From a virus (lineage: Duplodnaviria; Heunggongvirae; Uroviricota; Caudoviricetes): a stretch of DNA of 64,000 nucleotides. The stretch is from IMG/VR virus record IMGVR_UViG_2925450510_000002; one strand, given 5' to 3'. The notes under the pieces were generated by a model. The model was not told where the DNA came from, did not search any database, and worked only from the letters and a program-made list of their open reading frames with translations. This document shows positions 1 to 64,000 of the stretch, one piece after another; the stretch's first letter is position 1, and the number at the start of each line of letters is the position of its first letter. Made by a program: the position numbers and the translations under genes.

Positions 1-385
1 TCAGGCCAGAGCGGTTGAGCTCGTCATTGTTCTGCGAGACCAGCAGACCGTCACGAAAGCGCGTGGCCATTGCCAGCCCCTGCGGGCCATAGAAGCACAA
101 GATCAGGCTCACGGTCTCATGCGACCACTGTTCGGTGTTCTCTTCGCCCTGCACGTACGCCGGGTTGAAGTCCTCCTGAATGCCGGTGATACCGAACGCG
201 CACCAGGTGGTGCCGTTTTTGGGTATCTGCTTTTGCGGGTCAGTCCAGCGTGGGTAAACCAGCGTGGCAGCCAGCCCTGTCACACCCCGTATCCAGCGGC
301 TGATTAGCCGTTCCAGATCCTCATCGTAGGGCGGTGAATCACCGACGGGGGTCAGATATCCCGCCGTTGTGCTGTCGTTACTCAA
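1..385 (-). CDS. partial ORF running off the window start; putative head-tail/neck or tail gene of phage A late operon
   Basis: Minus-strand frame (codons starting at plus coordinates congruent to 2 mod 3) has no stop from 470 down to 1. It lies directly downstream of the structural operon. Start is ambiguous: TTG 385 preceded by GGGGGAA, or GTG 442. Confidence 0.3.
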   Translation of the reverse strand, partial: MSNDSTTAGYLTPVGDSPPYDEDLERLISRWIRGVTGLAATLVYPRWTDPQKQIPKNGTTWCAFGITGIQEDFNPAYVQGEENTEQWSHETVSLILCFYGPQGLAMATRFRDGLLVSQNNDELNRSGL

Positions 386-763
386 TTGGCGTTCCCCCGT
401 CGAATTCCAGAAGCTCGCAATGCGCCTGAACGAACCCGGCACCGTACGCCGTATACGGGTCGACAAACGTCACACGATAATCTCGCCCGCGGTAGGTTAC
501 GATATCGGCATCTAATCCGGGTTGCCCCTGAGTCAGCCTGAACTGCGTCACGATGAGAATGGCCCCGTTGATGTTCTGTCCGGCGGCCATACGCTTCGCT
601 TCCAGTGAACGGTCGACGGTTACGACACCAGAGAACGGAATAGCCTGCACGGTATTGGTTGGAAAATTATCTTCGTCCACTGTCTGCACCTGTCGATAAC
701 ACACCAGAGACAGGTCGACAAAGTCCGGATCAAGCAGAACATCCGTCACATCGAGAAACGGCA

Positions 764-764
<1 letters not shown>
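378..764 (-). CDS. hypothetical virion protein (head-tail joining region), 128 aa
   Basis: ORF in the structural operon; abuts the upstream gene at 764. Confidence 0.55.
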
Positions 765-1945
<1,181 letters not shown>

Positions 1946-1975
1946 TCATGAGCGGCCCTTTCGGGCCGCCGCAGG

Positions 1976-2917
1976 TTAGATGCCGTCGACGTAGGCCAGA
2001 GTTTCCGGATAAACCGGCTCTACTGCACCCAGCTTGCCGTAATAGGTTACGAGCTGATACAGGCCGCGATACTGGATCGGCACGCTCATCAGCGGAACCA
2101 TCGGGAAGCGAACGTATTTCTTGTCGTTGGTGTAGAACATCATGCGATCAGAGTTCGACACGCCACGACCTTTCGCCCATTTCACCGGACGGATGTTCAG
2201 AGGACGCCCGTTCTGGTGGTATGCGATGGTGTTGGTTTCCAGATAGGTCAGCAGGGACTGGTTACCAGCGCTGGATACGATGGTGCTTGCCAGCAGAGAG
2301 AACTGCTCCGGCGGGATCAGCATGTCCGTCGGTACCATGGAGTAAGCTGAGTTGGCCCACGCAGCACTCAACCCGGCATTAATGCTCGCCCGGATTTCGT
2401 CAGCGGTGGAGGTCGCCCAGGTCTTCGCGGCGTTGGTCGGCGTTACCTGCGTCAGGTTCAGCAGGCCTTTAACGTTCAGACCGGAATCGCCGATATAAAC
2501 CTGCTCGTCCGTGTCCATGTTCCACTTCAGCTGCATGCCGTCGTACTTCTGCGTGTCGATCGGGCGACCAACCTGCGCAGCTGCCTGCAATTCAGGAACG
2601 GTCCAGCCAAGCTCCATACCCCACAGTGTGAGCGGGAAGCCAGTTTTTGCGATGTCGACGTTAAGTCCAGCCATCGCGGTCGCGGCTTTGCTAAGCCAGT
2701 TTTTACCGTTAGCATTCGGCGTACCGGCAGCAGCAAAAGTGGTGTTAGTGAACGAGCTGATCTCATCAGCAATAGACACGTCTTCACGCAACTGGATATC
2801 GCGCGACCAGGTGAAATTCACCAGCGGCAGATTCAGTGTCTGATCGAGACGCTCCAGCTCATGGACAAGAAAGGCACCAGTGCCGTCGACTGTCGCCTGG
2901 TCAAATGTCATTGGCAT
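1976..2917 (-). CDS. major capsid protein (HK97-fold family, DUF2184-like)
   Basis: 313 aa. Position is after scaffold and decoration genes and downstream of portal, as expected for a capsid gene; sequence is globally capsid-like. Confidence 0.6.
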   Translation of the reverse strand: MPMTFDQATVDGTGAFLVHELERLDQTLNLPLVNFTWSRDIQLREDVSIADEISSFTNTTFAAAGTPNANGKNWLSKAATAMAGLNVDIAKTGFPLTLWGMELGWTVPELQAAAQVGRPIDTQKYDGMQLKWNMDTDEQVYIGDSGLNVKGLLNLTQVTPTNAAKTWATSTADEIRASINAGLSAAWANSAYSMVPTDMLIPPEQFSLLASTIVSSAGNQSLLTYLETNTIAYHQNGRPLNIRPVKWAKGRGVSNSDRMMFYTNDKKYVRFPMVPLMSVPIQYRGLYQLVTYYGKLGAVEPVYPETLAYVDGI

Positions 2918-2928
2918 TTGCGATTTCC

Positions 2929-3423
2929 TTAAATATTGAAGGCCAGCTCAATGTTGCCGCTGGTGTCGCCAGGGCCATTGAAGTAAGCGTTAGTGATCTG
3001 GACGGTATTCGAGCCATCAGCGGCGGCAAGGAACGCGCCGAGAGGGCTTGAGGCGGATGGTGTGGCCACTCGCATGTAGACCGGGCCATGCAGAGCAACG
3101 CTGGATGCATCCGCGCCGATGTTTACCGTGACGTAACCACGTACCAGGCAATCGCCGGTGAAGTTTTTACCGCTGCCTACCTGCTGGACTTTATCCGGCT
3201 GGCTGGCGGTCGGATACGGACGAACATAAATGCCCACCAGCACCGACGCTGTATCGCTCGCAGCGATTGGCACAAATTTCCCGGAGGAAATCTTGCCGCC
3301 AAGGCCGTAAGCGGGGAAAAGGTTGGAGGAGTCCAGCAGTTGAGGTTCAACCGTCAGATCCTGCGGACGAGAAATTGCCCCGGCGATGCCCGCTGGCATC
3401 CGGTAAAGAAATGTATTACCCAT
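2929..3423 (-). CDS. putative head decoration/structural protein, 164 aa
   Basis: Sits between the scaffold-like and capsid genes. Gly/Ala-rich and beta-rich. Confidence 0.4.
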   Translation of the reverse strand: MGNTFLYRMPAGIAGAISRPQDLTVEPQLLDSSNLFPAYGLGGKISSGKFVPIAASDTASVLVGIYVRPYPTASQPDKVQQVGSGKNFTGDCLVRGYVTVNIGADASSVALHGPVYMRVATPSASSPLGAFLAAADGSNTVQITNAYFNGPGDTSGNIELAFNI

Positions 3424-3426
3424 TAG

Positions 3427-4629
3427 TTAGCCTCGTTTAGACCAGAATTCCTGCGCGGCCTGATTCATACCGGCAATGGTTTTAACAGTGGTGGCAGTCT
3501 GCGTTTGCAGGCTGTCGACGGTTTTGGTATTGCGGTTTTTCGCCAGCTCAGAAACAGCCGTGAAAGCCATATCTACCGTGGCTTTTTTCAGCTTGCTGAT
3601 ATCGGCATCACCGACAATAGAGCGAACCAGAGATTGATCGGCAGAGGCAAGCACCTGGCGCTTGAATGCTGTCGGCTTCGCCTTTTCTGGCAACTGGATG
3701 CCTGGCTGAATCAGATCGGCACGATAAGCGGCATCGCCGGTAACCTTACCCTCCTCTTCCTTTTTCTCCTCTTCATCCTCGGCATCGCCGGTACCAGGAG
3801 CAGCTGCCGCAGGCGTGAGTTTGGCCACCGCCTCAATCAGCGCCTTACCCCATGCAGGAATTTCTTCCTCACCATCGCCAGTACCAGGCAATGCCGGGCC
3901 GGGAAGCGGATTTTGCGGTGCAAGGTTGATGACCACTCCGCCGGGTGTCATAGAGGTCGATACATCGTTATCGCCCGTGACATCATCAGGCGGGTTATCA
4001 ATGAGACTTGCCATTTCGGCAGCGTCCCCGGTTTTACGGGCCTTCAGGAGCCGGGTAAACCAGTTTTTAGTAGTGCTTGGCATAGAATCCCCTATTGCAC
4101 AACGGAAACCGGCCCGCCCGTTAGGGACAAGGGCCAGATGGTTAGCGGTAATCGCAGATTGCTTTGCGAGACCAGGTGAAATCTGTTCGTAATCGGCGTC
4201 GTACCCGCAGCTGACCTCGTCATCACCATCATCAATGGCCTGCAGGGCTTCCGGGGTTTTGACGATGACATCAGCCAGCAGCAGATCGATTTTATCGTCC
4301 GTGCCACGTCGTACGTTCTGGATGTGCCCGTGAGCCAGCTGGCGCCAGTTATCAGGGGTAACAAAGATGATCTGCCCGTCAAAATCTCGCGGATGGCCGA
4401 TAGTGACTGCCATTCCTTCGAATGACGCCATGGCTCGCTCGCTGAACACCTCTTCTGGCATCCGGCGTACGATGACCTTCCCTCTGTCGTTTGGGACAAG
4501 CTCAGGCCGCTCTGTGGCGTCGTACTCCTGCTCACCAGTCCTTGCGATCGGGACGTCCTTAAACAGGACAGACCCATCAGCAAGTTGAAAGCGGGTATTA
4601 CCCAGGCGGGTTTTAAAGAAATATTTCAT
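3427..4629 (-). CDS. DUF2213-like prohead scaffold/maturation protein with acidic [12 protein letters not shown] tract
   Basis: 400 aa. Acidic low-complexity centre typical of scaffolds. Lies between the head-morphogenesis and capsid genes. Confidence 0.5.
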
Positions 4630-4680
4630 GGGTTACCTGCTGAATTGCGGGCATTGAAAAGGCCGCTCATTGGCGGCCTG

Positions 4681-5229
4681 TTATTTTACAGGGTCAGGTA
4701 TTTGCACTTCCGACCAACACTTGCAGTTAGGCAGGCACCCGGCGTGTCCAGTCATGCCATCGAGCGTTGGCGGGCTATCCCAGCGCACAAACTTATCTTT
4801 CATTTTTCGGTGTGAGGGCCTGGTGCCTGCACCTTCAATGCGCCACCAGTATCCCTCTGATCCAACTGCCAGAGCCCGTGCCTGGGTCAGTGCGCCAGTT
4901 GCGCGCCCTATCTCTGTGCGGGCTATCATCCGCGCCCTGCTGGCCGCCACGTCACCGGATTGCATGATCATCTCGTAAAGCTGATCGGGGCGCTCACCAT
5001 GGATGACAGCCTGTATCGCACGCTCCTGAATTTCCCTGACACGTCCGGCCGCCTCTAATGGCAGAGACTTCATGTAGCGAATCTGTCGGTAAACGATGTC
5101 TTGCGCCACCATGCCGACAGGAGTGTTACCAATCACGTCACGCAGACCAGCGGATATTTCTTCCGAAACAGAGCGCCACTGATTCCACTCTTCACGCTCC
5201 ACCTGGGCAAACATCTTTCGACCGACCAT
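4681..5229 (-). CDS. phage head morphogenesis protein (SPP1 gp7 / Mu F family), start uncertain
   Basis: The track ORF 4681..5463 overlaps the portal 3' end by 178 nt. The Mu-F-like C-terminal part is clear; the real start is probably at or after Met 5229. Confidence 0.55.
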   Translation of the reverse strand: MVGRKMFAQVEREEWNQWRSVSEEISAGLRDVIGNTPVGMVAQDIVYRQIRYMKSLPLEAAGRVREIQERAIQAVIHGERPDQLYEMIMQSGDVAASRARMIARTEIGRATGALTQARALAVGSEGYWWRIEGAGTRPSHRKMKDKFVRWDSPPTLDGMTGHAGCLPNCKCWSEVQIPDPVK

Positions 5230-5284
5230 TTCGGCCCAGTCGTCGATCACCCCGGAGTAGTCAACAAGCGATTTAGCAATGCTC

Positions 5285-6736
5285 TCAGCGCTTGCCTGTG
5301 AACCATCGTAGGAACCCGTGACGATTTGATTTATCTGGTCGACTATCGCCAGTAGGCTTTTCTGATACTGGACCTCCGATCGGCGGCGGAGGGCTGGTTT
5401 CAGATTCAGTCTCCTGCCACTGTTTCGCCGCATTCTGGATATCCTCATCGCTAATTGAAGCACCGATGCCGGTAACGTCAGACAGCTCGCGCAAATCAGT
5501 CAGAGCAGCAGCCGGCGACATGCCCAAATCACGCACCGCGGTTGCAAGAGCGGTAGTTGTGTTGGTTGCCACCGTGGAGCGATCGGTGTCGCTCATCTGC
5601 CACAGGGGGTTAAACTCAAAGGTGAAATCTTGCGGCAACGGCTCGCCAAACTCTGAGCGATGCAGTACATCGAATAACAGGCGGATGTGAGGCCGTAAAT
5701 CTCGCTCCTGAAGCGCTCCCACGTCGTCGTAGTAGTTCGCGAGGTCAGCGTCACCGGTTGAAAAACCCTTCGGTGACTGGCGGAACAGACGGACAAGAGG
5801 AATGCCAACAGCACCCGCGATATCCTCTTTAAACTCGCTAAGCAGGTCAGACAGCCCTGCGAAAGAATAGGAATGTGTTTCAAATTCGTCCTCCGAATCA
5901 AACAGGGACATACCCTCGTTCGTCTGGTACTGGCGGACCATCTCCATATTCTTGATAAGCGCCTCAAACGCTTTACCGCCTGTGGCGATAATTTCACGCA
6001 GCTTTTTAATCTTTGCCGTTCGCAGATGTGCCTTGTAGGCAAGCTGGGCGGCGCCGACGCTGGTGCTATCGTAGGAAGTCAGGCGATCGAAGATGCGCTC
6101 GACAATGGACATCCCCCATTCGTTTTCGGTGATTTTCTGCTGATACGGCAGTTTCACACCATCCATGCGGATCAGGCGGCTGTGGTGAACAGTCCACGCA
6201 GGCAGCCCCTGCGCCGTTGTCACGATGTCATAGAATTCAGGCTTGCCGAGGTTAGGACCAAGTGCCTTAATGCGCCTGGTGAGCTGTGGGTTAATCATCC
6301 AGCGGTCAAGTACAGCCAGACCTTTAAAGCTGCCCTTGCCAACCTTATCCAGCACCAGCGGCGTCAGCGGTGCCTGACCTTCAATCAGAATCAGTGCCAC
6401 CGCCCCGCCATACAGCCGGGACCATTTCAGCGTCTCGTTGATGCAATCCCAAAGCTGAAGCTCATCGAACCGTGATTCCAGAATGCCACGACGTTTCGGG
6501 TCAATCTCACTGGTGATCCGCACGCCCTTTTTGGTCATATCGTCCGCTTTCGAATCGACTGCGGCGCCAATAATCCAGGAGGAACGATAAGCCCACTCGA
6601 TGAGCAGGCGGTTGCGGCTGGTATAGTTCGCCCTGTAGGTCGATGCGGCATGCTGATTAGGCTGCTGCATACCGACACGGGCAACAAAGTTATCGTACGA
6701 ATCCGCCGTGGCGACTCGTCCTGTTTTCTTCGCCAT
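5285..6736 (-). CDS. portal protein
   Basis: 483 aa, immediately downstream of terL. Portal-like sequence (DUF1073-like). Confidence 0.7.
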   Translation of the reverse strand: MAKKTGRVATADSYDNFVARVGMQQPNQHAASTYRANYTSRNRLLIEWAYRSSWIIGAAVDSKADDMTKKGVRITSEIDPKRRGILESRFDELQLWDCINETLKWSRLYGGAVALILIEGQAPLTPLVLDKVGKGSFKGLAVLDRWMINPQLTRRIKALGPNLGKPEFYDIVTTAQGLPAWTVHHSRLIRMDGVKLPYQQKITENEWGMSIVERIFDRLTSYDSTSVGAAQLAYKAHLRTAKIKKLREIIATGGKAFEALIKNMEMVRQYQTNEGMSLFDSEDEFETHSYSFAGLSDLLSEFKEDIAGAVGIPLVRLFRQSPKGFSTGDADLANYYDDVGALQERDLRPHIRLLFDVLHRSEFGEPLPQDFTFEFNPLWQMSDTDRSTVATNTTTALATAVRDLGMSPAAALTDLRELSDVTGIGASISDEDIQNAAKQWQETESETSPPPPIGGPVSEKPTGDSRPDKSNRHGFLRWFTGKR

Positions 6737-6973
6737 GGTGACTATTCTCCGGCTTTTTTGGTACTCGTGGCGGATAGGATAATTTGTTAAAAAACGACCC
6801 GATTTAACATAATGACTGTTACCCGCACCAGCCGGATCCCTCCCATGATGAAATGTCCGCCAAAGGCTTATTTATCGGGGTTAAGTGGCTAAAAGCGCGT
6901 GAATAAAACATGCATAAACAGGGTCGAAAAATGAATAGCGTGAATTTTGCGTGAAACGGTTATTTCCAGGTAT

Positions 6974-8374
6974 TTAGCTGTTTCCCAGCGCTTCCCAGAT
7001 ATCCATTGCCGTATCGGTTGGAGCAAACGCCATGATGAACGCGTCGGCCACGTTCGGCGATGGTACGTCACGCTTGGCGAGGTCTTTCTTGCTTTCCACC
7101 ATCACGCGACCGTTTTTGTCAAAATCACGGTGCGGGGTGGTAAGTTCCAGCTTGAGCTTTTCCAGCAGCGGGCAGGATGAGTCAATGCTAATCAGCTCAT
7201 CTACCGGGTACTGCTCGCCGTTCTTTACCGCGTTGAAGGTGTTACGGAAGCGATCCGCTACCAGCCACCAGGCTTGCGCTTTGAGGTTGGCGAAAAAATC
7301 CTTGTTCGGGATCCCACTATATTCGTAGTCCGGCTCATTCACACCAGCGCCTGCATTGAATCGCTGATAATTGATGCGGGATGCATTCATGTTTTCGCGC
7401 TTACGATCCTCATTAATTTCTGAGAATTTCGCGCCAGCAGATGCCCCAACGCCGATTGAGTCGTAGACGATATCAGCATCGCGCTCCAGTGCTGCCTGAT
7501 ACGTACGCTGGCAGCTCTTCAGCAATTCGTCTTCTTTCGCCTTCCACTCATCCGCCCAATACACGACGGAGCCGTGACGATAGACGTTAGCGCACTTATC
7601 GGCGCCGCTATCGGCGACGTCGAAGCCAATACGCTTACGCCCGCTTGGCTCGAAATTCAGGATTTTGTGGGCATCAACAGCCGCCTCAATCCATGACAGC
7701 TTGATAATGGCCGCATCATCATCCGACTCTGGCACGCCTTCGTAGACGTGCTTAAACCCATCCGGATCCCGGCGCTTAGCGGCTTCGATAACCTTCAGCA
7801 TCGTGTCGGACAAAAAGGGGTTTTCATCGTAGTTGATTTTGCGTATCAGCGTATCTTCTGGCGGATCGACCACAAAGTTACGCCAAACGAAATCAGTCAC
7901 CAGTCCGGGGTTAAAGATAAACCAGCACTCTGAGCCCTCTTTACGGATGGTAGGCTCCAGTATCTTCCACTGGTACTCCGTCAGCGCGTGGGCCTCTTCA
8001 AGCCACAGAACGCTGATACCTTCCAGAGACTTAATCTCTTCAATGTTGCGCCAGAGCCCATAAAACACGAATTCAGACCCGGTCACCCGGTTAATGATTT
8101 TGTTGTTCAGAATGCGGAAACGATGCCGCAGGCCAAAGCGGTCAATCTGAATTTTGAGCAGGGTATACACCGACTCTTCAATTTTGTTCTGGATCTGACG
8201 CGCACAACAAAAGCGCAGGCTGTATTTATTTGACAGGAATATGGCGATGCCAGCAGCATCCCATGACTTTGACGATGACCGGCCACCATAAAGCACTTTG
8301 TTACGCGCCTGCGTCGTCCAGAAGCTACGCAGGACCGGATTCAGCGTCGGTTTGGATGTCAGAGTAGAAGTCAT
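6974..8374 (-). CDS. terL: terminase large subunit
   Basis: Has an ATPase motif and a nuclease domain. Start is at MTSTLTSK, which overlaps the terS 3' end. The upstream part of the 502-aa track ORF is likely not translated. Confidence 0.85.
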   Translation of the reverse strand: MTSTLTSKPTLNPVLRSFWTTQARNKVLYGGRSSSKSWDAAGIAIFLSNKYSLRFCCARQIQNKIEESVYTLLKIQIDRFGLRHRFRILNNKIINRVTGSEFVFYGLWRNIEEIKSLEGISVLWLEEAHALTEYQWKILEPTIRKEGSECWFIFNPGLVTDFVWRNFVVDPPEDTLIRKINYDENPFLSDTMLKVIEAAKRRDPDGFKHVYEGVPESDDDAAIIKLSWIEAAVDAHKILNFEPSGRKRIGFDVADSGADKCANVYRHGSVVYWADEWKAKEDELLKSCQRTYQAALERDADIVYDSIGVGASAGAKFSEINEDRKRENMNASRINYQRFNAGAGVNEPDYEYSGIPNKDFFANLKAQAWWLVADRFRNTFNAVKNGEQYPVDELISIDSSCPLLEKLKLELTTPHRDFDKNGRVMVESKKDLAKRDVPSPNVADAFIMAFAPTDTAMDIWEALGNS

Positions 8375-9077
8375 TGAGGTCACGCTCTCCGTTGCCATCA
8401 TCAATACCAGCATCACGGCGAAGACGATCGGCCTCCAGCGACACCTTATCAGTAGCAGCCTTGCGATAGTCTGTATCAGCAAATATTTTGCCTACCGTCG
8501 CAAGCGTGCCGACGATGGACTCAATACGAACGGTATTGCGCATCATCGCCTTCTCGGCGGCGCTGATATTTTCCATCAGCACCTTTCTTTCCTGGTCCCC
8601 TTCAGCATCATCCAGCTTGGTCAACCACCGGCCAATATTCTCTGCGGCGACAAGGTTGTTAGCCCGAAGGCGAAATAATTCGTCTTCGAGTGTCAACGCT
8701 TTCGCGTCTTCAATGACCTCATCTTTAAGCAGAAGACGGCGGGCATAACCACCGTGTTTTAACGCCTGCTGGTTGCCGGGTTGAAATGGGTTAGTCGGCG
8801 GATCGGTACGCACCCCGCGTATCGGTTTCGTATCTGGTGGAGGTTCGGCTTTTGGTTGCGTACGGCCAGAGCTGGCAGGCTTTTCGCTGGTACGCGCCTT
8901 ACTCTTTTGCGTACCATTTTTGCGTACCTGCGTACTGGCCTTGCGTACCCAATCAAACTTTTTAGCCCTCTTCCTGATAGCCCCTTCAGTAACGCCGTAT
9001 TTATCGCCTATATCACGGAGACTAAGGACTCCGGCCCGGTATGCCGATTCGATGGCCTCCCAGTCCGGTGTTGCCAT
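8325..9077 (-). CDS. terS: terminase small subunit with N-terminal HTH
   Basis: 250 aa. N-terminal HTH-like region followed by a basic linker; immediately upstream of terL. Confidence 0.7.
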   Translation of the reverse strand: MATPDWEAIESAYRAGVLSLRDIGDKYGVTEGAIRKRAKKFDWVRKASTQVRKNGTQKSKARTSEKPASSGRTQPKAEPPPDTKPIRGVRTDPPTNPFQPGNQQALKHGGYARRLLLKDEVIEDAKALTLEDELFRLRANNLVAAENIGRWLTKLDDAEGDQERKVLMENISAAEKAMMRNTVRIESIVGTLATVGKIFADTDYRKAATDKVSLEADRLRRDAGIDDGNGERDLNDFYSDIQTDAESGPA

Positions 9078-9178
9078 AATTTTGTCCTCGCCTTGACATT
9101 ATCGAGCCACCTCTGGAAGTGGCTCTGTAATGCCCATAAAAAAACCCGCCGCAGCGGGTTTGGGATAAAGAATACTCT

Positions 9179-9499
9179 CTAAACCAACTCACCAATGAAT
9201 TTTGCACTTACCCTAAGCCGAGCTTGAGGAATTCCTTTAACGGCCCCTGATAAAAGGTAACCCCCCTGCACTTCTACAATGCTCATTTCCATCGTGTAGT
9301 CATTTACACCTTGAATGACATTCACCGCCTGAGGATTATGCTGAGAAACATGCAAATCTAATGTATCGCCCTGAATATGGCCTTGGTAAGTGAACCCGAA
9401 ATCACCACCGTTGATGGCATTGTCTTTTACTACTACAGTGCCTTGTCCAACATCATGGTTATTGCTGCTGAAGGTTACGAAGTAAATACCGTTTTTCAT
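9179..9499 (-). CDS. GrlR-like (lipocalin-fold) moron protein
   Basis: MKNGIYFVTFSSN...GGDFGFTYQG...KFIGELV matches the GrlR family pattern. Start at Met 9499 has an AAGGTG SD. Located between the lysis cassette and terS. Confidence 0.5.
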   Translation of the reverse strand: MKNGIYFVTFSSNNHDVGQGTVVVKDNAINGGDFGFTYQGHIQGDTLDLHVSQHNPQAVNVIQGVNDYTMEMSIVEVQGGYLLSGAVKGIPQARLRVSAKFIGELV

Positions 9500-9591
9500 G
9501 TCACACCTTATGTTGTAGCCAATCGGCAAAGGCATTATAGACACGCTACTTACGGGGAGAAAGATGGCATTTTAATAACTGCCGGATATGA

Positions 9592-9849
9592 CTAATTTTT
9601 CCCTCTAAATATTTCAGACCGACGTATGTCGGCCTTATCCCGGTTGCACTGCCCCAGCGCTGATAGCAGACTGACGTTTAAATCAAGGCTCTGGCCCCAC
9701 GTCATCTTGTCCGGTATATCAGGATAAGGCGTTTCAGCTGTCAGGCTGGAGGGTAGCGGCACTACCGGAACGGTGACGTAAACTGTCTTTGTATTGCTGC
9801 AACCGCTTAACTGCGCCAGCAGGAATACCAGCGGGAGCGCAATCATCAT
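9592..9849 (-). CDS. o-spanin (Rz1-like lipoprotein), overlapping i-spanin in the +1 frame
   Basis: LAQLSGC lipobox followed by a proline-rich mature region. Starts inside Rz and extends past its stop. Confidence 0.6.
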   Translation of the reverse strand: MMIALPLVFLLAQLSGCSNTKTVYVTVPVVPLPSSLTAETPYPDIPDKMTWGQSLDLNVSLLSALGQCNRDKADIRRSEIFRGKN

Positions 9850-10123
9850 TCGCAACAGCCACTTTGATATCCGCCGCGGCTCCCGATGCGTCCAGTGCGA
9901 TCTGCTCTTTGGCATTTTTGTTGGCCTCCGCGATGGAATTGAATATGGTCATGGTGGTAAGAACGTTGGCTGTGATGGCCTGAGTGCTGTTTACCTGCTG
10001 CTCGGCGCCATCGGCTCGGGTTTTCTGCTCAGCAGCAGCGTTGTGGTAATGCATTACCAGCCACCCAAGGCAAACCATCAGGCAGATCACAACAGCGCTG
10101 ATAATGGCTGCTAATCGGCTCAT
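9734..10123 (-). CDS. i-spanin (Rz-like)
   Basis: N-terminal TM then coiled coil. ATGA overlap with the endolysin stop. Confidence 0.65.
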   Translation of the reverse strand: MSRLAAIISAVVICLMVCLGWLVMHYHNAAAEQKTRADGAEQQVNSTQAITANVLTTMTIFNSIAEANKNAKEQIALDASGAAADIKVAVANDDCAPAGIPAGAVKRLQQYKDSLRHRSGSAATLQPDS

Positions 10124-10650
10124 TCATCTATCCCCCAACATGCCAGTGCGCTTTCCTGATCACGACGAGAGACCTGGCCGTAACAATTGTTCGAACGCAC
10201 GCGGCAATCTTTTCCGCCATCAAAAATCCACCGGCGAATTTCAGCGCAGGCGCCTTTCCGGTCACCGGCATTCAGCTTGCGGTAGAAGGTGGAAGGAAAG
10301 CATTTACCGGGCCCGATGTTATAGGGGCAGAAACTGGCAATCCCGACCTTTTGAGGGGGTGTCAGAGGAACACGCACATTCTGATCTACCCATGCCAGCG
10401 CCTTATTGCGCTCGACGGCATTAACCTGATCGCATTTGGCCTGGGTTAACTTCATTCCCTGGGTTACAGGTCTTCCATCTACCTGGGTAACTCCACGACA
10501 TATCGTCCATATGCCGGCGCCATCGCGGTATGACGTGAGGCTTTTGCCCTCTTTCTCATTCAGGAACTGGTCCATAAGAACGGGAGCTGAAGCGCCAGCA
10601 GCGATAAGCGCCAGCATGGCCGAACTGAGTTTCGTTTTCAGGTTAGCCAT
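10120..10650 (-). CDS. SAR endolysin, GH24 lysozyme (T4 lysozyme-like)
   Basis: N-terminal weakly hydrophobic SAR segment followed by a lysozyme catalytic region. Confidence 0.8.
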   Translation of the reverse strand: MANLKTKLSSAMLALIAAGASAPVLMDQFLNEKEGKSLTSYRDGAGIWTICRGVTQVDGRPVTQGMKLTQAKCDQVNAVERNKALAWVDQNVRVPLTPPQKVGIASFCPYNIGPGKCFPSTFYRKLNAGDRKGACAEIRRWIFDGGKDCRVRSNNCYGQVSRRDQESALACWGIDE

Positions 10651-10652
10651 CG

Positions 10653-10910
10653 CTATTCATCCTGCGGTGGCGGGCCACCATAGCCACGATCGAGGGATTG
10701 CTGATACATCTTCGTCCAGCGGCGCTTAAAGTAGAGATTGGTCAGATAAGTCGCTACACCGATTATCACGCCACTGGCCAGGGCAATAAAATTCCAGTCA
10801 AGGCCATGAAACCAGTCATAGGTCCTTGCCAGCCCGGTGCATATCAGGCCGCCTGACGAGCAGTACGAGGCCGCCGAAAAGATTTTGTCAGGCATTTTCA
10901 TAGTCTCCAC
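10653..10910 (-). CDS. holin (two-TM, pinholin-like)
   Basis: 85 aa with two TMs and a charged C-terminus. First gene of the lysis cassette. Confidence 0.6.
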   Translation of the reverse strand: METMKMPDKIFSAASYCSSGGLICTGLARTYDWFHGLDWNFIALASGVIIGVATYLTNLYFKRRWTKMYQQSLDRGYGGPPPQDE

Positions 10911-11162
10911 CTCCGATAATGTTCGGGGTGCTATCTGTAGTCAGTAAAAGGTTCAGGGCCGTCGGGCTGGATTTAACAACGAAGCGTGTCGATGATGATT
11001 CCCGTGAGCCTGAAATGAAAAAGGCCACGCAAATGCGCAGCCTGTAATTGTCGCGGGTAAAATTTAATTGTCGCTCGTTGGACGCTAACCCGCTTTTGAC
11101 AACGCGCCCATCCAGAGCGCGGCCTCAATGGAGGTCTTCCAGTCGGCCAACTTTTCAGTCGC

Positions 11163-11192
11163 CAGAAACAAAAAACCCCGCCGAAGCGAGGT
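11163..11192 (-). terminator. tR'-like rho-independent terminator of the short late-leader RNA
   Basis: Minus strand reads CCTCGC-TTCG-GCGGGG followed by a U-tract, about 40-60 nt downstream of the putative pR'. Confidence 0.5.
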
Positions 11193-11229
11193 TTCATGTT
11201 TTAATTTCGTACGGGCGTTATATCCCACG

Positions 11230-11270
11230 ATTGAAAGCATACTAGACACTTTTATGCAAAGTCAATACTA
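11230..11270 (-). promoter_or_regulatory. putative late promoter pR' (qut region) downstream of Q
   Basis: Minus strand TTGACT - 18 nt - TATGCT lies between the Q stop and the tR'-like hairpin. This is the lambdoid Q-pR'-tR'-lysis layout. Confidence 0.35.
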
Positions 11271-11306
11271 TCATGCAAAAAATAGCCGATATTTGTTCCG
11301 ATCATA

Positions 11307-12089
11307 TTAATAACTTGTCGCTTTCTCAAATTCTACTGCAGCCTGACGCTCCCCCTGACGCAGCATGTCCACCAGCCCCTCATAGAACGGTTTCCAGTTG
11401 CGTGACCACGAAGACTGATGGAGATCCGGGAGACGCTTCAGAATGGCGCGGTGAACCGTCGCTGAGGGTACAACAGAGAAGCCATTTCCAGAGCAGCGCT
11501 CACATGTTTTGAAAACCGGTGCGCCAAGTTCTTTGGTCGCTTTGCGATCTAACACCTCCCCTTTACCACCACACCTGCATCGCGCATGGATCACTTTCTT
11601 TCCTCCACACACTCCACAGACCCTTTTCACCAGTTCATTTCTAATCTTTGGGGCCTTCACCTCGACACCGTCTGCATCGAAAATACCAGGGTGCTTAATT
11701 ACATCTTCATGGCTGGAAATAAAGCCGGTTCCGCTGCAGCTGTGACACGTTGCGCTGGTGGCCGCCGAACGTGAGTACTCCGCAAAAGCAAATTGTGCCA
11801 GCGTCAACATGCAGGTGCCGAGCTTGTCACCGGCGGCTTTGCGGACATTTTTAGGAGCGTTTTTGATGGCAAACTGCGCCAGCGCCTGAATTGCAAGCTG
11901 TTCATCCGTTTTGCTGATACCAGCCTTTCCGAAGAAAGCGGCCAGGCCGAAGCGTGCCCTGCTGCTGGTCACACCGATCCCGGTCATAATGTCTGTGCCA
12001 TTCAGGCGATTCGGGGATGTGCTTTTCGCGTCGTCGGTGATATGCATGCCCTGAGGGCTAAAGTGTTTGAGGGAGGCTTCCAGTTTCAT
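11307..12089 (-). CDS. late antiterminator Q (phage 82/21 Q-like family)
   Basis: Cys-rich zinc-binding segments. Positioned just upstream of pR' and the lysis genes. ATGA overlap with the upstream gene. Confidence 0.65.
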   Translation of the reverse strand: MKLEASLKHFSPQGMHITDDAKSTSPNRLNGTDIMTGIGVTSSRARFGLAAFFGKAGISKTDEQLAIQALAQFAIKNAPKNVRKAAGDKLGTCMLTLAQFAFAEYSRSAATSATCHSCSGTGFISSHEDVIKHPGIFDADGVEVKAPKIRNELVKRVCGVCGGKKVIHARCRCGGKGEVLDRKATKELGAPVFKTCERCSGNGFSVVPSATVHRAILKRLPDLHQSSWSRNWKPFYEGLVDMLRQGERQAAVEFEKATSY

Positions 12090-12562
12090 TCTTCGCACTC
12101 CCCGACCAGGTTCAAAATAATGCGATCAAACAGCGAATCCCGTTCCTCAAAATAGTCACATGCCAGTAACCACTTGCAGACTGTTAATGCTTCAGCCCGG
12201 GTAACTGGTTTCATGGCGCACAAAAGGTCAGTGAGCCACCCGCGCCGATCCCAGATAATCTGGACGTAGCCATCGCCATTTTGTGTTTTATACCTGTGAC
12301 GAAGTACGGATTCCCAGTAATCCCATTCAATGGTTACATCGCTTAATGTCCAGGGAGAGAGGAGGATGTTTTTAAAACCTTTAATTTCTCTTACGCGAAG
12401 TTCTTCCGCCTCACGACTTAAGTTTTTTTCATCGGCCCAGTTTGCATAAATATGACTGAAGCGCTCCATAACAAGGCGCTCAGCATCAGTAATTTTCTCA
12501 GGCGAAAAGTCCTGTTCGATGGTGAAGAATTGGTTATGTTGCAGATTGTTATTGTTCATCAT
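12086..12562 (-). CDS. hypothetical nin-region protein, 158 aa
   Basis: ORF between primase and Q. Start overlaps the primase stop. Confidence 0.5.
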   Translation of the reverse strand: MMNNNNLQHNQFFTIEQDFSPEKITDAERLVMERFSHIYANWADEKNLSREAEELRVREIKGFKNILLSPWTLSDVTIEWDYWESVLRHRYKTQNGDGYVQIIWDRRGWLTDLLCAMKPVTRAEALTVCKWLLACDYFEERDSLFDRIILNLVGECEE

Positions 12563-13521
12563 GCTGCCACCTTTTTATAGAAAACTTGTTCACGAACCTG
12601 ATCGCCGTTCATAAGCATATCATTGAAATCTCCGTTATCCGGCCAGCGTATGCTGACTTTCACCAGGTCGTTTTTCGCCAGCAGGTTTGCGTGGGCGCAC
12701 TCGAACGCCGCGGCATGTCCAGTTGCAGAGTGCTTGTCCATGTCGGCAAAAATAATCAGATGCTTCACACCTGCCGGGACCCGGAATTTCTTCATAAACC
12801 CGCTGTTGATTACCGCCCAGGTGTTGACGCCATAAACCTGATAACAGGAGAGTGCTGTTTCGATACCTTCGGCAATGCCGATCGTCGTTGATACCGGAAA
12901 CATGCGAATGGCCACAGAGCGGGCGTGATCCAGATAGCTGTCCTCTTGAAGCGACTTAAGACGTTTGGCGCTATCAATATCTGCCTTCCTGTCGCCGTCC
13001 AGCAGCGTCTGGTGCAGGTAACAAAGCTCAGCTTTGTCATCGGTAGCCAGGGCATACAGAGCTTGATAAACGCGCCCCGCATGGCGTTGGCGGTCACAAA
13101 AACGGATGCCTTCTGCCGGCAGGCGACTTATCCCACGTTGAAGAAGGTAACCAGCCGCGCTAGTTCCCCGTAAATCGAGCAACTTGGAAAACTTACTGAT
13201 GACTCGCTGGCGCTGCCGCGCCGCCGAACTGTTAGAAGGCACGTTGATGCGCTGATAGTTATTCCCGATGAGCTGGTCCACTTCTGCGCAGATGGCGGAA
13301 AAGCTTTTTGACTGGGTCAGGGTCAGCAGCTTCATCCCGTCACCGCTACCGCATACACAGATCCATGTACCCTGACCGTCACGGTCATCAACGCGATACT
13401 TCCCCCGCGCCTTACAGACCGGACATTCTCCCTTGTAATGGTTTTTCCCGGTGATAGGCGGCAGCCCGTAATATTCAAAAATTTCTGACCACCGGCCTTT
13501 TGCTGCTTCTGCTGTTTTCAT
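12559..13521 (-). CDS. DNA primase (zinc-binding CHC2-like N-terminus plus TOPRIM)
   Basis: CPVCKARGKYRV zinc ribbon, IAEGIETALS and IFADMD TOPRIM motifs. Start placed 1 nt after the helicase stop. Confidence 0.75.
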   Translation of the reverse strand: MKTAEAAKGRWSEIFEYYGLPPITGKNHYKGECPVCKARGKYRVDDRDGQGTWICVCGSGDGMKLLTLTQSKSFSAICAEVDQLIGNNYQRINVPSNSSAARQRQRVISKFSKLLDLRGTSAAGYLLQRGISRLPAEGIRFCDRQRHAGRVYQALYALATDDKAELCYLHQTLLDGDRKADIDSAKRLKSLQEDSYLDHARSVAIRMFPVSTTIGIAEGIETALSCYQVYGVNTWAVINSGFMKKFRVPAGVKHLIIFADMDKHSATGHAAAFECAHANLLAKNDLVKVSIRWPDNGDFNDMLMNGDQVREQVFYKKVAA

Positions 13522-13522
13522 A

Positions 13523-15181
13523 TCACTGACTCGCACTATTTACGTTTTTCTGGAGTTTTCGTTTTGCTTCGATAATTAATTGCCCGTCGCTGCCCTCAGG
13601 AGGCTCATAGTTGATACTGGCGCTCGGAGGTGGAAATAGATCCTGGTCAGGTTTCTTCCCCATCTGCTGCAGGCGTTCGCGGCGTTTAGCAAATTTGATA
13701 AGTTTGTGTTTGATGTGATTGCTGACCTCCGGTGTGATCTCCATTGGAAAGTCGCTTAAGCCGTTGGGCCATTCGCCGAATTTCTCCTGAAAGGTATGAG
13801 CACACCAGCCATCGCTGACAGGTTTCCCCTGCGCCGCACGATGACGCTGGTAAAACTTGATCTGACTCCACCAGGACTGCTTGTCGCTTTTGGTATAAAC
13901 CGTTTCGTGCTTGCTCATTTTTTTGATGTTGCGGGTGCCGTCAGTCTCGACGTCCTGACCAACGAGCGGTTTAAATCCGCACTTTGGGCAGACGTAAACG
14001 CCGGATGGCTTCATGAAATGACATTCGGGGCATTCTTTCGGAAGTTTTTCTTCGCGCTCCTTAGTTGCGCCGGCAGCGGCCGCTTTCATGCCGTCGTTTG
14101 TGGATGGCAGATCGTCGTATTCGATGGAGTCAGGGAAGCCGAGGCGATGCACAGTGCCACTGTGATCAAAAATCAGGCAGGCATCTTTCCCGGGTGCAGT
14201 TCGCAGTCCGCGGCCCAGCGCCTGCAGCCAGCGAATTTCACTTTTTGTCGGACGGGCGTAGATAATGCAGCGAACATCACTATCAAAACCGGCCACCAGC
14301 ACACCCACACTGACGATTATTTTTGTGGCGCCAGTCTCGAAGCGGTGGATCATCGCCTGCCGTTCTTCGTGGGGTGTTTCTGCGACCATCACCTCAGCGT
14401 TAATGCCCGCCTTGTTAAACTGCATGGTTACAAAGTTTGCGTGGGCCTTGTTAACGCAGAACGCCACCGTAGGAAGGTCACGACCATGACGAAGCCAGTT
14501 ATCGACGATATCGCCCACCAGGTCAGAACCGCACATGATTTCCGCCAGCTGGGACTCGTCGTAATCAGTACCGAACTCTATAGATGGCTTCGTTTCTACC
14601 CCGCTAAGATCCGGTTTTGTTGGGGCGAAAAATTCGTACTTACTGAGGTCACCACGCTGGATCAATTCGCCAATCGTCGTTGGCTTAATCAGGTGTTGAT
14701 AGTAATGGCCCAGGAACGGCGCAAAAGGGGTACCAGATAAACCGATAACCTTCGCTTTTTTCTCCGCTGTGATCCGTTCGATTTCTTTCAGGATACGGCG
14801 TTTACGCAGGTGCGCCTCATCGACAATAAGCAGATCGATGTTTTTGGGAAATTCACGCCTAATGAGCGTGTCAGCGCTCGCAATCTGGATCAGCAGATTT
14901 GGGTCGTAGTTCGGGTGATCACGCCAGATAAAACTAATCTGGTCTTCCGGCAACCCGTATTCTGTAAAGCGCTGGGCGGTCTGGTTAATCAGGATCGTAT
15001 ACGGGGCGACAAACAGAACACGCATACCACGACTAACCAGGCCGGCGGCGATAAACGCAGCCAGGCCTGTTTTGCCGCTTCCGGTCGGTGCGTAGACCAT
15101 GAAGGAATCGTGCGCCTTCCAGGTGCGCCGCAGCATGTTAAGCCCACGTTCCTGTGCAAAGTTCGGTGTGATGTTAAGCAT
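13523..15181 (-). CDS. SF2 DEAH-box helicase with C-terminal zinc ribbon (replication)
   Basis: Walker A APTGSGKT, a DEAH motif, and CPECHF...CPKCGF. Confidence 0.8.
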   Translation of the reverse strand: MLNITPNFAQERGLNMLRRTWKAHDSFMVYAPTGSGKTGLAAFIAAGLVSRGMRVLFVAPYTILINQTAQRFTEYGLPEDQISFIWRDHPNYDPNLLIQIASADTLIRREFPKNIDLLIVDEAHLRKRRILKEIERITAEKKAKVIGLSGTPFAPFLGHYYQHLIKPTTIGELIQRGDLSKYEFFAPTKPDLSGVETKPSIEFGTDYDESQLAEIMCGSDLVGDIVDNWLRHGRDLPTVAFCVNKAHANFVTMQFNKAGINAEVMVAETPHEERQAMIHRFETGATKIIVSVGVLVAGFDSDVRCIIYARPTKSEIRWLQALGRGLRTAPGKDACLIFDHSGTVHRLGFPDSIEYDDLPSTNDGMKAAAAGATKEREEKLPKECPECHFMKPSGVYVCPKCGFKPLVGQDVETDGTRNIKKMSKHETVYTKSDKQSWWSQIKFYQRHRAAQGKPVSDGWCAHTFQEKFGEWPNGLSDFPMEITPEVSNHIKHKLIKFAKRRERLQQMGKKPDQDLFPPPSASINYEPPEGSDGQLIIEAKRKLQKNVNSASQ

Positions 15182-15489
15182 TGTCAGCCCTTTTTGAGTT
15201 CTACTCTTCCAGGAAGAAACATTCCTGACCTCTTGCCGGGATACCGTGTACCAGTTTGCTAGTGCGCCGCTCTTTTATGGTTCTGCCTTCAAGATCGGTA
15301 CCTACCTAACCCATGTACCTGTCTGTTGGAAAAGGACGCTATTCCTGCCCTAACTCCCAACTCCCCCCAACCCCCCTCTTCCCTCTTCCCCATCCCATGT
15401 ACTCGCAAGCTGGTACAAAGAACAAAAAACAGTCAAGGATTGTTCCCTGCTATCACCCGGCACCTTTAAGCCCGGTGACCAACGGATCG

Positions 15490-15783
15490 TTACTGAGATC
15501 CGGCCAGGGGTGGCTGGGTCGTATACCCCTGCAGTGCGCGTCCGTGTGCATCCACGAATCTGCGAAGCCTCACATTGGCTTCATGCCTTGCCCGGTTCTC
15601 CTTGCGGTATGGAACGGGCTCGGCTTCGAACGATTCCTGATACACAGCTGCATAACGCTGAATGGCTTTTTGTCGTGCTGCTGGCGTCAGGCTCAGTAAC
15701 TGCTGCTTGATCCATTCTTCATCTGCAGATGCGTACACAGATGGGAGCAAACCGTGGTCAGGCCTCATCCCGTGCAACATCAT
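15490..15783 (-). CDS. hypothetical protein in the cII position
   Basis: 97 aa, immediately downstream of cro. No recognisable HTH. Confidence 0.4.
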   Translation of the reverse strand: MMLHGMRPDHGLLPSVYASADEEWIKQQLLSLTPAARQKAIQRYAAVYQESFEAEPVPYRKENRARHEANVRLRRFVDAHGRALQGYTTQPPLAGSQ

Positions 15784-15979
15784 CTGAAAATACCTCGTCC
15801 AAACTTGTATTCAGGCCAAGCTGTTTAAACGCGCTGACGATCCGCTTTCCGACTGCAACATCAGGAATCCTTCTTCCTGTTTCGTAGTGGCTAACGGCCC
15901 CCTGGGAGCTATCAATCAGCGCGGCCAGCTCTCCCTGAGTTACCTTTGCTTTGCGTCTAAGGCTCTTGATTCCACTCAT
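15758..15979 (-). CDS. cro: Cro-like HTH repressor
   Basis: 73-aa XRE HTH (VTQGELAALIDSSQGAVSHYETGRR), divergent from cI. Confidence 0.65.
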   Translation of the reverse strand: MSGIKSLRRKAKVTQGELAALIDSSQGAVSHYETGRRIPDVAVGKRIVSAFKQLGLNTSLDEVFSDDVARDEA

Positions 15980-16076
15980 TCGATTAGTCTCGCATAAATA
16001 ATACATAACGTACTATACACGGTCACAAGAATAATACAAAATGGAAGTTGCTCAGTAAATACGGAATGTAATAATC
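15980..16076. promoter_or_regulatory. OR region between divergent cro and cI with three spaced ATAAT(A/C)CA repeats
   Basis: Repeats at about 15998, 16031 and 16070. The element CCATTTTGTATT (inverted) recurs downstream of cI. Confidence 0.45.
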
Positions 16077-16745
16077 ATGGCTATGAAACAGAGATGGCAG
16101 GACCTGGCCAAAACCAGGATGAAAGAAGTCGGCATGACTCAAGAACAGCTGGCAGAGGCGCTCGGCATAACGCAGGGCGGGCTGGGCCATTGGTTAAACG
16201 CCAGACGTGAACCGAACTTAGAGGTTATAGCTAAGATTTTTAACATATTGAAAATGCCCGGCTTCGTAGTAAATGCTGACGGCACTATCAGCGACTCAAG
16301 AGCCGATCACAATGTAAGTTTTAATAGCATTAACGAATCCAAGGGAAGCTACCCTGTTATAAGCTGGGTTAGCGCTGGAGATTGGATGGAAGCTGTAGAA
16401 CCGTACCACCGTAGAGCGATAGATCGATGGTATGACACCACCGTTGAATGCTCTGAGGATTCGTTCTGGTTAGACGTCAGAGGCGATTCCATGACATCAC
16501 CAGCAGGGCTGAGCATACCGGAAGGGATGGCGATACTTGTCGATCCCCAAGTGGAAGCAATCAACGGAAAATTGGTTGTAGCGAAACTTGACGGTGACAA
16601 TGAAGCCACTTTCAAAAAGCTTGTTATCGATGCCGGTCAAAGATTTCTCAAACCCCTCAACCCCCAATACCCAATAATCCCTATCAATGGCAATTGCCGT
16701 ATTATCGGGGTTGTAGTCGACGCAAAAATCACCAACCTCCCATAA
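16077..16745 (+). CDS. cI: CI-like repressor with C-terminal S24 (LexA-like) self-cleaving peptidase
   Basis: N-terminal HTH (QEQLAEALGITQGGLGHW) and C-terminal GDSM...K peptidase region. Confidence 0.85.
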   Translation: MAMKQRWQDLAKTRMKEVGMTQEQLAEALGITQGGLGHWLNARREPNLEVIAKIFNILKMPGFVVNADGTISDSRADHNVSFNSINESKGSYPVISWVSAGDWMEAVEPYHRRAIDRWYDTTVECSEDSFWLDVRGDSMTSPAGLSIPEGMAILVDPQVEAINGKLVVAKLDGDNEATFKKLVIDAGQRFLKPLNPQYPIIPINGNCRIIGVVVDAKITNLP

Positions 16746-16748
16746 ATT

Positions 16749-16772
16749 GGCCGCGAAAGCGGCTTTTTTTTT
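16749..16772 (+). terminator. rho-independent terminator after cI
   Basis: GCCGC-GAAA-GCGGC followed by nine T. Confidence 0.6.
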
Positions 16773-16906
16773 GCCTCCAACACCCCACCAGAAACTAAAA
16801 AACCTTGAAAAACAAAATGATGTGAAATAACACACCAAAATACTCCATTTTGTATTGATCTTATTTAATACGTTATGTATTGTTTATGCATTAGCGGATT
16901 AATGGA

Positions 16907-17133
16907 GTGCAAAAGATGAGTACAGAGAAATTTTTTCAACTGGTAACTATACCTGATTACCGTTTCTCTTCCGATAAAGAGCAATGTCAAAACATTGATT
17001 TCGACAAAATTGCTACTGATTGCGATACAAAAACAATATCTATTTTGCAAGCCATCAATCATATAGGGGTTAGCATAATGAGTGAGGCAGAAGAAAAGAG
17101 ATTAAATAAAGATAAAATAATGATGCTTTCTAG
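16907..17133 (+). pseudogene. 5' part of a small ORF disrupted by IS insertion; the 3' part is at 58857..58953
   Basis: The ORF reads from AT-rich phage DNA into the IS left end. Removing IS-phageB-IS and one CTAG copy rejoins it in frame as a 107-aa ORF. Confidence 0.5.
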
Positions 17134-18328
<1,195 letters not shown>

Positions 18329-19334
18329 TTAACAGCGTACTCCTGTCTACTTCATTTAAGTATTTAAATATACTACCTCTAATTATTAAAGATACAGGAG
18401 AATTTCCACAATAAACTAAATCGGCACCTGTTGGTTTCGCTAATTCTATTAATACATCAGCTGCTGATCCTGACTCGGGAAGTACACCAACAGGCCTCCC
18501 ACCTGAAAATGCAAGTATTTTACCTTCCAGCATGCTTAATTGGGGAAGCTCTTCAACATATGAATCAGGAACACGAAGGCTTCTTCGGAAATTGCTATCA
18601 ATCTTCTGATCAAGAATGGCATCACCAGCTTTCCAGGCATTAGTGTTGTCAACAATCTGCCTATCAACATAATTCTTCGTGGACGCATCCTGCGCCTGTG
18701 ACGGGTCACGCAGGTTACGAATGCGGTTGTTGAGTGCGTCGTAATAGTTCGCGAGCCACGATGGCTTCCTGAGAGATAGACCGGACCACCACCCATATGC
18801 CTGCTGCACCAGCATGGTCAACTTATCGAGAGCATCTTCGTGGATCTCAGGGAAAAAGCCACCCTGGTTCCTGATGCTGGCTTCCTGCGTAACCGGCGTG
18901 CTGCGCTCGATAGAGATTTTGTAGCCAGCTGGCAGCGCTGATGTCAGAACCACCTTCCCCCCGTTGTAACGGTTTACTCCGGTAACCGTGTAGTCGGTAC
19001 CGAGTGTTAGCGTCACGATGCTTTCGGAGGTATCCAGGGTCTGCACCAGCAGGTGGCTTTTATCCAGGATGCGGAACGTGAAATCGTATTGGGTAGTGGC
19101 GCCGTTTCCGGTGTACTCGTTACGGCTTACCTGCGTTGAAACTGTCATAGTCTGCTCCAGTGGTCAGCGCTGGCGCGCGTGCATAGAAGCATTCTATTAC
19201 CCATCAAACCATATATGAATAAAACAGATCGAAACGAGCAAAAACATTACCATTAAGGTAAATAAAACCTTCTGGAAAACCCTGTTACCTTTTGATATAT
19301 GTATATATATACAGTATTTATCGGAGTAATCCTA

Positions 19335-19595
19335 ATGCCAGAGCGGTACCAGTATCCTGTCGACGAAGGTTTTGCGGATCGTATTCACACCCCGGAAGGG
19401 GTCAGATCCCTGGTTGTAAAATCACAGCTGATGGAGTTGCTCAGGGAGATGGAGCGAGACGGCCACGATGTCAGCGGTGCGGCGGCGGAACTGGTGGCAC
19501 TGGTTAACTATGTGACGAGCTCGCAGTTGTCGATGCGGGAGCTGCAAACACACCTGGATTTCTGCGCAATGCAGTTGCGGCAGCAACTCAGATAG
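19335..19595 (+). CDS. small protein paralogous to the C-terminal domain of the downstream antirepressor
   Basis: ERYQYPVDEGFADRIHTPEGVRSLVVKSQLMELLREMERDGHDVSGAAAE aligns with RRYQDHIHSPDGLRELAKSSMVMKLLRELDADGHDVSGAAAE of 19910..20599. GGAG SD. Confidence 0.5.
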   Translation: MPERYQYPVDEGFADRIHTPEGVRSLVVKSQLMELLREMERDGHDVSGAAAELVALVNYVTSSQLSMRELQTHLDFCAMQLRQQLR

Positions 19596-19733
19596 TGATT
19601 GAAATCAAAATAAAGATGGGTTTATCATTACCAAAATGGTAAATTTACAACCCATTTTCCTTGTGCCATAGTGATCGGGCATCGGCAAAATCCGGTGCCG
19701 GGATTGGCGTCCCGGATAACTAAACGGCGCACA

Positions 19734-19756
19734 ACACGCGCACTGCGTGTTTTTTT
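19734..19756 (+). terminator. rho-independent terminator
   Basis: ACACGC-GCACT-GCGTGT followed by TTTTTT. Confidence 0.5.
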
Positions 19757-19909
19757 GTGCACGCGCTCTGACGCACCTATCCAATGGTGGGCTGGGCGGG
19801 GGTCCGAAAGGACGCCGGTATCCGTTTAGGCCGGTACGCCAACTCCGTTCAGTTCACCACCAGTAATTGGCGTTGCGGTGGTGATAACTCTACTAAGCGG
19901 GGTATCACA

Positions 19910-20599
19910 ATGAACACCAAACCTTCCATTTTCAATTTCGAATCAGACTCAGCTATTCGCGCCATTATGATCGATGGCAATCCTTGGTTTTTTGCATCCG
20001 ATGTTTGCCGCGCGATTGGCATCGCAAACCATCGTGATGCAGTTCGCAAACTTGATGATGACGAGAAGGGCGTCGGCTCAACCGACACCCTTGGTGGTGA
20101 GCAAGAATCAGTTATCATCTCCGAGTCTGGCCTCTACACCCTTATCCTCCGCTGCCGCGATGCGGTGACGCCGGGCACCATCCCCTACCGCTTCCGCAAA
20201 TGGGTAACCAGCGAGGTGCTGCCGCAGATCCGCAAGACTGGCCGCTACGTTCGGGAAGAACTCTCCCAGGCTGATAAAGCCCGCATGCTGGCGCAGGAGA
20301 TGACCAGCAGCATGTTGCCGGCGATCATGGATGCATTGCAGGTCGAGCAGAAGCATTACACCTTCCCTCTTAACCGACGCTATCAGGATCACATCCATTC
20401 ACCTGATGGCCTGCGTGAACTGGCGAAAAGCTCAATGGTGATGAAGCTGCTCCGCGAACTCGATGCTGACGGGCATGATGTTTCCGGCGCCGCCGCAGAG
20501 GTCACGGCCATGCTCAGCTACATTGTTGGTATCGGTGCCGTACTGCGCGACATAGAGACGCATGCTCAGTACGTGATGGTTAAGGCCAAGGGTTACTGA
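19910..20599 (+). CDS. antirepressor (Bro-N / AntA-like N-domain plus C-terminal domain)
   Basis: SIFNFESDSAIRAIMIDGNPWFFASDVCRAIG is a Bro-N signature. Confidence 0.7.
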   Translation: MNTKPSIFNFESDSAIRAIMIDGNPWFFASDVCRAIGIANHRDAVRKLDDDEKGVGSTDTLGGEQESVIISESGLYTLILRCRDAVTPGTIPYRFRKWVTSEVLPQIRKTGRYVREELSQADKARMLAQEMTSSMLPAIMDALQVEQKHYTFPLNRRYQDHIHSPDGLRELAKSSMVMKLLRELDADGHDVSGAAAEVTAMLSYIVGIGAVLRDIETHAQYVMVKAKGY

Positions 20600-20759
20600 G
20601 GCTGCTGGCGCAGGGAAGCGCCTTAAAAAGCATGATGCGTAACCTATTCATATCTATTGATATCACGTTTTTATTGCTTTGCTCATCTTGCAACCAACAA
20701 TACCTGTGAGTATATTTAGCCCAAAGGTATTCAACCTTTTGTTGAGTGTAGGAGGCAGT

Positions 20760-20972
20760 ATGCGTATCAAAAAATCAGGCAGAAAAGCCATGATGCTGGA
20801 AGGTATCATGACAGACAATGTTGTGACCGCAGATGCCGCATCCTTCCTGAGCATAGCCAACAAGAGCAGGAACGAGATCGAGTCTGTAAAATTTGAACCA
20901 CCAAAAATTGGTGGTAAAGGTTTTGGTTACTTCAGAGTCAGAATGAAAACCAGACATTATGAGGCTCAGTAA
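20760..20972 (+). CDS. small basic hypothetical protein, about 70 aa
   Basis: GGAGG SD. Low-GC segment. Confidence 0.4.
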   Translation: MRIKKSGRKAMMLEGIMTDNVVTADAASFLSIANKSRNEIESVKFEPPKIGGKGFGYFRVRMKTRHYEAQ

Positions 20973-20976
20973 GTAA

Positions 20977-21375
20977 ATGGCCGACCATAACAATGGAGTG
21001 CAAAGGCATCAGGCTGAAGTATTAGAGCAACTTATCGAGAATCAAAGGCTTGATATTGAGGTCAGGCGAGCAGAAGTAGAAACAAAATCTAAGGAAATTG
21101 AGGCCAATGAAAGAATTGGCCTCAGATCTATTGAGGCCCAGGAAAAAGTCCAGGTATCTCTAGGGCGTAGAGAAACGACCAATATTCTCATCCGCGTTGG
21201 TGGGTTTCTTTTGGCGTTTCTTTTCGTTCTGATCTTCATTGGTTTTGCCATAAAAAATGATGCTAAAGATATAGTTATTGAGCTAATGAAGTATGTTGTC
21301 CCGCTTATCATTGGTGGACTTGGTGGTTTTTATATTGGTAAAGCCAAGGGAAAAGATGAGGCTAGTGGTGAGTAA
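20977..21375 (+). CDS. coiled-coil protein with C-terminal double TM anchor
   Basis: 132 aa. Starts 5 nt after the previous stop. Low GC. Confidence 0.5.
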   Translation: MADHNNGVQRHQAEVLEQLIENQRLDIEVRRAEVETKSKEIEANERIGLRSIEAQEKVQVSLGRRETTNILIRVGGFLLAFLFVLIFIGFAIKNDAKDIVIELMKYVVPLIIGGLGGFYIGKAKGKDEASGE

Positions 21376-21445
21376 CTAACTGTACTTGATTTTTATGGAT
21401 GAAATCTAAGCGCAGCGCTAAACTCATGAAGCCACGTTCAGTGGT

Positions 21446-21844
21446 CTACACATGGTAAGTGAAAATGAAAAAAGCATTCGCAGTGCTGTTTGTTCTGTTG
21501 TCTCTGGGTTCTTCTGCACAGGCTTTCGCGTACTGGATAACCCGATCGCGGATTTCAGGACGGACTTTGTTGGGACTGATGGTATTGAGCCAACCGGCCA
21601 ACTTGCGAAGAGCGAGGCAAATCATTTTGCGGGTTTTACCATCAGCGGCAACCATAGAGATTTCCTCTATAGTTGATGAGAAGCGCTGTTTCAGCTTGGT
21701 GTATTGACCCATCCAGTCCATACCCATCCCCTCAACGATAGGTTTCATCGGGGTATACGGCTCGCCGTTGTGGTTAACGACGTAGAGGCTTGCACCGTGG
21801 AAAGGTACATTGATTGTACGATCTGCAATTGCTAAACTTGTCAT
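21446..21844 (-). CDS. antirepressor, P22 Ant N-terminal-domain-like
   Basis: LAIADRTINVPFHGASLYVVNHNGEPYTPMKPIVEGMGMDW fits the P22_AR_N pattern. AGGAAA SD. Downstream of the arc-like gene. Confidence 0.55.
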   Translation of the reverse strand: MTSLAIADRTINVPFHGASLYVVNHNGEPYTPMKPIVEGMGMDWMGQYTKLKQRFSSTIEEISMVAADGKTRKMICLALRKLAGWLNTISPNKVRPEIRDRVIQYAKACAEEPRDNRTNSTANAFFIFTYHV

Positions 21845-21915
21845 GTCAATATTTCCTACGCTGGTTTGTTGATAATGAAGCCCCGAAGGTGCCAGCCAAC
21901 GGGGCTTCGCTGTTT

Positions 21916-22068
21916 TTACTGCGCATGCATTTGCCCTCTGAACTTCAGTGCCCATACAAGCGCCTGAACTAAAGCTGCATTTTCAGAAAGCCCCTCCTCC
22001 TCCGCAATGCGTTTGAACTCTTCTTTTACTTTCTGCGGATAACGCAGAGTTGTTTTTGCCTCTTTCAT
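21916..22068 (-). CDS. Arc-like ribbon-helix-helix repressor, 50 aa
   Basis: MKEAKTTLRYPQKVKEEFKRIAEEEGLSENAALVQALVWAL parallels P22 Arc (LRWPREVLDLVRKVAEENGRSVNSEIYQRVMES). Confidence 0.6.
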   Translation of the reverse strand: MKEAKTTLRYPQKVKEEFKRIAEEEGLSENAALVQALVWALKFRGQMHAQ

Positions 22069-22157
22069 TCCTACCCCTCCTCCTCCGCAATGCGTTTGAA
22101 CTCTTCTTTTACTTTCTGCGGATAACGCAGAGTTGTTTTTGCCTCTTTCATTCCTAC
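21992..22157. repeat. perfect 83-bp tandem duplication (2 copies) covering the arc-like 5' end and its upstream region
   Basis: The unit CCCTCCTCCTCCGCAATGCG...CATTCCTAC is repeated head to tail. Confidence 0.8.
22071..22151 (-). pseudogene. truncated duplicate of the arc-like gene (26 codons, stop created at the repeat junction)
   Basis: The second repeat copy carries the same RBS and ATG. The frame ends at a TAG formed by the junction. Confidence 0.5.
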
Positions 22158-22251
22158 CCCTCCATTGATGGCATTATGCCTTGAAAGCAGAATGCCATCA
22201 TTGAAATTAAATAGCAATATGCCATCATCGTTTTTTTCTAAGGTTGATGTG

Positions 22252-22617
22252 ATGACAGAAAAACAGGTTAAAGATTACGAAAAATTTGTCGTGCGATTCC
22301 CCGATGGGATGCGCGACGCCGTCGCTGAGCGAGCCAAAAGCAACGGGAGATCCATGAATTCAGAGATCGTGCAGATAATTGAGGATGCGCTTTCTGGTGC
22401 CCCGGCTGTCGCCATTGACAGTCACAAAGAACTGGTTGAGCGCTACCGTGCGCTGGCGAAATCACTACCTGATAATGGCAACAGTGAGGAGTGGCAAAAA
22501 GAGATCGACAGGCTTAGTATTGCTATCATTGATGCAATGACTCCACTTGTGTTGCTACGAACTGAGTTAGTGAAACTCTCTGATAAAGCTAAAAATCATG
22601 ATGAAACCCAAAAATAA
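22252..22617 (+). CDS. Mnt-like ribbon-helix-helix repressor
   Basis: SNGRSMNSEIVQIIEDAL matches P22 Mnt ANGRSMNSELLQIVQDAL. Divergent from arc/ant. Confidence 0.7.
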   Translation: MTEKQVKDYEKFVVRFPDGMRDAVAERAKSNGRSMNSEIVQIIEDALSGAPAVAIDSHKELVERYRALAKSLPDNGNSEEWQKEIDRLSIAIIDAMTPLVLLRTELVKLSDKAKNHDETQK

Positions 22618-23194
22618 ACTATTTATTATTTCTGCTGTGATTTTCTGCTCGGGATTGTTTGTTTATTCAGCGGTGGCGGCGCTCAAGCACTTCACTCGGG
22701 ATGAATCCATAGTTCTTTCTGGGAAAGAAGCTAACAATTTCTTTTCTAATTACATCATCCCTATCACGGGACCAGGAATCCAGATTACCAATCAATATGC
22801 TGGATACGATGTCACCTATGGTATTGATAATGATGATAGAATCGAACTGCACGTGTCGGTATTGCGTCTACGAACATACAAAGAGAATGCAGACCTCGGC
22901 GAATCTAATAAAAACTATGTAGAAGGAAGTAAAACCGTATTCAGCTTTGGCACTGATGTTTACACTGAGGACTTTATAAAATTCACATCAGAAGCTACTA
23001 AAAGATCGACAAAGGAAGGTTTAAAGAAACTGTATTGTAATCCTGATGGATTTTATCCTATGTCATCACAGGAAAGGATCTTCTACGAAGCGCGGAAAGA
23101 ACATAAAAAAATAATTATAGATTATTACAGTGACTCGGGGAAAACCCTTATGTTTGGCATTGGGATTTCTCCCGAGTCATGCAGCCAAAAATGA
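22598..23194 (+). CDS. AT-rich secreted or membrane-anchored hypothetical protein (moron)
   Basis: 198 aa with an N-terminal hydrophobic signal/anchor. GC is much lower than the surrounding DNA. Confidence 0.5.
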   Translation: MMKPKNKLFIISAVIFCSGLFVYSAVAALKHFTRDESIVLSGKEANNFFSNYIIPITGPGIQITNQYAGYDVTYGIDNDDRIELHVSVLRLRTYKENADLGESNKNYVEGSKTVFSFGTDVYTEDFIKFTSEATKRSTKEGLKKLYCNPDGFYPMSSQERIFYEARKEHKKIIIDYYSDSGKTLMFGIGISPESCSQK

Positions 23195-26083
23195 TTAACG
23201 CATACCAGGATCAAATTGGTTCAGTATCGGTGCAATCCAAAACAGGTTGTTACCAGGAATTACCGTACGCACGTTATGCAATACCCGATCACCAGCATCA
23301 CCATTCAGCACGCCAGCCGTCACATCAGTAACAGTATCAAGCAGCCCGAACGTTGGCCCCAGCGCAGAACCGATAAAGCCTCGGCTGGCGTAGCGGGATT
23401 GCGTACCGGTACCGAGCATCGGCCCTAAGCCAAACATCCCGCCAGTAGCCTTCTCCGCCATGTTGTTGTATTCCATCAGCGGGCCGAGAATACCAGAGCG
23501 ATCGATCCCCTCCAGCGCAAGTTTCTGCGGTGACCAGTCTACCTCTTTACCATTCGCGGCCTGCTTAAGTGCGTAGGTTAGCGCTCCAAGCGCAATTTGA
23601 AAGGCCGTGCCATAGTAAAACTGTGCGTTACCTTCTGATAATCCGCCAATTGTGGCGCGGTTATATGATGCAGTCGTGAACGAGCGGAACTGGAAAACCG
23701 TTCGCCCGATAGGGGAGCTGGCCCACAATGGCGTATCGCCTATCCCCGGCGTGATAATGATGTTGTTGGTATCCTTCAAAACTGCCGACTGGAATACACC
23801 TGAAGCATAATCATCATCCCATTTATCAAAATTGCCAATGTGCCAACCATCAAGCACCTCGCCATGCTTACGAAACTGTTCATTTATGCGCACAGCCGTG
23901 GCCGGACTGATGCCCAGTTTCGCAATCCTGGAGGCTGGAGCCGACCCGGACAGAATGCTGTCAGCGGTCACCATGCCATTAATCGCTTTGTTAATGTCGT
24001 TATACTGCCCCATCAGTGTGAGCTTTCCGAACACATCGGTGACACGGTCTAGCCCGGCTTCAGCCGCGTTTGTACGCGTGGAACTGTCAACCAGATCAGC
24101 CATCAGGCGCGAACGGGAGTTAAGCACCGTTTCAACCATAACCCCCATCTTTTTCATTTCGCTTTTGTTGGCGGCGAACGCCGGTGACCTGGATATCAGG
24201 GCACCATAACCCTTCATGGTTTTACTGAATCCATTGACCATCACGCCGCGGGCGAGATCGGGAATCGCGGAAACCGTCATTCCACCAAGTTTGGTAACGA
24301 AGTTTACGTTACGCATAGCCCGACCAGCGCGAACAAAAAATGATGATGGGTCATCAGGCATTCCATACGTACCGACTAAACGATCACGCATAGCAGTGAT
24401 ATCCCGAATATCATTCTCACGTGCTTTAGCTAATTTGGCCTGCTCCTGAGGACGCGCTCGCATCAGTTCGTCATATTCATCCTGTATAGCCTTAAGCTGG
24501 GACTCAAGGTTGCGGTTTCCGAAAACGCGGGTTAATTCGATATCCGGAGAAGCCTCCCGGATATGCCGCTGCAATACATAGTTAGCGTCACTCTCCAGAT
24601 AATCGCGCATCATATTATCAGGCAGATTTAAAGTACGCTGCCGTGAGCTTCCAGGAACTTTGACGGTAAAAACGTTCGCAAAATCCTGGGGGATTTTTGC
24701 ACCAACGATTTTATTTATTGTTGCGTCTGCGGCGATCTCCGCATCTTCTCGTGACATAGCGGAAGGCCCACGCGACCACCAGTTAACTAAAAGATCACGG
24801 AATTTATCGCGCTCCTCAACAATTTTCCCCACTCTGTATACTCGAGGGAAATAACTGGTCTGCCCCAATGCTTTTAGCTCCGCATCAGGCGGTAGTAAGC
24901 CAAGATCCTGTTGAGCAACTTTCACCCTGTCGACTACCTGACGCAATGCCCGCGCGGCATCCTGAACAGCGGCATTGCCATGAATGTCACCATTTCGCAT
25001 GGCGTCGCCGACTTCTTCACGGAATCGTGTGTAATTGAGATCGCCACCATCAGATTTATATTTGGCATACGCCTGCTTATTGGTGACCACTACTGCGGCC
25101 TCCTCCCTCCTCCAACCACGCACGCGGGTTTCAGCCGCAACAGGGGTCTCAAATCCGCGTTGGTTACCCCGCAGCGCAAAGTTATTTTCCGCCAGTTCCA
25201 GCGCCGTGATCCGAGCGTTACGCGATGGCGACGAAATGACCCGCGATATTGGCGTCATATACCCGCCAGCCTTTAACGCGATATCCGCCGCTTTTCCCCC
25301 ATCAAGTGTGAGATCGTCAAGCGTTGCCTGCCTGATCTGCATCGCACCGACACTACCACCATCGGGCAGGCTATCCATCCCACGATTAATAGCGTTAGTC
25401 ATGCCGACATTTTCCAGCGCATCAGCCATTTCCCGTGTGGCCGCTGTTCTTACCGACGGGGTGATCATCGCTCCAGCAGTCGCAAAAATACCGCTGAGCA
25501 TGGCTCCTGCGGTGATGTGTGCGGCACTTTCCCCCAGAGTCCTTGTGTACTGCTGGTTGTTAAGTGCGACTTCGCTCAACGCAGTACCGGCGGCACCGAT
25601 CGCAACCTGTGAACCGATACGCGCTGCAAGAGTACCCTGAGTGCCGGGGATGAACATCGAGGCAATGGTAACAGGGTCGATAAGACCGGCGGCAATACTC
25701 GCCAGAGTACCTTCGGCGCCCGCCTCCCCCAACACCCGACGATCTTCATTTTCGTTGTCAATTTGACTTTTAATCCATGCGGTTTCCTCTGGCGACTGAG
25801 AATCTGCGAAAGCAGATCCCCATTGCTCATAACCATGAATTTCATTCTTATCAGAATACGGGTTATAACCTTGTGCTGGTTCGAATTGTTTTGCCGGACG
25901 AAACATCCCAGCCAGCAAGTTATTCTGACGAAACGCAGCCCCCCATACAGACGGCTGCTGCTGCGGCGGCTCTGGATTGGTGCCGGCTGGTAGTGATACG
26001 TCAAAACCGGCTGGCTCCTGCAGGGCGCTACCTGCTGGCACGTATCCATTGCCGTATTCATCAGGAGTTGGATAGATAGGCAT
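23195..26083 (-). CDS. internal virion / ejection protein (T7 gp15/gp16 class), 962 aa
   Basis: Large Gly/Ala-rich protein in series with gp14-like and SLT-containing proteins, downstream of the tail tube genes. Confidence 0.55.
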   Translation of the reverse strand: MPIYPTPDEYGNGYVPAGSALQEPAGFDVSLPAGTNPEPPQQQPSVWGAAFRQNNLLAGMFRPAKQFEPAQGYNPYSDKNEIHGYEQWGSAFADSQSPEETAWIKSQIDNENEDRRVLGEAGAEGTLASIAAGLIDPVTIASMFIPGTQGTLAARIGSQVAIGAAGTALSEVALNNQQYTRTLGESAAHITAGAMLSGIFATAGAMITPSVRTAATREMADALENVGMTNAINRGMDSLPDGGSVGAMQIRQATLDDLTLDGGKAADIALKAGGYMTPISRVISSPSRNARITALELAENNFALRGNQRGFETPVAAETRVRGWRREEAAVVVTNKQAYAKYKSDGGDLNYTRFREEVGDAMRNGDIHGNAAVQDAARALRQVVDRVKVAQQDLGLLPPDAELKALGQTSYFPRVYRVGKIVEERDKFRDLLVNWWSRGPSAMSREDAEIAADATINKIVGAKIPQDFANVFTVKVPGSSRQRTLNLPDNMMRDYLESDANYVLQRHIREASPDIELTRVFGNRNLESQLKAIQDEYDELMRARPQEQAKLAKARENDIRDITAMRDRLVGTYGMPDDPSSFFVRAGRAMRNVNFVTKLGGMTVSAIPDLARGVMVNGFSKTMKGYGALISRSPAFAANKSEMKKMGVMVETVLNSRSRLMADLVDSSTRTNAAEAGLDRVTDVFGKLTLMGQYNDINKAINGMVTADSILSGSAPASRIAKLGISPATAVRINEQFRKHGEVLDGWHIGNFDKWDDDYASGVFQSAVLKDTNNIIITPGIGDTPLWASSPIGRTVFQFRSFTTASYNRATIGGLSEGNAQFYYGTAFQIALGALTYALKQAANGKEVDWSPQKLALEGIDRSGILGPLMEYNNMAEKATGGMFGLGPMLGTGTQSRYASRGFIGSALGPTFGLLDTVTDVTAGVLNGDAGDRVLHNVRTVIPGNNLFWIAPILNQFDPGMR

Positions 26084-28785
26084 TATTCATTACCCCACGA
26101 AAAATAGTCTTTAAACTTATCCATGCGCTCATCATGCAAGCGCTGATATTGCTCATCTAAAGCTCGATGCTTGGCTTTAAAGCCTCTAATTTCCTGCCCA
26201 CGGATTAGTTCATTCTGCCCAGCTTGTTCGCGCAACTTCTGCATATCCTGATATGGTTTCCAGTCCTCTAACGAAGGCTTCCAGCGCATAGGGCGGCCAA
26301 ACTTATCGTAATAAGGCTGAACTCCTGGAATGCCATTTTCATCTTTGGTGCGGACTACTATCGAGTACCCGCCGTCCCTCGGCGTCAATAAGTCTGGGAC
26401 AACTTCCAAATCCCCTGCAATTTTTGATTCAGGGGTGTTGGTCGTAATGACAGGCGCAGAACCTGATGTAACCCCTAACTTTGTTGGGCTGGTAGAGATC
26501 TCTTCGCTACGATCGCCATACATCAGGCGCTCCTTCTCCTCTTTCCACTGCGCGGCCTGCCAGCCTGATGGCCCGTAGTTATAAAGGGCTTCTGGAGCAT
26601 ACTTCATAAATTTAGCGCTTCCGTTAACATCACTAATACTCCAGTTTCTGGAGATTTGCTTGTTAGTCATTTCCTTTGCTATTTCTGCATTTCCTCCAGT
26701 GCTACGGTAGTTAATATCGTATAAAGACTGATAGTCATTACGGAAATTAACGGCATCGGTTGTTGCATCACTGGCATTAGGGTCTATACGGAGCCACTGA
26801 GCCATGCTGTTGCGAGCCGAGTCCATTGCACTATCTCTCTCTTTTTTGTATTCCTTGGTGCTCTGTATAGAAGAGAGTTGGTTTTTTAGAGCATCAGTTT
26901 GATTGTATGTTATCTCTTGAGCCTGCTTTACAGCTTCTTCTGATGACATTCCAGAATCAGTTAGCTGCTTTACCGTCAAATAAAATGCTTGAGTTTGTTT
27001 AGGCATTTCAATTACTGATGCACGATCTGTTCCGTAAAGACGATTAAATAATTCCGCCCCTTGAATAACTACCTCTGGGCTACTGGCTCTGGAAAGAGCA
27101 TTGAGTTTCGATGTAACCTGAGAAGGTATAATTCCAGTCTGCGCCACTTGATTTACAATTCCATCATGGGTGCTCGCATCATTAATCCGAAAGTTAAGGG
27201 CCATTGGTGTGTTATCTGCCGCCTTCTGCATGGATTTATTGCTCGGGTCGAGCTTTTCACCCATAACAAAGGCGTCATTAAACCTGCCAGCATCGCGCTG
27301 CGCCTGAATTTTTTCGTTGCTACTCTGTACCAGCGCACTAATTTTTCCATAGGCTTGCAATTTCAGAGCATAATCCGGGTCATTAGCCTGCGGTTTCAAC
27401 TTAGCAAGCTCTGCCTGCTGCTCAGATGGAGGCGCATACTGGATGTACTGGAATACTCTGGCATTGTTAATTGCAATATCTAACTGCTTAACTACGGTCT
27501 GTCCTTGCTCGCCATACGAAAACATAATCTTCGATATGTTAGGCATCGAGTCAGGAACTTCACCATTATAAAGCTGCGTCATTGTATTATTCAGCTCTGG
27601 ATCTAATGTTTTGCGTGCATTAGCCCGCTGCCTATTGATTTGCGACTCTGCCAAATTATCAATTTGATTAATTGCCACGGGGTCCATTCCCGTCCTGTTT
27701 TTATTATATCGAGAAAGCCACCCTCTTGTTTCTGCTGGAAGTTGCTTGACGAAATCAGCCATTGAAATTTCGCCTTTTCTCGGGTCACCTACTTTCGCTA
27801 TAAGATTATCAACATTCCCCATTCCCCAATTATAAGCTGCGCCAGCTAGGGTTTCTGATTGATATTTTTTACTCAATTGACCGGCATAATCGCGTGCAAG
27901 TTGCGCATGCTGCTCTGGATCTTCAGGGTTATATTCCACACCTCTTTTTGCCGCCAGCTCCTTCCCCGTACCTGGCATCAACTGAAATTCTCCCTGCGCC
28001 CCTTTTGGCGAGGTTACAATGCTGCCATCGGCATTGCGGTGCTTGCCGCCCGTCTCTACCAGACCAACGGCGCGTAAATCAAGATCGCCGCCATCTGCGG
28101 ATCTGAAATCCCCGTTAAGCCACCCTGTTGGGTTGGCGGCTGCATAATTCTTTGCACGCATCTCAGTCGCGACACGATCATCACTTTCAATTTGTGCAAG
28201 CATTTGCTCCCTAGACCAGCCTCTTGCGGCCCCATAACTAGAAGTCGCAATTATCCTCTGCTGCCTGGCGAAAGCTGCCGCCTGTTGATCGTCCCATGAT
28301 TCTGATTCTCTTTGTATCCATAATTTTCTTGTTGCATCGTGCATACCAGTCTCATACTGCTGATGCTGATCCACTTCATATTTTACAGCCTGATTTTTTA
28401 ATGACAGGATCTGCATTTGCGCCTGGCGCATAAAGTTATCGCGCACATCACCATCAGGCAGGGTTGCGGCTATCTCCTCAGCGTTTTTAGTAGCATTTGA
28501 AATAATTAAATCCGACTGCCCGAGAGCGGCCTTTCCTTGCTTAGTAATTAAGCCGGTCTGAGGGCTATTCATTTGATCATCGTTAAATGTAGCGACTTTC
28601 AGTAGCCCGTCCTGAATGTTTGCCACGTCAGCTTTACGCTTGGCCTGAACCATCATATTTATCGACGTGTCGGCTGCCTGCTGGACGCCCTGAGCAAGCG
28701 GATTCTCCGGGATACGAAGATTACTCGTCATCACCGGCGCGGTTTGAGTTTGGCTCTGGCGTTGATACTGCGGTACTGTTGGCAT
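26083..28785 (-). CDS. internal virion protein with lytic transglycosylase (SLT) domain (gp16-like), 900 aa
   Basis: AQGEFQLMPGTGKELA...AYNWGMGNV is an SLT motif. Confidence 0.65.
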   Translation of the reverse strand: MPTVPQYQRQSQTQTAPVMTSNLRIPENPLAQGVQQAADTSINMMVQAKRKADVANIQDGLLKVATFNDDQMNSPQTGLITKQGKAALGQSDLIISNATKNAEEIAATLPDGDVRDNFMRQAQMQILSLKNQAVKYEVDQHQQYETGMHDATRKLWIQRESESWDDQQAAAFARQQRIIATSSYGAARGWSREQMLAQIESDDRVATEMRAKNYAAANPTGWLNGDFRSADGGDLDLRAVGLVETGGKHRNADGSIVTSPKGAQGEFQLMPGTGKELAAKRGVEYNPEDPEQHAQLARDYAGQLSKKYQSETLAGAAYNWGMGNVDNLIAKVGDPRKGEISMADFVKQLPAETRGWLSRYNKNRTGMDPVAINQIDNLAESQINRQRANARKTLDPELNNTMTQLYNGEVPDSMPNISKIMFSYGEQGQTVVKQLDIAINNARVFQYIQYAPPSEQQAELAKLKPQANDPDYALKLQAYGKISALVQSSNEKIQAQRDAGRFNDAFVMGEKLDPSNKSMQKAADNTPMALNFRINDASTHDGIVNQVAQTGIIPSQVTSKLNALSRASSPEVVIQGAELFNRLYGTDRASVIEMPKQTQAFYLTVKQLTDSGMSSEEAVKQAQEITYNQTDALKNQLSSIQSTKEYKKERDSAMDSARNSMAQWLRIDPNASDATTDAVNFRNDYQSLYDINYRSTGGNAEIAKEMTNKQISRNWSISDVNGSAKFMKYAPEALYNYGPSGWQAAQWKEEKERLMYGDRSEEISTSPTKLGVTSGSAPVITTNTPESKIAGDLEVVPDLLTPRDGGYSIVVRTKDENGIPGVQPYYDKFGRPMRWKPSLEDWKPYQDMQKLREQAGQNELIRGQEIRGFKAKHRALDEQYQRLHDERMDKFKDYFSWGNE

Positions 28786-28796
28786 CGTTTGTCTCC

Positions 28797-29357
28797 TTAC
28801 AGCGAACCGGTGAGATAGTTATTCCAGGCAGAACCGAATCCTCCGGTAGAGGTCGATTTCTTCATCAGCGAGCCGCTCAGGCTGGTACCGCCCAGCGTCT
28901 TGTATGCATTAAGACCGGTCAGCGTGGAGTTGAGCAGTGTTGAACCTGCGCCAAGCATTCCGGACTGCTTATCAATTTTCCCTTGCGCTCGGCTGGTATC
29001 AGCCTGGAACTGCAACCCGGCGGCCTGTCGCTGGCCGTTGTTGATGGTGGTCAGCGCGTCGAGCGTGCCCTGCTGCATGGTTTCAGTTGTCAGGTCCAAT
29101 GCGTTACCGCTCGTCAGGTCGGCGCCGTTAGCAGCCAGTGCATTGGTTTGCTGTCCGGCAACCCGCCGGGCCTGCTGCCGCTGCTGGTATGCCTGGTCAT
29201 TAGCTGTGTTGATAGTGTCGCGGGCGGCCTGCTCCTGAGCGTCGGCGTTAGCGTTCGCCAGCGCGGCGTTAGCGCGGCCTGTCTGAATCTGACTGTAAGC
29301 GCTGAGACCGCCGGAGACGGCGGAAACTGCCAGCGCTGCGGTACCGACATCACACAT
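28797..29357 (-). CDS. internal virion protein B-like (gp14-like)
   Basis: 186 aa, Ala/Gln-rich. Position matches T7 gp14. Confidence 0.45.
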   Translation of the reverse strand: MCDVGTAALAVSAVSGGLSAYSQIQTGRANAALANANADAQEQAARDTINTANDQAYQQRQQARRVAGQQTNALAANGADLTSGNALDLTTETMQQGTLDALTTINNGQRQAAGLQFQADTSRAQGKIDKQSGMLGAGSTLLNSTLTGLNAYKTLGGTSLSGSLMKKSTSTGGFGSAWNNYLTGSL

Positions 29358-29820
29358 GGTCGATCTCCTTCGTAAAGTGGTGAAATGGCATGCCCTTTAA
29401 TCCGTATGGCTCAGGATCTGCCAGGGTGAACCCCATCCAGTGAAGCCAGGATTTTGCTGCGTGGTTACGCGCATCTACGTAATTTTCAAGCACGCGATAT
29501 CCGCGTGACATGTCACGAAGAACCGGGCGGCAATGGCGGAGGAATGTCAGCGGCTGATGCTCAATGTGGTCGGTGCTTACAAGCCACGGAATACCGCGCC
29601 CGGTGATGATCGATGCAGGAGATATACCGAAGATGGTTACCACCTGGCCGTTAATCATTCCTGCAGCGGCTACCGAAGCGCTTTTCATGGCGCGAGTGAT
29701 GACTTCCTCCGGAGTCATCCCGGCAGCAGCCATAAACTCATCGTGGTCTGCCTGGCGGACATGCGGGAGAATGGCGCAGATATGCTCGTCAGTAACGCTG
29801 ACTATCTCAACTTTCCGCAT
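29350..29820 (-). CDS. hypothetical virion protein (gp13 position)
   Basis: 156-aa ORF. Confidence 0.4.
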   Translation of the reverse strand: MRKVEIVSVTDEHICAILPHVRQADHDEFMAAAGMTPEEVITRAMKSASVAAAGMINGQVVTIFGISPASIITGRGIPWLVSTDHIEHQPLTFLRHCRPVLRDMSRGYRVLENYVDARNHAAKSWLHWMGFTLADPEPYGLKGMPFHHFTKEIDHV

Positions 29821-29821
29821 A

Positions 29822-32299
29822 TCAGCCCCCTACCGTTACGCGCGGTATAATGGCCAGAATGCCAAGCGGCAGCGGATCGGAATGGCTAATTACAACCCGC
29901 CCGTTACGCTCCCAGTTTGCATCGAGGTTCATATCGATGATGCCCGTCTTTAGCCCTACCGGGTCGTCGTAGAATTCCCACTCACGCTGGGTATACTCCA
30001 GTAAGTGAGCATCATCTGTTCCGGCCCAAACCGAGCGCCCGCTGTTGAGCATTACGCAAAGCTGATTGATGAGTTTGGTCTTATCCAACAGCGTTGACTG
30101 CCCTGCAACGTTCACGTCCAGCGTTTCGATAACCGCGGCTACCGGCAAACCGATATGCACCACTGACGAGTGGTTTTCGATCGTCACTTCGCCGCCTGAT
30201 ACAACCTGCTGAGGTTCAACGTTACCGTCGGCAAGAATGCTAACCGTCTGCCCCTCGAGGTGAGACAGTCCCGCAAATATCCGACGTGCTATTGACCATG
30301 TTGATTGCGCAGTGTTGCGCAGCGCTGTCGGCACATCACGGTTTGCTAATACGGTAGCCACTGTTGATGAGATAACACCAGCAATGCTTAAACGCATCGA
30401 CTTGCTGACACCGCCTTCGGTGTAGGGAATATGGATCTCGTAATCAGTGCTCGATGAGTCGAAGATTGCAGAGCTGCACGTTAGCGTGAATTCATCCTGG
30501 TAGGTCCAGCCCCCGGCGGAACTGATCGTCATTGTGCGTGAATAGTCGGTGTTTTCTCCACTGTAAGACAGGCCAGAATCCACGAAAAATGCATCCTGCT
30601 GTTCTGTAAACTGCCTGGTGTTCAGTCGCTCAACATAACGAACTGTCGATCCATTCACCGTACGGCGAATAAGCGCATAGACTGCATCTTCCTGCCCTTC
30701 GCTAATACTGCAGATCGATTCGACATAGCCATTAGTCATTGGGTGAGGATGCCAGGCATATACCTGCTGCTCGCGGAGATAAGTAAGGCCAAGCAGCATG
30801 CCGTCACTCCTCGCACACCATGCAACGCTGAACGGCTGTACAGATAAGGCCCAGTCCCTGATGCTGTAACCGTTAAACAGATGGCTGGCAAGGAGGGTCA
30901 GATCACTGGATTGATAGCTGTCCTGGTCGAATGAGTAAAACAGGTCGCGGATGATGGAGCCCTTCTGCTGAACGTACAGTGCAACGCTGCCAACGTTGAT
31001 TGGTGCCAGATCGCTGCTACCGTTGAACGACTGACCGGACATCGCAAAGCCACCGGTTCCCGTCAGGTTGCCGTTGCTGTCGCCTGTCACCTTGAACTCT
31101 CCGCCGCTGGTCAGCACGATAAGCTGACCGACATCGAGAAGGTGCAGGATTTTGTTCAGCTGGCGACCGGCGTAGTTATAGGTGATCGCATCGTCGTCAA
31201 CCTTCGGGTTGCTGCGATAGAAGTTGTGATAATCACCGGTACGGCTACACCATATAGTTTGAGGAAATGCCCGGCTGCCGCCGAAAATCAGCCTCTGCTG
31301 GTAATAGGTAACTGTACCCGGGTAGCCGTCTGTATCGTTCCAGGCATAATGCGCCCATTTGTAAGTGGCGAAGGTGCTACCTACCACTTGCGCTGGCAGC
31401 TCGATCTCACCATCCTGACGTGGCACAACGTCGGCTGTTGCAGTTAGTCCATCTCCGGCGACGGCGGTAATACGGCACACGCCAAAACCACTATGCAAAT
31501 AGCGCCACAGCACACCGTTACGGCCACCAAGACCCCAGCCATCCCAGGAATCTCCCGTTGTATGGGTAGGAGCAACAGTGCCGGTTGTGCCATTAGAACC
31601 GCCGTCAACACAGCGATAAAAGTTCTCCTGATATCGGCACTCGTCACCGATCCCGATGTCTTTATCGGTTTCCCACCGACCAACACTATCTACCGCTTTC
31701 TGTTCCATGTAGAACAGTTTTCCCACGTGCTGGCTTTTGAAAATCGGGCTGCTGGCAGTCAACGTTACGGATCCAGTTCGGCCTGAGGCGTACACCGTTA
31801 CCGAGTCGTCTGTGTTCAGGTCCTGGAATGGCCCGCTGGTTGTTGTCACTGCGGCGGTGCGCCAGTCAGCCTCTCCGTAACGGCGGATCTCAAGCGGCGG
31901 ATAATCGTTGTGGCACACCGTCATCACATCGGCAGACTGCGTAAATTTCAGCTCAGAGATGACGCTAACCGGCCATGGGGTAGCAACTTCAACAGGGCTG
32001 CCGCCGTCCGTAACCAGCGCTCCGTTAGACCAGACACGGAAATAGTGATCACCGAGCTCGAGCGCATAGGTTTGCGATACACTGAACTGGAACGGTATTA
32101 GCCGGCAGTAACGGTCTGCATATTTCGCGCTCCCCAGGAACCGGAAACCGGGACGATTTTCAATGCCGCCTGACTGCCGGACGATGAAATTGCGGCAGCG
32201 GCGCAATGACGTCTGGTATTTTTCAAGATCGATTCGACCATACAGTGAAGGCGATATCTCGCCGCCGGCAAGCGACGGCTGCACCAGTGAATAGGCCAT
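29822..32299 (-). CDS. tail tubular protein B (T7 gp12-like)
   Basis: 825 aa, gp12-like N-terminus (MAYSLVQPSLAGGEISPSL...). Follows the gp11-like gene. Confidence 0.6.
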   Translation of the reverse strand: MAYSLVQPSLAGGEISPSLYGRIDLEKYQTSLRRCRNFIVRQSGGIENRPGFRFLGSAKYADRYCRLIPFQFSVSQTYALELGDHYFRVWSNGALVTDGGSPVEVATPWPVSVISELKFTQSADVMTVCHNDYPPLEIRRYGEADWRTAAVTTTSGPFQDLNTDDSVTVYASGRTGSVTLTASSPIFKSQHVGKLFYMEQKAVDSVGRWETDKDIGIGDECRYQENFYRCVDGGSNGTTGTVAPTHTTGDSWDGWGLGGRNGVLWRYLHSGFGVCRITAVAGDGLTATADVVPRQDGEIELPAQVVGSTFATYKWAHYAWNDTDGYPGTVTYYQQRLIFGGSRAFPQTIWCSRTGDYHNFYRSNPKVDDDAITYNYAGRQLNKILHLLDVGQLIVLTSGGEFKVTGDSNGNLTGTGGFAMSGQSFNGSSDLAPINVGSVALYVQQKGSIIRDLFYSFDQDSYQSSDLTLLASHLFNGYSIRDWALSVQPFSVAWCARSDGMLLGLTYLREQQVYAWHPHPMTNGYVESICSISEGQEDAVYALIRRTVNGSTVRYVERLNTRQFTEQQDAFFVDSGLSYSGENTDYSRTMTISSAGGWTYQDEFTLTCSSAIFDSSSTDYEIHIPYTEGGVSKSMRLSIAGVISSTVATVLANRDVPTALRNTAQSTWSIARRIFAGLSHLEGQTVSILADGNVEPQQVVSGGEVTIENHSSVVHIGLPVAAVIETLDVNVAGQSTLLDKTKLINQLCVMLNSGRSVWAGTDDAHLLEYTQREWEFYDDPVGLKTGIIDMNLDANWERNGRVVISHSDPLPLGILAIIPRVTVGG

Positions 32300-32922
32300 C
32301 AGCAGATCCTCGCACTGGCAAGGTCAGACATCGCCTGCTGCGGTTCATGCGCCTCATCAAGAGAGCGTTGCATGGCCGCCGTAAGCACCTGCTGATAATT
32401 GGCCATTGCCTGCTGACCGAGACTGGCATTTGCCGCGATCGGCATGGCTATCTCTGCCGCCATACGCCACGAAAGAGCATCAGCGAACAAGGCATCAAAC
32501 ATCGTCGGGTCAGTGATGCTTTTCACGTATAGCAGTACCGCCTGAGACTCATTGGTATGAATGACGCGGCCAGTGCCATCTTCATTGCTGCCAACTTCAA
32601 AAACAGGCTTATCCTGCAGAATGATATGAGACCCAGTGAACCACTTCGGTAATATGGCAGCTATGCGCGCGCAGTCGGTCGGGTACTGATACCGGAACAA
32701 CCATCCCGGCGCAGGGTCGCCAAGGTCGGCCAGGACAACGCGCGACATGGCAAAGTTCCAGTCGTTGTCTGCCAGAACTGCGTCGCGCATGGACTCGTAA
32801 AACAGGTTGCAGATATATGCCTCTTTGGTCTTTTCGGTGAGGCTGTTAATCGTCCGGCTGTTGCCTATACGTGCCAGCGCGATATTACAGATATTGATCA
32901 CTGATGCCATATCATCCACCAA
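32299..32922 (-). CDS. tail tubular protein A (T7 gp11-like)
   Basis: 207 aa. Abuts the gp12-like gene. Confidence 0.5.
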   Translation of the reverse strand: MVDDMASVINICNIALARIGNSRTINSLTEKTKEAYICNLFYESMRDAVLADNDWNFAMSRVVLADLGDPAPGWLFRYQYPTDCARIAAILPKWFTGSHIILQDKPVFEVGSNEDGTGRVIHTNESQAVLLYVKSITDPTMFDALFADALSWRMAAEIAMPIAANASLGQQAMANYQQVLTAAMQRSLDEAHEPQQAMSDLASARIC

Positions 32923-32958
32923 CTAAAAAGGGGCTTTCGCCCCTTTGGTTATGAGGGC

Positions 32959-33237
32959 TTACACCCCGAGTTCTTTTCGCCTTTCGGCGATCTTCGCCTT
33001 CAGAGTTTCCGCTTTGGTATTGAAATGCGGCGCTTCGCCGAACATTTCTTCATACTGTTTGCGCAAATCATCAAGCTCGGTTAACTCTTCTGCACTGACC
33101 GGAATAATCTTTTCGCTCAGGCTGGCATCAACGGAAACCAGATTACTTCCCGGCTCACCGTCGTAGGTAACGATGTCACCCGGCTCATGCAGGCGGCCAT
33201 TGATGAATGACCGCTTAGCGACTTTGTACTCAGGCAT
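32959..33237 (-). CDS. hypothetical protein
   Basis: 92-aa ORF. Confidence 0.4.
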   Translation of the reverse strand: MPEYKVAKRSFINGRLHEPGDIVTYDGEPGSNLVSVDASLSEKIIPVSAEELTELDDLRKQYEEMFGEAPHFNTKAETLKAKIAERRKELGV

Positions 33238-33622
33238 TGGTTTGCACGCCTCCGGTGATACCCGCAGTGACTTTGCCAGTGGTCGGCGCAGTACCAGTCA
33301 CCGTATAGTTCAGACGGATGTAGCGTTCCATCTTCATCGGCAACGTGATAACCGGAGACTTATAGCCCAGCACCAGAGACGCCAGAGGGATCGTCATGGA
33401 CAGCACGTCCGCAGCGGAACTGAATGCAGAGTTGTCATCGGTTTGCACCGTCACAGTCAGGCTGGTCAGGTTGTTGAAACCTTCAACCACCTGGATAAGC
33501 AGCGGGATATCGCCATATTTACCGACATCTTTATTGCTGCCGGTATCAATGACGTTGGTCGAAGCAGCCGTGGCCGTAATGGCCTGAGCTGCGGAAAAAA
33601 GCGCTTGCTGGTCGAGCAGCAT
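33230..33622 (-). CDS. putative minor capsid / decoration protein
   Basis: 130 aa, Thr/Gly-rich, just downstream of the capsid gene. Confidence 0.4.
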   Translation of the reverse strand: MLLDQQALFSAAQAITATAASTNVIDTGSNKDVGKYGDIPLLIQVVEGFNNLTSLTVTVQTDDNSAFSSAADVLSMTIPLASLVLGYKSPVITLPMKMERYIRLNYTVTGTAPTTGKVTAGITGGVQTNA

Positions 33623-33631
33623 GATCCCCCC

Positions 33632-34639
33632 TTACGCCGTTACGGCTGATTCAGTATTCAGGATGGCGTCAGCGCGACGGACCGGAATACCCAGGAAAGA
33701 AACGATTTTCTTACCGGCATATTCGTCGATCGTCAGGTTAACGTTTTTCGCATTCATAGCCTGCTTGTGCAGCCAGGCATGGATGGTCTTGTTGCAGTAG
33801 ATGACCTCTTTGCCATCGCCCAGCATTGCTACATCACGCGCGTAGTACGCATCGACCATCATGCTGATGAGGTCGGCGCCGGTTGCAGCATCTTTGGTCA
33901 ACGTGGTGACATCGATGTTGCAGATGCGCGAGATCGAACGCCAGTCACGGACTGACAGGCCGAGATGCCATTTGAACTCATCACGGTAAGCCAGGAACTG
34001 ACCGCCGTTCGCATCGCTGACCAGGTCATTACCCAGATCCTGATGCTGGAACCCGGCGACCATACCTTCCGGATAGATCATGTGCGCGGTGTTCTCACCC
34101 CAGGACATGAACCAGATGGAGGTATTGGTAGAACCACTACCACCGGCGCTGAATACGTTCTCCGCGCTGGCCGCTTTGGAAGTGCTCAGAGTGTTGAAGC
34201 GCGGAGCCAGGCCCATGAACGCTTCCGGCTCAGCATCGGTATTGCCGTAGAAGGTGTAGCGGGAAACCTTGTTGTTAAAGCCCTGCAGCTTGCCCATGTT
34301 CTCGGACACGCGGAACGAGTCCGCATTACCGGAGCGATCGGCCAGGTCTTTATCCACAAAGCCAAGGTCGTACAGCATACCGGTAGTGTCAGTCACCGGA
34401 ACGGTCTGGGTTTTGGTAGGCTGCACGCCCTGGTTGTAACGGCGCCACACCGGCTCGGGGATACCGGCACGGATGGTGGTTTTGTGTTTGGAACCGTCGT
34501 TACACGGCACGTAAATCGCATCGGTAATGACATCGTTGCTTTTCGCCAGTTGCTCGACGATTTTAGCGATCCGCCCGTTCTTGTCGGTACGGCTGTACAC
34601 GTCAAGAAGAGAAGGCAGCGTCTGACCAATTAAAGCCAT
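33632..34639 (-). CDS. major capsid protein (T7 gp10-like)
   Basis: 335 aa, downstream of the scaffold gene. Confidence 0.65.
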   Translation of the reverse strand: MALIGQTLPSLLDVYSRTDKNGRIAKIVEQLAKSNDVITDAIYVPCNDGSKHKTTIRAGIPEPVWRRYNQGVQPTKTQTVPVTDTTGMLYDLGFVDKDLADRSGNADSFRVSENMGKLQGFNNKVSRYTFYGNTDAEPEAFMGLAPRFNTLSTSKAASAENVFSAGGSGSTNTSIWFMSWGENTAHMIYPEGMVAGFQHQDLGNDLVSDANGGQFLAYRDEFKWHLGLSVRDWRSISRICNIDVTTLTKDAATGADLISMMVDAYYARDVAMLGDGKEVIYCNKTIHAWLHKQAMNAKNVNLTIDEYAGKKIVSFLGIPVRRADAILNTESAVTA

Positions 34640-34651
34640 GATTACACCTCA

Positions 34652-35329
34652 CTATTTTTTGCTTGGATAAAACGCTTCGACCAGATCGTTTTTCGGCGAT
34701 CCGTTACCCTGGCCAGTGACGAAACTGTCTTCACTCATCAACTTGCCTACCTTTGCGAACGCCCGAACCATTTCCGGGTGGTTACCCAGGCCGGTAGAGT
34801 CAAGGAATTCGCGGAACTCTTTCGATGCGAAGGTATCCAGCGCCTTCTGCGCGTGCCCTACGGATACCGTTAATTTGTCGCCACCGATTTCTTTGTCAGC
34901 CTTCGTGTCAGCTGCCCACTGTTCAACCTGCTGCCCCCACGACTCAGCCTGGCGGTTCTGGATTTGCTCCTGCAGTTGTGGCCACAGTCCAGCCAACTTC
35001 TGCGCCTGGTCATTAGAAAGACCAAGCTCGCGCGCCACGGGCTCAAACAACTCAACAGCTTTTGAGTCCAGCTCAGTGCCTTCAGGTGCCGTTAGTTCAT
35101 ATTTTTCTGGAACCGATGGCTCAGCAGAAGGAGTTGGCTTATCGCCAGTCGGCTCAGGTTTACCTCCATCAGCTGGCGAAGGTTCTGGATCTGCTGCTGG
35201 TTGTTGCGCTGCTTCAGATTGCTCAGCCGCAGGAGCCGGGGATGGTTCGGATGCTGCTGGAGCTGCTCCACCATCAGCAGGCTGCTCATTGCACAAACGC
35301 CGATACATCAGACGCTCAAATAAATTCAT
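34652..35329 (-). CDS. scaffolding protein (gp9-like, acidic Pro/Ala/Glu-rich)
   Basis: Low-complexity acidic N-half. Start at MNLFERL with a GAGGAA SD. Confidence 0.55.
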   Translation of the reverse strand: MNLFERLMYRRLCNEQPADGGAAPAASEPSPAPAAEQSEAAQQPAADPEPSPADGGKPEPTGDKPTPSAEPSVPEKYELTAPEGTELDSKAVELFEPVARELGLSNDQAQKLAGLWPQLQEQIQNRQAESWGQQVEQWAADTKADKEIGGDKLTVSVGHAQKALDTFASKEFREFLDSTGLGNHPEMVRAFAKVGKLMSEDSFVTGQGNGSPKNDLVEAFYPSKK

Positions 35330-35331
35330 CG

Positions 35332-35637
35332 CTATTCCTCGCTGGCCTCTTTGGCCATTGCCAGATACTGATCGGGACACGCCTCCATCACGTCGGAAAA
35401 GACTTTCAGTCCCGTGTTACGTTTTCCTTCGGCGAAGGCTGCCGAGAGTGCCTCACCGGTATAAGTCGTACGCCACACTCCAGCCTGCTCAATCAGGCGC
35501 CAGATGAAACGGCGGCCGTGTTCTGTCTCGCAGATAAGGCGCAGGTCATTAAGTTCGTTCTCGCGCCGTAACTGCTGCCTTTTGAGCTCATCTGCTGCCA
35601 GTTCTTCACGCTCTTCTTCGCTCAGGTAATCAGTCAT
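35332..35637 (-). CDS. hypothetical protein
   Basis: 101 aa, between the portal and scaffold genes. Confidence 0.45.
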   Translation of the reverse strand: MTDYLSEEEREELAADELKRQQLRRENELNDLRLICETEHGRRFIWRLIEQAGVWRTTYTGEALSAAFAEGKRNTGLKVFSDVMEACPDQYLAMAKEASEE

Positions 35638-37313
35638 TGCGTCACCGCCGGCTGCTGAGCAGCATCAGAGAGGGTTTTTAACAGGCTAGGGTCAGCGGTG
35701 TTGGTATCGCTCAGGGTCTTAGCGGTTGCGCCAGCTTGCTGGGCCATAGCCATCATCTGCTGCTGTTGCTGCTGCTGAGCGCGCTGCTCGCGCGTAGCTT
35801 GCACCTCATCATCAGAGTTAACGATCGTGGCCGGGACGCCGAGCATATTTCCGTACTCGTCAATCGTCTGGTCGATATTGAGTTTGTCGAGCGCCGCAGG
35901 ATTGGCTTTTGCAAGATTCCCAACAAAGCCAACAAAGCGCTCAACGCTGCTGATCCCTATGGATTTTTGGGCCTGTGCCAAAATGGATACATATTCAACT
36001 TTCAGAGGAGTGCCCTGCAGTTCTTCCGGTGGCTCAGGAAATAGGTTGCGGCGCGCCATGATGTTGAATGTGCGATCAACGAAAGGATCAAGGAATTCAT
36101 CATTAAGTCGCTCCAGTACTGGACCAAGCTGCAGGAGCTTCTCATCCTGCATTGCAGCCACAGCTTCCACTGGCATGCTCCTGGTGTTGATGGTGCTGAA
36201 CAGGTTAAACAGGTCAGAGAAGAAGCAGGCTTCAATCATTTGGCGGTCATCAGCAATGCTGCCGAGCATGTCATTAAGCTGAGGGCTGACGGCGTAAGCC
36301 GGACGCACTAGCTTGGTAGCATCAACCTCATCAACATAAGTAACGCCGCCAGGGGCAAGGTTGATCAGCTTATTTTTAAGACCTGTCGGGGCAACCATTG
36401 GCGGGTTAACAAGCTTATCGATCGCGTTAGCTTTGCGAATTTGCTCCAGCTGCAGCGCCTTACCAGTACCGAGCGCCATCATTCCCGGGCAGTTACTCCC
36501 GTAAACATCTTCCCCGTTAATCTCCCAGCGCGGTGAAAGGATCGGCGGCTCATCAAAACCAGCCTCACGAAGGAGCTTGTCACCGTCTCCGGACAACTCG
36601 AAATACACCGATTTGAATGCCTTGTTGCGGGAGTTCAGCTTGCCATTCACACGATCGATATTGGGCTCTGTCAGATGGACCACATCGAACCATGCTTCAT
36701 AGTTCGCGTTATCCCAGGCGCCGCGCACGGCGTTACTGACGTTGTCCAGGCCAAACTGCATAACAATCTGGCGGGCAGTCATGGAGAAAACGCGATACGT
36801 GGTATCGACTGACAAACGATGCGAGTTTGACAGGTAGTAACTTCCGATCGGCAGAGGATGAGTACGAATCACATCTTCGTCGTCTTCGAGAACCGCCATA
36901 GCCGCGGTACCAAAAACACCAAGGTGCCGGTAGATAATCGGCAGGGACTGGTAGACGTTAGAGCGGTTCATGACGTCGTTCATCCTGGTCATGACCACAT
37001 CAAGCCAGCGTTTTACCGGTCCATATTGCATCATCTCCGGATCCGGCGTTGCCAGCTTAAACCATGGGCGGGTTGGGCTGGTGATACCTGACAGCATGCC
37101 TGATTGCAGAGTGCGGGCAGCTTTAGAGGCGGTAGGGTCAACGATGCGGGTATTACGCTTGCTGCCGTTGTTTCTCTCCGTCGTAAGAAAGCGCGTGCTG
37201 CGCGGATCGATAAATTCCGCCAGTTCGCGCCAGTGCTCCTCAAAGCTGGTGCGCTCATTTTTGAGCTGCCCCAGGTGTTTGAGGTAATGCTGTTTCGGAG
37301 AGAGTTCGGCCAT
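35634..37313 (-). CDS. portal (head-to-tail connector) protein, T7 gp8-like
   Basis: 559 aa with a C-terminal poly-Gln/Met/Ala tail (QQQQQQQMMAMAQQAGA) like T7 gp8. Confidence 0.75.
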   Translation of the reverse strand: MAELSPKQHYLKHLGQLKNERTSFEEHWRELAEFIDPRSTRFLTTERNNGSKRNTRIVDPTASKAARTLQSGMLSGITSPTRPWFKLATPDPEMMQYGPVKRWLDVVMTRMNDVMNRSNVYQSLPIIYRHLGVFGTAAMAVLEDDEDVIRTHPLPIGSYYLSNSHRLSVDTTYRVFSMTARQIVMQFGLDNVSNAVRGAWDNANYEAWFDVVHLTEPNIDRVNGKLNSRNKAFKSVYFELSGDGDKLLREAGFDEPPILSPRWEINGEDVYGSNCPGMMALGTGKALQLEQIRKANAIDKLVNPPMVAPTGLKNKLINLAPGGVTYVDEVDATKLVRPAYAVSPQLNDMLGSIADDRQMIEACFFSDLFNLFSTINTRSMPVEAVAAMQDEKLLQLGPVLERLNDEFLDPFVDRTFNIMARRNLFPEPPEELQGTPLKVEYVSILAQAQKSIGISSVERFVGFVGNLAKANPAALDKLNIDQTIDEYGNMLGVPATIVNSDDEVQATREQRAQQQQQQQMMAMAQQAGATAKTLSDTNTADPSLLKTLSDAAQQPAVTQ

Positions 37314-37316
37314 GGA

Positions 37317-37535
37317 TTACGCCCCGAGCAGGGTCTTACCCTGAGTGCCGCCAGAAGGCTGCGTTACACCCTGGCTCGACGTCAGGATTGTTGATTTCTG
37401 CCCGCCCGCTGCGGCACGGCGACGACGATCGCTATCAGCGGCGTTCTGTACAGCAGAATCGGAAACCTGCGGCGCCGCCTGAACCTGCGGAGAACTCACT
37501 TTCGGCTTGCTGATGCACATTTTGCTGCGCTCCAT
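37317..37535 (-). CDS. small hypothetical virion-region protein
   Basis: 72 aa, first gene of the structural block. Confidence 0.4.
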   Translation of the reverse strand: MERSKMCISKPKVSSPQVQAAPQVSDSAVQNAADSDRRRRAAAGGQKSTILTSSQGVTQPSGGTQGKTLLGA

Positions 37536-37941
37536 ACGCGTTTAAATTATTACCAATTTAACCACATATGATTTATTTGTCGTAGTGTATTGACCTTTTG
37601 ACGATAAATTATTACCTTTTTGGTAAACACAACATGAAAGCGCACCCCATTCCCTTCCATTGGTGGCTTTGTCGTTACTCAGATGGCGGAGTGCGCTTCC
37701 AGGTGTGAAAGCATCCGGCGTATGGCACATGCGCCGATAGCGGTCCGGGGGCTCCTTGGTACATGGCCCAGCGGGTAGCCGGAATGTGCAAGCCATGCCC
37801 TGCATGCACGACAGCGACTCACCATCGTGGCGGTACGGTGTGACACCTCGGAAGAGACGAGGATGCAACGATGAGAGCATTGGCGGAAGCAACGCCTCCC
37901 TCGCCGGGTGGTCCACTGTGGTAATCAGTGCTCTCTTCGTT

Positions 37942-38018
37942 GTGGCATTAGCTCAGTCGGATAGAGCAACCGCCTTCTAAGCGGTTGGTCGCAGGTTCGA
38001 ATCCTGCATGCTGCACCA
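37942..38018 (+). tRNA. tRNA-Arg (anticodon UCU), CCA encoded
   Basis: Cloverleaf: D-arm GCTC-AGTCGGATA-GAGC, anticodon loop CTTCTAA, T-arm GCAGG-TTCGAAT-CCTGC. Acceptor stem has 2 G-U pairs. Confidence 0.7.
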
Positions 38019-38053
38019 GAATCACGCCTCAGGACCGTGATACCCGAAGTTCC

Positions 38054-38093
38054 AGAGCAAGTTTGGCGGTGGCAGTTATTCCCTTTCTGACCA
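38054..38093 (+). terminator. hairpin GGCGGTGG...CCACCGCC followed by CTTTTT
   Basis: 8-bp GC stem with a long loop and a T-tract. Confidence 0.4.
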
Positions 38094-38188
38094 CCGCCCT
38101 TTTTACAGCAGGACGCCATTGCGATGACTTCATGCTGTAAACCCTGTGACACCCAGCCAAGGACGGAACTTTCCATCATCCCTGTTTC

Positions 38189-38213
38189 GCCCGGTTCGTC
38201 CGGGCATTTTTTT
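38189..38213 (+). terminator. rho-independent terminator immediately upstream of the next gene's RBS
   Basis: GCCCGG-TTCGT-CCGGGC followed by ATTTTTTT. Confidence 0.5.
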
Positions 38214-38225
38214 AGAGAGGAAATC

Positions 38226-38747
38226 ATGACCCAGCACATAGGTGTAAAATTAATCAACGCATTTCCCATGACTCGCCAGGCATACAACGATTTTCGTGGA
38301 TGGCAACTTCCTGCCGATGAGAACGGCTCTGATGATGGCTATCTTGTTGAATATCTGGACGGCGGAAAACCTAACACCGATCGCTTTGATGGCTACGTTA
38401 GCTGGAGTCCGAAAGAGGTATTCGAAAAGGCTTACCGTCCGGTATCAGGGTTAAGTTTTGGCATTGCCATTGAAGCGCTCAGGCAGGGTAAAAAAGTTGC
38501 CCGCGCTGGCTGGAACGGTAAGGGGATGTGGTTGGCATACGTTAAGCCGTACACTGAAGCAGTTCACACTGGCAGTACACCTTGCTTTTGCAGTCGCGTC
38601 TTTGAGTTGCCGGAAGGTGCGCAGGGAGACCCGAAACGCGCTCCGGAACAACTGCCATATATCGCCATGAAAACAGCGGACGAAAAATTAGTGCCGTGGC
38701 TGGCTAGTCAGACCGATGTTCTGGCCGAAGACTGGCAAATCGTTTAA
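38226..38747 (+). CDS. DUF2829-like (Tad2-like) protein with a 70-aa N-terminal extension
   Basis: ALRQGKKVARAGWNGKGMWLAYV...LPYIAMKTADEKLVPWLASQTDVLAEDWQIV recalls the DUF2829 signature. GAGAGG SD. Confidence 0.5.
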   Translation: MTQHIGVKLINAFPMTRQAYNDFRGWQLPADENGSDDGYLVEYLDGGKPNTDRFDGYVSWSPKEVFEKAYRPVSGLSFGIAIEALRQGKKVARAGWNGKGMWLAYVKPYTEAVHTGSTPCFCSRVFELPEGAQGDPKRAPEQLPYIAMKTADEKLVPWLASQTDVLAEDWQIV

Positions 38748-38767
38748 CACCGTAACATGTCGCAATC

Positions 38768-38793
38768 AGCCCGCCGATGTGCGGGCTTTTTCA
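38768..38793. terminator. terminator between the convergent genes
   Basis: CAGCCCGC-CGATGT-GCGGGCT followed by TTTT on the plus strand. Confidence 0.5.
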
Positions 38794-40266
38794 TGCCCAC
38801 GGGTCGTACTCGCTGATCACGTTGGGCTGCTTGCCGCCGGCAGCAGGGAAATCTGAACGCTTCGCCACTGGATAGGCGAACGTCAGAAGCAGCGCATCGC
38901 CCTTGCCAGGAGACCGGCCCAAACGCTCTTTGATATCCTCTTTCGGCTCCATGACGATCTTACCGTCCACCCTCACCTTGTACTCTGCTGCGGACAGGTC
39001 GTCCGCAGTCTCCTGGTCGTCAATCGCGCCGCCGAGCTTGAGCCACGTCTTGCAGGCGTTGAACATCTCGCCGCGCTTATTCAGCATCTGAGGATCTGCC
39101 GATGCGCCGCCGAACGGTACAAGCTGCCAGGTACGGCCCCAGCCGTCACCGATTGACTTCAGCCCGGTGCCGTATCCGAAGTCGATAAACACCGCGTCAG
39201 CCTGGTACTGGTCCTCAAAGTCAGCGATACGCTTAGCCATAATCAGATCGTCAGTGGTCTTGTTGCCGGTCCACAGCACTTTGCTGTGCAGCCCCTGGCG
39301 GAGATAAATCACCGCGTCATCCACGCCGGAATATGCCGGGTCGACGCCGATTATCCGCGGGGCGTGCGCCACCTGCGCAGCGGTCACAACGCGCTTCATC
39401 GCCTCGTCTGTCAGACCGGTAGGGATGAACTGCAGCTCTGACGCATCAGGGAAGATCCCGCGCACGCGGACCTTCACGAAATCGCTGTCCTCGCCGTAGT
39501 CATCGACCCACTTTTGCAGCTGCTGCTTGTTGGTGCCTTCGACGGTGCGGCTGTCGATTTGCGCGCATTTCCAGCGGTGCTTGTATTTGCGGAAGCACTC
39601 TCGGAATCGCCCGGTGTTACGCGTCGGGTTACCGAACGCCACCCAGATAATTTCGGTGTCCTCGTCCGTCAGCGCGCCCTCGGCAACCTCCCAGACCAGA
39701 TCCGCGATGTTGGATGCTTCGTCGAACACCACAACGATGCGCTTACGCTCGTTGTGCAGGCCTGCAAACGCCTCGGTGTTGTGCTCAGACCAGGGAATAG
39801 CATCGGCGCGCCAGCGTTTGTCGTGGCCCGGATCGTTGCTGTACATCGCGGTGGCGGTGCAGGTGAACCACTCTTTCGTGATAGCCAGGTTCGACCATTT
39901 GATGATTTCCGGCCAGGTCTTCGTGCGCAGCTGGTTATCGGTGTTAGCGGTCACCACCACCTTGCAATCTTCACAGGTGGACATGGCCCAGTTAATCAGC
40001 ATGGAGATAAACGCAGATTTTCCGATGCCGTGGCCGGATGCGCGGGACAGCATCAGCGGCTGGTGACGTGTCGCGGGATTCTGCAGGTGCTCGCCTATTT
40101 CGCGGAATGCGTCAGCCTGCCACTGGCGCGGACCAGTGGCGTGCGCCAGTTCTGTGCCATCCTCGCCCCACGGAAACGCATACAGCGCATAGCCCAGCGG
40201 GTCATGGGTGAAGCTGGCGATATCGTCGATCAGCTGTTCTTCCGGGGATAAAGCGGCGTCTGTCAC
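38791..40266 (-). CDS. terL: terminase large subunit (phage B)
   Basis: Walker A SRASGHGIGKS plus a nuclease domain. Confidence 0.8.
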   Translation of the reverse strand: MTDAALSPEEQLIDDIASFTHDPLGYALYAFPWGEDGTELAHATGPRQWQADAFREIGEHLQNPATRHQPLMLSRASGHGIGKSAFISMLINWAMSTCEDCKVVVTANTDNQLRTKTWPEIIKWSNLAITKEWFTCTATAMYSNDPGHDKRWRADAIPWSEHNTEAFAGLHNERKRIVVVFDEASNIADLVWEVAEGALTDEDTEIIWVAFGNPTRNTGRFRECFRKYKHRWKCAQIDSRTVEGTNKQQLQKWVDDYGEDSDFVKVRVRGIFPDASELQFIPTGLTDEAMKRVVTAAQVAHAPRIIGVDPAYSGVDDAVIYLRQGLHSKVLWTGNKTTDDLIMAKRIADFEDQYQADAVFIDFGYGTGLKSIGDGWGRTWQLVPFGGASADPQMLNKRGEMFNACKTWLKLGGAIDDQETADDLSAAEYKVRVDGKIVMEPKEDIKERLGRSPGKGDALLLTFAYPVAKRSDFPAAGGKQPNVISEYDPWA

Positions 40267-40856
40267 TGGTCACCACCCTGGCGCTCTTTCAGGCGGCGCC
40301 GGGCGGCGGCCATGCGGTCAGCAATGGTGACATTCACGTTAACTTCCATGCGCTCTTTGAATGCCATCACATCAACGTGCTTACCAATCAGCTCGAGGTT
40401 CTTCACCTTGTCTGGCCATTTTATTTTTTTGAGGATAGTCTCGATCGTGGTCTCATCCATGTTCATGATGGTTGAGGACAGATCGAAACCGCTGAGCGTG
40501 GTGCGCCAGATTTTCGGCCACTCGCGGATAGGCTTCAGGCCGCCGTCATCATTCAGGATATCCAGCACGTCCATCTGGTCTATTTCCACCAGGCGCAGCA
40601 GCACGTAATCGGCGCTGACGCGCAGGCGCTTGTTGCGCTCCTCCATCAGCTCAGCGATTCGTTTTTGGATACGCTCATCACGCATCATAGTGCTGGCTTT
40701 GACGTGGGCAGACTTTGGGGAGAACCCGGCATTGATGGCCGCCTGCGTCTGATTTTCAGGGCATTTCACATACTCCTGGGCGTAGGCTTCCTGCATCACC
40801 GTCAACGGTTTGTATTGAGTTGATTTGCGCTTCGGATCCTTTGGCATGGTAAACAC
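40263..40856 (-). CDS. terS: terminase small subunit (phage B)
   Basis: 197 aa with an N-terminal HTH-like region. Overlaps the terL start by 4 nt. Confidence 0.6.
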   Translation of the reverse strand: MFTMPKDPKRKSTQYKPLTVMQEAYAQEYVKCPENQTQAAINAGFSPKSAHVKASTMMRDERIQKRIAELMEERNKRLRVSADYVLLRLVEIDQMDVLDILNDDGGLKPIREWPKIWRTTLSGFDLSSTIMNMDETTIETILKKIKWPDKVKNLELIGKHVDVMAFKERMEVNVNVTIADRMAAARRRLKERQGGDQ

Positions 40857-40924
40857 CCCGAAAATAATTACCTTTTAGGTAATAGTAACACGCAAAACAA
40901 AGCCGCCATAGTCGGCGGCCGCGG

Positions 40925-41191
40925 TCATTCCAGTTTAAATTCATCCTCTAACTCATGAGATCGGGCGGCGACATGGTCGTATAGCACGACGTACTCAACG
41001 CAGCTTGATAGGGGCATTGGCCGCTCAAACTCAAGCCAGAAGCAGTCGGCATAAGCTCGACCAAACCAGTACCCGCCGCCGAACTCCTTACCACGCTGGA
41101 TCATCATCCATCGGCCATCAGGTACAGCGTCGATAAAATCCCCGCGGTAAACGACAGTATAATTACGGTCTTTGCCACCCATGATCTTCAC
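40925..41191 (-). CDS. small hypothetical protein behind an SOS box (candidate antirepressor or inducer)
   Basis: 88 aa with an AGGGGTGAAG SD. A LexA box lies 9 nt upstream. Confidence 0.5.
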   Translation of the reverse strand: MKIMGGKDRNYTVVYRGDFIDAVPDGRWMMIQRGKEFGGGYWFGRAYADCFWLEFERPMPLSSCVEYVVLYDHVAARSHELEDEFKLE

Positions 41192-41199
41192 CCCTAAAA

Positions 41200-41219
41200 T
41201 ACTGTATATTTAAACAGTA
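41200..41219. promoter_or_regulatory. LexA (SOS) box TACTGTATATTTAAACAGTA
   Basis: CTGT-N8-ACAG with 18/20 match to the consensus. Overlaps a candidate -10; a TTGACT -35 lies upstream on the minus strand. Confidence 0.6.
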
Positions 41220-41256
41220 TAATCATGCGAGGATTTAGTCAATCTGTCGTGACATG

Positions 41257-41595
41257 TCACAGCGGTAGTTTTGTTTCGTGCCAGCCGTACATAACCCAGC
41301 ATGCGGCTTCCCCTGAGTGCGGGCATGATGCCACTGGCAGTTGATCTCCGCACTTGCCGCAGCGCCGTTTGCTGATGGCGTTAATCCGGCCGCGCACCCG
41401 GGCATCATCCTGGCGGATCAGCAGCGCGATGTACTCGGCCATTTCGTATGGATCGCGACCAGGGCGCCGGGCGGCGCAGTTCCGCGCCAGCATCTCTACT
41501 TCCTGCTCGTCGAGCACCAGTTCAATTTTGCGCTCACCGGCGGCGGACTGCCGCGCGCGCTGCGCGGCTTTGCGTTCTGCTGGGGATTTAGGCAT
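41257..41595 (-). CDS. hypothetical protein with C-terminal Cys cluster
   Basis: 112 aa, CGKCGD...CPHSGEAAC. Confidence 0.45.
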   Translation of the reverse strand: MPKSPAERKAAQRARQSAAGERKIELVLDEQEVEMLARNCAARRPGRDPYEMAEYIALLIRQDDARVRGRINAISKRRCGKCGDQLPVASCPHSGEAACWVMYGWHETKLPL

Positions 41596-41834
41596 CAGTC
41601 GTCATCCTCATCCCAATCGTCACCTTCCTCATCCTCTTCATCATCGCAGGATGCGAGCAGAGGATTCATCCGCCGCCCTACCTGGCTGGCGTAGCCGCGG
41701 CGACAGAGGTTGTGCAGCACGCTGTAAATTTCGAACATTTCGGTCCGCTCATCACCAATATCAAGCTCACAGGCCAGCGTGTGGCATTCAGTAGCGAGTG
41801 CCGATATCTTCTCAAGCAGTTCGACCTTATTCAC
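41595..41834 (-). CDS. small protein with a poly-acidic C-terminal tail (DDEEDEEGDDWDEDDD)
   Basis: 79 aa. Start overlaps the stop of the upstream gene. Confidence 0.45.
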   Translation of the reverse strand: MNKVELLEKISALATECHTLACELDIGDERTEMFEIYSVLHNLCRRGYASQVGRRMNPLLASCDDEEDEEGDDWDEDDD

Positions 41835-42495
41835 CTTTCACCTCCTGAGGGGCGGCTGGCAGCGGCATCCAGTGGGTTACGTTTTGCAACTTCAATCTGT
41901 CGCATGGCTCATAGCCATCAATGGTAAATCCATCATCAGAACTATACATAGCCTCGCCATAAACCTGATCTCCATCGAAAGCGATAACTGCCTCAAAATC
42001 TATCGGCATCTGCTCGCTTACCGGAATCCATTTACCCGGCACGGTAGCGGGTTCACTGCCGGGTGACTGAGGGGCGGCTGCGAGCATGGCGGCGCGGCAG
42101 GCGTTCCAGGAATCAGCGGCCGCATTTCGCTGGTCTTCATCCCACTGGAATACAGCGCGGTCACGACGCCTGGCACTGGCAAGAATTTCGATACTGTCCG
42201 GAGTGGCTTCTTCCGGCACTACCGGCGCTGGCTGCGCGTGGCGATAGAGCGGCTCAACCTCTCCCGCCAGGTCACCTCTACTGGCGAGATGCCACCGTTT
42301 ATCTGGCCCACTGCGCCAACGCCACGCCACCGGCTCGCTGTCCATCGCGGCCAGCGCCAGTTCAGCAAGCTGCAGGTCAGCCAATATTTCTTCGCGTGCG
42401 CTTTCGAATGCTTTCTGTCGTGATGCCATTTTCAGCGCTTTGACGTTTTCACGAGCGCGTTCGTGAAGCTGCGCTCTGGTTAATTTGCTGGTCAT
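41827..42495 (-). CDS. DUF551-family protein
   Basis: C-terminal ...VTHWMPLPAAP motif. Confidence 0.5.
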   Translation of the reverse strand: MTSKLTRAQLHERARENVKALKMASRQKAFESAREEILADLQLAELALAAMDSEPVAWRWRSGPDKRWHLASRGDLAGEVEPLYRHAQPAPVVPEEATPDSIEILASARRRDRAVFQWDEDQRNAAADSWNACRAAMLAAAPQSPGSEPATVPGKWIPVSEQMPIDFEAVIAFDGDQVYGEAMYSSDDGFTIDGYEPCDRLKLQNVTHWMPLPAAPQEVKGE

Positions 42496-42704
42496 TGGTT
42501 GGCTCCCCGTGAAATTTTGTGGCCCGGCGCATAGCAGCGCTGGCGGTCTTTGCTGATGCGCCAGCCAGCTTTGCGCGCCTGCTGAGAAATATCGGTCATA
42601 TTCCGGCCAATAAAATCAGCCTGCCCCTGCGGATAGATTTTCCCTGACTGACAACCATCACAGTCGCAGTAGAGGTCCGCGCAAAATCCTTCAGTGATAG
42701 CCAT
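42492..42704 (-). CDS. Cys-rich small zinc-binding protein
   Basis: 70 aa with 8 Cys (CADLYCDCDGCQSGK...). Confidence 0.45.
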   Translation of the reverse strand: MAITEGFCADLYCDCDGCQSGKIYPQGQADFIGRNMTDISQQARKAGWRISKDRQRCYAPGHKISRGANQ

Positions 42705-42875
42705 CTACTCATCCTCCCCGGTAATTTCGTGGTAGCCGTAATTGCATTGATTCAGGAAAATATCCTTAGCTTCTGCCGCAATCTCTTCATCGGTTGCATC
42801 ATCTTCAACTTCGAATATTTCCTCGAAATTTCCGCCAACAATCCCGGTCTCAATGGTCACTTTGAATTTACGCAT
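42705..42875 (-). CDS. small acidic protein, 56 aa (below the ORF-track threshold)
   Basis: ATGA and TAG/ATG couplings to both neighbours. MRKFKVTIETGIVGGNFEEIFEVEDDATDEEIAAEAK... Confidence 0.35.
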   Translation of the reverse strand: MRKFKVTIETGIVGGNFEEIFEVEDDATDEEIAAEAKDIFLNQCNYGYHEITGEDE

Positions 42876-43633
42876 CACTCAGCCTCCACCTTGATGCCAG
42901 CGGCAGACGAGAGTAACTCAAGCGCCAATCGCACTTGATGCTCAACTTCATCAGCTAATGGTGATTTGTAAGTATTCCTATAGTCCGGCAACTTCACAGT
43001 GACGGTGCGGGGTTCCAGGCATTCAGCAGGCTTAGTGCTCCAGCCGTGCCACCACATGAAGGCGCAGTAAGCGGCAACGTCGCGCGGATCACCTTTGGCG
43101 ATATGCTGGTGAAAGTGCGTCTGGCATTGACTTGGCCACCCATCCTGTTTCCAGTCCGCGTCGTAGCCGTATTTTAATTGGGCCTTGTACAGCTTCTCTG
43201 CTAGGGCAGTGCAGAAGTCGGTCACCAACTTCTGCGTATCCGGGTGAAGCTCGGATGGAATTACCGGTGCAGGCTTCACGGTGCGGGACTCCAGCTCGGC
43301 GATGCGAAACATCACGCGCCGTGATTTTTCTCTCTCCCGCTCAAGCTCTGCGTCCAGCTCGGCGATGCGCTTCTCTGCCGCTTCCGCCCTGGCCTCCTGC
43401 TCATGCGCTTCGCTCCATCCGCGATTGCAGTGAGCCTCCGTGGCTTGCGACTTCTCCAGCGCCTCTACCAATGCGAGAATGTTTTCCGGCGTCATTAACT
43501 CTTTGAATGTTTGCCTGGCAATGGTCGCCTTCACATATCGAGCTATATGGGCAGTCTCCTTGACGTCAGTTGCCGCCGCTTTCAGGCTCTGCGCCAGTTT
43601 GGTGATATCAGTTGTCATGCGGCACGCTCCCAT
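42875..43633 (-). CDS. coiled-coil hypothetical protein (Ea22-like class)
   Basis: 252 aa with a central coiled coil. Confidence 0.45.
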   Translation of the reverse strand: MGACRMTTDITKLAQSLKAAATDVKETAHIARYVKATIARQTFKELMTPENILALVEALEKSQATEAHCNRGWSEAHEQEARAEAAEKRIAELDAELEREREKSRRVMFRIAELESRTVKPAPVIPSELHPDTQKLVTDFCTALAEKLYKAQLKYGYDADWKQDGWPSQCQTHFHQHIAKGDPRDVAAYCAFMWWHGWSTKPAECLEPRTVTVKLPDYRNTYKSPLADEVEHQVRLALELLSSAAGIKVEAE

Positions 43634-44040
43634 TTCACGCCATTTTTCACCAACTGGCGGCAGTGCTGAATAATTTCAGCTCGCCCAACTTTGTTACCCA
43701 GCCTCCATGGGGAATAAAACTTCTCTTTATCAACCTCTTCCCCGGTTGAGTTTTCGGCGTCATACGCATACCCAATGCCATCCCAATCAGTGGTTTCATC
43801 GATTAGCCGGTTGTGGAGAATGTCAAACGCCTCTTGGCTATCTGCCTCCCCCCAATAGTCAACGGTGACGACTTCCCACGTCTGGTACCACATGCAGTTT
43901 GAATAAATCATCCCTTCGCCGCGTGACCACACTTCCCGTCGGTATTGGCGTGGCATAAGAGCAATCAAAATCTTCATGGCGGCGGTGTTAATTTTTTTCT
44001 CAATGCGCGGTTTTTCGTTGGTATAGCGTCGCTTGTTCAT
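43615..44040 (-). CDS. hypothetical protein
   Basis: 141-aa ORF. Confidence 0.45.
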   Translation of the reverse strand: MNKRRYTNEKPRIEKKINTAAMKILIALMPRQYRREVWSRGEGMIYSNCMWYQTWEVVTVDYWGEADSQEAFDILHNRLIDETTDWDGIGYAYDAENSTGEEVDKEKFYSPWRLGNKVGRAEIIQHCRQLVKNGVKWERAA

Positions 44041-44228
44041 TTGGCCCCCTCGCGCAGCTGCTTGGCAATATAATCCGCAAGTTCGCCTTTTTTATTTAGG
44101 TTTTGCATCTCAATCAGGTCGGACATTGCAAGTCCATTGGTCGGCGAGATAACAACAAAGTTACCGTTAACTTCAAACTGGCGACCTTGCTTCTCCATGC
44201 GTTTCACAAAATCAGCGACCTTTGACAT
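44037..44228 (-). CDS. hypothetical protein
   Basis: 63-aa ORF, coupled to its neighbours. Confidence 0.4.
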   Translation of the reverse strand: MSKVADFVKRMEKQGRQFEVNGNFVVISPTNGLAMSDLIEMQNLNKKGELADYIAKQLREGAK

Positions 44229-44622
44229 TTAACACCTCCAAAACGAAAGACTTCGCCCACTCGGCCTCTAGATGACATTCCATTGACACAAGATGCGCGG
44301 CAAACTCCTCCACCCCATCAGCCTTAATCCCGGCTACGATGCGATCGGTGGCGGGGGTTTGTACTGCCGTGACATTAGACCGGTGGTCATTCCATCCGCG
44401 CGCATATATCGGATTTATGGACATGCCGTCCTTCACGCAGTACCGCTGGCCACCACCATTGATAACTTCAATCTCTTCCGCAACGGCTGCCTTCAGCGCC
44501 ATATTCTCCGCAGCAAGCTGCTGGTACGATTTCGCCAGCTTCAGGAACTTCTGCTCTCTGATCGACAGCTCGCCCGCAGACTCCAGCGACCGAATGAGCT
44601 CGTTTACTGTTTCGATGTTCAT
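44212..44622 (-). CDS. hypothetical protein (start at MNIETV)
   Basis: ATGA overlap with the upstream small membrane ORF. Confidence 0.45.
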   Translation of the reverse strand: MNIETVNELIRSLESAGELSIREQKFLKLAKSYQQLAAENMALKAAVAEEIEVINGGGQRYCVKDGMSINPIYARGWNDHRSNVTAVQTPATDRIVAGIKADGVEEFAAHLVSMECHLEAEWAKSFVLEVLNVKGR

Positions 44623-44755
44623 GCTGTCACCCACTCGATCGCCAGATAAGCCACATACAGGACGGCGACGATTGCCACCCAACCAATGATGTTTGCCACC
44701 ATCACGAACAGCAGCAGTGACCGCCGACTGTAATTCACGAAATCAAAATCCATAC
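44621..44755 (-). CDS. small single-TM membrane peptide, about 44 aa
   Basis: MDFDFVNYSRRSLLLFVMVANIIGWVAIVAVLYVAYLAIEWVT. Below the track threshold. Confidence 0.3.
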
Positions 44756-44814
44756 TTACCCCCGCTTACCCGTTTAACTTATTGATTCAATTGATATCAA
44801 TGAAGATCGTTGTT

Positions 44815-45162
44815 TTAGAACTCTTCGACCTTCCACCCGCCGCCGGCTTTTGCCGGGAGCTTCGTTACTCCGATGATCCGGAATGGGTACTGGTCGGCGG
44901 CGACTTTGGTTTTCACCCTGGCATCGTCGGTCCAGTAACCCCCCTTCACTTCGTGCATTTCCAGTTGGCCGTTTGCCAGCATCACGGCGAAGTCAGGCGT
45001 GTAGAACGTGTTGTCAGCCAGACGCAGCTTGATGCCTTCGAACCGGTACCAGGCTATCTCCCCGTAGCGCTTACGCAGTTCAAGCTCTTGCGCATACGCC
45101 GTTTCGGTTTTGTTCATCTGGCCCGCTTTAAGCCGGCCTAGTGCCTGTACTGTCTTTCGCAT
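44815..45162 (-). CDS. DUF1064-family protein (putative nuclease / resolvase-like)
   Basis: KTETAYAQELELRKRYGEIAWYRFEG...YTPDFAV...EVKGGYW fits the DUF1064 pattern. Confidence 0.5.
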   Translation of the reverse strand: MRKTVQALGRLKAGQMNKTETAYAQELELRKRYGEIAWYRFEGIKLRLADNTFYTPDFAVMLANGQLEMHEVKGGYWTDDARVKTKVAADQYPFRIIGVTKLPAKAGGGWKVEEF

Positions 45163-45281
45163 GATTTTTACCTTATTGGTAATTTATAACCATAAACGGA
45201 TCAATATCAATAGTCTTGCGCATATTTTATTACCCTTTTGGTAAACATTAAGGCGTAAAAAAACGCGCTTCCGCGCCGGTA

Positions 45282-46067
45282 TTACTTGATGAGTCCTGCT
45301 GCCTTCCCTCGCCGGTATTCCTCCATCAGCCACTGTGCCGGGGTTATACCTCCGAGTGTCGCCGCGTTAGGCATGCATCCGAAGCTTCGACCTGGTGGAT
45401 GGTAGGTATTGCCACCGGGGTCTGGAGGGGTGCTTATAGGCTCTGGCTTCGACTGGATGCTCAGAATCGGATCAGGTATCTGATGACCTGCCGCGACCTT
45501 TGATGCCCATTCGTCAAGAAGCTTACGCGCATGTTTCTCAACTTCAATCTCACTTAACTGACGCTGGTACATCGCGCGCCTGGTATCGCACACAATCCAG
45601 TACATGACAGGGTGGCGCCACGGGAATTGTTCTGGTCCGCCAGGCTGTAGGCTTTTCTCCTTGGCGTAGCGGTGAAACTCCCCCATCACATCTTCGATGC
45701 TCACGCCAAGCACCATCTTGCTGTCTTTGCACCACTTGATGAATTGACCTGGTGACGGCCAGAACGGTGATTCACAGGCACGGGCATGGCGCATTCCTGC
45801 TGATACCTGCTCGCGGGTACGGATACCACCTTCGGCGAAAGCGGCGATCCACTGGCGCTTAGCGTCGGTCTCCTGCTGTGCGGTCTTAAGGTTGGTCTGC
45901 TCTGCTGCCGGAAACAGTTGCTTGAGCTGTTTAAACAGGGCATCGACAAGTCTCTCTGCGCTGATGTTCACAACATTGTCTTGCTGAGCCTGGTGATTGT
46001 CCGGACCCATCATGCGAGCCAGGGCGCCGGCATCACGATTCTGAATTGCTGCGAATACGTTACTCAT
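45282..46067 (-). CDS. replication protein P-like (helicase loader)
   Basis: KRQWIAAFAEGGIRTREQVSAGMRHARACESPFWPSPGQFIKWCKD parallels lambda P (RRQWVLAFRENGITTMEQVNAGMRVARRQNRPFLPSPGQFVAWCRE). Confidence 0.65.
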   Translation of the reverse strand: MSNVFAAIQNRDAGALARMMGPDNHQAQQDNVVNISAERLVDALFKQLKQLFPAAEQTNLKTAQQETDAKRQWIAAFAEGGIRTREQVSAGMRHARACESPFWPSPGQFIKWCKDSKMVLGVSIEDVMGEFHRYAKEKSLQPGGPEQFPWRHPVMYWIVCDTRRAMYQRQLSEIEVEKHARKLLDEWASKVAAGHQIPDPILSIQSKPEPISTPPDPGGNTYHPPGRSFGCMPNAATLGGITPAQWLMEEYRRGKAAGLIK

Positions 46068-46831
46068 AAGAAATCCTTCCAGCCTTCAGGGCTGTTCCAG
46101 TGTGGTACTTCATCGTCAGAGCTTTCACCGCGCTTTCCTGCCGCTCTTTTTTTCCTGTTCATCAGCAGCCGGGCAAACTTCTGCTCCCACTGCACGTGTT
46201 GCATCACATTGCCTTCTGCCATCCAGTAGGTGATGAATTCGATCAGATCTGATTTCTTGTAACCGTCAGCTGGTAGCGCATGGCCCCATGTTCTGGCGCG
46301 CATGACAAAGTCCTCTGACGGCTTCCAGTTTTCATGCATGGTGAATTTGCCAATTGGCTCTCCGATACCATCAACGACAACCGGAGGGACTTGAATTACT
46401 TCGCGCGCAGAGAGAGGGGTTTTTATTTCCCTGATCCCTGATCCCTGATCCATTCCTAATGGTACTTGTACCGTATCAGTACCGTACTCATACGGTACTA
46501 GGGGTAAACCTTTGATTTTGCTTTCTTTTGGCTTATTCACTACCTGATGTTTAAGGAAATTAGTTATGACCCCAAAATGCTTGCCATCAGGGGTGGAAAA
46601 CATGGATAAATAACCACAGTTGGAAAGCTCCCGTATTAGTACCGGAATAGGAACGGATGGTTCTCGGATAGGGAAAACTGCAGCTTTGATAAGCTTCGGG
46701 TTTGCATTGAAATAGCCTTCATCATCTGCGTAATTAAGCAGACCAATAGCCAACAAGCAGGCTGGTTCTGATACCTCTGCCATGTCTTCATCGGTCCAGA
46801 ACTCGGGCTTAATGGTGCGAATGCGGGCCAT
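46064..46831 (-). CDS. replication initiator / replisome organiser (O position)
   Basis: 255 aa, MARIRTIKPEFW N-terminus. Coupled upstream of the P-like gene. Confidence 0.45.
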   Translation of the reverse strand: MARIRTIKPEFWTDEDMAEVSEPACLLAIGLLNYADDEGYFNANPKLIKAAVFPIREPSVPIPVLIRELSNCGYLSMFSTPDGKHFGVITNFLKHQVVNKPKESKIKGLPLVPYEYGTDTVQVPLGMDQGSGIREIKTPLSAREVIQVPPVVVDGIGEPIGKFTMHENWKPSEDFVMRARTWGHALPADGYKKSDLIEFITYWMAEGNVMQHVQWEQKFARLLMNRKKRAAGKRGESSDDEVPHWNSPEGWKDFL

Positions 46832-47085
46832 CAGATCACCTCCACGGCATTACCTTTTGAGGCCTCATGCATTAGCCGTTTTATCTCAGCATGGCGGCGG
46901 CGGTTAGTCTCGAGGGTGCATTCGACACAATGCCCGTTGTATACCCATCGCTCACTGTCATGGCCGTGCTTACATTGCTTACCGGTGTAGTAGCGCTTTA
47001 GTCCTGCCTTTGCCGCTTCGACGCGAGTAATGATCTCCATAGTTCCTGTCTCACTCTGGTTGTGGTTACGGTAATTTTGCAGCAA
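46831..47085 (-). CDS. small Cys/His-rich hypothetical protein
   Basis: 84 aa, CKHGHD...CVEC. Confidence 0.4.
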   Translation of the reverse strand: MLQNYRNHNQSETGTMEIITRVEAAKAGLKRYYTGKQCKHGHDSERWVYNGHCVECTLETNRRRHAEIKRLMHEASKGNAVEVI

Positions 47086-47186
47086 GCCAAAAAAAGATCA
47101 ACCGTATTTGGATAATTATTACCGAATTGGTGTACAGGGAGAGGCAGGAGCCGCCTGGGGGTGGCGGCGAGGGTGAGTTTTGAGGA

Positions 47187-47420
47187 TTAACGTTCGTGGA
47201 ACCAGAGGACCAGGTCGGATTTTGCGGAGATCCACTTACGGGATTTGCAGGCTTTAAACAGTCTTTCTAACAGAGGCTTACGTGGAATTCTTCTACGGCC
47301 AGTCAGGTGAACCTGAATGTAGTGGCTGGTCGTGCCGGCGTCACTTGCGAACTCTTCACGCTCTGCCGGAGAGAGGTCGAGCCAGCAGCGTTTGAAGTCA
47401 AATTTTTGCACATCGCTCAT
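47187..47420 (-). CDS. Cro/CII-like small HTH regulator (start uncertain)
   Basis: HTH-like SDAGTTSHYIQVHLTGRRRIP. Divergent from the plus-strand repressor. Confidence 0.45.
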   Translation of the reverse strand: MSDVQKFDFKRCWLDLSPAEREEFASDAGTTSHYIQVHLTGRRRIPRKPLLERLFKACKSRKWISAKSDLVLWFHER

Positions 47421-47458
47421 ATTTTTTAGTCCCGGACTAACTTTAGACAGCCTGATTA

Positions 47459-47520
47459 TTACCAATCTGGTGTAAAAATCAATGACTGTTACCTTTTTGG
47501 TAAGTTTACCTTTATGGTAA
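47459..47520. promoter_or_regulatory. operator cluster: TTACC-N5-GGTAA palindromes (47489..47503, 47506..47520) and an imperfect copy (47459..47473)
   Basis: Perfect 15-bp palindromes TTACCTTTTTGGTAA and TTACCTTTATGGTAA between the divergent regulators. Confidence 0.5.
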
Positions 47521-47573
47521 TATTCTATTAAATTTAATCAGTTAGGTAACAATTCCAGGCTAAAAAAATAGAA

Positions 47574-48155
47574 ATGAAAAGCATCTACGACATAAGACGC
47601 GACAACCTCAATGAGATAATCCGGAAGGATTTCGATAACACGCAACTCCGGTTTGCCGAGAGAATCAAAAAATCAGCTAACCTCGTTAACAGGTGGAGCA
47701 AGGGGACAAAAAATATCGGCGCTAACGCGGCACGCGAGATCGAGTCGTTCGCCGGAAAAGGTCGTTTCTGGCTGGATATCGACCATCTGTCAGATACCCC
47801 GACGCTGCCGGAGATTATCGACCCGCAGGAATGGAGTGTGGAAAAGCAGGCAGCGTTTACCCTGGGTGTATGGATGGGACAGCATCCGGATCTGAACTCA
47901 GAGAAAAAGGTTTCGGAAGCGGCCGGTATCGGCCAGGCGACCGTAAATCGCATCCTGAACTGCGAAGGCTCCACCAGCATTGGCGTACTGTCGGCTATCG
48001 CCAGGGCGTTCGGCCGCGATGCATATGAGCTGATCCTGCCGCCTGGTAATGCTGGTCTGATTGACTATGACCACCATGAATACGCCGGGCTGCCGCAGGA
48101 AGAGAAAAACAAGATCACCGCCTTCATCAAGTTCATCGTCAGCCAGAACCAGTAA
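47574..48155 (+). CDS. phage B repressor candidate with two HTH domains and no peptidase domain
   Basis: N-terminal and C-terminal XRE-like HTH segments. No Ser-Lys peptidase motif. Confidence 0.55.
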   Translation: MKSIYDIRRDNLNEIIRKDFDNTQLRFAERIKKSANLVNRWSKGTKNIGANAAREIESFAGKGRFWLDIDHLSDTPTLPEIIDPQEWSVEKQAAFTLGVWMGQHPDLNSEKKVSEAAGIGQATVNRILNCEGSTSIGVLSAIARAFGRDAYELILPPGNAGLIDYDHHEYAGLPQEEKNKITAFIKFIVSQNQ

Positions 48156-48219
48156 GCCTCTAATCTACCTGTCAATGCTGCAATCCTGCCGGGGGGATAA
48201 CTTCCCGCGCCTCATACAT

Positions 48220-48372
48220 TTACCATTTTGGTAAACTTTTCCTCGTCACATCTATTGACTAATTCGAAAATTGATCAGATTATTACCTTAACGGTAACAG
48301 CAGGGCGTTGAATTACCAGAAACCCACCACCGGGTGGCTTTCTCATACCCCCTGACATTTACCAAATGGTAA
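48220..48372. promoter_or_regulatory. second operator cluster: TTACCATTTTGGTAA (48220), TTACCTTAACGGTAA (48283), TTACCAAATGGTAA (48359)
   Basis: Three palindromes upstream of the plus-strand recombination operon. Confidence 0.45.
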
Positions 48373-48379
48373 TAGTGAG

Positions 48380-49471
48380 GTGTGTATGCAATGGCAAATC
48401 ATTAACGGCTGGTACTGCGTTACGGCATGCGGGCTGATGAGTTGGAAGTTTCGCACGCTGCCGGAAGCAATCAGCTGGGGCGTTCGTCAGCAAACTGGCA
48501 GCAAAAACGGAAATGGGTATGGGGGTGAGAAAGTGACTGATTTAGCAATTATCGAAATCGCGCCAGACATGGCGCCGGCAATTTACGTTGAGAACGGGCT
48601 TGATTCCTTCCTGGAAAAGATCCGCGCCGGAGTAAACGAAGTTCCTGACCTGAGCACTGCAAAGGGACGGGCTCGTATTGCATCGCTGGCCGCACAGGTA
48701 TCACGCAGCAAAACTGCTGTAGAGAAACCTGGCAGGGATTACCTGAAGCGCCTCAAGGAGCAGCCAAAAGTGGTTGAAGCTGAATTGCGCCGCTTCGTCA
48801 CCGAATGCGATCAGCTGCGCGATGAAGTACGCCGCCCTCTTACCGAGTGGGAAGATGCTGAAAAGGCGCGCACCGAAGCACTGCAGCAGCGCCTTGTGGA
48901 TTTGCGTGCGCTGGCTGACGTGATCGACACCGCCGGTAACTACCTGCCTTCTGCTGATATTCAGGCGCGCATTCTGGAAGCTAAATCCGTGGTACTGGAT
49001 GACAGTTGGCAGGAACGTGCAACAGAGGCGGGCGTGGCTAAGGATTCAACTATTCAGCAACTGGAAGCGTCGCTGGTAATAGCGCAAAAGCGCGAACATG
49101 AAGCCGCCGAGCTTGATCGCCTGCGCAAAGAGGCAGAAGAAAAAGCACGCCTTGAGCGTGAAGAGAATATCCGCCGTGAAGCCGCTGAACAGGCTAAGCG
49201 TGATGCAGAGGAAAAGGCACAGGCTGAAATTGATGCTGCTATCGCAGCGGAGCGCCGCCGTCAGGAAGAAGCTGAATCAGCGCGCCTGGCTGACCAGAAG
49301 CGCATTGCGGAAGAAGAAGCGCGCCGGGCCGCTGATAAAGAGCACCGCCGCAGCATCAATCGACAGGCTATCGCAGACCTGATTGAAAGCGGCCTTACGC
49401 AGAAAATGGCAGAGAAGGCACTGATCGCCATCGCCAGCGGGAAGGTATCTGCAGTCTCTATCAAGTACTAA
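48380..49471 (+). CDS. DUF1351-like coiled-coil protein (recombination module; start uncertain)
   Basis: C-terminal charged coiled coil (EAEEKARLEREENIRREAAEQAKRDAEEKAQ). Confidence 0.45.
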   Translation: MCMQWQIINGWYCVTACGLMSWKFRTLPEAISWGVRQQTGSKNGNGYGGEKVTDLAIIEIAPDMAPAIYVENGLDSFLEKIRAGVNEVPDLSTAKGRARIASLAAQVSRSKTAVEKPGRDYLKRLKEQPKVVEAELRRFVTECDQLRDEVRRPLTEWEDAEKARTEALQQRLVDLRALADVIDTAGNYLPSADIQARILEAKSVVLDDSWQERATEAGVAKDSTIQQLEASLVIAQKREHEAAELDRLRKEAEEKARLEREENIRREAAEQAKRDAEEKAQAEIDAAIAAERRRQEEAESARLADQKRIAEEEARRAADKEHRRSINRQAIADLIESGLTQKMAEKALIAIASGKVSAVSIKY

Positions 49472-49472
49472 G

Positions 49473-49778
49473 GTGCGTATGAACACTCAGCAGATTAACA
49501 ACCTGAAAAAAATCATGACCAGCATCGACAGCAACTACCAGCTGAGCCAGATGCACTATGAGCGACAGGTGGAGCTGATCGACGCGATCAAATACCACCA
49601 GCTGCAGAAACCTTTCTACGAACTGGAGCGCAAAGGCGTGCGCACCGAGATTCTGGAAGAACTGATGATGAGCCCGGAATTCGAAGAAGTTCTAGCGGCG
49701 TACCAGGCCGCGCTGACCAGCATCATCGCGAAGTGGGATCTGGCTGACCAACTGGATACGGCGAGGAACGCGGCATGA
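49473..49778 (+). CDS. hypothetical protein
   Basis: 101 aa. Confidence 0.45.
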   Translation: MRMNTQQINNLKKIMTSIDSNYQLSQMHYERQVELIDAIKYHQLQKPFYELERKGVRTEILEELMMSPEFEEVLAAYQAALTSIIAKWDLADQLDTARNAA

Positions 49779-50596
49779 CACCAGGAATTTACTTCGATAT
49801 CAGCAACGAGGACTACCACGCCGGCGACGGCGTGAGTAAGTCACAGCTGGATATGGTGGCGCTGAGCCCGGCCCTTCTGCAGTGGCAGAAATCAGCACCG
49901 GTCGATACCGAAAAGCTGAAAGCTCTGGATATGGGAACTGCCCTGCACTGCCTGCTTCTGGAGCCGGAAGAGTTCGATAAGCGCTTCATCGTGGCGCCAC
50001 CCTTTAACCGTCGAACAAACCAGGGGAAAGCGGATGAAGCGGCTTTCATGAAGGATTGCGAGGGGAGCGGGAAAACAATTATGGAGGCGGAGCAGGATCG
50101 TCAGTTGAAACTGATGCGTGATAGCGCAATGGCGCACCCGGCAGCGCGCTGGCTGCTTGAGGCGGAAGGATTCTGCGAAGCCTCTCACTACTGGAAGGAT
50201 CCGGAGACTGGAGAGTTGTGCCGCATACGCCCGGACAAGCGCCTGAAGAATCACCCTGTCCTGCTGGACGTGAAGAAGGTTGCCGATATGGAGCGTTTCT
50301 CGCGCCACATTGAGGAATTCCGGTATCACGTACAGGACGCGATGTACCGCGAAGGTGCGCAGCAGACCACCGGCGATCCGCATGGATTCTTCTTCCTGGC
50401 AGTGAGCGAAACCATTGACTGCGGCCGCTACCCGGTGCGGGTGTTCGAACTGGATGCGCAGGACGTGGACACAGGGTATGCGCTCTACCGCCGGGATCTG
50501 AATACCTATCACCAGTGCCGAGAAACCGGAGACTGGGGTGGATTTGAAGTTATTAAACGCCCTGAGTGGGCACGCAAACAGGATATGTACGTATGA
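49775..50596 (+). CDS. PD-(D/E)XK exonuclease (YqaJ/DUF3799-like), RecT partner
   Basis: DISNEDYHAGDGVSKSQL...RPDKR...LLDVKK motifs. Confidence 0.6.
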   Translation: MTPGIYFDISNEDYHAGDGVSKSQLDMVALSPALLQWQKSAPVDTEKLKALDMGTALHCLLLEPEEFDKRFIVAPPFNRRTNQGKADEAAFMKDCEGSGKTIMEAEQDRQLKLMRDSAMAHPAARWLLEAEGFCEASHYWKDPETGELCRIRPDKRLKNHPVLLDVKKVADMERFSRHIEEFRYHVQDAMYREGAQQTTGDPHGFFFLAVSETIDCGRYPVRVFELDAQDVDTGYALYRRDLNTYHQCRETGDWGGFEVIKRPEWARKQDMYV

Positions 50597-51474
50597 GCAA
50601 CGACATCGCAATCACTTCTCAGCCTGGTGCTACCGTCGGCACCGCCGCGGCAATCTTCAGCCCGGAAGGGATGGATCGCCTGGTGCGATTTGCCACCCTG
50701 ATGGCTGACAGCAAAGCCACCGTTCCGGCGCACCTGGCTGGAAAGCCAGCTGACTGCCTGGCGGTGACTATGCAAGCGGCGCAGTGGGGAATGAACCCGT
50801 TCGCGGTAGCGCAGAAAACTCATGTGGTAAACGGCACGCTTGGCTATGAAGCGCAACTGGTTAATGCGGTTGTCTCTTCCTCAAACCTTCTGGCCACTCG
50901 TCTGAACTACAAATGGGATGGCGACTGGTCAAAGGTAAGCGGGAAAACCGACAAATCGCCGAGCCTGACAGTGACAGTGTGGGCAACCATTAAAGGCGAA
51001 TCTGAGCCTCGCACCCTGACCATCAGCATGGCGCAAGCCGGAGTGCGCAACTCACCCCTCTGGGAGCAGGATCCGCGTCAGCAACTGGCTTACCTGTGTG
51101 TTAAGCGCTGGGCACGCCTGCACGCCCCTGATGTTCTCCTTGGCGTCTACACCCCTGACGAATTGCAGGAAGCAGCACCGCGTGTTGAGCGCGACATTAC
51201 GCCACCGGCTAGCACCGCTGCGGGGATGAATCAGCTGATCAATTCGCACCCCGATCAGCACCATGAAGAGAAGGCGAAAAAGACTGACGACCGCGCCCCA
51301 GAAGACATTCTCTCTGGCTTCTCTTCTGCGGCTATGGCGGCTCGTAACGTTGCAGAACTGGACAAGGCATACAAATACGCGGCCCACCGTCTGGCTGGCA
51401 ACCAGGAGTTACTGGACGCTGCCACCGATGTATACGGCATCCGCAAAGACGAACTGAACGAAGTCCATATGTAA
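50593..51474 (+). CDS. RecT-family single-strand annealing recombinase
   Basis: CLAVTMQAAQWGMNPFAVAQKTHVVNGTLGYEAQL. ATGA overlap with the exonuclease gene. Confidence 0.65.
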   Translation: MSNDIAITSQPGATVGTAAAIFSPEGMDRLVRFATLMADSKATVPAHLAGKPADCLAVTMQAAQWGMNPFAVAQKTHVVNGTLGYEAQLVNAVVSSSNLLATRLNYKWDGDWSKVSGKTDKSPSLTVTVWATIKGESEPRTLTISMAQAGVRNSPLWEQDPRQQLAYLCVKRWARLHAPDVLLGVYTPDELQEAAPRVERDITPPASTAAGMNQLINSHPDQHHEEKAKKTDDRAPEDILSGFSSAAMAARNVAELDKAYKYAAHRLAGNQELLDAATDVYGIRKDELNEVHM

Positions 51475-51522
51475 TCACCACCGCGGCGCGCCCGGCGCCG
51501 CACTGAAAAAAGAGAGGTAACG

Positions 51523-51771
51523 ATGAAAGGTGCATTAGGCAAAAAGGAACTGCTGGCGGTGGTGCCTGTATCGATGAGCACTATCGACCGCATGGAGAAA
51601 AACGGGGAGTTCCCTAAGCGTTTCTGGATCACAGACAAGCGCTGTGCCTGGAACAGCGAAGAGATCGAGCGCTGGCTTGATGAACGTCAGCAGAACGGCA
51701 CCACAGAGTTTGCTGGAAAAAAGCCTCCGGTTGAGCAGCGAGTATTTCGCCCGGTTGGTAACGCGGCGTGA
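51523..51771 (+). CDS. AlpA-family HTH (excisionase/regulator)
   Basis: LLAVVPVSMSTIDRMEKNGEFPKRFWITDKRCAWNSEEIERW. Confidence 0.55.
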   Translation: MKGALGKKELLAVVPVSMSTIDRMEKNGEFPKRFWITDKRCAWNSEEIERWLDERQQNGTTEFAGKKPPVEQRVFRPVGNAA

Positions 51772-51880
51772 CGTCGCTGGCGAGGTACTGGGAAAGGTGG
51801 TCAGGATGGTTTCTGTACCTGGCCGCTGTATCCGCCTGGCTGTTCCTGCTGGCGGTCATTTTTCGAGAGGGTTGGATACG

Positions 51881-52174
51881 ATGAATCGGATGGAAAAATA
51901 CCACGCGGATTATGTCTCGCAGCGCAAAGCACCCCCTCTTGTCGCCGTAACGCCGGCGGCAATGGAGATCGAGCAGCGCGCTATTGCCCGCGAGAACAAA
52001 GGCCAGTTCCGCCTGGCCGCTCGCCTCTGGCTTGAGTGCATGGATGCGGCCACTGGCGAGGTTGAGCGGGCCCGTATCGCTATACGCCGCGATCAGTGCA
52101 TTGGCCGCGGGAACCGGCTTCGCCAGGGATGCTATGCCGGGATCTGCGCCACCGCCGGGGTGATTTATGACTAA
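51881..52174 (+). CDS. PerC-like small regulator
   Basis: AIARENKGQFRLAARLWLECMDAATGEVERARIAIRRDQC. GAGAGGG SD. Confidence 0.4.
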   Translation: MNRMEKYHADYVSQRKAPPLVAVTPAAMEIEQRAIARENKGQFRLAARLWLECMDAATGEVERARIAIRRDQCIGRGNRLRQGCYAGICATAGVIYD

Positions 52175-52321
52175 CCCACACGACAGCATTCGCGTAGGAA
52201 GTATCACGCTGGTTTATTCGTCCGTGCGGCGTGGCTGGCTGGCGCCGGGCGGCCAGGTTATCCAGAACCCGCTGAAGGCTCAGCGCCTGGCTGAGCAACT
52301 GAATAGCAAGAAGGTGGCAGT

Positions 52322-53071
52322 ATGAAAGAACGCGGAATGATTTTTAACGGGGAGATGGTGCGGGCCATCCTCGACGGCCGGAAGACGCAGACTCGGCGGG
52401 TTATGAAGGTACAGCCGAAGCCATCGAAATCACGACCAGGGGATTTTTGGTTTTCATCGAAAAAATTAGAAAGCATGGTGCACGTTTCTGACCTTGCGCC
52501 TGGCAACTCACCTATTGCCGATTATCACCTTTTCATTCAGGAGCATTGCTGCCCGTTCGGAGCAGTCGGCGACCGCATCTGGGTGCGTGAAACGTGGGGA
52601 GTAGTCAGCCACGAATTGGATGAGGATGGTCGAATCCAACCATGGACGCCAGACCGGCCGGCTACGGTTATTCATGAAATGCCGTTTGGCAACGGCTATT
52701 ACTCTGGTCACGCCATTTATGCAGCTGATGGCGATTTCACCTGGGGTGATGACGATGGTTATGAAGATGGTCGTTCGTGCTGGAAACCTTCCATTCATAT
52801 GCCGAGAGCAGCCAGCCGCATTCTTCTGGAAATCACCGACGTGCGGGTTGAGCGGCTGAACGCTATTAGCCAAGAAGATGCTCAAGCTGAAGGCATGGAG
52901 CTTACCGGGTGGCGGCCTACATACTCTGACCCGGATAGCGGCGGCGAGGTTATGACGCCATACGACAACTTTGCTGAGTTGTGGTCATCCATCTACGGCG
53001 AAGGAAGCTGGAAGGCTGACCCCTGGGTTTGGGTTATTTCGTTTAAGCGCGTTGAAGGCGGTGCAGCATGA
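52322..53071 (+). CDS. ASCH (PUA-like) domain protein
   Basis: MIFNGEMVRAILDGRKTQTRR...GDRIWVRETW pattern. Overlaps the methylase start. Confidence 0.5.
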   Translation: MKERGMIFNGEMVRAILDGRKTQTRRVMKVQPKPSKSRPGDFWFSSKKLESMVHVSDLAPGNSPIADYHLFIQEHCCPFGAVGDRIWVRETWGVVSHELDEDGRIQPWTPDRPATVIHEMPFGNGYYSGHAIYAADGDFTWGDDDGYEDGRSCWKPSIHMPRAASRILLEITDVRVERLNAISQEDAQAEGMELTGWRPTYSDPDSGGEVMTPYDNFAELWSSIYGEGSWKADPWVWVISFKRVEGGAA

Positions 53072-53661
53072 GCGGAAAATACACCCTGATCTATGCGGAT
53101 CCGCCTTGGGCATACCGCGACAAGGCCGCTGACGGTGACCGCGGCGCCGGTTTCAAATATCCAGTTATGAATTACCTGGATATCTGCCGGCTGCCTGTGT
53201 GGGAACTGGCTGCCAACGATTGCCTTCTGGCTATGTGGTGGGTACCGACTCAGCCGATTGAGGCGCTGAAAGTCATGGAGGCTTGGGGATTCCGCCTGAT
53301 GACCATGAAGGGATTCACCTGGCACAAGACGAACAAGCACAAAGGGAACAGCGCGATCGGCATGGGCCATATGACCCGGGCGAACAGCGAAGACTGCCTG
53401 TTTGCGGTGCGCGGGAAACTTCCGGCCCGCATGGACGCCTCGATCTGCCAGCACGTCACGGCGCCGCGCCTGGAGAACTCGCGCAAACCGGACATTATCC
53501 GCGAGAAACTGGTGCAGCTGCTTGGCGATGTCCCGCGCATTGAGCTCTTCGCCCGCCAGTCGTCTCACGGTTTCGATGTGTGGGGGAACCAGTGCACGGC
53601 GCCGGCGGTTGAGTTGCTGCCAGGCTGCGCAGTGCCGGTAGTGAAGACGGAGGCCGCATGA
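53068..53661 (+). CDS. MT-A70 family N6-adenine DNA methyltransferase (orphan)
   Basis: IYADPPW motif. No adjacent restriction endonuclease. Confidence 0.8.
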   Translation: MSGKYTLIYADPPWAYRDKAADGDRGAGFKYPVMNYLDICRLPVWELAANDCLLAMWWVPTQPIEALKVMEAWGFRLMTMKGFTWHKTNKHKGNSAIGMGHMTRANSEDCLFAVRGKLPARMDASICQHVTAPRLENSRKPDIIREKLVQLLGDVPRIELFARQSSHGFDVWGNQCTAPAVELLPGCAVPVVKTEAA

Positions 53662-53849
53662 ACATTGCCGAAGAGGCCTCGCTGATACGACAACTCGAAG
53701 AGGCGCGCGCCATTATCAACCAGAGGAATGGTGAGATCCTTCACCTGCAGCGAGAAGCGGCGCGCTACCGTGAGCAGCGGGATTCTGCAAACGCGATGGT
53801 TAAGTTCCTGCGCGGGCTTTTTGAGAATTCTTCGAAGGCGACACAATGA
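53658..53849 (+). CDS. small coiled-coil protein
   Basis: 63 aa. Confidence 0.4.
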   Translation: MNIAEEASLIRQLEEARAIINQRNGEILHLQREAARYREQRDSANAMVKFLRGLFENSSKATQ

Positions 53850-53865
53850 GCCGCCTCCGGGCGGA

Positions 53866-55116
53866 CTATTGTTCATTCATCCACTTTTCAAATGCAGACG
53901 GGGAGAACGGCACCAGGTCGTAATGCTCCCCGTTTATCCATGCATCAACCATATTTGCCCACTGCTGCAGCATGTAGGCCCGCTGCCTGGAATACTCGGC
54001 CTTGTTGTAAACGGCCCTCACGCCCTTCTGTTCATGCGCCAGCGCCTTCTCTATCCAGTCTGAAGGGAATCCCGCTTCATGCAAAAGCGTGCTCGCTGTG
54101 CGCCGCAGGTCGTGCACTGTTAGAGGTTGCAGGTTCTCCCCGGCATCCGATGCCGCAGCAACCGCGCGATCGATGACTGAGTTCAGAGCGGCATTGGATA
54201 GCGGCTTACTGGTGCTGTAGCGACCTGGCAACAGATAATCACTCCCGCCGGCGCACATCTGCAGGCCTATCATCAGATCCTGCGCCTGAGGCGGCAGATA
54301 GATGACGTGCAACCGGCTCCCCTTCATCCTGTCAGATGGGATCGTCCAGGTTCCTTTGCTGAAATCCACCTCTTTCCACGTCGCCATGATGAACTCGGTT
54401 TTGCGCACCATCGTGATCAGGATGAGCTTCACAGCCAGTTTTAAGGTTGGCAAAGTGCTGACGGTATCGAGAGACCTGAACAGCACGCCGATTTCTTCCG
54501 GCTGCAGGCAACGGTCACGCGGTTTAAACATGGCGATCGCCGAAGGTTTGATATCTGCGGCCGGGTTGAATAACCCGTGCCCGCGGTCATTGGCGTACCG
54601 GTACACGCTGCTGATGATTTCACGCGCCTGCACCGCCGTCGCACGTCCACCGCGCTCGACTATGCGATCGCAAAGATCACGCACCATAGGGGTCGTTATC
54701 TCGGACATCATTTTGTTTCCGAGAACAGGCAAAATATCCCGGTCGATTACTGATTGTTTCATAGCCCGCGTGCTGTCAGCCAGGACCACATGTTTCATGT
54801 AGGCGTCGGTATGTACCGTAAATGTTTCGGCGCCGCGGATCCGCTTGATACCGTCACGCTTCGCTGCAGCCGGCGACTGGCCTGCGTTCAGCAGTTTTTT
54901 AGCGGCTATCAGCTCATCCCTGGCTTCAGCCAGTGTGATACCGTCACGACCATACTGACCGATAACCAGCGTCTCCCGGCGGCCGTTGATGCGGTAATCG
55001 TAACGAAACGAGATGGTGCCTGAGATCAGCACGGCTACATACAGACCGTCGCGATCGGAGACCTTGTACATTTTGCCCTGCGGTTTCAGGTTTTTTAATT
55101 TGGTATCGGTAAGCAC
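53866..55116 (-). CDS. int: tyrosine integrase (P4-like, DUF4102 N-terminal arm-binding domain)
   Basis: MLTDTKLKNLKP N-terminus and a C-terminal catalytic domain with a conserved RHDLRRT motif. Confidence 0.85.
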   Translation of the reverse strand: MLTDTKLKNLKPQGKMYKVSDRDGLYVAVLISGTISFRYDYRINGRRETLVIGQYGRDGITLAEARDELIAAKKLLNAGQSPAAAKRDGIKRIRGAETFTVHTDAYMKHVVLADSTRAMKQSVIDRDILPVLGNKMMSEITTPMVRDLCDRIVERGGRATAVQAREIISSVYRYANDRGHGLFNPAADIKPSAIAMFKPRDRCLQPEEIGVLFRSLDTVSTLPTLKLAVKLILITMVRKTEFIMATWKEVDFSKGTWTIPSDRMKGSRLHVIYLPPQAQDLMIGLQMCAGGSDYLLPGRYSTSKPLSNAALNSVIDRAVAAASDAGENLQPLTVHDLRRTASTLLHEAGFPSDWIEKALAHEQKGVRAVYNKAEYSRQRAYMLQQWANMVDAWINGEHYDLVPFSPSAFEKWMNEQ

Positions 55117-55139
55117 ATTTCACCCGTGATGCATCATTT

Positions 55140-55410
55140 TTCTGACGGTACGAGAGTATACCGTAATGGTAATACCGTCATGTATACCGTCAAAAAATGT
55201 GAGATAGAGTGAATTGATATGGTGTGATATAAAGAAAAACCCCCTGAATTAACAGAGGGTTAAAGAAGTATTTGAGTAGATATGATTAGCTATAAGGTAG
55301 CCGTTAATCATTCCCACTCAATTATTTACAACACTCGTAACCAATTGACTGGAAACAAGTTTATTAAACGATAAATTCTGCATACCGTTTTATATACCGT
55401 CACCGGGAAA
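55140..55410. promoter_or_regulatory. attP-like region: clustered ATACCGT arm-type repeats flanking an AT-rich core
   Basis: ATACCGT at about 55158, 55172 and 55184, an inverted copy at 55145, two more at 55383 and 55394, and TACCATG twice at 55414-55432. Immediately upstream of int. Confidence 0.45.
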
Positions 55411-55432
55411 CAGTACCATGAAAAATACCATG

Positions 55433-55915
55433 CTACCTGGTCAGTTCATCGTACTGCCTTTCGCATACCCTTCCGGCTTCAGCTGCCCGGTCAGCGTATT
55501 CTGCCAGTTGTCGGTTTCGTTCGAGAGATTTTTCGAACACGTCGGTAAGCAAAATTCCGGTGTCTGCGGCTGACGACCCAGCGCCGACAGTGGCGTTATA
55601 CTGCCTGAGCTGCTCACGGATGGCAACGAGCTGCTGCTGCAGCCGGCCAGCGCGAGCGGCAGCATCAAGAGCATCATTGCGCGCCTGGTCGATCCTCTGC
55701 TGCGCCTCACGTTCATTGGTTGCTTTCTCCTGTTCATCATGTTGACGGGCTTTCTCATCTTCTGCTTTGCGGTCAGCCTTCGCCTGCGCATACCCGGCGT
55801 CGTACTGTCTGTCACCGTGAATATTCCAGGCTATAACGCCGCCGGCCACCAGAGCAGCAAGCATCGACACGATAAGCAACTGTTTCCAGTATGCTTCCAC
55901 AAATGCCGTGATCAT
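55433..55915 (-). CDS. i-spanin (Rz-like)
   Basis: Starts at MITAFVEAYW (TM) followed by a coiled coil. ATGA overlap with the endolysin stop. Confidence 0.55.
   Translation of the reverse strand: MITAFVEAYWKQLLIVSMLAALVAGGVIAWNIHGDRQYDAGYAQAKADRKAEDEKARQHDEQEKATNEREAQQRIDQARNDALDAAARAGRLQQQLVAIREQLRQYNATVGAGSSAADTGILLTDVFEKSLERNRQLAEYADRAAEAGRVCERQYDELTR
55441..55677 (-). CDS. o-spanin (Rz1-like) fully embedded in the i-spanin gene
   Basis: MMLLMLPLALAGCSS lipobox in the +1 frame. Confidence 0.5.
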   Translation of the reverse strand: MMLLMLPLALAGCSSSSLPSVSSSGSITPLSALGRQPQTPEFCLPTCSKNLSNETDNWQNTLTGQLKPEGYAKGSTMN

Positions 55916-56541
55916 GATGCCAGCACCTTCTTGGCCGACAGGTAACGCACACGGCGATCGTCGATGCCATTCTGCCCGCCGTTGATGATCTGCGTGACGC
56001 GCATCAGGTCGTCGGTGTACTTCAGGCATCCATATTTCACGAAGTACCACGCCGCGCTCCGCGCCGCATACTCGTCCTGCGCCAGCAGCTCCGGCTGCTT
56101 AACCAGATCCACCCTCAGGGCAGCCCCGCAATCGCGGTAGTTGTTTAGTCCGGTGGTCTGGATGAGACCGCGACCGCGGTAAAACCAGCCGTCGGTAGGC
56201 CCGTTATTCCCCATGCGTTTGCTGTACACCAGATTGGCAATGGCCCGCTGCCTCTCCAGTGGCAACGATGGTTCACCCTGCCGGCGCCCGAGGGAATTAG
56301 CCTGTCCCTGCGTCAGCCTCCCGGCACGGACGAAACCAGCCAGCCCCGCCACGCTGTAATTGAAGCTCTCAACGAGCTGGGTAAATCCAGTGCTTTCATG
56401 CCCGGCCTGGGCAATAAACATCGCCTGATCCAACGGCTTGATGATGCCAAACTCTTTCATGGCCGCCACAATGTGCGGATGCCAGCGTGTGGCCAACGCC
56501 AGGCTAACGCCGGCAGCTTTCTGAAACTCGTTAATGTCCAT
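55912..56541 (-). CDS. GH19 chitinase-like endolysin
   Basis: GHESTGF and GRGLIQTTG motifs. Confidence 0.75.
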   Translation of the reverse strand: MDINEFQKAAGVSLALATRWHPHIVAAMKEFGIIKPLDQAMFIAQAGHESTGFTQLVESFNYSVAGLAGFVRAGRLTQGQANSLGRRQGEPSLPLERQRAIANLVYSKRMGNNGPTDGWFYRGRGLIQTTGLNNYRDCGAALRVDLVKQPELLAQDEYAARSAAWYFVKYGCLKYTDDLMRVTQIINGGQNGIDDRRVRYLSAKKVLAS

Positions 56542-56836
56542 GTTGCGACCTCGATATCTTGAAGATTTGCACGACGTTGCCGCGCGTCTTCAGCACCGCG
56601 GCGAACATCACAGCATTGATAACGACCTCAGAAAGATCTGCGGTCATGGGGAAGTGGTACAGGTATGAGTACGCGGTGCGAAGCGGGATACTGGCCGCCG
56701 CCACGATGAGGAAATAGGCTATCCACCCGCCCCAGCGGCGGTGGCGCGATCCGTTGCGCTGGAAGAACATCACCCGCAGCGCTATCCCGCCGCAGATGAT
56801 TGCATTAGCGATAAGCAGCAGATCATGGCCTGTCAT
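56531..56836 (-). CDS. holin/antiholin-like membrane protein
   Basis: 101 aa with 3 TM segments. Confidence 0.45.
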   Translation of the reverse strand: MTGHDLLLIANAIICGGIALRVMFFQRNGSRHRRWGGWIAYFLIVAAASIPLRTAYSYLYHFPMTADLSEVVINAVMFAAVLKTRGNVVQIFKISRSQHGH

Positions 56837-57236
56837 CGTCTTTTCCTCCCGGGATTAAATCGCGCGGATTGTCAGAGCGGTGATACAGCCATATTCCAAC
56901 CCGCACAGCGACAATCGCCGCAACGAACGCGCCGGCGGAGTAGACAATGCCGCGCTCGAACGAGTCCTGTGTGATGGTGGGGATCATGCTGGCAACGCCG
57001 ATAAGGATTGATGCTGTGGGTTTGTAGAAGAGAAGACCGCAGAGAAAGCTGAGTAGTGCCAGGAGAACGCGGCGCTTGACCGGATACTCAACTGCAGAGG
57101 TAACAAAAATTACCGCCCCGGCCAGCGATCCCAGCGCCACTTCAGGAGGTACGCCGGCGATAACTGCCGCCAGCGCACCGTAGCTAAGCCCCTGATTTAT
57201 TGTATCAGCGGTTAGCGATGCAGACATGATGACCAC
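56823..57236 (-). CDS. holin-like membrane protein
   Basis: 137 aa with 3-4 TM segments. First gene of the lysis cassette. Confidence 0.5.
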   Translation of the reverse strand: MVIMSASLTADTINQGLSYGALAAVIAGVPPEVALGSLAGAVIFVTSAVEYPVKRRVLLALLSFLCGLLFYKPTASILIGVASMIPTITQDSFERGIVYSAGAFVAAIVAVRVGIWLYHRSDNPRDLIPGGKDDDRP

Positions 57237-57489
57237 CGTTTACTATGCATGATGAACCTCCTTAGTTTGGTAAGTTCATCATACACAATAAACCAAATAC
57301 GGATAGATGGTAATTTACTAATTAATTATTTCACTAGGTCCTTGATTCGCTGCATCTTGCACAGATAGTCCTTGCTCATAAAATTCATACCATGCCATTT
57401 TGTAGGGTGCACATTTTCCATTATGTGCCAGAATAATACATAATTCTTGATACCATGCATCAAATGCATCATTTTCACTTTGTTCCATA

Positions 57490-57655
57490 TTATGCCCTTA
57501 GTTTTGCACTGATAACTCTGCTGGCAGAGTCTATCGCTGTTAATGTTACGGTTAAGGTCTTACCATCAGAAGAGATAGCAAAAGAAAGCGAAACCCCGGT
57601 TGGACTAGCAGAGGTAATGCCCCACGTTCCACCACTAACAGTGGCAAAAGTTCTA
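57490..57655 (-). pseudogene. orphan C-terminal fragment, probably the displaced 3' end of the phage B tail fibre gene
   Basis: The open frame runs from inside IS copy 2 out to a stop at 57490. Encodes a beta-rich ...GVSLSFAISSDGKTLTVTLTAIDSASRVISAKLRA tail. Confidence 0.35.
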
Positions 57656-58851
<1,196 letters not shown>

Positions 58852-58856
58852 CCTAG

Positions 58857-58953
58857 TGTGGTTGCAGACCTCGCTGAATTAGCAATAGCAACAAATAAAA
58901 TAGCTAACTCAGCAACATATTCTTCCGGTTATAAGGATGCTAAAAATGTCTGA
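58857..58953 (+). pseudogene. 3' part of the IS-disrupted phage A ORF (pairs with 16907..17133)
   Basis: Same reading frame once the TSD is collapsed (...LSSVVADLAELAIATNKIANSATYSSGYKDAKNV). Confidence 0.5.
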
Positions 58954-59134
58954 TATCACTTTGCAAAAAGCAGCATCAAAGGCTTACCAGGCTGAGATTG
59001 TGGCGAGGATGCTTGAGAACTACCCTCATAAACTGACCGACTCAGACGTGGAATCTGTCGCCTCACTTTTGGCTGATCTGATTGGGCCAGTTGCAGCGTA
59101 CCTTATTGAGGAAGAGTCTAAAAACCCGGCTTAA
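58946..59134 (+). CDS. small hypothetical protein
   Basis: 62 aa with an AAGGA SD. ATGTCTGA overlap with the upstream stop. Confidence 0.4.
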   Translation: MSDITLQKAASKAYQAEIVARMLENYPHKLTDSDVESVASLLADLIGPVAAYLIEEESKNPA

Positions 59135-59303
59135 AAATTTAATTAGTAATTTTAATTACAGGAGTAATCCCGGGGATTTCTGCAATCAAATTAAGGGTAA
59201 CCATGATTAATAAACAAGCATTTAAAACAGCTCAGTTATTTGTCTCTCTTGGTTATTGGTCTATAGCCATGCTTTATTTAAAAAAGGCTTACGGTAAATA
59301 AAA

Positions 59304-59669
59304 GTGAATAATTTAATTAGCACTTATAGACGCAGAATTTTAAAAGCGGCCTTGTTACGCCACCAGCGAAAGACTGGGAGTAGCTTACTTGTCATTAAGC
59401 TCAACAAGGGTGGGATTAGTACTATCGAATTAACTGAGATTCTTCTTGATGGATTGTTGCGGAAATTCGAGCGACTGGCGCTCGGTGAATACGGAAATGT
59501 GGAAGGTGTGAAAGCTCTTAAGGGAATTTACAGCAACTCTGTTGATGTTAATGGCAGCGGCGAATTCCTCACAGAAAGCGGGAAAGAGTTAATCGACGAG
59601 CTTATTTCTGAACTGGTTGAGTTCGTCAAAAAGCAGAAACCAGTTACTGCGGAGTCCGGCAATGAATAA
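59304..59669 (+). CDS. hypothetical protein
   Basis: 121 aa. Confidence 0.45.
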   Translation: MNNLISTYRRRILKAALLRHQRKTGSSLLVIKLNKGGISTIELTEILLDGLLRKFERLALGEYGNVEGVKALKGIYSNSVDVNGSGEFLTESGKELIDELISELVEFVKKQKPVTAESGNE

Positions 59670-59916
59670 CCAGCAAACAATGCTCTATCAGGGTGTGCTG
59701 ATCCCCCGCCCCGTGTTGAACGTGGATCTGCATGTCCTCCCTGATTTTACCGGGCGGGTAGTCTTGCACATCGAGAACGGGAGGGTGATATGCGACCGCC
59801 AGCTGTTCGACGACGAGCACATTTGCACACTGGCCACGTTTATCGAAATGGCCCGCGACGCGGGGTTGAGGATCGAGGAGGAAGCTGGTGGCACTGACAG
59901 CGATACGAATTCCTGA
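59662..59916 (+). CDS. hypothetical protein
   Basis: 84 aa. Start overlaps the previous stop. Confidence 0.4.
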   Translation: MNNQQTMLYQGVLIPRPVLNVDLHVLPDFTGRVVLHIENGRVICDRQLFDDEHICTLATFIEMARDAGLRIEEEAGGTDSDTNS

Positions 59917-60102
59917 GAGGGTTCACCTGCAGGCGCTGCAGGTCCTGCTGCGGTATCGGCGCCGGCGGATATTCCCGCGGCGAATGCGCCGCACCGGCTA
60001 CCTCAGCCTGAAGGTTAACCCACGCTGGCGCCTGTTATCGAAAGACGATGGCCGGAACTGGGAAGTTATGAGTCATGAAACCTATAACCGGGAGAAAGAC
60101 AA

Positions 60103-60528
60103 ATGATTGACAACAGAACTGTCAGCGCCATTGACCTGGCGTTGCAAAAGCACCCAACGCCAGTTGGTGATCTGTTCGCCGCGATCCGCCACGGACGCAT
60201 GAAGCGGTGCTTCAGCCGGGATACCGCAATTCGTTACCTGGCGTTCTTCATGACCTCCCGAGCTTTTGGGCGTTCTGGTTTCAAGCAGCGTTATCCGGAC
60301 GTGCAGGTAATTCATCCACTGAATCCAGAACTGAGTAGCTGGCAACGTGGCGCCGTGACCACTGAGTATTTTAACGCCCACCAGCGCACCGTTCGCCGGC
60401 TGCGTCGCATCCTCGCCCGCAAAAGAGAAATGCAAAAGTGGTGCAAAAAGTGGGATGCCATGCACGACCGCTACGTGAAAGAGCGCGAAGAACTACAGGC
60501 CTGTAAGCCTGGAGGGCTGAGTCGATGA
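60103..60528 (+). CDS. hypothetical protein, first gene of a coupled 4-gene block
   Basis: 141 aa. Stop overlaps the next start. Confidence 0.45.
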   Translation: MIDNRTVSAIDLALQKHPTPVGDLFAAIRHGRMKRCFSRDTAIRYLAFFMTSRAFGRSGFKQRYPDVQVIHPLNPELSSWQRGAVTTEYFNAHQRTVRRLRRILARKREMQKWCKKWDAMHDRYVKEREELQACKPGGLSR

Positions 60529-60719
60529 TTGCTTACTTACGCATTGTTCTATCGGTGGTGATTGTCGCCAGCGTTTATGGGCTGTTCGTTCCGATCCTCA
60601 TTTCGATGAAGGACACGACAGCAGTTATATCCGGTTTTGCCCTGGCGATTCTGACCCCGCCGTGCATCTACGCCATTTGTAAGGGTCTTGTGCTTACCGT
60701 AACGAAGGAAAAGAAATGA
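60525..60719 (+). CDS. small two-TM membrane protein
   Basis: 64 aa. ATGA coupling on both sides. Confidence 0.45.
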   Translation: MIAYLRIVLSVVIVASVYGLFVPILISMKDTTAVISGFALAILTPPCIYAICKGLVLTVTKEKK

Positions 60720-61543
60720 AAAAAGCAATTATGGCTTCAATTATCGCACTCTCTGCCATCGGCCTTGTTGGTTGCGATCGAGTTGAGCCCGGCAACGTGG
60801 GTATCAAGGTGAATAAGTTGGGCGACGATAAAGGCGTTGGTGAAGTCGTCGGCGTCGGCCGCTACTGGACCGGCTGGAATACCGAGGTTTATATCTTTCC
60901 GACCTTCAAGCAGATGAAAACGTATGAAGACGCTTTCAACTTCCAGATGAGCGATGGAACCACCATCGGCTACCACATCGGGGTCGCGTACAAGGTTGAT
61001 CCGACCAAAGTTACAACCGTTTTCCAGACCTACCGTAAAGGCGTGGACGACATCACCGACACCGACCTGCGGCAGAAAATTGCTGACGCCCTTAATCGTC
61101 TCGCAAGTCGGATGAGCACCGATAAATTCATTGACGGCGGGAAAGCTGAGCTGCTTGAAAACGCACTGAAAGAGATCCAGTCCGATATGGGGCCGGTTGG
61201 TATCCAGGTGATCAGCCTTTCTTACGTTGGCCGTCCGGAATACCCGCCGACAGTGATCGAAAGCATCAACGCCAAAGTTACGGCCAACCAGAAGACGCTG
61301 CAGCGCGAGCAGGAAGTTAAACAACGTGAAGCTGAAGCCAACATGTTACGAGCCGAAGCCGATGGCCAGGCGGATGCAAAGCTGAAATTGGCTGAAGCAG
61401 AAGCAAAGTCTATCCAGATCCGTGGGCAGGCCTTGCGTGAGAACCCTGAGGTACTGCAACTGGAGGCCATCAACAAATGGAATGGCACCCTGCCCCAGTA
61501 CATGACCAGCGGAACAAACACCCCTTTTATCCAGGTTAAATGA
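60716..61543 (+). CDS. SPFH/band-7 (prohibitin/flotillin-like) lipoprotein
   Basis: Lipobox LVGC, an SPFH core, and a C-terminal coiled coil (EQEVKQREAEANMLRAEADGQADAKLKLAEAEAK). Confidence 0.7.
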   Translation: MKKAIMASIIALSAIGLVGCDRVEPGNVGIKVNKLGDDKGVGEVVGVGRYWTGWNTEVYIFPTFKQMKTYEDAFNFQMSDGTTIGYHIGVAYKVDPTKVTTVFQTYRKGVDDITDTDLRQKIADALNRLASRMSTDKFIDGGKAELLENALKEIQSDMGPVGIQVISLSYVGRPEYPPTVIESINAKVTANQKTLQREQEVKQREAEANMLRAEADGQADAKLKLAEAEAKSIQIRGQALRENPEVLQLEAINKWNGTLPQYMTSGTNTPFIQVK

Positions 61544-62166
61544 TCCACCAGCCCGGCGACAAGCCGGGCACATATGAGAGGTTCGCAATGCTTCAGAACA
61601 TGCTTAACCCGGAACCAACCTCAACAGGGATCCGGTCTGGAAACCGGGTGATTGGCTACTCCGCTGCTATTCGCCTGCTGGATAACGGTCGCTATGACAA
61701 ACACCTTGCCGATGGAATGGAAATTCTGGCCTGCATCATGGAAGCGGTAGAAAGCAACTGGATCACGCTCAATATCGAAAAAGAGTTGATCCTCTGGCGC
61801 TGGTTACTGGCTGCCGTGTTCATCACTGAGGAGCTGGAGAAAAACGGAACTGTCGACGTTCCGAATGATACTGGCGGTGTTGATACTGCTGTTATCTATT
61901 CCAGCAAGCATGGCGCCATTAGCGTCTATCCGGGACCTGAACGCTTTGCACTCGCCAACCATATTGAGCTGGGGGCAATCGAGAAATATGGGCCAGAGGT
62001 TGGCCAGCAGCTGGCGCTGCGGATGTATCAGGACATGGTTATTGCTGACGAAGAATTTGGGTTCAGGTTATCAGCACTTGGCCGGGAGGGGCTTAACCTC
62101 CTCCATGACAGCTTTATCGAACACATCCAGATCGAAGGTGTGCCCGAAGCACCGATTATGCATTGA
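61540..62166 (+). CDS. hypothetical protein
   Basis: 208 aa. Coupled to the SPFH gene. Confidence 0.5.
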   Translation: MIHQPGDKPGTYERFAMLQNMLNPEPTSTGIRSGNRVIGYSAAIRLLDNGRYDKHLADGMEILACIMEAVESNWITLNIEKELILWRWLLAAVFITEELEKNGTVDVPNDTGGVDTAVIYSSKHGAISVYPGPERFALANHIELGAIEKYGPEVGQQLALRMYQDMVIADEEFGFRLSALGREGLNLLHDSFIEHIQIEGVPEAPIMH

Positions 62167-62882
62167 GGGGAATGATGATGAATAACTTGATCACTAACAA
62201 ACCATCCATGACCAGCCTTGAGATCGCCGAGCTGGTAGAAAAACGCCACGACAACGTGAAACGCACGATTGAGACCCTGATTATGCGTGGCGTTATTACT
62301 TCTCCTCAAATTGAGGAAAAGCCTACTGCCGGGCGCCCCACAACAATTTACGTTTTTGAAAGTGAAGAAGGGAAGCGTGACAGCATCATTGTGGTCGCGC
62401 AACTCAGCCCCGAGTTTACCGCCAGACTGGTAGATCGCTGGAAAGAGCTGGAAGAAGAACGCTCCCGGCCAAAATCGCAGGCAGAGCTGATCGCTGAAAT
62501 GGCCCTGCTGAATGTTGAGCAGGAACGACGCCTCTACCAGGTTGAAGAACAGGTGGAAACCGTAGTCGAAGCTGTCGAAAACATTAAGCGTGGAAATATG
62601 CGGGCCGGGTATGTCGGTTATCGCCAGGTGGTCGCAAAAAGCGGCATGACCGATGCCAAGTGTCGAAACCTTGTTAACGCATACCGTATCCCAACCGATA
62701 CACACGAATTCATGACGCCTGATGGTTTACTGTCTCGCCGGGCGATCGTGGAGTTTGAACCTTTTATGAAAGCATTCCGCCAAATGATGGCAGAAGCCGA
62801 ACCACGTGGGACCCGTTGGTATCACCCGAAAATGGGACTCTTTCAGGCTATCGGATGGGAGGAAAAACATTGTGAAAATTGA
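62163..62882 (+). CDS. Rha-family phage regulatory protein
   Basis: TSLEIAELVEKRHDNVKRTIETL Rha N-domain. Confidence 0.65.
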   Translation: MRGMMMNNLITNKPSMTSLEIAELVEKRHDNVKRTIETLIMRGVITSPQIEEKPTAGRPTTIYVFESEEGKRDSIIVVAQLSPEFTARLVDRWKELEEERSRPKSQAELIAEMALLNVEQERRLYQVEEQVETVVEAVENIKRGNMRAGYVGYRQVVAKSGMTDAKCRNLVNAYRIPTDTHEFMTPDGLLSRRAIVEFEPFMKAFRQMMAEAEPRGTRWYHPKMGLFQAIGWEEKHCEN

Positions 62883-63096
62883 GTTTAATGATCAAGGGTC
62901 GGTTTCAGTTATCACGGTCACCAGCACCGTGTTTGAGTTCCGCCGGCACAACCGGGCGATTGATGTCGCGTTGTTCCTCACGCCTGAAATTACCAGCCAG
63001 AGCAGCGGTTTTTTCATTATGAAAACGATCTTAAGCGGGAAGACACATCACGCGCTGCGGGCCTATAAACATCTGATCCGGGAGGCTAAGCAATGA
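62872..63096 (+). CDS. small hypothetical protein (GTG start)
   Basis: GGGAGGA SD. Confidence 0.35.
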   Translation: MKIEFNDQGSVSVITVTSTVFEFRRHNRAIDVALFLTPEITSQSSGFFIMKTILSGKTHHALRAYKHLIREAKQ

Positions 63097-63305
63097 GAAA
63101 CGGCCAGCATTATGCATACCCAAATCCAAGCAACGCAACGCCTGGTGGTATGACTTATCGTCAGTATCTTATCGCAAAAATTGCACCAGTTATGATCACG
63201 AACTTCTTCAGCAACGATGCTTGGACGGATTACGACGACCTCGCCAGAACTCTGATGATGGCTGTGGATGCCATCATCGAAGCTGAACAGGAGACAGCTG
63301 AATGA
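63093..63305 (+). CDS. hypothetical protein
   Basis: 70 aa, coupled. Confidence 0.4.
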   Translation: MRNGQHYAYPNPSNATPGGMTYRQYLIAKIAPVMITNFFSNDAWTDYDDLARTLMMAVDAIIEAEQETAE

Positions 63306-63781
63306 CAATCTGCGAAAAACGGCTTAAAAGAATCGCCGGCGGTGAACCTTTCTTCCCGGGCGAGGTGGTTGCGATGGCTCTTGAGCTTCTGGCGAATTCT
63401 AAAGAAACATTGCGGCCGGAATACCCTGAAACACTCCCCTGCCCGGTCATTCTTGAACCCGGCTTCCGGTTTGGCAAAGGCGTTGGCACTCACCTGGTTC
63501 TGCGAGCACTTAACAACAGGGCTAAACGTTACGCTGAATTGGATGCCATGGGTCCAGAGGCCCGCGCAGAGCATGATGCCGCTATCGTTGAACTTCGGGA
63601 AAAACTGGGTTTTGGTACCCAAGCAAAAACAGCTGTGCAGGTGAAGCTTCCGGGACTGCCGCAGCTCGGATCTAACGCCGAATGGTATCAGGGATTTGCT
63701 GCTGGTGCAGGAAGCATGCGCGAAGCATGTGCGGCCGCTCTGATTTCTGCGGGTATTGAAATTATTGGGGAGACAATGTAA
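63302..63781 (+). CDS. hypothetical protein
   Basis: 159 aa. Confidence 0.45.
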   Translation: MTICEKRLKRIAGGEPFFPGEVVAMALELLANSKETLRPEYPETLPCPVILEPGFRFGKGVGTHLVLRALNNRAKRYAELDAMGPEARAEHDAAIVELREKLGFGTQAKTAVQVKLPGLPQLGSNAEWYQGFAAGAGSMREACAAALISAGIEIIGETM

Positions 63782-63852
63782 TGGACTGGCCAACAGCATT
63801 TTGCATCGTCGGTTGTGCGTTTGCCATAGCCTGGCTGTTTCGGAGTTAGTGT

Positions 63853-64000
63853 CATGAATAGAGAATTTGAGATATGGATCAGACTGCGCTACGGCGGCCG
63901 CTATGACCTAACGCGAGACGGTCACGGCTACTACAGCCGGGAAGTAGTTAAGCGGATGTATGAAGTGTGGTGCCACTGCCGTGGCCTGGAAGTGGTGTGA
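63853..64000 (+). CDS. small hypothetical protein, about 48 aa
   Basis: ORF ending exactly at the window end, preceded by a 22-codon hydrophobic mini-ORF (63781..63849). Confidence 0.3.

Follow-up and report, generated by a model that had tools for sequence, protein, structure and literature searches.

Dispersed palindromes in a Klebsiella epsilon15-like prophage are probable operators of its repressor Rep

Results

The prophage and its two divergent regulators

The window analysed here is the whole 64,000-nucleotide stretch of IMG/VR record IMGVR_UViG_2925450510_000002, with phage A at 1-17133 and phage B at 18282-55200. Phage B is a Klebsiella epsilon15-like (Uetakevirus) podophage, present as a prophage, and it adjoins guaA, the integration site reported for its relative ZX5. 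Two regulatory genes lie back to back in it:

47574..48155, plus strand: rep, prophage repressor, ortholog of SPC32H Rep and epsilon15 gp38
47187..47420, minus strand: cro-like small regulator of 77 aa, divergent from rep

A phmmer search of the PDB matched Rep to 5d50_A ('Repressor', E 8.8e-77), with residues 1-192 aligned to 2-196, and its identity to the repressors of epsilon15 and SPC32H is 64-65%. Its N-terminal HTH domain serves DNA binding, its middle domain dimerisation, and its C-terminal domain tetramerisation and Ant binding. The Pfam search of Rep gave HTH_3/HTH_26 and, at the N-terminus, a weak YdaS-like HTH as its only matches; an S24 peptidase (autocleavage) domain was absent. 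The initial annotation had pictured this protein as a dimer with two HTHs; by homology, however, Rep is a tetramer that binds DNA through the N-terminal HTH alone, and the second HTH_3 match is the counterpart of the dimerising domain in the middle. Passages in two papers describe SPC32H Rep as a tetramer on palindromic DNA that is dismantled by tetrameric Ant (PMC9638917; PMC9986798), and a passage in the latter places the tetramer interface at F187 and F190 (PMC9986798), which are conserved here as F184 and F187. The recognition helix of Rep, NLVNRW, is invariant in five genomes. When the repressor of ZX5 was overexpressed, the transcripts of holin and endolysin fell by over 99.9% (PMC9782041). 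The cro-like protein shows 54-66% identity to epsilon15 gp39 and homologs of that protein, with a match to phrog_35 'transcriptional repressor' (E 9e-9).

A repeated palindrome lies in intergenic DNA of the prophage

The initial annotation had reported that a palindrome, TTACC-N5-GGTAA, recurs in phage B. We scanned the 64-kb window for exact matches, using 100 dinucleotide-preserving shuffles as the control, and found 10 copies compared to 0.00 expected (at 19247, 19628, 37612, 40868, 45168, 45230, 47489, 47506, 48220 and 48283). The motif is thus well above expectation, and the caveat that AT content might account for it does not apply to a window of about 53% G+C. Nine of these copies, together with an N4-spaced copy at 48359, had been listed previously and were recovered, whereas the perfect copy at 19247 had been overlooked; the two imperfect copies listed, at 47119 and 47459, were likewise confirmed and both read TTACC-N5-GGTGT. 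The shorter core TACC-N5-GGTA yielded one further phage site (55158) and one site in host DNA (59748), the latter with a G+C-rich spacer and probably a chance match. In agreement with the claim that the palindrome is limited to phage B, a core scan of phage A (1-17133) gave no perfect core site.

All 14 phage-B sites lie in intergenic DNA, which constitutes 8.1% of this phage, and the probability that all 11 perfect-core sites would land there by chance is about 1e-12; the sites are, as first described, not equally common in coding DNA. The site spacers are 95% A+T, compared to 47% across the whole phage. A site is present in 9 of the 17 intergenic gaps of at least 30 bp, and the suggestion that essentially every transcription unit is gated was consequently overstated.

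Probable operators cluster on both sides of rep

The sites around rep, which we call operators for the reading favoured below, are arranged relative to two predicted promoters as follows:

47506..47520: OR1, perfect operator TTACCTTTATGGTAA on the rep-proximal side (exact scan)
47489..47503: OR2, perfect operator TTACCTTTTTGGTAA, 6 bp upstream of the PR -35 hexamer (exact scan)
47459..47473: OR3, imperfect operator TTACCAATCTGGTGT, within the PR spacer
47482-47477 (TTGATT) and 47460-47455 (AATAAT), minus strand: predicted PR, 16-bp spacing, driving the cro-like gene
47119..47133: post-cro operator, imperfect, TTACCGAATTGGTGT, 3' of the cro-like gene and a hairpin and before the gp40-like/DnaT/P replication genes
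48220..48234: OL distal operator, perfect, 20 bp upstream of the PL -35 hexamer
48255-48260 (TTGACT) and 48278-48283 (GATTAT), plus strand: predicted PL, 17-bp spacing
48283..48297: OL proximal operator, perfect, overlapping both the transcription start of PL and the end of its -10 hexamer
48359..48372: third OL site, N4 spacer, TTACCAAATGGTAA, directly upstream of the first ORF of the leftward operon

The operator at the OR3 position has one degenerate arm in five of five genomes, and the counterpart of the 47119 site is perfect in two relatives (phiV10 and Tyrion) and imperfect in two others (epsilon15 and SPC32H). The OL sites at 48220 and 48283 are 63 bp apart, centre to centre. Because the third OL site has an N5 spacer in epsilon15 and SPC32H but N4 here, it is probably weakened in this phage; Klebsiella-type IMG/VR loci show no third N5 OL site at that position.

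Probable distal operators precede late, replication and antirepressor units

Of the 14 sites, eight belong to neither OL nor OR. Those other than the post-cro operator are listed here with the promoters predicted next to them:

45230..45244: distal operator of the DUF1064 promoter, perfect, directly after the intrinsic terminator 45277-45262
45210-45205 (TTGATA) and 45186-45181 (TAAATT), minus strand: predicted promoter of the DUF1064 operon, 18-bp spacing
45168..45182: proximal operator of the DUF1064 promoter, perfect, over its -10/+1 region
40868..40882: terS operator, perfect, between the terminator 40920-40901 and terS (ATG 40847)
37612..37626: portal operator, perfect, 91 bp upstream of gp3, with which the portal-head-tail operon begins
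19247..19261: ant/tailspike operator, perfect, between the tailspike fragment (18282..19148, minus strand) and ant
19628..19642: isrK-promoter operator, perfect, its end 1 bp short of the -35 hexamer of the predicted promoter listed next
19644-19649 (TTTACA) and 19667-19672 (CATAGT): predicted isrK/C4/ant2 promoter, 17-bp spacing, its predicted start being the 5' end of isrK
55158..55172: int-proximal site, core only, ATACCGTAATGGTAA, 41 bp upstream of int (53866..55116, minus strand)

The operator at 45168 also overlaps the DUF1064 ribosome-binding site, and the ATG of that gene is 5 nt away. Its 62-bp spacing from 45230 is the same in five of five genomes and in about 75 IMG/VR loci, at a variable position. 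At four sites, those of terS, portal, post-cro and ant/tailspike, no consensus sigma-70 promoter could be detected. The site at 55158 is ambiguous, since Rep may use it as an operator of the int promoter or it may belong to the arm-site region of Int: its core is present in all relatives, in a surrounding region that is as a whole 90% identical, and the epsilon15 record places an integrase site immediately adjacent to the core and gives no repressor label there.

The antirepressor region comprises the following features:

19335..19595, plus strand: ant, small antirepressor, ortholog of SPC32H Ant (BLASTP, phrog_450)
19297..19316: LexA-box remnant upstream of ant, bottom strand CTGTATATATATACAT, with one arm ACAT and not ACAG
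19679-19755 and 19780-19864, plus strand: isrK-like sRNA and C4 antisense RNA (Rfam)
19784..20599: ant2, second and larger antirepressor of 271 aa, preceded by isrK/C4 (phrog_130 'anti-repressor Ant', E 4e-64)

Located between the tail genes and the tailspike, ant is divergent from the tailspike fragment, and its product is 65% identical to SPC32H Ant (BLASTP, E 8e-42) and also matches phrog_450. The LexA box at ant is a perfect CTGT-N8-ACAG in epsilon15, SPC32H, phiV10 and Tyrion. Downstream of ant follows an immI-like block made up of isrK (80.2 bits in Rfam), C4 RNA (66.4 bits), the 271-aa Ant, a protein with an Ant N-terminal domain and an Arc-like protein; the operator of this block, 19628, has a counterpart in phiV10 and Tyrion as well. 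This prophage copy is truncated by IS5 within the tailspike gene.

The sites are conserved among relatives and annotated in epsilon15

The epsilon15 GenBank record (AY150271.2) annotates seven equivalent sites as protein_bind 'repressor', located before terS, before gp3/portal, before the tailspike, at OL (three) and before a RuvC-like gene, and all seven contain TACC-N5-GGTA. Among them, the annotation at 12-27 is the counterpart of the terS site 40868, that at 2931-2947, which overlaps an annotated IHF site, the counterpart of 37612, and that at 19895-19911 the counterpart of 19247. Epsilon15, SPC32H, phiV10 and Tyrion each carry 10-13 core sites compared to about 0.2 expected, at matching positions, and the palindrome stands out as a conserved block amid otherwise diverged spacers. 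Furthermore, in an IMG/VR sample of 80 related metagenomic loci with this Rep N-terminal domain, the core recurs in 80 of 80, as do an OR pair 17 bp apart and an OL pair 62-63 bp apart; a further 62-bp pair is present in nearly all of the 80, at a variable distance from rep. Pseudomonas phage PseuP_224, an otherwise unrelated siphovirus, shares the Rep N-terminal domain only (45% identity) and carries TACC-N4-GGTA only around cI, with three sites upstream and two downstream.

Rep is the favoured reader of the palindrome

From these sequence comparisons, the palindromes are very probably operators of Rep, because the half-sites follow its N-terminal domain into PseuP_224, whose Cro is unrelated to the cro-like protein 47187..47420. 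The recognition helix and the operator core are both invariant across the genus; this match also counts for Rep as the reader, although with both fixed neither can be seen to vary with the other. The original proposal that the single phage regulator 47574..48155 acts on many units, late ones included, is likewise favoured by the full-length orthology of Rep and by the epsilon15 GenBank labels.

The same proposal had offered the cro-like protein or a host factor as possible readers, and both are less likely given the half-sites kept around cI by a Pseudomonas phage with an unrelated Cro. The cro-like protein is a conserved small regulator divergent from rep with a match to a 'transcriptional repressor' family, its gene lies between two imperfect sites that both have GGTGT as the variant arm, and operator sharing with the repressor is the rule in lambdoid switches. 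However, a Cro that is bound before terS and portal during the lytic cycle would hinder late expression, and the epsilon15 record assigns the sites to the repressor; it is therefore unlikely that the cro-like protein is the main reader or, in a weaker form, that it and Rep both use the OR/OL subset in the manner of lambda Cro and CI. A still smaller likelihood attaches to another factor, either a host protein or a phage activator, whose binding would mark activator-dependent middle and late promoters. Several distal sites do lack a recognisable -35 hexamer, the phage encodes extra regulators (a phrog_536 regulator at 41257..41595 and a PerC-like activator at 51644..52174), and IHF annotations in epsilon15 overlap two 'repressor' sites. 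Against such a factor, the motif forms classical three-site clusters on both sides of rep, over PR and PL, it accompanies the Rep N-terminal domain into the unrelated siphovirus only around cI, it does not occur in phage A and hardly occurs in flanking host DNA, and to our knowledge the palindrome fits neither the IHF nor the LexA consensus.

It is scarcely credible that the repeats work not as DNA operators but as hairpins in the RNA, for instance in termination, processing or translational control, even though the right arm at 45168 doubles as the DUF1064 ribosome-binding site and, at two of four sites, the hairpin folds somewhat better than shuffled sequence does. The stems have just 5 bp (-3.5 to -5 kcal/mol) with no T-tract after them, while true G+C-rich terminators directly adjoin several sites; the spacer is free to vary while the arms are fixed in both orientations, and several sites lie upstream of predicted transcription starts.

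Discussion

For operators read by Rep, homology suggests that paired N-terminal HTH domains would contact TTACC and GGTAA across the A/T-rich 5-bp spacer, and that Rep as a tetramer, like SPC32H Rep, would present two DNA-binding heads. At predicted promoters the operators lie within the PR spacer, over -10/+1 at PL and DUF1064, and abutting the -35 at isrK/C4/ant2; at the PL and DUF1064 promoters a second operator is found 62-63 bp upstream, about 6 helical turns away. One tetramer could bind the two members of such a pair at once, with the -35 region looped out between them. Unpaired operators are situated just after terminators and before terS and the portal-head-tail operon, and also before the replication genes and the ant/tailspike region. 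In a lysogen, Rep may thus silence each unit directly, by promoter occlusion or as a roadblock, and not merely through a block at the top of the cascade. Upon induction, Rep, with no autocleavage domain, would by homology be disassembled by Ant (19335..19595), whose promoter in relatives would be under the LexA box that is degenerate in this prophage.

The arrangement resembles lambda CI/Cro in its divergent repressor and cro genes and in having three operators on each side of the repressor gene that overlap PR and PL. It differs from lambda in its lack of an S24 domain, in predicted induction by an antirepressor and in operators that also precede late, replication and antirepressor units; a lambda-type CI system was rejected on the Pfam result and on the eight of 14 sites beyond OL and OR. 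Operators before late genes, which the initial annotation had remarked would not be normal for a classical immunity operator, are unusual for lambda, yet they are known in principle for P1 and L5 and are already annotated for this phage genus.

The operators of the P1 C1 repressor are dispersed over the genome and include Op51 before the c4-icd-ant immI operon. Likewise, one repressor here faces many operons, with an operator (19628) before a C4-RNA/antirepressor operon (isrK, C4, ant2). However, the operators of P1 are 17-mers without symmetry and the sequence of C1 is not related to that of Rep, whereas the operator here is palindromic and probably read by an XRE-type HTH protein. The stoperators of mycobacteriophage L5 are thought to silence the prophage through a local transcription block. 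Those of L5/L1 gp71 resemble the present sites in being numerous outside the immunity region, within and between lytic operons, but L5 sites are asymmetric, orientation-dependent, about 30 in number and often inside operons, in contrast to 14 palindromic sites that are all intergenic and several of which lie over promoters. A passage in PMC1934351 describes gp71-type repressors as binding multiple asymmetric operators. Assignment to the P1 C1/L5 gp71 class was rejected, since the operator is a perfect palindrome and Rep is XRE-type, and only the genome-wide spread is similar.

The closest likeness is to the Rep-Ant immunity system of the Salmonella phages epsilon15 (gp38) and SPC32H (Rep, PDB 5D50/5D4Z; Ant), in which Rep is orthologous over its full length, Ant is orthologous, and the core occurs at OR, OL, terS, gp3/portal and ant-tailspike and in a 62-bp pair before the DUF1064/RuvC gene. 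The present prophage differs from them in its Klebsiella host, in a Rep that is only 64-65% identical, in the N4 spacing of the third OL site, in the degenerate LexA box of ant, in the extra immI-like block after ant with its own operator, and in its truncation by IS5 within the tailspike gene. The annotation of its Salmonella relative epsilon15 already shows the same operator layout, so this prophage represents a known kind of system.

A repeated palindrome is confined to the intergenic DNA of phage B

We scanned the 64-kb window for exact copies of the palindrome TTACC-N5-GGTAA, with shuffled sequence as control, and found 10 copies versus 0.00 expected, which confirmed the repeated motif described in the initial annotation. 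Nine N5 copies that had been listed as perfect were borne out, while a tenth, at 19247, had been missed. The copy at 48359 has an N4 spacer as claimed, and the imperfect copies at 47119 and 47459 are both real and share a variant arm, TTACC-N5-GGTGT. Relaxing the motif to its core, TACC-N5-GGTA, added one phage site, 55158, located 41 bp upstream of the integrase gene, and one host-DNA site, which has a G+C-rich spacer and is probably due to chance.

Palindromes and regulatory genes of phage B (sites named by start coordinate)
19247, 19628, 37612, 40868, 45168, 45230, 47489, 47506, 48220, 48283: perfect palindromes (exact scan)
19335..19595 (+): small antirepressor, Ant
47187..47420 (-): cro-like protein
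47574..48155 (+): putative prophage repressor, Rep

All 14 phage-B sites were intergenic and none fell in coding DNA, as had been claimed, on a gene map that combined the ORF list with an annotated phage of 99% identity; phage A (1-17133) was likewise free of the motif (0 perfect sites). Intergenic DNA makes up 8.1% of phage B, and the probability that all 11 perfect-core sites are intergenic by chance is ~1e-12. The spacers of the palindromes are 95% A+T, compared to 47% in the phage overall. A caveat had been entered about AT content, which does not apply because the window is ~53% G+C. The proposal that the motif gates essentially every transcription unit was overstated, as a site is present in 9 of the 17 gaps of at least 30 bp.

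Phage B encodes a Rep-Ant pair of the epsilon15/SPC32H type

In its early region, phage B (18282-55200) has 99% identity to Klebsiella phage ST512-KPC3phi13.3, which is a prophage adjoining guaA. The 193-aa phage B protein 47574..48155 shares 64-65% identity with the repressors of Salmonella phages epsilon15 and SPC32H and 45% with those of phiV10, Tyrion, and TL-2011b (all Uetakevirus), and a PDB search aligned it end to end with SPC32H Rep (5d50_A, E 8.8e-77). Pfam placed an HTH_3 domain at residues 109-152 and a weak HTH at residues 25-59 and found no S24 peptidase domain. SPC32H Rep consists of an N-terminal DNA-binding domain, a middle dimerisation domain, and a C-terminal domain for tetramerisation and Ant binding (PMC9986798). 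Thus, the suggestion that a regulator with two HTH motifs is encoded here is supported in that the protein is Rep, but this domain layout makes the second HTH the dimerisation domain and not a second DNA-binding HTH. Both tetramer-interface phenylalanines named in PMC9986798 are kept. Furthermore, ORF 19335..19595 is 65% identical to SPC32H Ant. SPC32H Rep acts as a tetramer on palindromic sites and is taken apart by tetrameric Ant (PMC9638917), and repressor overexpression in the related phage ZX5 lowered holin and endolysin transcripts by >99.9% (PMC9782041). Judged by sequence, phage B carries a system that belongs to the epsilon15/SPC32H Rep-Ant type, having all of its sequence-testable features except a fully intact LexA box, and the interpretation that a single regulator reads the repeats is supported with corrections.

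The probable operators are conserved across the lineage

The GenBank record of epsilon15 contains seven protein_bind features labelled 'repressor / lysogeny', and TACC-N5-GGTA is present in 7/7.

'Repressor' features in the epsilon15 GenBank record
12-27: directly before terS
2931-2947: before gp3/portal
19895-19911: between gp19 and the tailspike gene (gp19 is the counterpart of SPC32H ant by position)
32479, 32554, 32616: three OL sites
35906: before the RuvC-like gene

The placement of operators upstream of terminase and head genes had been considered atypical of classical immunity; it is indeed unusual for lambda, but its annotation in epsilon15 makes this a kind of system already on record. 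The core is strongly over-represented in the genomes of the relatives, with 13 sites in epsilon15 (0.2 expected), 11 in SPC32H (0.27 expected), 10 in phiV10, and 12 in Tyrion (0.2 expected). In alignments across the relatives, the palindrome forms a conserved block in every matching spacer: directly after a conserved terminator in the terS spacer, before gp3, at OR and OL (the operator clusters flanking rep on the cro-like and leftward-operon sides, respectively), as a pair exactly 62 bp apart in the DUF1064/RuvC spacer, between ant and the tailspike gene, after the cro-like gene, and after ant.

We also surveyed IMG/VR with an alignment of the Rep N-terminal domain as query and kept 80 loci encoding this domain from at least 379 relatives. 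The OR pair was 17 bp apart in every locus that included the region upstream of rep, and the OL pair was 62-63 bp apart in every locus. A further 62-bp pair was present in nearly all 80, at a distance that varied with the intervening replication genes. No domain-swapped Rep relatives were found among the 80, which were all close Uetakevirus-like loci, and the survey is evidence of conservation and not a second independent case.

The half-sites travel with the Rep N-terminal domain

Both the core and the putative recognition helix, NLVNRW, are unchanged in epsilon15, SPC32H, phiV10, and Tyrion, despite repressors at 45% identity. A link came from PseuP_224, an HK97-like Pseudomonas siphovirus with a Q-like gene. 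Only the first ~70 residues of its cI are common to Rep, at 45% identity; by eye, the cI sequence includes a GNSMEP motif, which we take to be typical of an S24 LexA-like peptidase domain. Three TACC-N4-GGTA sites (one imperfect) lie just upstream of this cI and two just downstream, with no further perfect copy in the 31.7 kb examined. As the sites occur only around cI and the domain is common to both proteins, the half-sites travel with the Rep N-terminal domain, for which PseuP_224 is an independent link. Moreover, the half-sites of PseuP_224 stay in classical OR/OL positions, which marks their spread to late, replication, and antirepressor units as a trait of the epsilon15-like lineage.

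PseuP_224 also bears on other possible readers. The cro-like protein may share some sites with Rep, but is unlikely to be the main reader of the palindrome, as PseuP_224 has the half-sites around cI and a Cro unrelated to that of phage B. Recruitment of a host factor or a phage activator is similarly unlikely, because it is this motif that makes up the classical operator clusters of PR and PL, and because it accompanies the Rep domain into another phage family. A role of the repeats as RNA hairpins or terminators was rejected, since the stems fold only weakly (-3.5 to -5 kcal/mol) and lack a following T-tract. Chance or base composition was ruled out as their origin by the shuffle count and the intergenic statistics. 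Their distribution excluded methylation, packaging, or replication-origin repeats, as the sites stand single or paired before operons, never in coding DNA, and do not form iteron-like clusters. Nor is the motif a LexA box: it does not match CTGT-N8-ACAG, and genuine LexA boxes are present elsewhere in the window.

Operator-promoter geometry suggests how Rep could silence the prophage

Predicted promoters and their probable operators
PR, TTGATT-16-AATAAT: imperfect OR3 inside the spacer; OR2 and OR1 just upstream, toward rep
PL, TTGACT-17-GATTAT: operator starts at the last -10 base; second operator 63 bp upstream
DUF1064 promoter, TTGATA-18-TAAATT: layout as at PL; proximal operator overlaps -10/+1 and the ribosome-binding site
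Promoter at 19628, TTTACA-17-CATAGT: operator ends 1 bp before the -35

The distal DUF1064 operator (of the pair 45168/45230) lies 62 bp upstream of the proximal one, immediately after a terminator. The predicted start of the 19628 promoter coincides with the 5' end of an isrK-like sRNA, beyond which come a C4 antisense RNA and a second gene for an antirepressor. Inspection by eye found no convincing -35/-10 pair at the terS, portal, post-cro, and ant/tailspike sites. At the portal, the full operator is followed 62 bp downstream by a conserved GGTAAT half-site (GGTAA, exactly 62 bp from the operator, in the portal spacer).

Rep would block PR, PL, and the DUF1064 and 19628 promoters directly, and the 62-63 bp pairs, ~6 helical turns apart, could be bridged by two DNA-binding heads of one Rep tetramer. 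In the lysogen, the single sites (those preceding terS and portal, the one following cro, and the one separating ant from the tailspike gene) would keep their units silent, through occlusion of weak promoters or by acting as roadblocks behind terminators. As Rep cannot undergo autocleavage, the prophage would be induced through Ant. Our tentative reading, which we regard as somewhat doubtful, is that one Rep tetramer loops each lytic promoter and that Rep and the antirepressors form a double-negative toggle releasing all units at once. Looping is suggested by the pairs at PL and the DUF1064 promoter together with the portal operator and half-site, and the toggle by the operators flanking ant and the operator at the isrK/C4/ant2 promoter. 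If true, this would be a 'flat' regulatory design without a lambda-like cascade. The mechanism of repression by Rep is described as not well characterised (PMC9986798), which leaves a modest opening for such a reading.

A second conserved element, CATATnnGGTT, was seen at 37545-37565 (-). It recurs downstream of the operators before portal, tailspike, replication genes, and DUF1064 in 5/5 genomes (phage B, epsilon15, SPC32H, phiV10, and Tyrion), followed in two cases by GGTAATA, and may be a promoter or activator element.

LexA boxes and the antirepressor region

The LexA box before ant (19297-19316) reads CTGTATATATATACAT on the bottom strand, a 1-bp difference with ACAT for ACAG, whereas the box is a perfect CTGT-N8-ACAG in epsilon15, SPC32H, phiV10, and Tyrion. 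Kim and Ryu reportedly found in 2013 that one base change in the ant LexA box led to constitutive Ant expression in SPC32N. SOS control of ant may be weakened in phage B. A perfect LexA box, CTGTATATTTAAACAG, was present at 41202-41217, within a 65-bp gap preceding an 88-aa ORF, 40925..41191 (-). No other gene separates this ORF (phrog_2100) from the terminator and terS, and it may represent a second small gene under SOS control. A block reminiscent in layout of the P1 and P22 immI regions separates ant from the tail genes.

Features of the immI-like block (19679-23194)
19679-19755: isrK-like sRNA
19780-19864: C4 antisense RNA
19784..20599: 271-aa antirepressor; C-terminus resembles small Ant
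21446..21955 (-): Ant N-terminal-domain protein
22165..22617: Arc-like protein

State of the prophages

Phage B appears truncated. Only the N-terminal 288 aa of its tailspike remain (18282..19148, -), followed by an IS5-family element (~17127-18328; transposase 17282..18181), beyond which lie the S24-type repressor of phage A (16077..16745) and the rest of phage A. We saw no lysis genes, serotype-conversion genes, or left attachment site in phage B, which is therefore probably defective. Phage A matches Klebsiella phages ST11-VIM1phi8.3, ST11-OXA48phi15.1, and others at 100% identity, and the genes annotated in it include those for a Q antiterminator, a P4-type primase, and a DEAD-box helicase.

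The region upstream of int (55117-55260) is 90% identical across five relatives that span genera and contains repeated ACGGTA/TACCGT units around the core-only palindrome 55158. Integrase and IHF sites are annotated in its epsilon15 equivalent, and the repeats are probably Int arm-type sites. A tRNA-Arg gene (anticodon TCT, 37942-38018) has the portal-operon operator on one side and the DUF2829 gene on the other, and a tRNA-Arg is also annotated in the terL-to-portal region of SPC32H, ST512-KPC3phi13.3, and several E. coli relatives. The first ORF after OL (48380-49471) encodes a fusion-like 363-aa protein, of which residues 3-34 match the 50-aa epsilon15 gp37 family (phrog_898) and the remainder matches phrog_1376. 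Similarity to ST512-KPC3phi13.3 stops at ~48551, indicating a mosaic junction in the left operon.

Relation to known systems and significance

Phage B can be likened to lambda at OR and OL. Its likeness to the P1 C1 and L5 gp71 systems is limited to operator spread, and with a palindromic operator and an XRE-type repressor it belongs to neither family. Records for epsilon15/SPC32H already cover the repressor family, its structure, the antirepressor, and the dispersed operator sites, and near-identical Klebsiella prophages are already in GenBank; the observation thus has little discovery value, and its use is in annotation. Uetakevirus-type prophages can be reliably recognised by the motif, which also marks their transcription-unit boundaries, and at least 379 IMG/VR contigs encode the Rep N-terminal domain. 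Moreover, specific predictions on how a Rep tetramer might silence a whole prophage follow from the constant 62-63 bp spacing of the pairs and from the operators that surround the antirepressor genes.

What the first reader, a model, noticed from the sequence alone, without database searches (positions are those of the whole stretch)
21446..22617. P22 immI-like mnt / arc / ant cassette with a perfect 83-bp tandem duplication that makes a truncated second arc
A Mnt-like ribbon-helix-helix gene (SNGRSMNSEIVQIIEDAL) is divergent from an Arc-like 50-aa gene, which is followed by a P22 Ant N-domain-like antirepressor. A perfect 83-bp tandem duplication (21992..22157) copies the arc RBS, ATG and first 26 codons plus upstream sequence. 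It ends in a junction-created TAG, so there are now two arc translation starts and duplicated operator/promoter DNA. A GC hairpin (21878..21908) lies between arc and ant. The cassette is unusually placed, as a moron between the ejection-protein genes and the tail fibre of a T7-like structural block. A perfect duplication indicates a very recent event. It could change ant repression or yield a dominant-negative Arc N-peptide.
Basis: partly seen in the sequence, partly recalled or inferred. Interest (0 to 1): 0.6.

Follow-up and report, generated by a model that had tools for sequence, protein, structure and literature searches.

The report
Phage immunity switch with repeated arc start
This is an ordinary P22-type antirepressor control module (mnt, arc, sar RNA, ant) in a decaying Klebsiella prophage; its 83-bp duplication is real but is a shared 1-to-3-copy polymorphism with no shown function, and the ant gene it would regulate is broken here.

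Summary
The 83-bp perfect tandem duplication is real (21991..22163: two units plus 7 bp). The gene calls hold. Mnt-like and Arc-like proteins pass Pfam Arc, the antirepressor matches P22_AR_N, and a sar-like antisense RNA lies between arc and ant.

- **Placement.** The cassette sits where P22 and E. coli phage TL-2011b carry immI, between the last ejection or internal-virion gene and the tail spike or fibre.
- **Age.** The duplication is not private or recent. Of 21 public Klebsiella-sized assemblies carrying this module, 11 have one copy, 9 have two and 1 has three, on near-identical haplotypes.
- **Content.** Each unit holds only the arc Shine-Dalgarno (GGAGGGG), 5 nt, the ATG and codons 1-26. 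No operator or promoter DNA is copied.

The unit is bounded by GGAGGGG microhomology, present in both the Shine-Dalgarno and codons 24-26. This fits slipped-strand duplication.

The private event here is a 751-bp deletion that removes two-thirds of ant. The tail-fibre gene is also cut by ISKpn26.

Most likely the duplication is a near-neutral extra 26-codon arc' minicistron upstream of an intact arc. Interest is low.

The parts
22252..22617 (+). mnt-like repressor gene (121 aa): N-terminal ribbon-helix-helix domain plus a longer C-terminal part unrelated to P22 Mnt
   Evidence: Pfam Arc PF03869 E=3e-19. 46% identity to P22 Mnt residues 3-50, E=6e-13. PDB hits AmrZ 3qoq and Mnt 1mnt. phrog_3178 E=4e-40.
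22598..23194 (+). orf198, an N-terminally membrane-anchored protein. It overlaps the mnt stop by 20 nt and is probably co-transcribed with mnt. It is the positional counterpart of P22 sieA/orf59a.
   Evidence: ORF list. phrog_8033, unknown function. 44% identical to TL-2011b gp39. P22 map.
22163..22251 (.). Divergent control region, single copy. Three operator-like sites share ATGCCATCA (22163-22182, 22184-22203, 22213-22228). Promoter-like hexamers: Pmnt TTGAAA-16-CATCAT at 22201..22228 (+); putative Pant TTGCTA-17-CATTCT at 22217..22189 (-).
   Evidence: the repeat finder. Promoter scan. The hexamers sit at the same positions in the homologous PhiR5_1 intergenic region. Promoter and operator roles are inferred, not shown.
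21991..22163 (.). Perfect tandem array: 2 units of 83 bp plus 7 bp. It is bounded by three copies of CCCCTCC (GGAGGGG on the arc strand) at 21991-21997, 22074-22080 and 22157-22163.
   Evidence: TRF. Script. 1, 2 or 3 copies in other assemblies.
22071..22151 (-). arc' minicistron, with its own Shine-Dalgarno and ATG and 26 codons (MKEAKTTLRYPQKVKEEFKRIAEEEG). Its TAG lies 2 nt before the arc ATG.
   Evidence: Translations of all frames. ORF list.
21916..22068 (-). Intact arc-like repressor gene (50 aa)
   Evidence: Pfam Arc 22.4 bits against cut-off 20.4. phrog_582 Arc-like repressor. 33% identity to P22 Arc, E=3e-8. PDB Arc chains. 80% identity to PhiR5_1 Arc homologue.
21846..21917 (+). sar-like antisense RNA, complementary to the ant ribosome-binding site. 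The terminator hairpin at 21877..21908 is followed by a T run. Putative Psar is TTGATT-17-TAAACT at 21811..21839.
   Evidence: Rfam sar RF00262 full-length match, 28.5 bits (below gathering score 43), E=0.007. Alignment to the P22 sar region conserves the -10 box and the terminator stem. Fold -27.6 kcal/mol, z=-4.0. Same place and strand as P22 sar. The TL-2011b homologue scores 44.8 bits.
21446..21844 (-). ant remnant: codons 1-105 of a 314-aa antirepressor fused to 27 unrelated codons. The 751-bp deletion junction lies between 21530 and 21529.
   Evidence: The window is 100% identical to L002 apart from L002 3540..4290. Junction sequence. P22_AR_N E=4.6e-38. The truncated product is found in a single contig, CP027053.1.
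21465..21529 (+). Remnant (first ~21 codons, a signal peptide) of a convergent 50-aa ORF, truncated by the same deletion
   Evidence: The full ORF MKKAFAVLFVLLSLGSSAQAFAGNCQHPDD... is present in L002 and L003. Similar DNA is annotated 'transmembrane anchored protein' in Klebsiella phages.

Best explanation
The region is a genuine P22-type immI module. Mnt-like repressor and orf198 are transcribed one way. arc, a sar-like antisense RNA and ant run the other way, from overlapping divergent promoters. The module belongs to a temperate Klebsiella prophage with a T7-like virion gene order, and it sits in the usual immI position. By analogy with P22 (inferred), Mnt keeps Pant off in the lysogen, Arc shuts Pant down after infection, sar RNA blocks ant translation, and Ant inactivates the prophage repressor.

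The 83-bp duplication arose by slipped-strand or microhomology-mediated recombination between two GGAGGGG heptamers. One is the arc Shine-Dalgarno; the other is codons E24-E25-G26. The result is one extra self-contained minicistron (arc', 26 codons) between the single promoter-operator region and an intact arc. Its TAG lies 2 nt before the arc ATG, so arc is probably still translated, by its own duplicated Shine-Dalgarno or by termination-reinitiation.

The array is an unstable copy-number polymorphism (1, 2 or 3 units) that travels with the prophage in bacterial lineages. It is most likely neutral or nearly so, because Pant is presumably repressed in lysogens.

In this genome the module is a relic. 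A private 751-bp deletion has destroyed ant, and the prophage tail-fibre gene is cut by ISKpn26.
For: **Module identity.** Pfam and PHROG hits. BLASTP to P22 Arc, Mnt and Ant gives 33%, 46% and 39% identity. PDB hits to Arc and Mnt. The sar-like RNA has a conserved -10 box and terminator.

**Position.** Same gene order and position as P22 and TL-2011b.

**Repeat anatomy.**. The operators lie outside the unit.

**Polymorphism.** Among 21 assemblies, 11 carry one copy, 9 carry two and 1 carries three. After collapsing the array, L008 (1 copy) and L012 (2 copies) differ by 2 SNPs in 5,493 bp. L013 (3 copies) is identical over 3,808 bp to four 2-copy loci.

**Microhomology.** The closest Arc homologue (PhiR5_1, 80% identity) lacks the GGAGGGG pair and has no such repeat.

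**Decay.** ant deletion. ISKpn26 in the tail fibre, shared with other 2-copy genomes.

**RNA accessibility.** Predicted accessibility of the arc Shine-Dalgarno changes only modestly, from 0.57 to 0.31 (with an assumed transcription start).
Against: - No expression or binding data exist. The promoter, operator and transcription-start assignments are consensus-level inferences.
- The Rfam sar score is below the gathering threshold in this window.
- The 2-copy allele is common (9 of 21) and lies on at least two prophage haplotypes about 10% divergent downstream of ant. Selection could therefore be acting rather than drift. Sampling is biased towards complete genomes and clonal hospital lineages.
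- The single 3-copy case is an 8.4-kb contig that may come from short reads, which resolve a 256-bp array poorly.
Confidence: 0.7

Rival explanations
1. The array is a functional tuning device. Each added arc' minicistron lengthens the leader and changes translation of arc, and therefore Arc-dependent shut-off of Pant and Ant output. Copy number would then set how readily the phage antirepresses itself or co-resident prophages.
For: Copy number varies (1-3) between near-identical haplotypes. The 2-copy allele is frequent. Predicted unpaired probability of the functional arc Shine-Dalgarno drops from 0.57 to 0.31 with extra copies. The arc' stop lies 2 nt from the arc ATG, a geometry typical of translational coupling.
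Against: The promoter, the operators and the arc coding sequence are unchanged. The duplication needs only a chance 7-bp microhomology. The lineage of this window keeps 2 copies in a prophage whose tail fibre is cut and, here, whose ant is deleted, so no selection through Ant is possible. There are no expression data.
Confidence: 0.18
2. The 26-aa Arc' peptide (N-terminal arm, beta-strand and helix A) acts as a dominant-negative partner of Arc or competes for operator DNA.
For: arc' has the same Shine-Dalgarno and ATG as arc and is first on the transcript. It ends at the glycine that aligns with the helix A-helix B turn of P22 Arc (alignment).
Against: From established knowledge of Arc structure, ribbon-helix-helix proteins are obligate dimers whose hydrophobic core needs helix B. 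A fragment without helix B is expected to be unfolded and degraded. No such peptide family was found. Not tested here.
Confidence: 0.05
3. The duplication is an assembly or sequencing artefact.
For: Short tandem repeats can be miscounted by short-read assemblers. The 3-copy case is an 8.4-kb contig.
Against: The identical 2-copy array is present in nine independent assemblies. Several are multi-megabase or complete chromosomes (CP027053.1, CP196128.1, LT216436.1, CP083007.1, UWXA01000001.1, UWYB01000001.1, UWWU01000001.1). Other complete chromosomes have one copy.
Confidence: 0.03

Closest known systems
Salmonella phage P22 immI region (mnt - Pmnt/Pant with Oarc and Omnt - arc - sar - ant), NC_002371 14240..16035
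   Same: Same gene order and orientations. Same position between the last ejection-protein gene and the tail spike or fibre. Mnt is followed by small genes on its strand. The mnt-arc intergenic region is about 100 bp, against 90 bp in P22. The antisense RNA starts next to the ant ATG and ends at the arc stop. Arc, the Mnt N-domain and Ant are 33%, 46% and 39% identical.
   Different: The Mnt-like protein is 121 aa against 83 aa, with no detectable similarity after residue 54. Operator sequences differ (ATGCCATCA repeats against the P22 Oarc and Omnt sequences). The virion module is T7-like, not P22-like. An arc' minicistron array is present. ant is truncated in this genome.
E. coli phage TL-2011b (NC_019445) gp39-gp42 module
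   Same: The same module sits in the same slot after the large internal virion protein: an orf198 homologue (44%), an Arc-like repressor, sar (Rfam 44.8 bits, above the gathering score), Ant (65% identical, 314 aa), then a small 'transmembrane anchored protein' and a Bro-N protein.
   Different: Arc and the operators are of another type, with P22-like CCACCGTGG motifs. There is no tandem duplication.
E. coli phage PhiR5_1 Arc homologue (XSB41293.1) and its divergent Mnt-like gene
   Same: It is the closest Arc found in the phage collection (80% identity). The intergenic control region is homologous and the Mnt-like N-domain is similar.
   Different: It lies next to a Rha gene rather than Ant, in an early-region context. 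It lacks the GGAGGGG pair and the 83-bp repeat.
Microhomology-mediated (slipped-strand) tandem duplications in bacterial genomes
   Same: The unit is bounded by a short direct repeat (7 bp). The copies are perfect. Copy number expands and contracts on an unchanged background.
   Different: Classical contingency loci use 1-10-bp units that shift a reading frame or a promoter spacing. Here the unit is 83 bp and leaves both the promoter and the full-length ORF intact.

Membership tests
P22-type immI antirepressor control module | Small Arc-family ribbon-helix-helix repressor as the first gene of the ant operon | tested here: met
   Pfam PF03869 22.4 bits against cut-off 20.4. 33% identity to P22 Arc, E=3e-8. 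PDB Arc chains, E~1e-3.
P22-type immI antirepressor control module | Divergently transcribed Mnt-type ribbon-helix-helix repressor | tested here: met
   PF03869 E=3e-19. 46% identity to P22 Mnt residues 3-50. 1mnt E=2.7e-7. Divergent orientation with 100 bp between the start codons in 1-copy alleles.
P22-type immI antirepressor control module | Mnt C-terminal tetramerisation domain homologous to that of P22 Mnt | tested here: not met
   The BLASTP alignment stops at residue 54 of 121. No Pfam family above cut-off covers residues 55-121. Oligomeric state was not tested.
P22-type immI antirepressor control module | Intact Ant antirepressor (P22_AR_N plus C-terminal part) downstream of arc | tested here: not met
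   In this window only codons 1-105 remain. The feature is met in sister loci, where Ant is 314 aa and 39% identical to P22 Ant over 219 aa.
P22-type immI antirepressor control module | sar antisense RNA across the ant ribosome-binding site, ending in the arc-ant spacer | tested here: inconclusive
   Rfam RF00262 28.5 bits, below gathering score 43, E=0.007. However, the match is full length, on the right strand and at the right place, the -10 box and terminator stem are conserved against P22, and the fold has z=-4.0. Transcription was not shown.
P22-type immI antirepressor control module | Location between the ejection or internal-virion genes and the tail spike or fibre gene | tested here: met
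   The 962-aa internal virion protein lies at 23195..26083 and the T7-type tail-fibre N-domain at 18282..19148. P22 map.
P22-type immI antirepressor control module | Overlapping divergent promoters controlled by Arc and Mnt operators; Ant inactivates the prophage repressor | not testable with these tools
   Only operator-like repeats and promoter-like hexamers are seen.
Repeat-based contingency (phase-variable) locus | Copy number differs between otherwise near-identical genomes | tested here: met
   1, 2 or 3 units, with 0-2 SNPs in 3.8-5.5 kb of flank.
Repeat-based contingency (phase-variable) locus | A copy-number change switches a gene on or off through its reading frame or promoter spacing | tested here: not met
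   The full-length arc ORF, its Shine-Dalgarno and the single promoter-operator region are intact at every copy number.

The most novel reading that the evidence does not exclude
The 83-bp array is a large-unit, reversible copy-number switch in a phage immunity region. The number of arc' minicistrons would set Arc and Ant dosage. Alternatively, a -1 slip on the G_GGG run at the arc' UAG, which lies just downstream of a GGAGGAGGAGGGG Shine-Dalgarno-like tract, would yield a 78-aa Arc'-Val-Gly-Arc fusion. Either way, prophage populations could diversify their induction or cross-induction behaviour.
Probability: 0.06. Interest if true: 0.6.

Novelty: new member of a known kind. Interest (0 to 1): 0.25.

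Why it matters
If the array did tune antirepressor output, it would be an unusual repeat-based control of prophage induction in a clinically important species. As the evidence stands, its value is smaller:
- It corrects the annotation: an immI module with a sar-like RNA, an ant pseudogene, and an unannotated arc' minicistron.
- It gives a clean example of microhomology-mediated duplication, created because a Shine-Dalgarno sequence and a conserved Glu-Glu-Gly coding motif share the same heptamer.
- The 1/2/3-copy marker could help trace this prophage among Klebsiella lineages.

Tried and rejected
- **Exact-pattern scans.** Scans for the arc 5' end or the arc 3' junction found nothing in IMG/VR, in GTDB species representatives or in JGI metagenomes. 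Population frequency therefore had to come from the look-up of encoding contigs samples.
- **Related loci.** The search for related loci with the Mnt-like protein in GTDB genomes gave only two distant, uninformative hits.
- **Phage collection.** A megablast of the cassette matched only 130 bp of the neighbouring small ORF.
- **Literature.** Searches for the source accession, for immI in Klebsiella, and for arc/mnt tandem duplications found nothing relevant.
- **Ant as a stand-alone N-domain antirepressor.** Rejected. It is a deletion remnant.
- **Duplicated operators.** Rejected on coordinates.
- **Artefact.** Rejected on nine independent assemblies.
- **Microhomology at the 751-bp deletion junction.** None is evident.
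- **The 4 'similar places' behind the 3-copy locus L013.** I did not count them as 3-copy, because their sequences were not shown.

Full report
**Observation**

Tandem Repeats Finder reports a single array in 21000..23000. It spans 21991..22163, with period 83, 2.1 copies, 100% matches and score 346. A direct check shows a perfect run of 90 bases at offset 83, so the array is two 83-bp units plus 7 bp. The heptamer CCCCTCC (GGAGGGG on the arc strand) occurs at 21991, 22074 and 22157.

On the minus strand each unit reads GGAGGGG-TAGGA-ATG followed by 71 nt of coding sequence. The upstream copy gives a 26-codon ORF at 22071..22151 (MKEAKTTLRYPQKVKEEFKRIAEEEG). It runs into the TAG of the next unit's spacer, and the ATG of the intact 50-aa arc (21916..22068) follows 2 nt later.

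The claim that operator or promoter DNA is duplicated is not. Only 12 nt upstream of the ATG lie in the unit. The operator-like repeats (22163-22182, 22184-22203, 22213-22228) and the promoter-like hexamers lie almost entirely outside it; the first arm shares only base 22163 with the repeat's last base, and none of them is copied.

**What the genes are**

Profile searches support the ribbon-helix-helix assignments.
- The 50-aa protein passes Pfam Arc (22.4 bits against a cut-off of 20.4).
- The 121-aa protein hits Arc with E = 3e-19.
- The ORF downstream of arc hits P22_AR_N with E = 4.6e-38. PHROGs agree.

Comparison with P22 itself gives the following.
- Arc is 33% identical (E = 3e-8).
- The Mnt N-domain is 46% identical (E = 6e-13). 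The alignment stops at residue 54 of 121.
- Full-length Ant, taken from a sister locus, is 39% identical over 219 aa (E = 5e-41).
- PDB sequence searches return Arc chains for the Arc-like protein, and AmrZ and Mnt for the Mnt-like protein.

Between arc and ant, on the opposite strand, Rfam's sar model matches full length at 21846..21911. The score is 28.5 bits, below the gathering score of 43, with E = 0.007. Several lines support the call despite the low score.
- The match starts 2 nt from the ant ATG and ends at the arc stop, as P22 sar does.
- An alignment with the P22 sar region conserves the Psar -10 box (AATTGCTA-ACT) and the terminator stem GAAGCCC...GGGGCTTC.
- The RNA folds into two hairpins with z = -4.0.
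It is followed by a T run only on the plus (sar) strand, so it should not stop arc-to-ant transcription.

**Placement**

The annotated P22 record has the order 16 (ejection) - sieA - orf59a - mnt - Pmnt/Pant - arc - sar - ant - 9 (tail spike).

The window has the order 962-aa internal virion protein (23195..26083) - orf198 - mnt - control region - arc' - arc - sar - ant - small ORFs - Bro-N antirepressor - tail fibre.

The virion block is indeed T7-like: portal, capsid, tail tubular A and B, internal virion proteins including one with an SLT domain, and a T7 tail-fibre N-domain. But the immI position is the canonical one. E. coli phage TL-2011b carries the same module in the same slot. Its Ant is 65% identical, its orf198 homologue is 44% identical, and its sar scores 44.8 bits, above the gathering score. 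Related Klebsiella prophages carry other cargo in this slot, so it is a mosaic slot, not an odd insertion.

**The duplication is a shared copy-number polymorphism**

The exact Arc protein is indexed in 554 blocks of public assemblies. I sampled loci through Arc, Mnt, orf198 and a junction-specific ORF and counted units by script. Among 21 distinct assemblies, 11 have one unit, 9 have two (including the source, CP027053.1) and 1 has three (L013, an 8.4-kb contig). Several 2-copy cases are complete or multi-megabase chromosomes, so an assembly artefact is very unlikely.

After collapsing the array, L008 (1 copy) and L012 (2 copies) differ by 2 SNPs in 5,493 bp. L013 (3 copies) is identical over 3,808 bp to four 2-copy loci. 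The 2-copy allele also occurs on haplotypes about 10% divergent downstream of ant (L003 against the window). Copy number therefore changes faster than point mutations accumulate.

Perfect identity of the copies says nothing about recency, because the whole module varies by only 0-2 SNPs per several kb.

The closest Arc homologue (PhiR5_1, 80% identity) has neither the GGAGGGG pair nor the repeat. This fits origin by slippage between the Shine-Dalgarno heptamer and the identical heptamer in the Glu-Glu-Gly codons at the end of helix A.

**State of the module in this genome**

The window is 100% identical to locus L002 across the shared region, apart from 751 bp (L002 3540..4290) that are missing between window 21530 and 21529. 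The deletion removes ant codons 106-314 and the 3' end of a convergent 50-aa signal-peptide ORF. No obvious microhomology marks the junction. The resulting 132-aa product occurs in one contig only, CP027053.1. The private, recent event is thus the ant deletion, not the arc duplication.

The tail-fibre ORF (18282..19148) is cut by ISKpn26 at about 17122..18335. This truncation is shared with at least six other assemblies, and the three of them whose arrays I counted all carry 2 copies. The lineage has therefore inherited the 2-copy array within a defective prophage.

**Mechanism**

*Shown.* There is one promoter-operator region, two identical translation-initiation regions, an intact arc, and a stop-start spacing of 2 nt.

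*Inferred.*
- The regulatory circuit follows P22.
- Pant is TTGCTA-17-CATTCT (22217..22189), with a transcription start near 22182. The hexamers sit at the same positions in PhiR5_1.
- arc is still translated, from its own Shine-Dalgarno or by reinitiation after arc'.

With that assumed start, the predicted unpaired probability of the functional arc Shine-Dalgarno falls from 0.57 to 0.31 with extra copies. This is a modest and uncertain effect.

The Arc' peptide ends at the turn before helix B (alignment). From what is known of Arc folding, it should not fold alone.

A -1 slip on G_GGG at the UAG would give a 78-aa Arc'-VG-Arc fusion. This is pure speculation.

**Verdict**

This is a correctly spotted and real repeat in a correctly named cassette. 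The cassette is a standard immI module in its standard place. The repeat is a common, probably near-neutral polymorphism that duplicates no regulatory DNA. Its supposed target, ant, is a pseudogene here. I found no literature on this repeat.

Noticed in passing
window 19679..19864 (+) and 19784..20599 (+): There is a second antirepressor module of a different type right next to the P22-type one. Rfam gathering-level hits to isrK (80.2 bits, 19679..19755) and C4 antisense RNA (66.4 bits, 19780..19864) lie immediately upstream of a Bro-N antirepressor ORF. This is the P1/P7 immI (c4-ant) or Gifsy isrK layout. The prophage therefore carries two antisense-RNA-controlled antirepressor cassettes side by side.
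   Followed up: partly
window 17122..18335 and 18282..19148 (-): The T7-type tail-fibre gene is truncated to 288 codons by an ISKpn26 (IS5-family) insertion, with inverted repeats at 17131-17149 and 18313-18331. The same truncated product occurs in 9 contigs, and the three whose arrays were counted carry 2 copies. DNA on the far side of the IS belongs to another phage, so a rearrangement is likely rather than a simple insertion.
   Followed up: partly
window 57724..58704 (+): A second ISKpn26-like transposase (phrog_3598, E=6e-175) lies beyond the integrase (53866..55116) in the same orientation as the first. Two IS copies therefore bracket the T7-like prophage.
   Followed up: no
window 1..17121: A separate phage-like region abuts the IS. 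It contains a major head protein, protease, portal, large and small terminase, a Q-like antiterminator, primase, helicase and a CI/LexA-type S24 repressor (16077..16745).
   Followed up: partly
window 22598..23194 (+): orf198 overlaps the mnt stop by 20 nt and has an N-terminal membrane anchor. It is conserved next to mnt in TL-2011b (gp39, 44% identity) and sits where P22 has sieA and orf59a. It is a candidate superinfection-exclusion protein, function unknown.
   Followed up: partly
window 22031..22049 and 22114..22132 (+): A terminator-like hairpin plus T run (TTCTGCGGATAACGCAGAG TTGTTTTTGC) lies antisense to arc codons 8-13. It is present twice because of the duplication. It could stop sar read-through before mnt, but it is only a consensus match.
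   Followed up: no
loci L037-L046, L049: The 132-aa membrane protein next to the cassette is indexed in 5,497 blocks. In most of the sampled prophages the immI module is absent from this slot, replaced by 204-aa or 98-aa genes. L043 has a different 72-aa Arc-family gene with the same Ant.
   Followed up: partly
window 37942..38018 (+): tRNA-Arg (anticodon TCT) lies inside the phage late region, between the portal and terminase genes.
   Followed up: no
locus L048 (TL-2011b) 2977..3187: The TL-2011b arc-mnt intergenic region contains P22 Omnt-like CCACCGTGG motifs. The annotated gp40 appears to start downstream of a ribbon-helix-helix-like N-terminus (…KRSMNAE…), so the Mnt-like gene start may be mis-annotated or frameshifted.
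   Followed up: no

Follow-up and report, generated by a model that had tools for sequence, protein, structure and literature searches.

A major route by which phages get past Thoeris, CBASS, and Pycsar is the use of sponges, proteins that sequester the second messengers of immunity. The founding Thoeris anti-defense 2 sponge, SPO1 Tad2 (gp34.65 of the lytic Bacillus phage SPO1; Protein Data Bank [PDB] IDs: 8SME and 8SMF), is a single-domain protein of 89 amino acids with a 24-residue insertion. The Tad2 tetramer is a dimer of V-shaped dimers with the pockets at the protomer interfaces, and in SPO1 Tad2 the residues of a GWNG motif and of a C-terminal PWLASQTDVLAEDW motif build the gcADPR pocket. 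The ligands of Tad2 homologs vary widely and include 3'cADPR, His-ADPR, N7-cADPR, cUMP/cCMP, and cyclic dinucleotides. HgmTad2 (also known as AcrIIA7; PDB IDs: 8KBI–8KBM) and SptTad2 (PDB ID: 8WJD) have a long insertion and also bind cyclic dinucleotides; all nine residues of HgmTad2 that contact the cyclic dinucleotide are conserved in SptTad2. Sponges also occur fused to each other, as in Acb4–Tad2 of Pasteurella phage Pm86, which blocks Thoeris I and CBASS I, and in Tad2–Sequestin and Acb4–Sequestin (Pseudomonas phages YH6 and Ab09). Tad2 and Acb4 form tetramers. Sequestin, which forms dimers, was itself discovered by considering what is fused to known sponges. RyR Tad (gp68 of Pectobacterium phage vB_PatP_CB1), a dimer unlike the tetrameric Tad2, consists of an N-terminal domain followed by a gcADPR sponge domain built as an all-helical RyR repeat. 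Its crystal structure shows the N-terminal domain as a domain-swapped dimer, in which a five-stranded β-sheet is completed by the swapped strand β1, and both domains contribute to dimerization (bioRxiv 10.64898/2026.06.04.730250). The sponge domain is active without the N-terminal domain, and the isolated N-terminal domain (gp68_N, residues 1–86), the sole domain of this kind tested experimentally, was inactive against type I Thoeris (bioRxiv 10.64898/2026.06.04.730250). Here, we propose, with a probability of roughly 0.7, that a gene in the analyzed window (the whole stretch of 64,000 nt) is a prophage anti-signaling gene for a two-module protein, in which a Tad2 sponge is joined to an N-terminal domain (N-dom) with a likely second activity.

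The gene occupies positions 38226–38747 of the plus strand, from the ATG at 38226 through the stop codon, and encodes 173 amino acids, in agreement with the open reading frame given in the earlier note. A longer reading frame from the ATG at 38124 was rejected, because the homologs and the GenBank record begin at MTQHIGVK. The product is 100% identical to a protein of Klebsiella phage ST512-KPC3phi13.3. A Shine–Dalgarno-like AGAGAGG (38214–38220, plus strand) lies 5 nt upstream of the ATG, and a terminator-like GC hairpin, GCCCGG-TTCGT-CCGGGC followed by a run of seven T (38189–38213, plus strand), ends 12 nt upstream of the start codon. Directly upstream of the gene is a tRNA-Arg with the anticodon TCT (37942–38018, plus strand), which was detected by ARAGORN and by the Rfam tRNA model (68.6 bits) and lies in a flank homologous to phiV10, BUCT711, and ST11-OXA245phi3.2. 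On the other side, a second GC-rich hairpin from the terminator scan, AGCCCGC-CGATGT-GCGGGCT with a T run (38768–38787, unstranded), separates the stop codons of two convergent genes, the 173-residue gene (38747) and that of the large terminase subunit (38791). The latter gene spans 38791–40266 on the minus strand and is annotated as such in MK422448 and phiV10. No sigma-70-like promoter was found in a scan of 37500–38900. In the Rfam scan of 37300–38900, the tRNA alone scored above the threshold; a Trp_leader match at 38695–38794 (27 bits versus a threshold of 41) was rejected as merely the terminator hairpin. RNA from the conserved noncoding stretch at 37626–37941 would fold no more stably than expected (z = −0.69 and −0.29). 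Comparison with Kapi1_043, the 89.5%-identical ortholog of phage Kapi1, indicated purifying selection on the whole gene (dN/dS = 0.09), a ratio that falls to 0.054 in N-dom and rises to 0.12 in the Tad2 core, and the regions upstream of the two genes are unrelated.

Residues 74–173 (38445–38744, plus strand) form the Tad2-like (DUF2829) domain. The earlier note had recognized this family from a sequence pattern, and the profile search bore it out: residues 77–173 match PF11195 (Tad2-like) with an E value of 4.2e-26 (91.7 bits, cut-off 25) over profile positions 2–73 of 73, which places the protein in the same Pfam family as SPO1 Tad2. A PDB sequence search matched seven solved Tad2/AcrIIA7 sequences (E = 4e-16 to 8e-13), with SptTad2 among the best. 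As sequence matches, both results are far beyond chance. The AlphaFold2 monomer model of the 173-residue protein (pLDDT 82) places helices at residues 78–86 and 162–166 and strands at residues 91–93, 102–108, 145–149, 155–157, and 170–172, with the insertion after the second strand. Helix α1, the antiparallel sheet, the post-β2 insertion, the short C-terminal helix, and the last strand of the Tad2 fold are all present; SPO1 Tad2 shares this fold, with helix α1, a five-stranded antiparallel sheet, and a C-terminal helix. A comparison with solved Tad2 structures, which the earlier note had suggested as a check, gave the same picture. A Foldseek search of the PDB returned 24 Tad2 chains at E ≤ 1e-3 (probability 1.0, TM(target) 0.60–0.81), of which SptTad2 was the top match, and the best non-Tad2 match had an E value of only about 1. 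Compared with SPO1 Tad2, which comes from a lytic Bacillus phage, the present protein belongs to a prophage of a Gram-negative host and adds a 73-residue N-terminal domain and a 37-residue insertion.

The Tad2-like domain carries helix α1, the GWNG motif (Trp96 and Asn97), and the C-terminal PWLASQTDVLAEDW motif (Trp158, Ser161, Thr163, and Asp164). Residue mapping placed Trp25, Asn26, Ile63, Thr65, and Asp67 of SPO1 Tad2 at Trp96, Asn97, Met148, Thr150, and Asp152, and His71, Trp73, Ser76, Thr78, and Asp79 at Val156, Trp158, Ser161, Thr163, and Asp164, respectively. Nine of these ten gcADPR-pocket or water-coordinating residues are identical or conservatively replaced; the sole changed position is the water-coordinating His71, which is Val156 here. 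Among 51 homologs, Trp96, Asn97, Trp158, and Asp164 are invariant and Met148, Ser161, and Thr163 nearly so (≥90%). The SQTD motif is identical to that of the gcADPR binders SPO1 Tad2, HgmTad2, and SptTad2 and differs from the SVSD of the His-ADPR binder ModTad2. As judged by its modeled fold and pocket residues, the protein is a genuine Tad2-family member and a predicted sponge. The sequence cannot fix its ligand, because Tad2 homologs differ so widely in this respect. In the literature searched, no report of binding, oligomeric state, or phage rescue was found for this or any other N-dom–Tad2 protein. The earlier note had also regarded the protein as a possibly new variant of a signaling-molecule sponge. 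The sponge part of this view is upheld by the Tad2 fold and the gcADPR-pocket residues, but the newness is not, as the Kapi1 ortholog had already been proposed to be Tad2-like (PMC12922286).

The roughly 35 extra residues that the earlier note had seen inserted in the core correspond to residues 108–144 (38547–38657, plus strand). This segment of 37 residues is the known variable β2–β5 insertion of the Tad2 family; it is 13 residues longer than that of SPO1 Tad2 and similar in length to those of SptTad2 and HgmTad2 (35–41 residues), and its size is that of the cyclic-dinucleotide-binding Tad2 subclass. It is hypervariable in close relatives, with a mean pairwise identity of 0.21 versus 0.68–0.70 elsewhere in the protein, and was modeled less confidently (pLDDT of 64–76 for ten-residue blocks within residues 111–140). 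The two cysteines noticed earlier in this segment are present (Cys120 and Cys122), but they are not a conserved pair: Cys122 varies and is Ser in close homologs, and a conserved metal or disulfide site was rejected. Residue mapping also led to rejection of a transfer of the cyclic-dinucleotide pocket of HgmTad2 and SptTad2 to this protein. In the alignment via SptTad2, the HgmTad2 contacts Arg31, Pro32, Asp34, Leu36, and Lys46 correspond to Lys107, Pro108, Thr110, Ala112, and Phe126, and Ser47, Phe70, and Thr71 correspond to Glu127, Gln142, and Leu143, while Asn85 falls in a gap. Only Pro108 is identical, and Lys107 is conservative. A second pocket cannot be assumed in the 173-residue protein, because these contact residues are not kept; HgmTad2 and SptTad2, in turn, both lack N-dom.

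N-dom comprises residues 1–73 (38226–38444, plus strand) and is a small β-β-α-β-β-α module, with four to five strands and two helices in the monomer model (pLDDT 94.7). The linker to Tad2 helix α1 is only about five residues. Neither the single sequence nor a 54-sequence profile matched any entry in Pfam, NCBIfam, or the PDB sequences, and a Pfam search with residues 1–76 gave no match even at E ≤ 10. Nevertheless, N-dom matches 1,592 protein clusters at E ≤ 1e-3. The architectures were counted in the 150 best representatives of these clusters: N–Tad2 (43), N–Sequestin (24), Acb4–N–Sequestin (8), Acb4–N (5), N–Acb4 (5), Tad2–N (1), and N alone (14), while in 42 the partner regions match nothing known. 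A single fusion of N-dom with Acb2 (P0265) was also found. The stand-alone reading frames are of about 73 residues, with examples in phages HHBS14_1 and Avpd1; in HHBS14_1, an Acb2 gene follows two genes downstream. Overall, N-dom stands alone or is joined to Tad2, Sequestin, Acb4, or Acb2, with no fixed order of the domains. It is not a divergent Acb4: there is no PF13876 match, hhalign against 19 Acb4 domains gave a probability of 0.16%, and in proteins with both, PF13876 and N-dom occupy separate segments. Strongly conserved residues include charged and aromatic ones (Lys8, Arg17, Tyr20, Asn21, Arg24, Trp26, Glu42, Tyr43, Tyr57, Ser59, and Trp60), and N-dom remains 89–97% identical where the attached Tad2 core falls to 52%. 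The extension had been described earlier as a novel domain of unknown function. It is indeed an autonomous, very conserved, and widespread domain without known function, but it is not particular to this copy: the full two-domain architecture corresponds to phrog_872 and is present in 94 phage records, including the ortholog of N4 gp49, as well as in all of the 120 top-ranking homologs out of more than 7,900 in the database.

The 173-residue protein and the sponge–sponge fusions are alike in that a phage accessory locus encodes two small domains as a single polypeptide. N-dom stands where the partner sponge sits in those fusions and also occurs inside triple fusions such as Acb4–N–Sequestin; both domains of the sponge–sponge fusions have proven ligands, unlike N-dom. 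We tentatively suggest that N-dom may be an unrecognized, widespread phage anti-signaling family, either a new sponge or an inhibitor of immune signaling, which would make the 173-residue protein a dual inhibitor. On this reading, fusion-based searches would have missed the domain because it has no Pfam entry, and it would be a marker for further sponge families among the 42 of the 150 best representatives with unmatched partner regions.

RyR Tad has the same domain plan. N-dom is homologous to residues 1–69 of gp68 (BLASTP E = 7e-5, 33% identity over 67 residues), and its profile matches gp68 of CB1 with an E value of 8e-9. The N-terminal domain of gp68 is in turn 41% identical to ORF65 of Avpd1, a stand-alone member of the family (E = 6e-19). 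The motifs K..PMT, GYLV.Y, and Y.SWSP..F are common to N-dom and the gp68 domain, and a structural match of N-dom in BFVD is an RyR-domain protein of Yersinia phage TG1; RyR Tad coordinates were absent among the PDB matches of N-dom. An alternative is that the protein is a single-function Tad2 sponge, in which N-dom is purely structural and acts by dimerization or cross-bracing on oligomeric state, avidity, or stability, with no ligand or target of its own. Such a role is favored because gp68_N is inactive against type I Thoeris and is domain-swapped in the crystal (bioRxiv 10.64898/2026.06.04.730250), and the short linker to α1, the tetramerization helix of Tad2, is consistent with it. However, the inactive gp68 domain is a short variant that lacks the DGGKPN loop, Arg17, Asn21, and Arg24-Gly-Trp26 of the present subfamily, in which these arginine, asparagine, and RGW positions are invariant or nearly so. 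Moreover, a pure oligomerization tag would be useless in the common stand-alone frames (14 of the 150 best), the partners Tad2, Acb4, and Sequestin already self-assemble, and the RyR sponge domain works without its N-terminal domain. The very high conservation, including that of many charged and aromatic residues, and its persistence while the Tad2 core diverges also speak against a purely structural role, which we consider rather unlikely.

The genomic context supports the earlier proposal of an accessory slot between the tRNA and the terminase. In phiV10, the same slot holds a gene for the sponge Acb4 (PF13876, E = 6e-35). In blastn comparisons, the homology on the left stops at 38214 with phiV10 and at 38213 with BUCT711, and on the right it resumes at 38745 with ST11-OXA245phi3.2 and at 38795 with BUCT711 (range, 38745–38857). 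The upstream and downstream hairpins are the left and right boundaries of an exchangeable cassette, and the gene occupies a swappable cargo slot with the tRNA-Arg as the conserved left flank and the terminase as the conserved right flank. Its relatives lie in other contexts. Kapi1_043 of E. coli phage Kapi1, a member of the same two-domain family whose protein is 92% identical over the full length, lies behind the lysis cassette in a P22-like phage. JURA_0011 of the N4-genus phage Jura, annotated as matching N4 gp49 (YP_950527), is 40.6% identical over the full length, has its PF11195 match at residues 83–159, and lies beside Acb4 and before the virion RNA polymerase. In an N4-genus phage, the Acb4 and N-dom–Tad2 genes are overlapping neighbors in the N4-like anti-signaling hotspot.

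In the Kapi1 lysogen, one gene was the most expressed of the prophage in all conditions tested (PMC12922286), and sequence comparison identified it as Kapi1_043, the ortholog of the 173-residue gene. The host of that prophage, E. coli MP1, lacks Thoeris (PMC12922286). These observations suit a role mainly in the lysogen, in which the protein would sequester a host messenger such as c-di-GMP, or an NAD-derived signal, and thereby alter host physiology or silence immunity for induction. Long-insertion Tad2 proteins bind c-di-GMP tightly, HgmTad2 and SptTad2 carry it when purified from E. coli, and the gene lies behind a tRNA and is oriented against the late operon, an arrangement typical of morons expressed during lysogeny. 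A mainly lysogenic role nevertheless appears improbable, given the poor retention of the HgmTad2 contacts for c-di-GMP/cGAMP described above and the origin of the expression data in another phage and host. A role during infection is indicated by the presence of the same architecture in the anti-signaling hotspot of N4-like phages, which are strictly lytic. An anti-CRISPR function is highly improbable. It might be suggested by the similarity to the AcrIIA7/HgmTad2 chains 8kbi and 9kzr (E about 1e-13), since AcrIIA7 was initially described as a Cas9 inhibitor. However, its binding to Cas9 was never shown, AcrIIA7 is itself HgmTad2, a sponge for gcADPR and cyclic dinucleotides, and DUF2829 proteins act against Thoeris and not against CRISPR in the view of the authors who defined Tad2. 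In addition, Klebsiella and E. coli are not known to carry type II-A CRISPR–Cas as a rule.

Returning to the two-module anti-signaling protein, we propose the following mechanism by analogy with SPO1 Tad2. The Tad2 module would form a homotetramer, and its interprotomer pockets, lined by Trp96, Asn97, Trp158, Ser161, Thr163, and Asp164, would sequester 1''–3' gcADPR (3'cADPR), the Thoeris signal made by TIR, so that the Thoeris effector would never be switched on. The 37-residue insertion represents the specificity-variable region of the family, which is exchanged between otherwise near-identical proteins. N-dom, which also exists as a stand-alone phage frame and is joined to at least five unrelated sponge families, would most likely add a second, independent anti-signaling activity by binding an immune protein or an immune signal other than that of the Tad2 module, and would not merely aid the folding or oligomerization of Tad2. 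The gene is a self-contained cassette between the two hairpins, where relatives place other cargo, including the Acb4 sponge, and its Kapi1 ortholog is expressed in the lysogen.

The Tad2 half of the protein is an ordinary and predictable member of the sponge class, and its location indicates that Klebsiella prophages of the epsilon15/phiV10 type reserve an exchangeable slot for sponge genes. The N-dom half is the useful lead: a very conserved, unannotated domain of about 73 residues that accompanies five unrelated sponge families, occurs on its own as well, and stays nearly invariant while the insertion of the attached Tad2 is exchanged. A purely structural N-dom would explain how phages construct multi-sponge assemblies. 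If N-dom has a target of its own, it would be a new family in the anti-signaling repertoire of phages and a search handle for finding more.

The C-terminal part of the 173-aa protein (residues 74–173; gene at 38226..38747, stop codon included, plus strand) is a genuine Tad2 family member. The earlier note had read a DUF2829/Tad2-like domain here, and PF11195 matched residues 77–173 with an E value of 4.2e-26 (91.7 bits; cut-off, 25). In a PDB sequence search, the only significant matches were Tad2 proteins (ModTad2, SptTad2, SPO1 gp34.65, and HgmTad2/AcrIIA7; E values, 4e-16 to 8e-13). An AlphaFold2 model built from 51 homologues had a mean pLDDT of 82. The comparison with Tad2 structures called for in the earlier note was made with Foldseek: 24 Tad2 chains in the PDB superposed on the model (probability, 1.0; target-normalised TM-scores, 0.60–0.81), and the next-best structural match had an E value of about 1. 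According to the paper defining Tad2, SPO1 Tad2 contacts gcADPR directly through W25, W73, N26, D79, and T78, by non-polar contacts through I63 and T65, and through waters held by D67, H71, and S76. HMMER alignment to chain 8sme_A, with a one-residue offset, mapped these residues to W96, W158, N97, D164, T163, M148, T150, D152, V156, and S161, respectively, so that 9 of the 10 are kept. Across the 51 aligned sequences, W96, N97, W158, and D164 never vary, and conservation reaches 90% or more at M148, S161, and T163. The three gcADPR-binding structures have the same SQTD motif, whereas ModTad2, a His-ADPR binder, has SVSD. The domain is assigned to Tad2 on the basis of these profile and PDB matches, fold, pocket residues, and motif. 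3'cADPR (1''-3' gcADPR, the Thoeris signal) is the most likely predicted ligand; this assignment stays an inference, since binding of five or more types of signal has been demonstrated across Tad2 homologues. By analogy with characterised members, the domain would form a tetramer and sequester 3'cADPR, to which we give a probability of about 0.8. This half of the protein is an ordinary further member of a known family, with orthologues already annotated as DUF2829 and one discussed in print.

The segment between strands β2 and β5 is variable. The extra residues in the core, about 35 by the earlier count, form an insertion of 37 aa (residues 108–144; window 38547–38657), which is a known feature of the family and not a novelty, since HgmTad2, SptTad2, and SaTad2 have 35–41 aa at this position; SPO1 Tad2 has 24 aa. 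In those three proteins, the insertion makes a second pocket for c-di-GMP and cGAMP. Nine published contact residues were compared using an HgmTad2 sequence rebuilt from PDB alignments. All nine are conserved in SptTad2, whereas their counterparts here are K, P, T, A, F, E, Q, L, and a gap. The known cyclic-dinucleotide pocket was thus rejected for this protein, although its insertion is in the same length class. Of the two cysteines pointed out in the insertion, the second (C122) is replaced by Ser in close relatives and is not conserved. Among close homologues sharing the N-terminal domain at 89–97% identity, at least eight unrelated insertions of 19–37 aa were found, and pairwise identity averages 0.21 within the insertion versus 0.68–0.70 elsewhere in the protein. 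The gene has a nucleotide match in 42 of 5,426 complete E. coli genomes, and in 38 of these 42 it breaks off at nt 268 or 304, immediately 5' of the insertion. By these patterns, the insertion is a diversification hot spot of the Tad2 domain and behaves as a swapped cassette.

The start codon was assigned to ATG 38226 because all homologues and the GenBank record of a near-identical phage begin at MTQHIGVK. A longer frame from ATG 38124 in a mechanical ORF list was rejected since it would cross a terminator-like hairpin. A purine-rich, Shine–Dalgarno-like AGAGAGG can be read 5 nt 5' of the start. The gene lies between tRNA-Arg(TCT) (37942..38018, plus strand) and the large terminase gene (38791..40266, minus strand), with which it is convergent, as it is with the small terminase gene, also on the minus strand; the portal gene (35634..37313) is on the opposite side of the locus from the terminases. 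The window is a Klebsiella prophage grouped with the epsilon15/phiV10-like Uetakevirus phages, and it is 99.2% identical to Klebsiella phage ST512-KPC3phi13.3 across the region of the gene. It also encodes an integrase (53869–55116), an S24/HTH repressor (16077–16742), a Bro-N protein (19784–20596), and a P22-type antirepressor (21449–21955). An IS-type transposase gene (DUF772 plus DDE_Tnp_1; 17282–18178, plus strand) adjoins a 288-aa ORF (18285–19148, minus strand) whose sole Pfam match is the N-terminal domain of the T7-type tail fibre. This insertion, near the repressor, Bro-N, and antirepressor genes, may have cut short a tail fibre or tailspike gene, and the prophage could therefore be defective.

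The accessory slot proposed between the tRNA and the terminase was borne out as a cassette-like site, with relatives holding other cargo in the segment corresponding to window 38215–38790, from the tRNA-side flank to the terminase. Homology on the left ends at 38214 (phiV10), 38213 (BUCT711), and 38169 (ST11-OXA245phi3.2), and resumes on the right at 38857, 38795, and 38745, respectively. The phiV10 cargo is an Acb4 sponge gene (L004 2200–2571; PF13876, E value of 6e-35). In BUCT711 the slot encodes a 263-aa protein whose only Pfam matches, to coiled coils, fall below threshold (L006 2742–3533), and in ST11-OXA245phi3.2 it holds a 93-aa ORF of unknown function (L005 2267–2548); either could have a different anti-defence or exclusion function. 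The left boundary is the terminator-like hairpin with a T7 run (38189–38213), which ends 12 nt before the start codon, and the right boundary is a hairpin (38768–38787) flanked by the stop codons of the two convergent genes. Homology with E. coli phage Kapi1 spans exactly 38226–38748, the ORF alone; the upstream sequences are unrelated, although in Kapi1, too, a hairpin and T run precede the orthologue by about 25 nt. A promoter scan predicted no sigma-70-like promoter anywhere in 37500–38900, and the gene may be transcribed by read-through from the tRNA promoter. Between a 72-aa ORF (37317..37535, minus strand) and the tRNA, about 400 nt (37536–37941) hold no credible gene. The AT-rich part carries the inverted repeat TTACCTTTTTGGTAA, and blocks of the GC-rich part are conserved in phiV10 (overall identity, 74%), with indels of 1, 2, 6, 7, and 18 nt interrupting them. 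Substitutions showed no codon periodicity (39/36/34), and no Rfam match or excess folding stability (z, −0.69 and −0.29) was found. The stretch may have a regulatory role, or act as a promoter, for the tRNA and the cargo gene.

The N-terminal domain (residues 1–73; N-dom) had been taken as a novelty of this copy, which it is not. The protein matches phrog_872 over its full length (E value of 4e-74), whereas phrog_9467 and phrog_32732 match only its N-terminal part; none of the three has a known function. The full architecture is present in 94 phage records and in each of the 120 top-ranked homologues among more than 7,900 in the database. Both domains are under purifying selection (dN/dS, 0.054 for N-dom and 0.12 for the Tad2 core). 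Residues 1–75 matched neither a Pfam or NCBIfam family nor, profile search included, any sequence of solved structure; an exhaustive HMMER search with N-dom returned 1,592 clusters (E ≤ 1e-3). The full architecture also occurs in phage Jura of the N4 genus, in the N4 gp49 orthologue (161 aa; PF11195, E value of 8e-24), which overlaps an Acb4 gene, the gp48 orthologue (PF13876, E value of 7e-35). The Pfam name "N4 Gp49" for PF13876 thus fits the neighbouring gene in this annotation. The pair (L010 4612–5468) follows a tRNA cluster and terminator and lies just before the convergent virion RNA polymerase gene, a reported anti-signalling hotspot of N4-like phages.

Fusion partners were assigned with local HMMs in the 150 best N-dom representatives. 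N-Tad2 was the most frequent sponge architecture (43), followed by N-Sequestin (24), Acb4-N-Sequestin (8), Acb4-N and N-Acb4 (5 each), N-Tad2-Sequestin (3), N-Sequestin-Tad2 (2), and Tad2-N, Sequestin-N, N-Sequestin-Acb4, and N-Acb4-Sequestin (1 each); N-dom stood alone in 14. Apart from the Tad2 cases, the Pfam partners were PF21825 (the Sequestin sponge; 34 of 100), PF13876 (the Acb4 sponge; 19), PF24729 (the Acb2/Tad1 hairpin domain; 1), and WDGH, AP2, and HNH (one each). N-dom is a segment separate from the sponge domains because their Pfam coordinates differ in P0137 (Acb4, 29–104; N-dom, 134–201) and P0232 (Acb4, 105–179; N-dom, 201–267; Sequestin, 277–336). A divergent Acb4 was rejected as its identity (hhalign probability, 0.16%). 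Stand-alone N-dom ORFs of about 73 aa also exist. Pseudomonas phage HHBS14_1 has one after its lysis genes (L007 2501–3217), followed by a 66-aa ORF that looks helical and is of unknown family and then, as the second gene downstream, by an Acb2-type gene (PF24729, E value of 2e-17); P0265 is a fused Acb2 plus N-dom version of this pair.

In RyR Tad, the gp68 protein of Pectobacterium phage CB1, the N-terminal domain is a homologue of N-dom (BLASTP E value of 7e-5; N-dom profile, 8e-9). This gp68 domain also matched the family member Avpd1 ORF65 (E value of 6e-19), and N-dom structurally matched an RyR-domain protein of Yersinia phage TG1. N-dom therefore has five sponge families as partners: Tad2, Sequestin, Acb4, Acb2, and RyR-type. 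Multi-domain sponge fusions and the RyR Tad N-terminal domain are already in the recent literature; the literature searched contained no report of N-dom as a recurrent partner of these families, or of its being kept constant while the Tad2 insertion is swapped.

An independent anti-signalling role of N-dom is possible, at somewhat less than even odds. Its main rival, a purely structural role, is somewhat less likely. In favour of this rival, a June 2026 preprint (bioRxiv 10.64898/2026.06.04.730250) reports that the RyR Tad N-terminal domain is a domain-swapped dimer in the crystal and alone has no anti-Thoeris I activity, the C-terminal RyR-like domain being a sufficient gcADPR sponge. However, R17, N21, R24-G-W26, and the DGGKPN loop, all of them fixed or almost fixed in the subfamily of the present N-dom, are missing from the gp68 copy, a short variant, so its negative result need not transfer to N-dom. 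A role directed at the lysogen, for example sequestering a messenger of the host, is a faint possibility. The Kapi1 orthologue (92% protein identity), proposed to be Tad2-like, is reported to be expressed more highly in the lysogen than any other prophage gene (PMC12922286). An anti-CRISPR role is unlikely for this protein.

In 42 of the 150 best representatives, N-dom is joined to at least 50 residues with no match to Tad2, Acb4, Sequestin, or Pfam (P0157, P0180, P0136, P0141, and about 40 others among P0121–P0270); N-dom occupies 160–229 of 230 aa in P0157 and 80–153 of 351 aa in P0180. We tentatively suggest that N-dom itself could be a new anti-signalling family, and by the logic of the fusions the unmatched partner regions are candidates for further sponge families.

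What the first reader, a model, noticed from the sequence alone, without database searches (positions are those of the whole stretch)
40925..41219. Near-consensus LexA box controlling a small gene at the head of the phage B terminase-structural region
TACTGTATATTTAAACAGTA (41200..41219) is a textbook CTGT-N8-ACAG SOS box. It overlaps a candidate -10 and lies 9 nt upstream of the RBS of an 88-aa ORF. The phage B repressor candidate has two HTH domains and no autocleaving S24 domain, whereas phage A cI has one. SOS induction of phage B would therefore need a LexA-controlled antirepressor, as in coliphage 186 Tum or the Gifsy phages, and this ORF is positioned to be it. The terS palindrome operator is 320 bp downstream.
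Basis: partly seen in the sequence, partly recalled or inferred. Interest (0 to 1): 0.6.

Follow-up and report, generated by a model that had tools for sequence, protein, structure and literature searches.

The report
SOS-controlled accessory gene, not the antirepressor
The LexA (SOS) operator is real and almost certainly switches on a small prophage gene after DNA damage, but that gene is a widespread accessory cassette of unknown function, and the antirepressor that induces this phage is a different, already characterised gene 22 kb away.

Summary
The perfect LexA box (41200-41219) is confirmed. It overlaps the -10 of a TTGACT-17 nt-TACTGT promoter that reads the minus strand into an 85-aa gene (ATG 41182, not GTG 41191) and ends at a terminator (40901-40920). 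LexA control is well supported by comparison. Homologues of the gene (PHROG 2100, about 40% identical) carry a strong LexA box upstream in 8 of 8 unrelated phages and in 29 of 32 bacterial genomes. The antirepressor reading is not supported. Phage B is an epsilon15-like Uetakevirus. Its two-HTH repressor (47574-48155) and an 86-aa gene at 19335-19595 are homologues of the Rep-Ant pair of Salmonella phage SPC32H, solved as a complex (PDB 5D50). That ant gene has its own LexA-like box (19297-19316) and a Rep operator, in the same layout as SPC32H. Sibling Klebsiella phages with a 99% identical Rep have the identical LexA promoter in the same slot but a UmuD'-like gene instead. In P2-like phages the family follows a Tum-type antirepressor gene and dinI in one LexA operon. 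It also occurs in a P22-like phage whose repressor self-cleaves. Its function is unknown: no Pfam match, no fold match, and a conserved acidic C-terminal tail. Ordinary in kind; modest interest.

The parts
41200..41219 (-). LexA (SOS) box. It reads TACTGTTTAAATATACAGTA on the gene strand.
   Evidence: 0 mismatches to the consensus. PWM score 27.2 bits, the best in the window. An equivalent box lies upstream of homologues in 8/8 phage loci and 29/32 genome loci.
41214..41242 (-). Sigma-70-type promoter: -35 TTGACT (41242-41237), 17-nt spacer, -10 TACTGT (41219-41214), which is the left arm of the LexA box.
   Evidence: Read from the sequence. The same -35/spacer/box geometry is seen in most of 27 homologous loci aligned on the box. 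The stringent consensus scan did not call it, because the -10 is weak.
40925..41182 (-). 85-aa gene (MGGKD...EFKLE), PHROG 2100. NCBI names it 'lF-82', which appears to be a strain label. The Shine-Dalgarno-like AGGGGTGA is at 41188-41195.
   Evidence: phrog_2100 E 1.1e-44. No Pfam, NCBIfam or PADLOC match. 28 homologues found, 26 sequences aligned. AlphaFold2 pLDDT 85.8, and no fold match.
40901..40920 (-). Intrinsic terminator ending the cassette. The same hairpin lies before terS in phage EC.W1-9, which lacks the cassette.
   Evidence: Terminator scan. RNA fold -18.8 kcal/mol, z -2.3. EC.W1-9 sequence.
40868..40882 (.). Rep operator TTACCTTTTAGGTAA in front of terS (40263-40856, minus strand). 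It is not part of the LexA cassette.
   Evidence: One of 10 perfect TTACC-N5-GGTAA sites, 0.8 expected. SPC32H also has 10 such sites at comparable places, including one before terS.
47574..48155 (+). Phage B repressor (Rep): 193 aa, two HTH regions, no S24 domain.
   Evidence: Pfam HTH_3 only. PDB 5D50_A, SPC32H Repressor, E 8.8e-77. Flanked by operator pairs at 47489/47506 and 48220/48283.
19335..19595 (+). ant, the likely real LexA-controlled antirepressor of phage B (86 aa).
   Evidence: PDB 5D50_E 'Anti-repressor protein', E 2.5e-33. Annotated ant in SPC32H/SPC32N and found in 35 phage records, mostly Uetakeviruses. Divergent from the tail-spike gene, as in SPC32H.
19297..19316 (.). LexA-like box ATATGTATATATATACAGTA in front of ant. 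One half-site is degenerate.
   Evidence: 3 mismatches. PWM score 18.9 bits, inside the range of the training boxes. SPC32H has a strong box (25.7 bits) at the equivalent place, the only strong box in that genome.
19247..19261 (.). Rep operator upstream of the ant promoter. A second one lies at 19628-19642, downstream of ant.
   Evidence: SPC32H has TTACCTGTAAGGTAA about 40 nt upstream of its ant LexA box.

Best explanation
The locus is a self-contained SOS-inducible accessory cassette (a moron). It sits between the last early gene (41257-41595) and terS of an epsilon15-like (Uetakevirus) prophage.

Proposed mechanism:
1. In the lysogen, host LexA binds the box, which covers the -10 of the TTGACT-17-TACTGT promoter, and blocks transcription.
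2. After DNA damage, RecA-stimulated LexA self-cleavage frees the promoter.
3. A short monocistronic mRNA is made that ends at the terminator at 40901-40920, and the 85-aa protein accumulates.
4. This happens independently of the phage repressor, because there is no Rep operator in the cassette.

The protein is not the induction switch. That role belongs to the Rep/Ant pair: Rep at 47574-48155 and ant at 19335-19595, with its own LexA-like box and Rep operator, as in SPC32H.

The 85-aa protein is most likely a host-directed SOS effector. The family travels with dinI and Tum-type genes in LexA operons, and a UmuD'-like gene replaces it in the same slot in sibling phages. My working guess is therefore that it modulates the RecA/SSB-ssDNA damage-response machinery, possibly through its conserved acidic C-terminal tail.

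Shown: the box, the promoter geometry, its conservation, the identity of Rep and Ant, and the cargo swap. Inferred: LexA binding in Klebsiella, the transcript limits, and the function of the protein.
For: Box strength and rarity:
-.

Conservation of the box with the gene:
- 8/8 phage loci have it. In the six stand-alone loci the box lies within about 45 nt upstream of the gene; in the two P2-like phages it heads a three-gene operon.
- 29/32 GTDB genome loci have it. The three exceptions are partial gene copies.
- Only one other box of 14 bits or more occurs in roughly 190 kb of flanks.
- The -35 and spacing are conserved.
- The BZS1 genome paper independently noted a LexA motif before its homologue p37 and gave no function (PMC7556043).

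The antirepressor role is already filled:
- Rep and Ant match PDB 5D50 chains A and E.
- SPC32H has a single strong LexA box, before ant, with a Rep operator next to it.
- A review states that LexA cleavage leads to Ant production in this phage, citing Kim and Ryu 2013 (PMC7380047).

The gene is dispensable for this repressor type:
- ST11-OXA245phi3.2, Kp4865-1 and BUCT711 have a 99.0-99.5% identical Rep and the identical box.
- They carry a 109-aa UmuD'-like gene instead.
- EC.W1-9 and SPC32H have no cassette.

The family occurs with unrelated switches:
- P2-like phages have the operon LexA box, then a 62-aa gene (98% identical to a Fels-2 ORF), then dinI, then this gene.
- P22-like SE1 has an S24 C2 repressor.
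- 418 plasmids carry it, mostly of SSU5 phage-plasmid size.

No similarity to known small antirepressors:
-.
Against: - There are no experimental data for this gene or for LexA binding at this site in Klebsiella.
- The -10 (TACTGT) is weak, and the stringent promoter scan did not call it.
- The LexA box in front of ant is degenerate in one half-site in the Klebsiella clade (18.9 against 25.7 bits in SPC32H). A second SOS input into induction is therefore not absurd.
- The weight matrix was built from boxes recalled from memory.
Confidence: 0.75

Rival explanations
1. The 85-aa protein is the LexA-controlled antirepressor of phage B, or a second one. It binds the two-HTH repressor and triggers induction, as Tum, GfoA or Ant do.
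For: - The repressor is non-cleavable.
- The gene is small, LexA-controlled and outside the immunity region, like known antirepressors (PMC3121763).
- The ant LexA box is degenerate in this clade.
Against: - A bona fide Ant homologue is present with the right regulatory layout.
- Siblings with the same Rep lack the gene and carry a UmuD'-like gene in the slot.
- The family occurs in phages with unrelated repressors, including a self-cleaving C2, and next to a Tum-type gene in the same operon.
- There is no similarity to Ant or GftA, and no counterpart in the scanned part of N15.
Confidence: 0.06
2. The protein is a counter-defence, superinfection-exclusion or growth-arrest factor (for example an inhibitor of a host nuclease or of cell division). 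It would be made at the onset of SOS to prepare the cell for phage development, with no link to RecA or SSB.
For: - It occupies stand-alone moron positions in many unrelated temperate phages and phage-plasmids.
- It is a small protein without a known fold, which is typical of such factors.
Against: - No PADLOC match.
- It repeatedly sits in the same operon as dinI and Tum-type genes, and a UmuD'-like gene replaces it in the same slot. Both point to the damage response itself.
- Nothing tested here excludes this reading.
Confidence: 0.17
3. The box mainly gates read-through into terS/terL, or an antisense transcript on the plus strand, and so couples late-gene expression to SOS. The small ORF would be incidental.
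For: - The cassette lies directly upstream of terS.
- A plus-strand promoter-like site (TTGCCA-17-TAAAAT, 41172-41200) abuts the box.
Against: - A good terminator separates the cassette from terS.
- terS has its own Rep operator and has no cassette in SPC32H or EC.W1-9.
- The box travels with the gene to positions far from any terminase gene.
- The protein is strongly conserved.
Confidence: 0.02

Closest known systems
Rep-Ant antirepression system of Salmonella phage SPC32H (Kim and Ryu 2013; structure PDB 5D50/5D4Z, Kim et al. 2016)
   Same: Phage B has homologues of both proteins, the same TTACC-N5-GGTAA operators at comparable places, and a LexA box plus Rep operator before ant.
   Different: The 85-aa gene of the finding is not part of that system. 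SPC32H has no such cassette and no LexA box before terS. The ant box is weaker in the Klebsiella clade.
SOS operon of 186/Fels-2/PSP3-type P2-like phages (tum, or a split tum plus dinI)
   Same: In Cartapus, ST13-OXA48phi12.1 and several Enterobacter/Pantoea prophages, the family is the last gene of a LexA-boxed operon. That operon starts with a 60-62-aa gene (98% identical to a Fels-2 ORF) followed by dinI.
   Different: It is a third, separate gene, unrelated in sequence to the Tum-type gene or to DinI. Here it stands alone with its own box.
Gifsy dinI-gfoA/gftA-irsA operon (Lemire et al. 2011, PMC3121763)
   Same: A LexA-repressed prophage operon outside the immunity region that encodes small proteins, with a gene following dinI.
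   Different: There is no detectable similarity to GftA (hhalign probability 0.1%), and no homologue in Gifsy-2.
LexA-controlled UmuD'-like accessory genes of temperate phages (N15 gene 26; P1 humD, the latter from memory)
   Same: It is the same kind of element: a host-LexA-controlled accessory gene not needed for the lytic switch. N15 gene 26 has a LexA box about 15 nt upstream (24.6 bits). Sibling Klebsiella Uetakeviruses carry a UmuD'-like gene in exactly this slot behind the identical box.
   Different: The protein family is different and has no known activity.
phiBZS1_p37 of Serratia phage vB_SspM_BZS1 (PMC7556043)
   Same: It is a homologue (40% identity) for which the authors already reported a LexA motif upstream and predicted LexA regulation.
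   Different: That paper gives no function and no family-wide analysis. Here the cassette lies before terS rather than near int.

Membership tests
LexA (SOS) regulon operator, gammaproteobacterial type | 20-bp palindrome TACTG(TA)5CAGTA with invariant CTG...CAG | tested here: met
   0 mismatches to the pattern used. 27.2 bits, above all 18 training boxes.
LexA (SOS) regulon operator, gammaproteobacterial type | Position overlapping or next to the core promoter of the regulated gene | tested here: met
   The box supplies the -10, 17 nt after TTGACT. The geometry is conserved in most of 27 loci.
LexA (SOS) regulon operator, gammaproteobacterial type | Conservation of the site upstream of orthologues (phylogenetic footprint) | tested here: met
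   8/8 phage loci and 29/32 genome loci at 32-63% protein identity.
LexA (SOS) regulon operator, gammaproteobacterial type | LexA binding and DNA-damage-dependent derepression | not testable with these tools
   Needs EMSA or ChIP, and expression data in lexA(Ind-).
SPC32H-type antirepressor (Ant) | Sequence or structural homology to Ant (PDB 5D50 chain E) | tested here: not met
   The 85-aa protein has no meaningful PDB sequence hit (best E 0.15, unrelated). hhalign against the window's Ant gives probability 0.1%. The gene at 19335-19595 does meet this feature (E 2.5e-33).
SPC32H-type antirepressor (Ant) | Co-occurrence with the Rep-type repressor | tested here: not met
   Three phages with 99.0-99.5% identical Rep lack the gene. 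SPC32H lacks it. Ant occurs in 35 phage records against 37 for Rep, largely the same Uetakeviruses.
Tum-type antirepressor (186 / Fels-2 / PSP3) | Homology to the Tum N-terminal part or to its split gene | tested here: not met
   The Tum-type 62-aa gene (98% identical to a Fels-2 ORF) is a separate gene in the same operons as the family.
Gifsy-type antirepressors (GfoA/GftA/FsoA) | Homology to GftA | tested here: not met
   hhalign probability 0.1%. hmmsearch --max of Gifsy-2 six-frame ORFs gives only noise.
N15 AntC | Homologue present in N15 | tested here: not met
   No hit with the family profile in six-frame ORFs of N15 positions 20000-46375. The first 20 kb of N15 was not scanned.
Any antirepressor (functional definition) | Binds the cognate repressor and releases it from DNA | not testable with these tools
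   Needs a pull-down or EMSA with Rep.
DinI / UmuD' SOS modulators | Pfam DinI or Peptidase_S24/UmuD' homology | tested here: not met
PHROG 2100 (uncharacterised phage protein family) | Full-length match to the family profile | tested here: met
   E 1.1e-44, residues 4-87 against profile positions 1-84 of 85.

The most novel reading that the evidence does not exclude
PHROG 2100 is an uncharacterised effector of the mobile SOS regulon of Enterobacterales. It would be a small protein whose conserved, flexible C-terminal tail ([FW]-D-D-[DE]-F-x-L-x-COOH) imitates the acidic tip of host SSB (DFDDDIPF, from established knowledge). It would use that tail to dock onto, or compete for, SSB-partner or RecA-filament proteins when DNA damage is sensed. 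The UmuD'-like gene that replaces it in sibling phages ends in SDDDIPIM, and N15 gp26 ends in EFDDCPVL. The shared slot may therefore collect SSB-tail mimics.
Probability: 0.12. Interest if true: 0.7.

Novelty: new member of a known kind. Interest (0 to 1): 0.38.

Why it matters
For this window, the work corrects the wiring diagram of SOS induction. The switch is the known Rep/Ant/LexA circuit of epsilon15-like phages. The conspicuous perfect LexA box belongs to a separate accessory cassette.

More generally, the cassette is one of the most tightly LexA-linked uncharacterised genes carried by enterobacterial prophages and SSU5-type phage-plasmids. It occurs in 418 plasmids in PLSDB, in Klebsiella ST258/ST512-lineage prophages, and in E. 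coli LF82. It shares operons with Tum-type genes and dinI, and it swaps with a UmuD'-like gene.

It is a cheap and well-defined target for finding out what else temperate phages do to the host damage response. That question bears on prophage induction and mutagenesis under DNA-damaging antibiotics.

Tried and rejected
Searches for a known family or fold for the 85-aa protein:
- Pfam, NCBIfam and PADLOC gave nothing.
- A PDB sequence search gave only noise.
- The afdb50 library was unavailable.
- A profile search of 1.84 billion cluster representatives found only 99 small single-domain relatives and no fusion to an informative domain.

Tests of homology to known small antirepressors:
- All were negative for GftA, SPC32H Ant and the scanned part of N15.

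Literature:
- No paper on the NCBI name 'lF-82' was found. The name appears to be just the strain label, because E. coli LF82 carries an identical copy of the Cartapus gene.
- The two primary SPC32H papers are not held. I cite a review, secondary descriptions and the PDB matches instead.

Other checks:
- Rfam found no RNA family in 40000-42500.
- My first operator pattern, with a 6-nt spacer, was wrong. The spacer is 5 nt.
- I considered whether the box acts on terS or on an antisense transcript. I rejected this because of the terminator and because the box always travels with the gene.

Full report
**Observation.** The sequence TACTGTATATTTAAACAGTA is at 41200-41219.
- It matches the SOS-box pattern with no mismatch. 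Matches with up to three mismatches are expected 0.12 times in this window.
- I built a weight matrix from 18 E. coli SOS boxes recalled from memory. With it the site scores 27.2 bits, higher than any training site.
- Only one other position in 64 kb exceeds 12 bits: 19297-19316, at 18.9 bits.
- The bare CTGT-N8-ACAG core is not significant by itself.

**The gene and its signals.** The adjacent ORF lies on the minus strand.
- Every homologue begins MGGKD, and PHROG 2100 aligns from residue 4 of the listed ORF. Translation therefore starts at ATG 41182 (85 aa), not at GTG 41191.
- A Shine-Dalgarno-like AGGGGTGA lies at 41188-41195.
- On the gene strand, TTGACT (41242-41237) is followed by 17 nt and then TACTGT (41219-41214), the left arm of the box. 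LexA bound there would cover the -10.
- A hairpin with a U-run at 40901-40920 ends the unit.
- The Rep-type palindrome TTACCTTTTAGGTAA (40868-40882) and terS follow.
- Rfam finds no RNA family in the region.

**Context.** The window matches Klebsiella prophage records from ST512/ST11 strains.
- 'Phage B' is an epsilon15-like podovirus (Uetakevirus) by gene order and by its nearest relatives: BUCT711, Kp4865-1, Tyrion, SPN1S, epsilon15 and phiV10.
- Its repressor (47574-48155) has HTH regions only.
- The palindrome TTACC-N5-GGTAA occurs ten times against 0.8 expected. The sites lie on both sides of the repressor gene, before the DUF1064 gene, before terS, after terL and around 19250-19640.
- SPC32H has ten sites of the same consensus at comparable places.

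**Is the box functional?** The best available test is comparison.
- The protein family (about 40% identity) occurs in unrelated temperate phages: P2-like Cartapus and ST13-OXA48phi12.1, the phage-plasmid SSU5, Serratia BZS1, P22-like SE1, Cronobacter JK004 and ENT47670, and Klebsiella phi12.3.
- All eight loci have a strong LexA box upstream (22-27 bits). In the six stand-alone loci it lies within about 45 nt of the gene. In the two P2-like phages it heads a three-gene operon.
- A scan of one genome per GTDB species returned 32 loci. Twenty have a box within about 80 nt upstream of the gene. Nine have one 270-570 nt upstream, at the head of a short operon.
- The three loci without a box are partial gene copies.
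- Only one other box of 14 bits or more occurs anywhere in those flanks.
- When the loci are aligned on the box, a TTGAC -35 element about 17 nt upstream is shared by most of them.
- The authors of the BZS1 genome paper had already noted a LexA motif before their homologue p37 and left the function open (PMC7556043).
- I therefore regard LexA control as well supported, although binding has not been shown.

**Is it the antirepressor?** Four lines of evidence say no.
1. The role is already filled.
   - The repressor matches the SPC32H Repressor (PDB 5D50 chain A, E 8.8e-77). An 86-aa gene at 19335-19595 matches the SPC32H Anti-repressor (chain E, E 2.5e-33).
   - In SPC32H, LexA cleavage leads to production of Ant, which inactivates Rep by binding it (review PMC7380047 citing Kim and Ryu 2013; structural summaries).
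   - SPC32H has a single strong LexA box, directly before ant, with a Rep operator about 40 nt further upstream. The window has the same arrangement: operator at 19247, box at 19297, ant divergent from the tail-spike gene.
   - Ant was found in 35 phage records and the repressor in 37, and the listed records are largely the same Uetakeviruses.
2. The gene is dispensable for this repressor type.
   - ST11-OXA245phi3.2, Kp4865-1 and BUCT711 have a 99.0-99.5% identical repressor and the identical promoter and box at the same place.
   - The gene behind the box in those phages encodes a 109-aa UmuD'-like protein. It starts at the UmuD' N-terminus GFPSPAADYVEQ (E 0.002 to UmuD/UmuD' structures).
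   - EC.W1-9 and SPC32H have nothing in the slot.
3. The family occurs with unrelated switches.
   - In P2-like phages it follows a 60-62-aa gene (98% identical to a Fels-2 ORF; the split tum described in PMC3121763) and dinI in one LexA operon.
   - In SE1 the repressor is a P22-type C2 with a Peptidase_S24 domain.
4. There is no similarity to GftA of Gifsy-2 or to Ant, and no counterpart in Gifsy-2, SPC32H or the scanned part of N15.

**What the protein might do.**
- It has no Pfam, NCBIfam or PADLOC match.
- The family is small: 99 clusters at 50% identity among 1.84 billion representatives, always a single domain.
- It is largely confined to Enterobacterales prophages and to plasmids of SSU5 phage-plasmid size (418 PLSDB records).
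- The AlphaFold2 model is confident (pLDDT 85.8): four strands, a helix at 58-73 and a less ordered tail. It resembles nothing in the PDB or BFVD libraries.
- The invariant features are the N-terminus MGGKD, a QRxKxxGGG[YF]W[FL]G loop, DCFWLEF, and a C-terminal motif [FW]-D-D-[DE]-F-x-L within a few residues of the end. A looser form of that motif is present in all 41 family members examined and in under 1% of control ORFs, some of which are family members themselves.
- From general knowledge, this tail recalls the SSB tip DFDDDIPF. The UmuD'-like cargo of the sibling phages ends SDDDIPIM, and N15 gp26 ends EFDDCPVL.
- Together with the dinI and Tum-type neighbours, this suggests a protein that acts on the host RecA/SSB damage-response machinery. 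That is an inference from context, not a result.

**Comparison with the known, and verdict.**
- In kind, this is a LexA-controlled accessory gene of a temperate phage, like N15 gene 26 (LexA box confirmed), P1 humD (from memory) or phage-borne dinI.
- The family is an uncharacterised, strongly LexA-linked member of the mobile SOS regulon, which is a reasonable experimental target but not a surprise. I rate it a new member of a known kind, with interest 0.38.

Noticed in passing
window 17135-18337 and 57657-58852, with 1-17133 and 58853-64000: Two direct copies of a ~1.2-kb IS5-family element bracket the whole phage B segment. The IS-phage B-IS block sits inside phage A: the two phage A parts are contiguous in Klebsiella phage ST11-VIM1phi8.3, with a 4-bp overlap. 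The phage B int gene is still next to its lysis genes, as in the circular genome, and the tail-spike gene is split by the IS. This looks like an IS-mediated cointegrate or composite transposon. If so, phage B here is probably not excisable by Int and cannot make an intact tail spike.
   Followed up: partly
window 19247, 19628, 37612, 40868, 45168, 45230, 47489, 47506, 48220, 48283: There are ten perfect TTACC-N5-GGTAA Rep operators spread over the prophage, including directly before terS and after terL. SPC32H has ten at comparable places. The repressor therefore seems to control late and accessory promoters directly, not only the immunity region.
   Followed up: partly
window 19297-19316: The LexA box in front of ant has a degenerate left half in the Klebsiella clade (ATATGT instead of TACTGT). 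It is identical in BUCT711, whereas SPC32H has a near-perfect box. ant may be less tightly LexA-repressed here.
   Followed up: partly
window 19910-20599 and 21446-21955: A BRO-N protein has a C-terminal 80 residues that are a paralogue of Ant (39% identity, E 6e-24). A P22_AR_N antirepressor-like protein lies between ant and the tail genes. Together these make an immI-like accessory region with extra Ant-domain proteins.
   Followed up: partly
L010 1320-1649, L012 1614-1943 (sibling phages ST11-OXA245phi3.2 and BUCT711): The alternative cargo behind the identical LexA promoter is a 109-aa UmuD'-like protein. It starts at the UmuD' N-terminus and has no Peptidase_S24 match in Pfam. In the alignment with UmuD, AAGYAI stands where UmuD has ASGDSM. 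It ends in SDDDIPIM, which resembles the SSB C-terminal tip.
   Followed up: partly
window 41249-41260: The perfect palindrome GTGACATGTCAC overlaps the stop codon of the last early gene (PHROG 536 'transcriptional regulator', 41257-41595), just upstream of the cassette's -35. It is conserved in EC.W1-9 and in the Kluyvera and Citrobacter loci L016 and L017. It may be a regulatory site for late transcription.
   Followed up: no
window 21991-22156: There is a perfect 83-bp tandem duplication inside the Arc/Mnt-like ribbon-helix-helix gene region. It gives two copies of the N-terminal coding part MKEAKTTLRYPQKVKEEFKRIAEEEG.
   Followed up: no
L024, L036, L041 (genome-contig hits): Family members with LexA boxes appear on short contigs labelled Capnocytophaga, Micromonospora and Paenarthrobacter. 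These are probably enterobacterial contamination of those assemblies rather than true hosts.
   Followed up: no
MK422448.1 (L001) compared with the window: The public record 'ST512-KPC3phi13.3' places phage B int next to guaA. The window places int next to the phage lysis genes, and coordinates are shifted by about 1.3 kb between the two. Either the record or the window reflects a different arrangement, or the record joins contigs.
   Followed up: no
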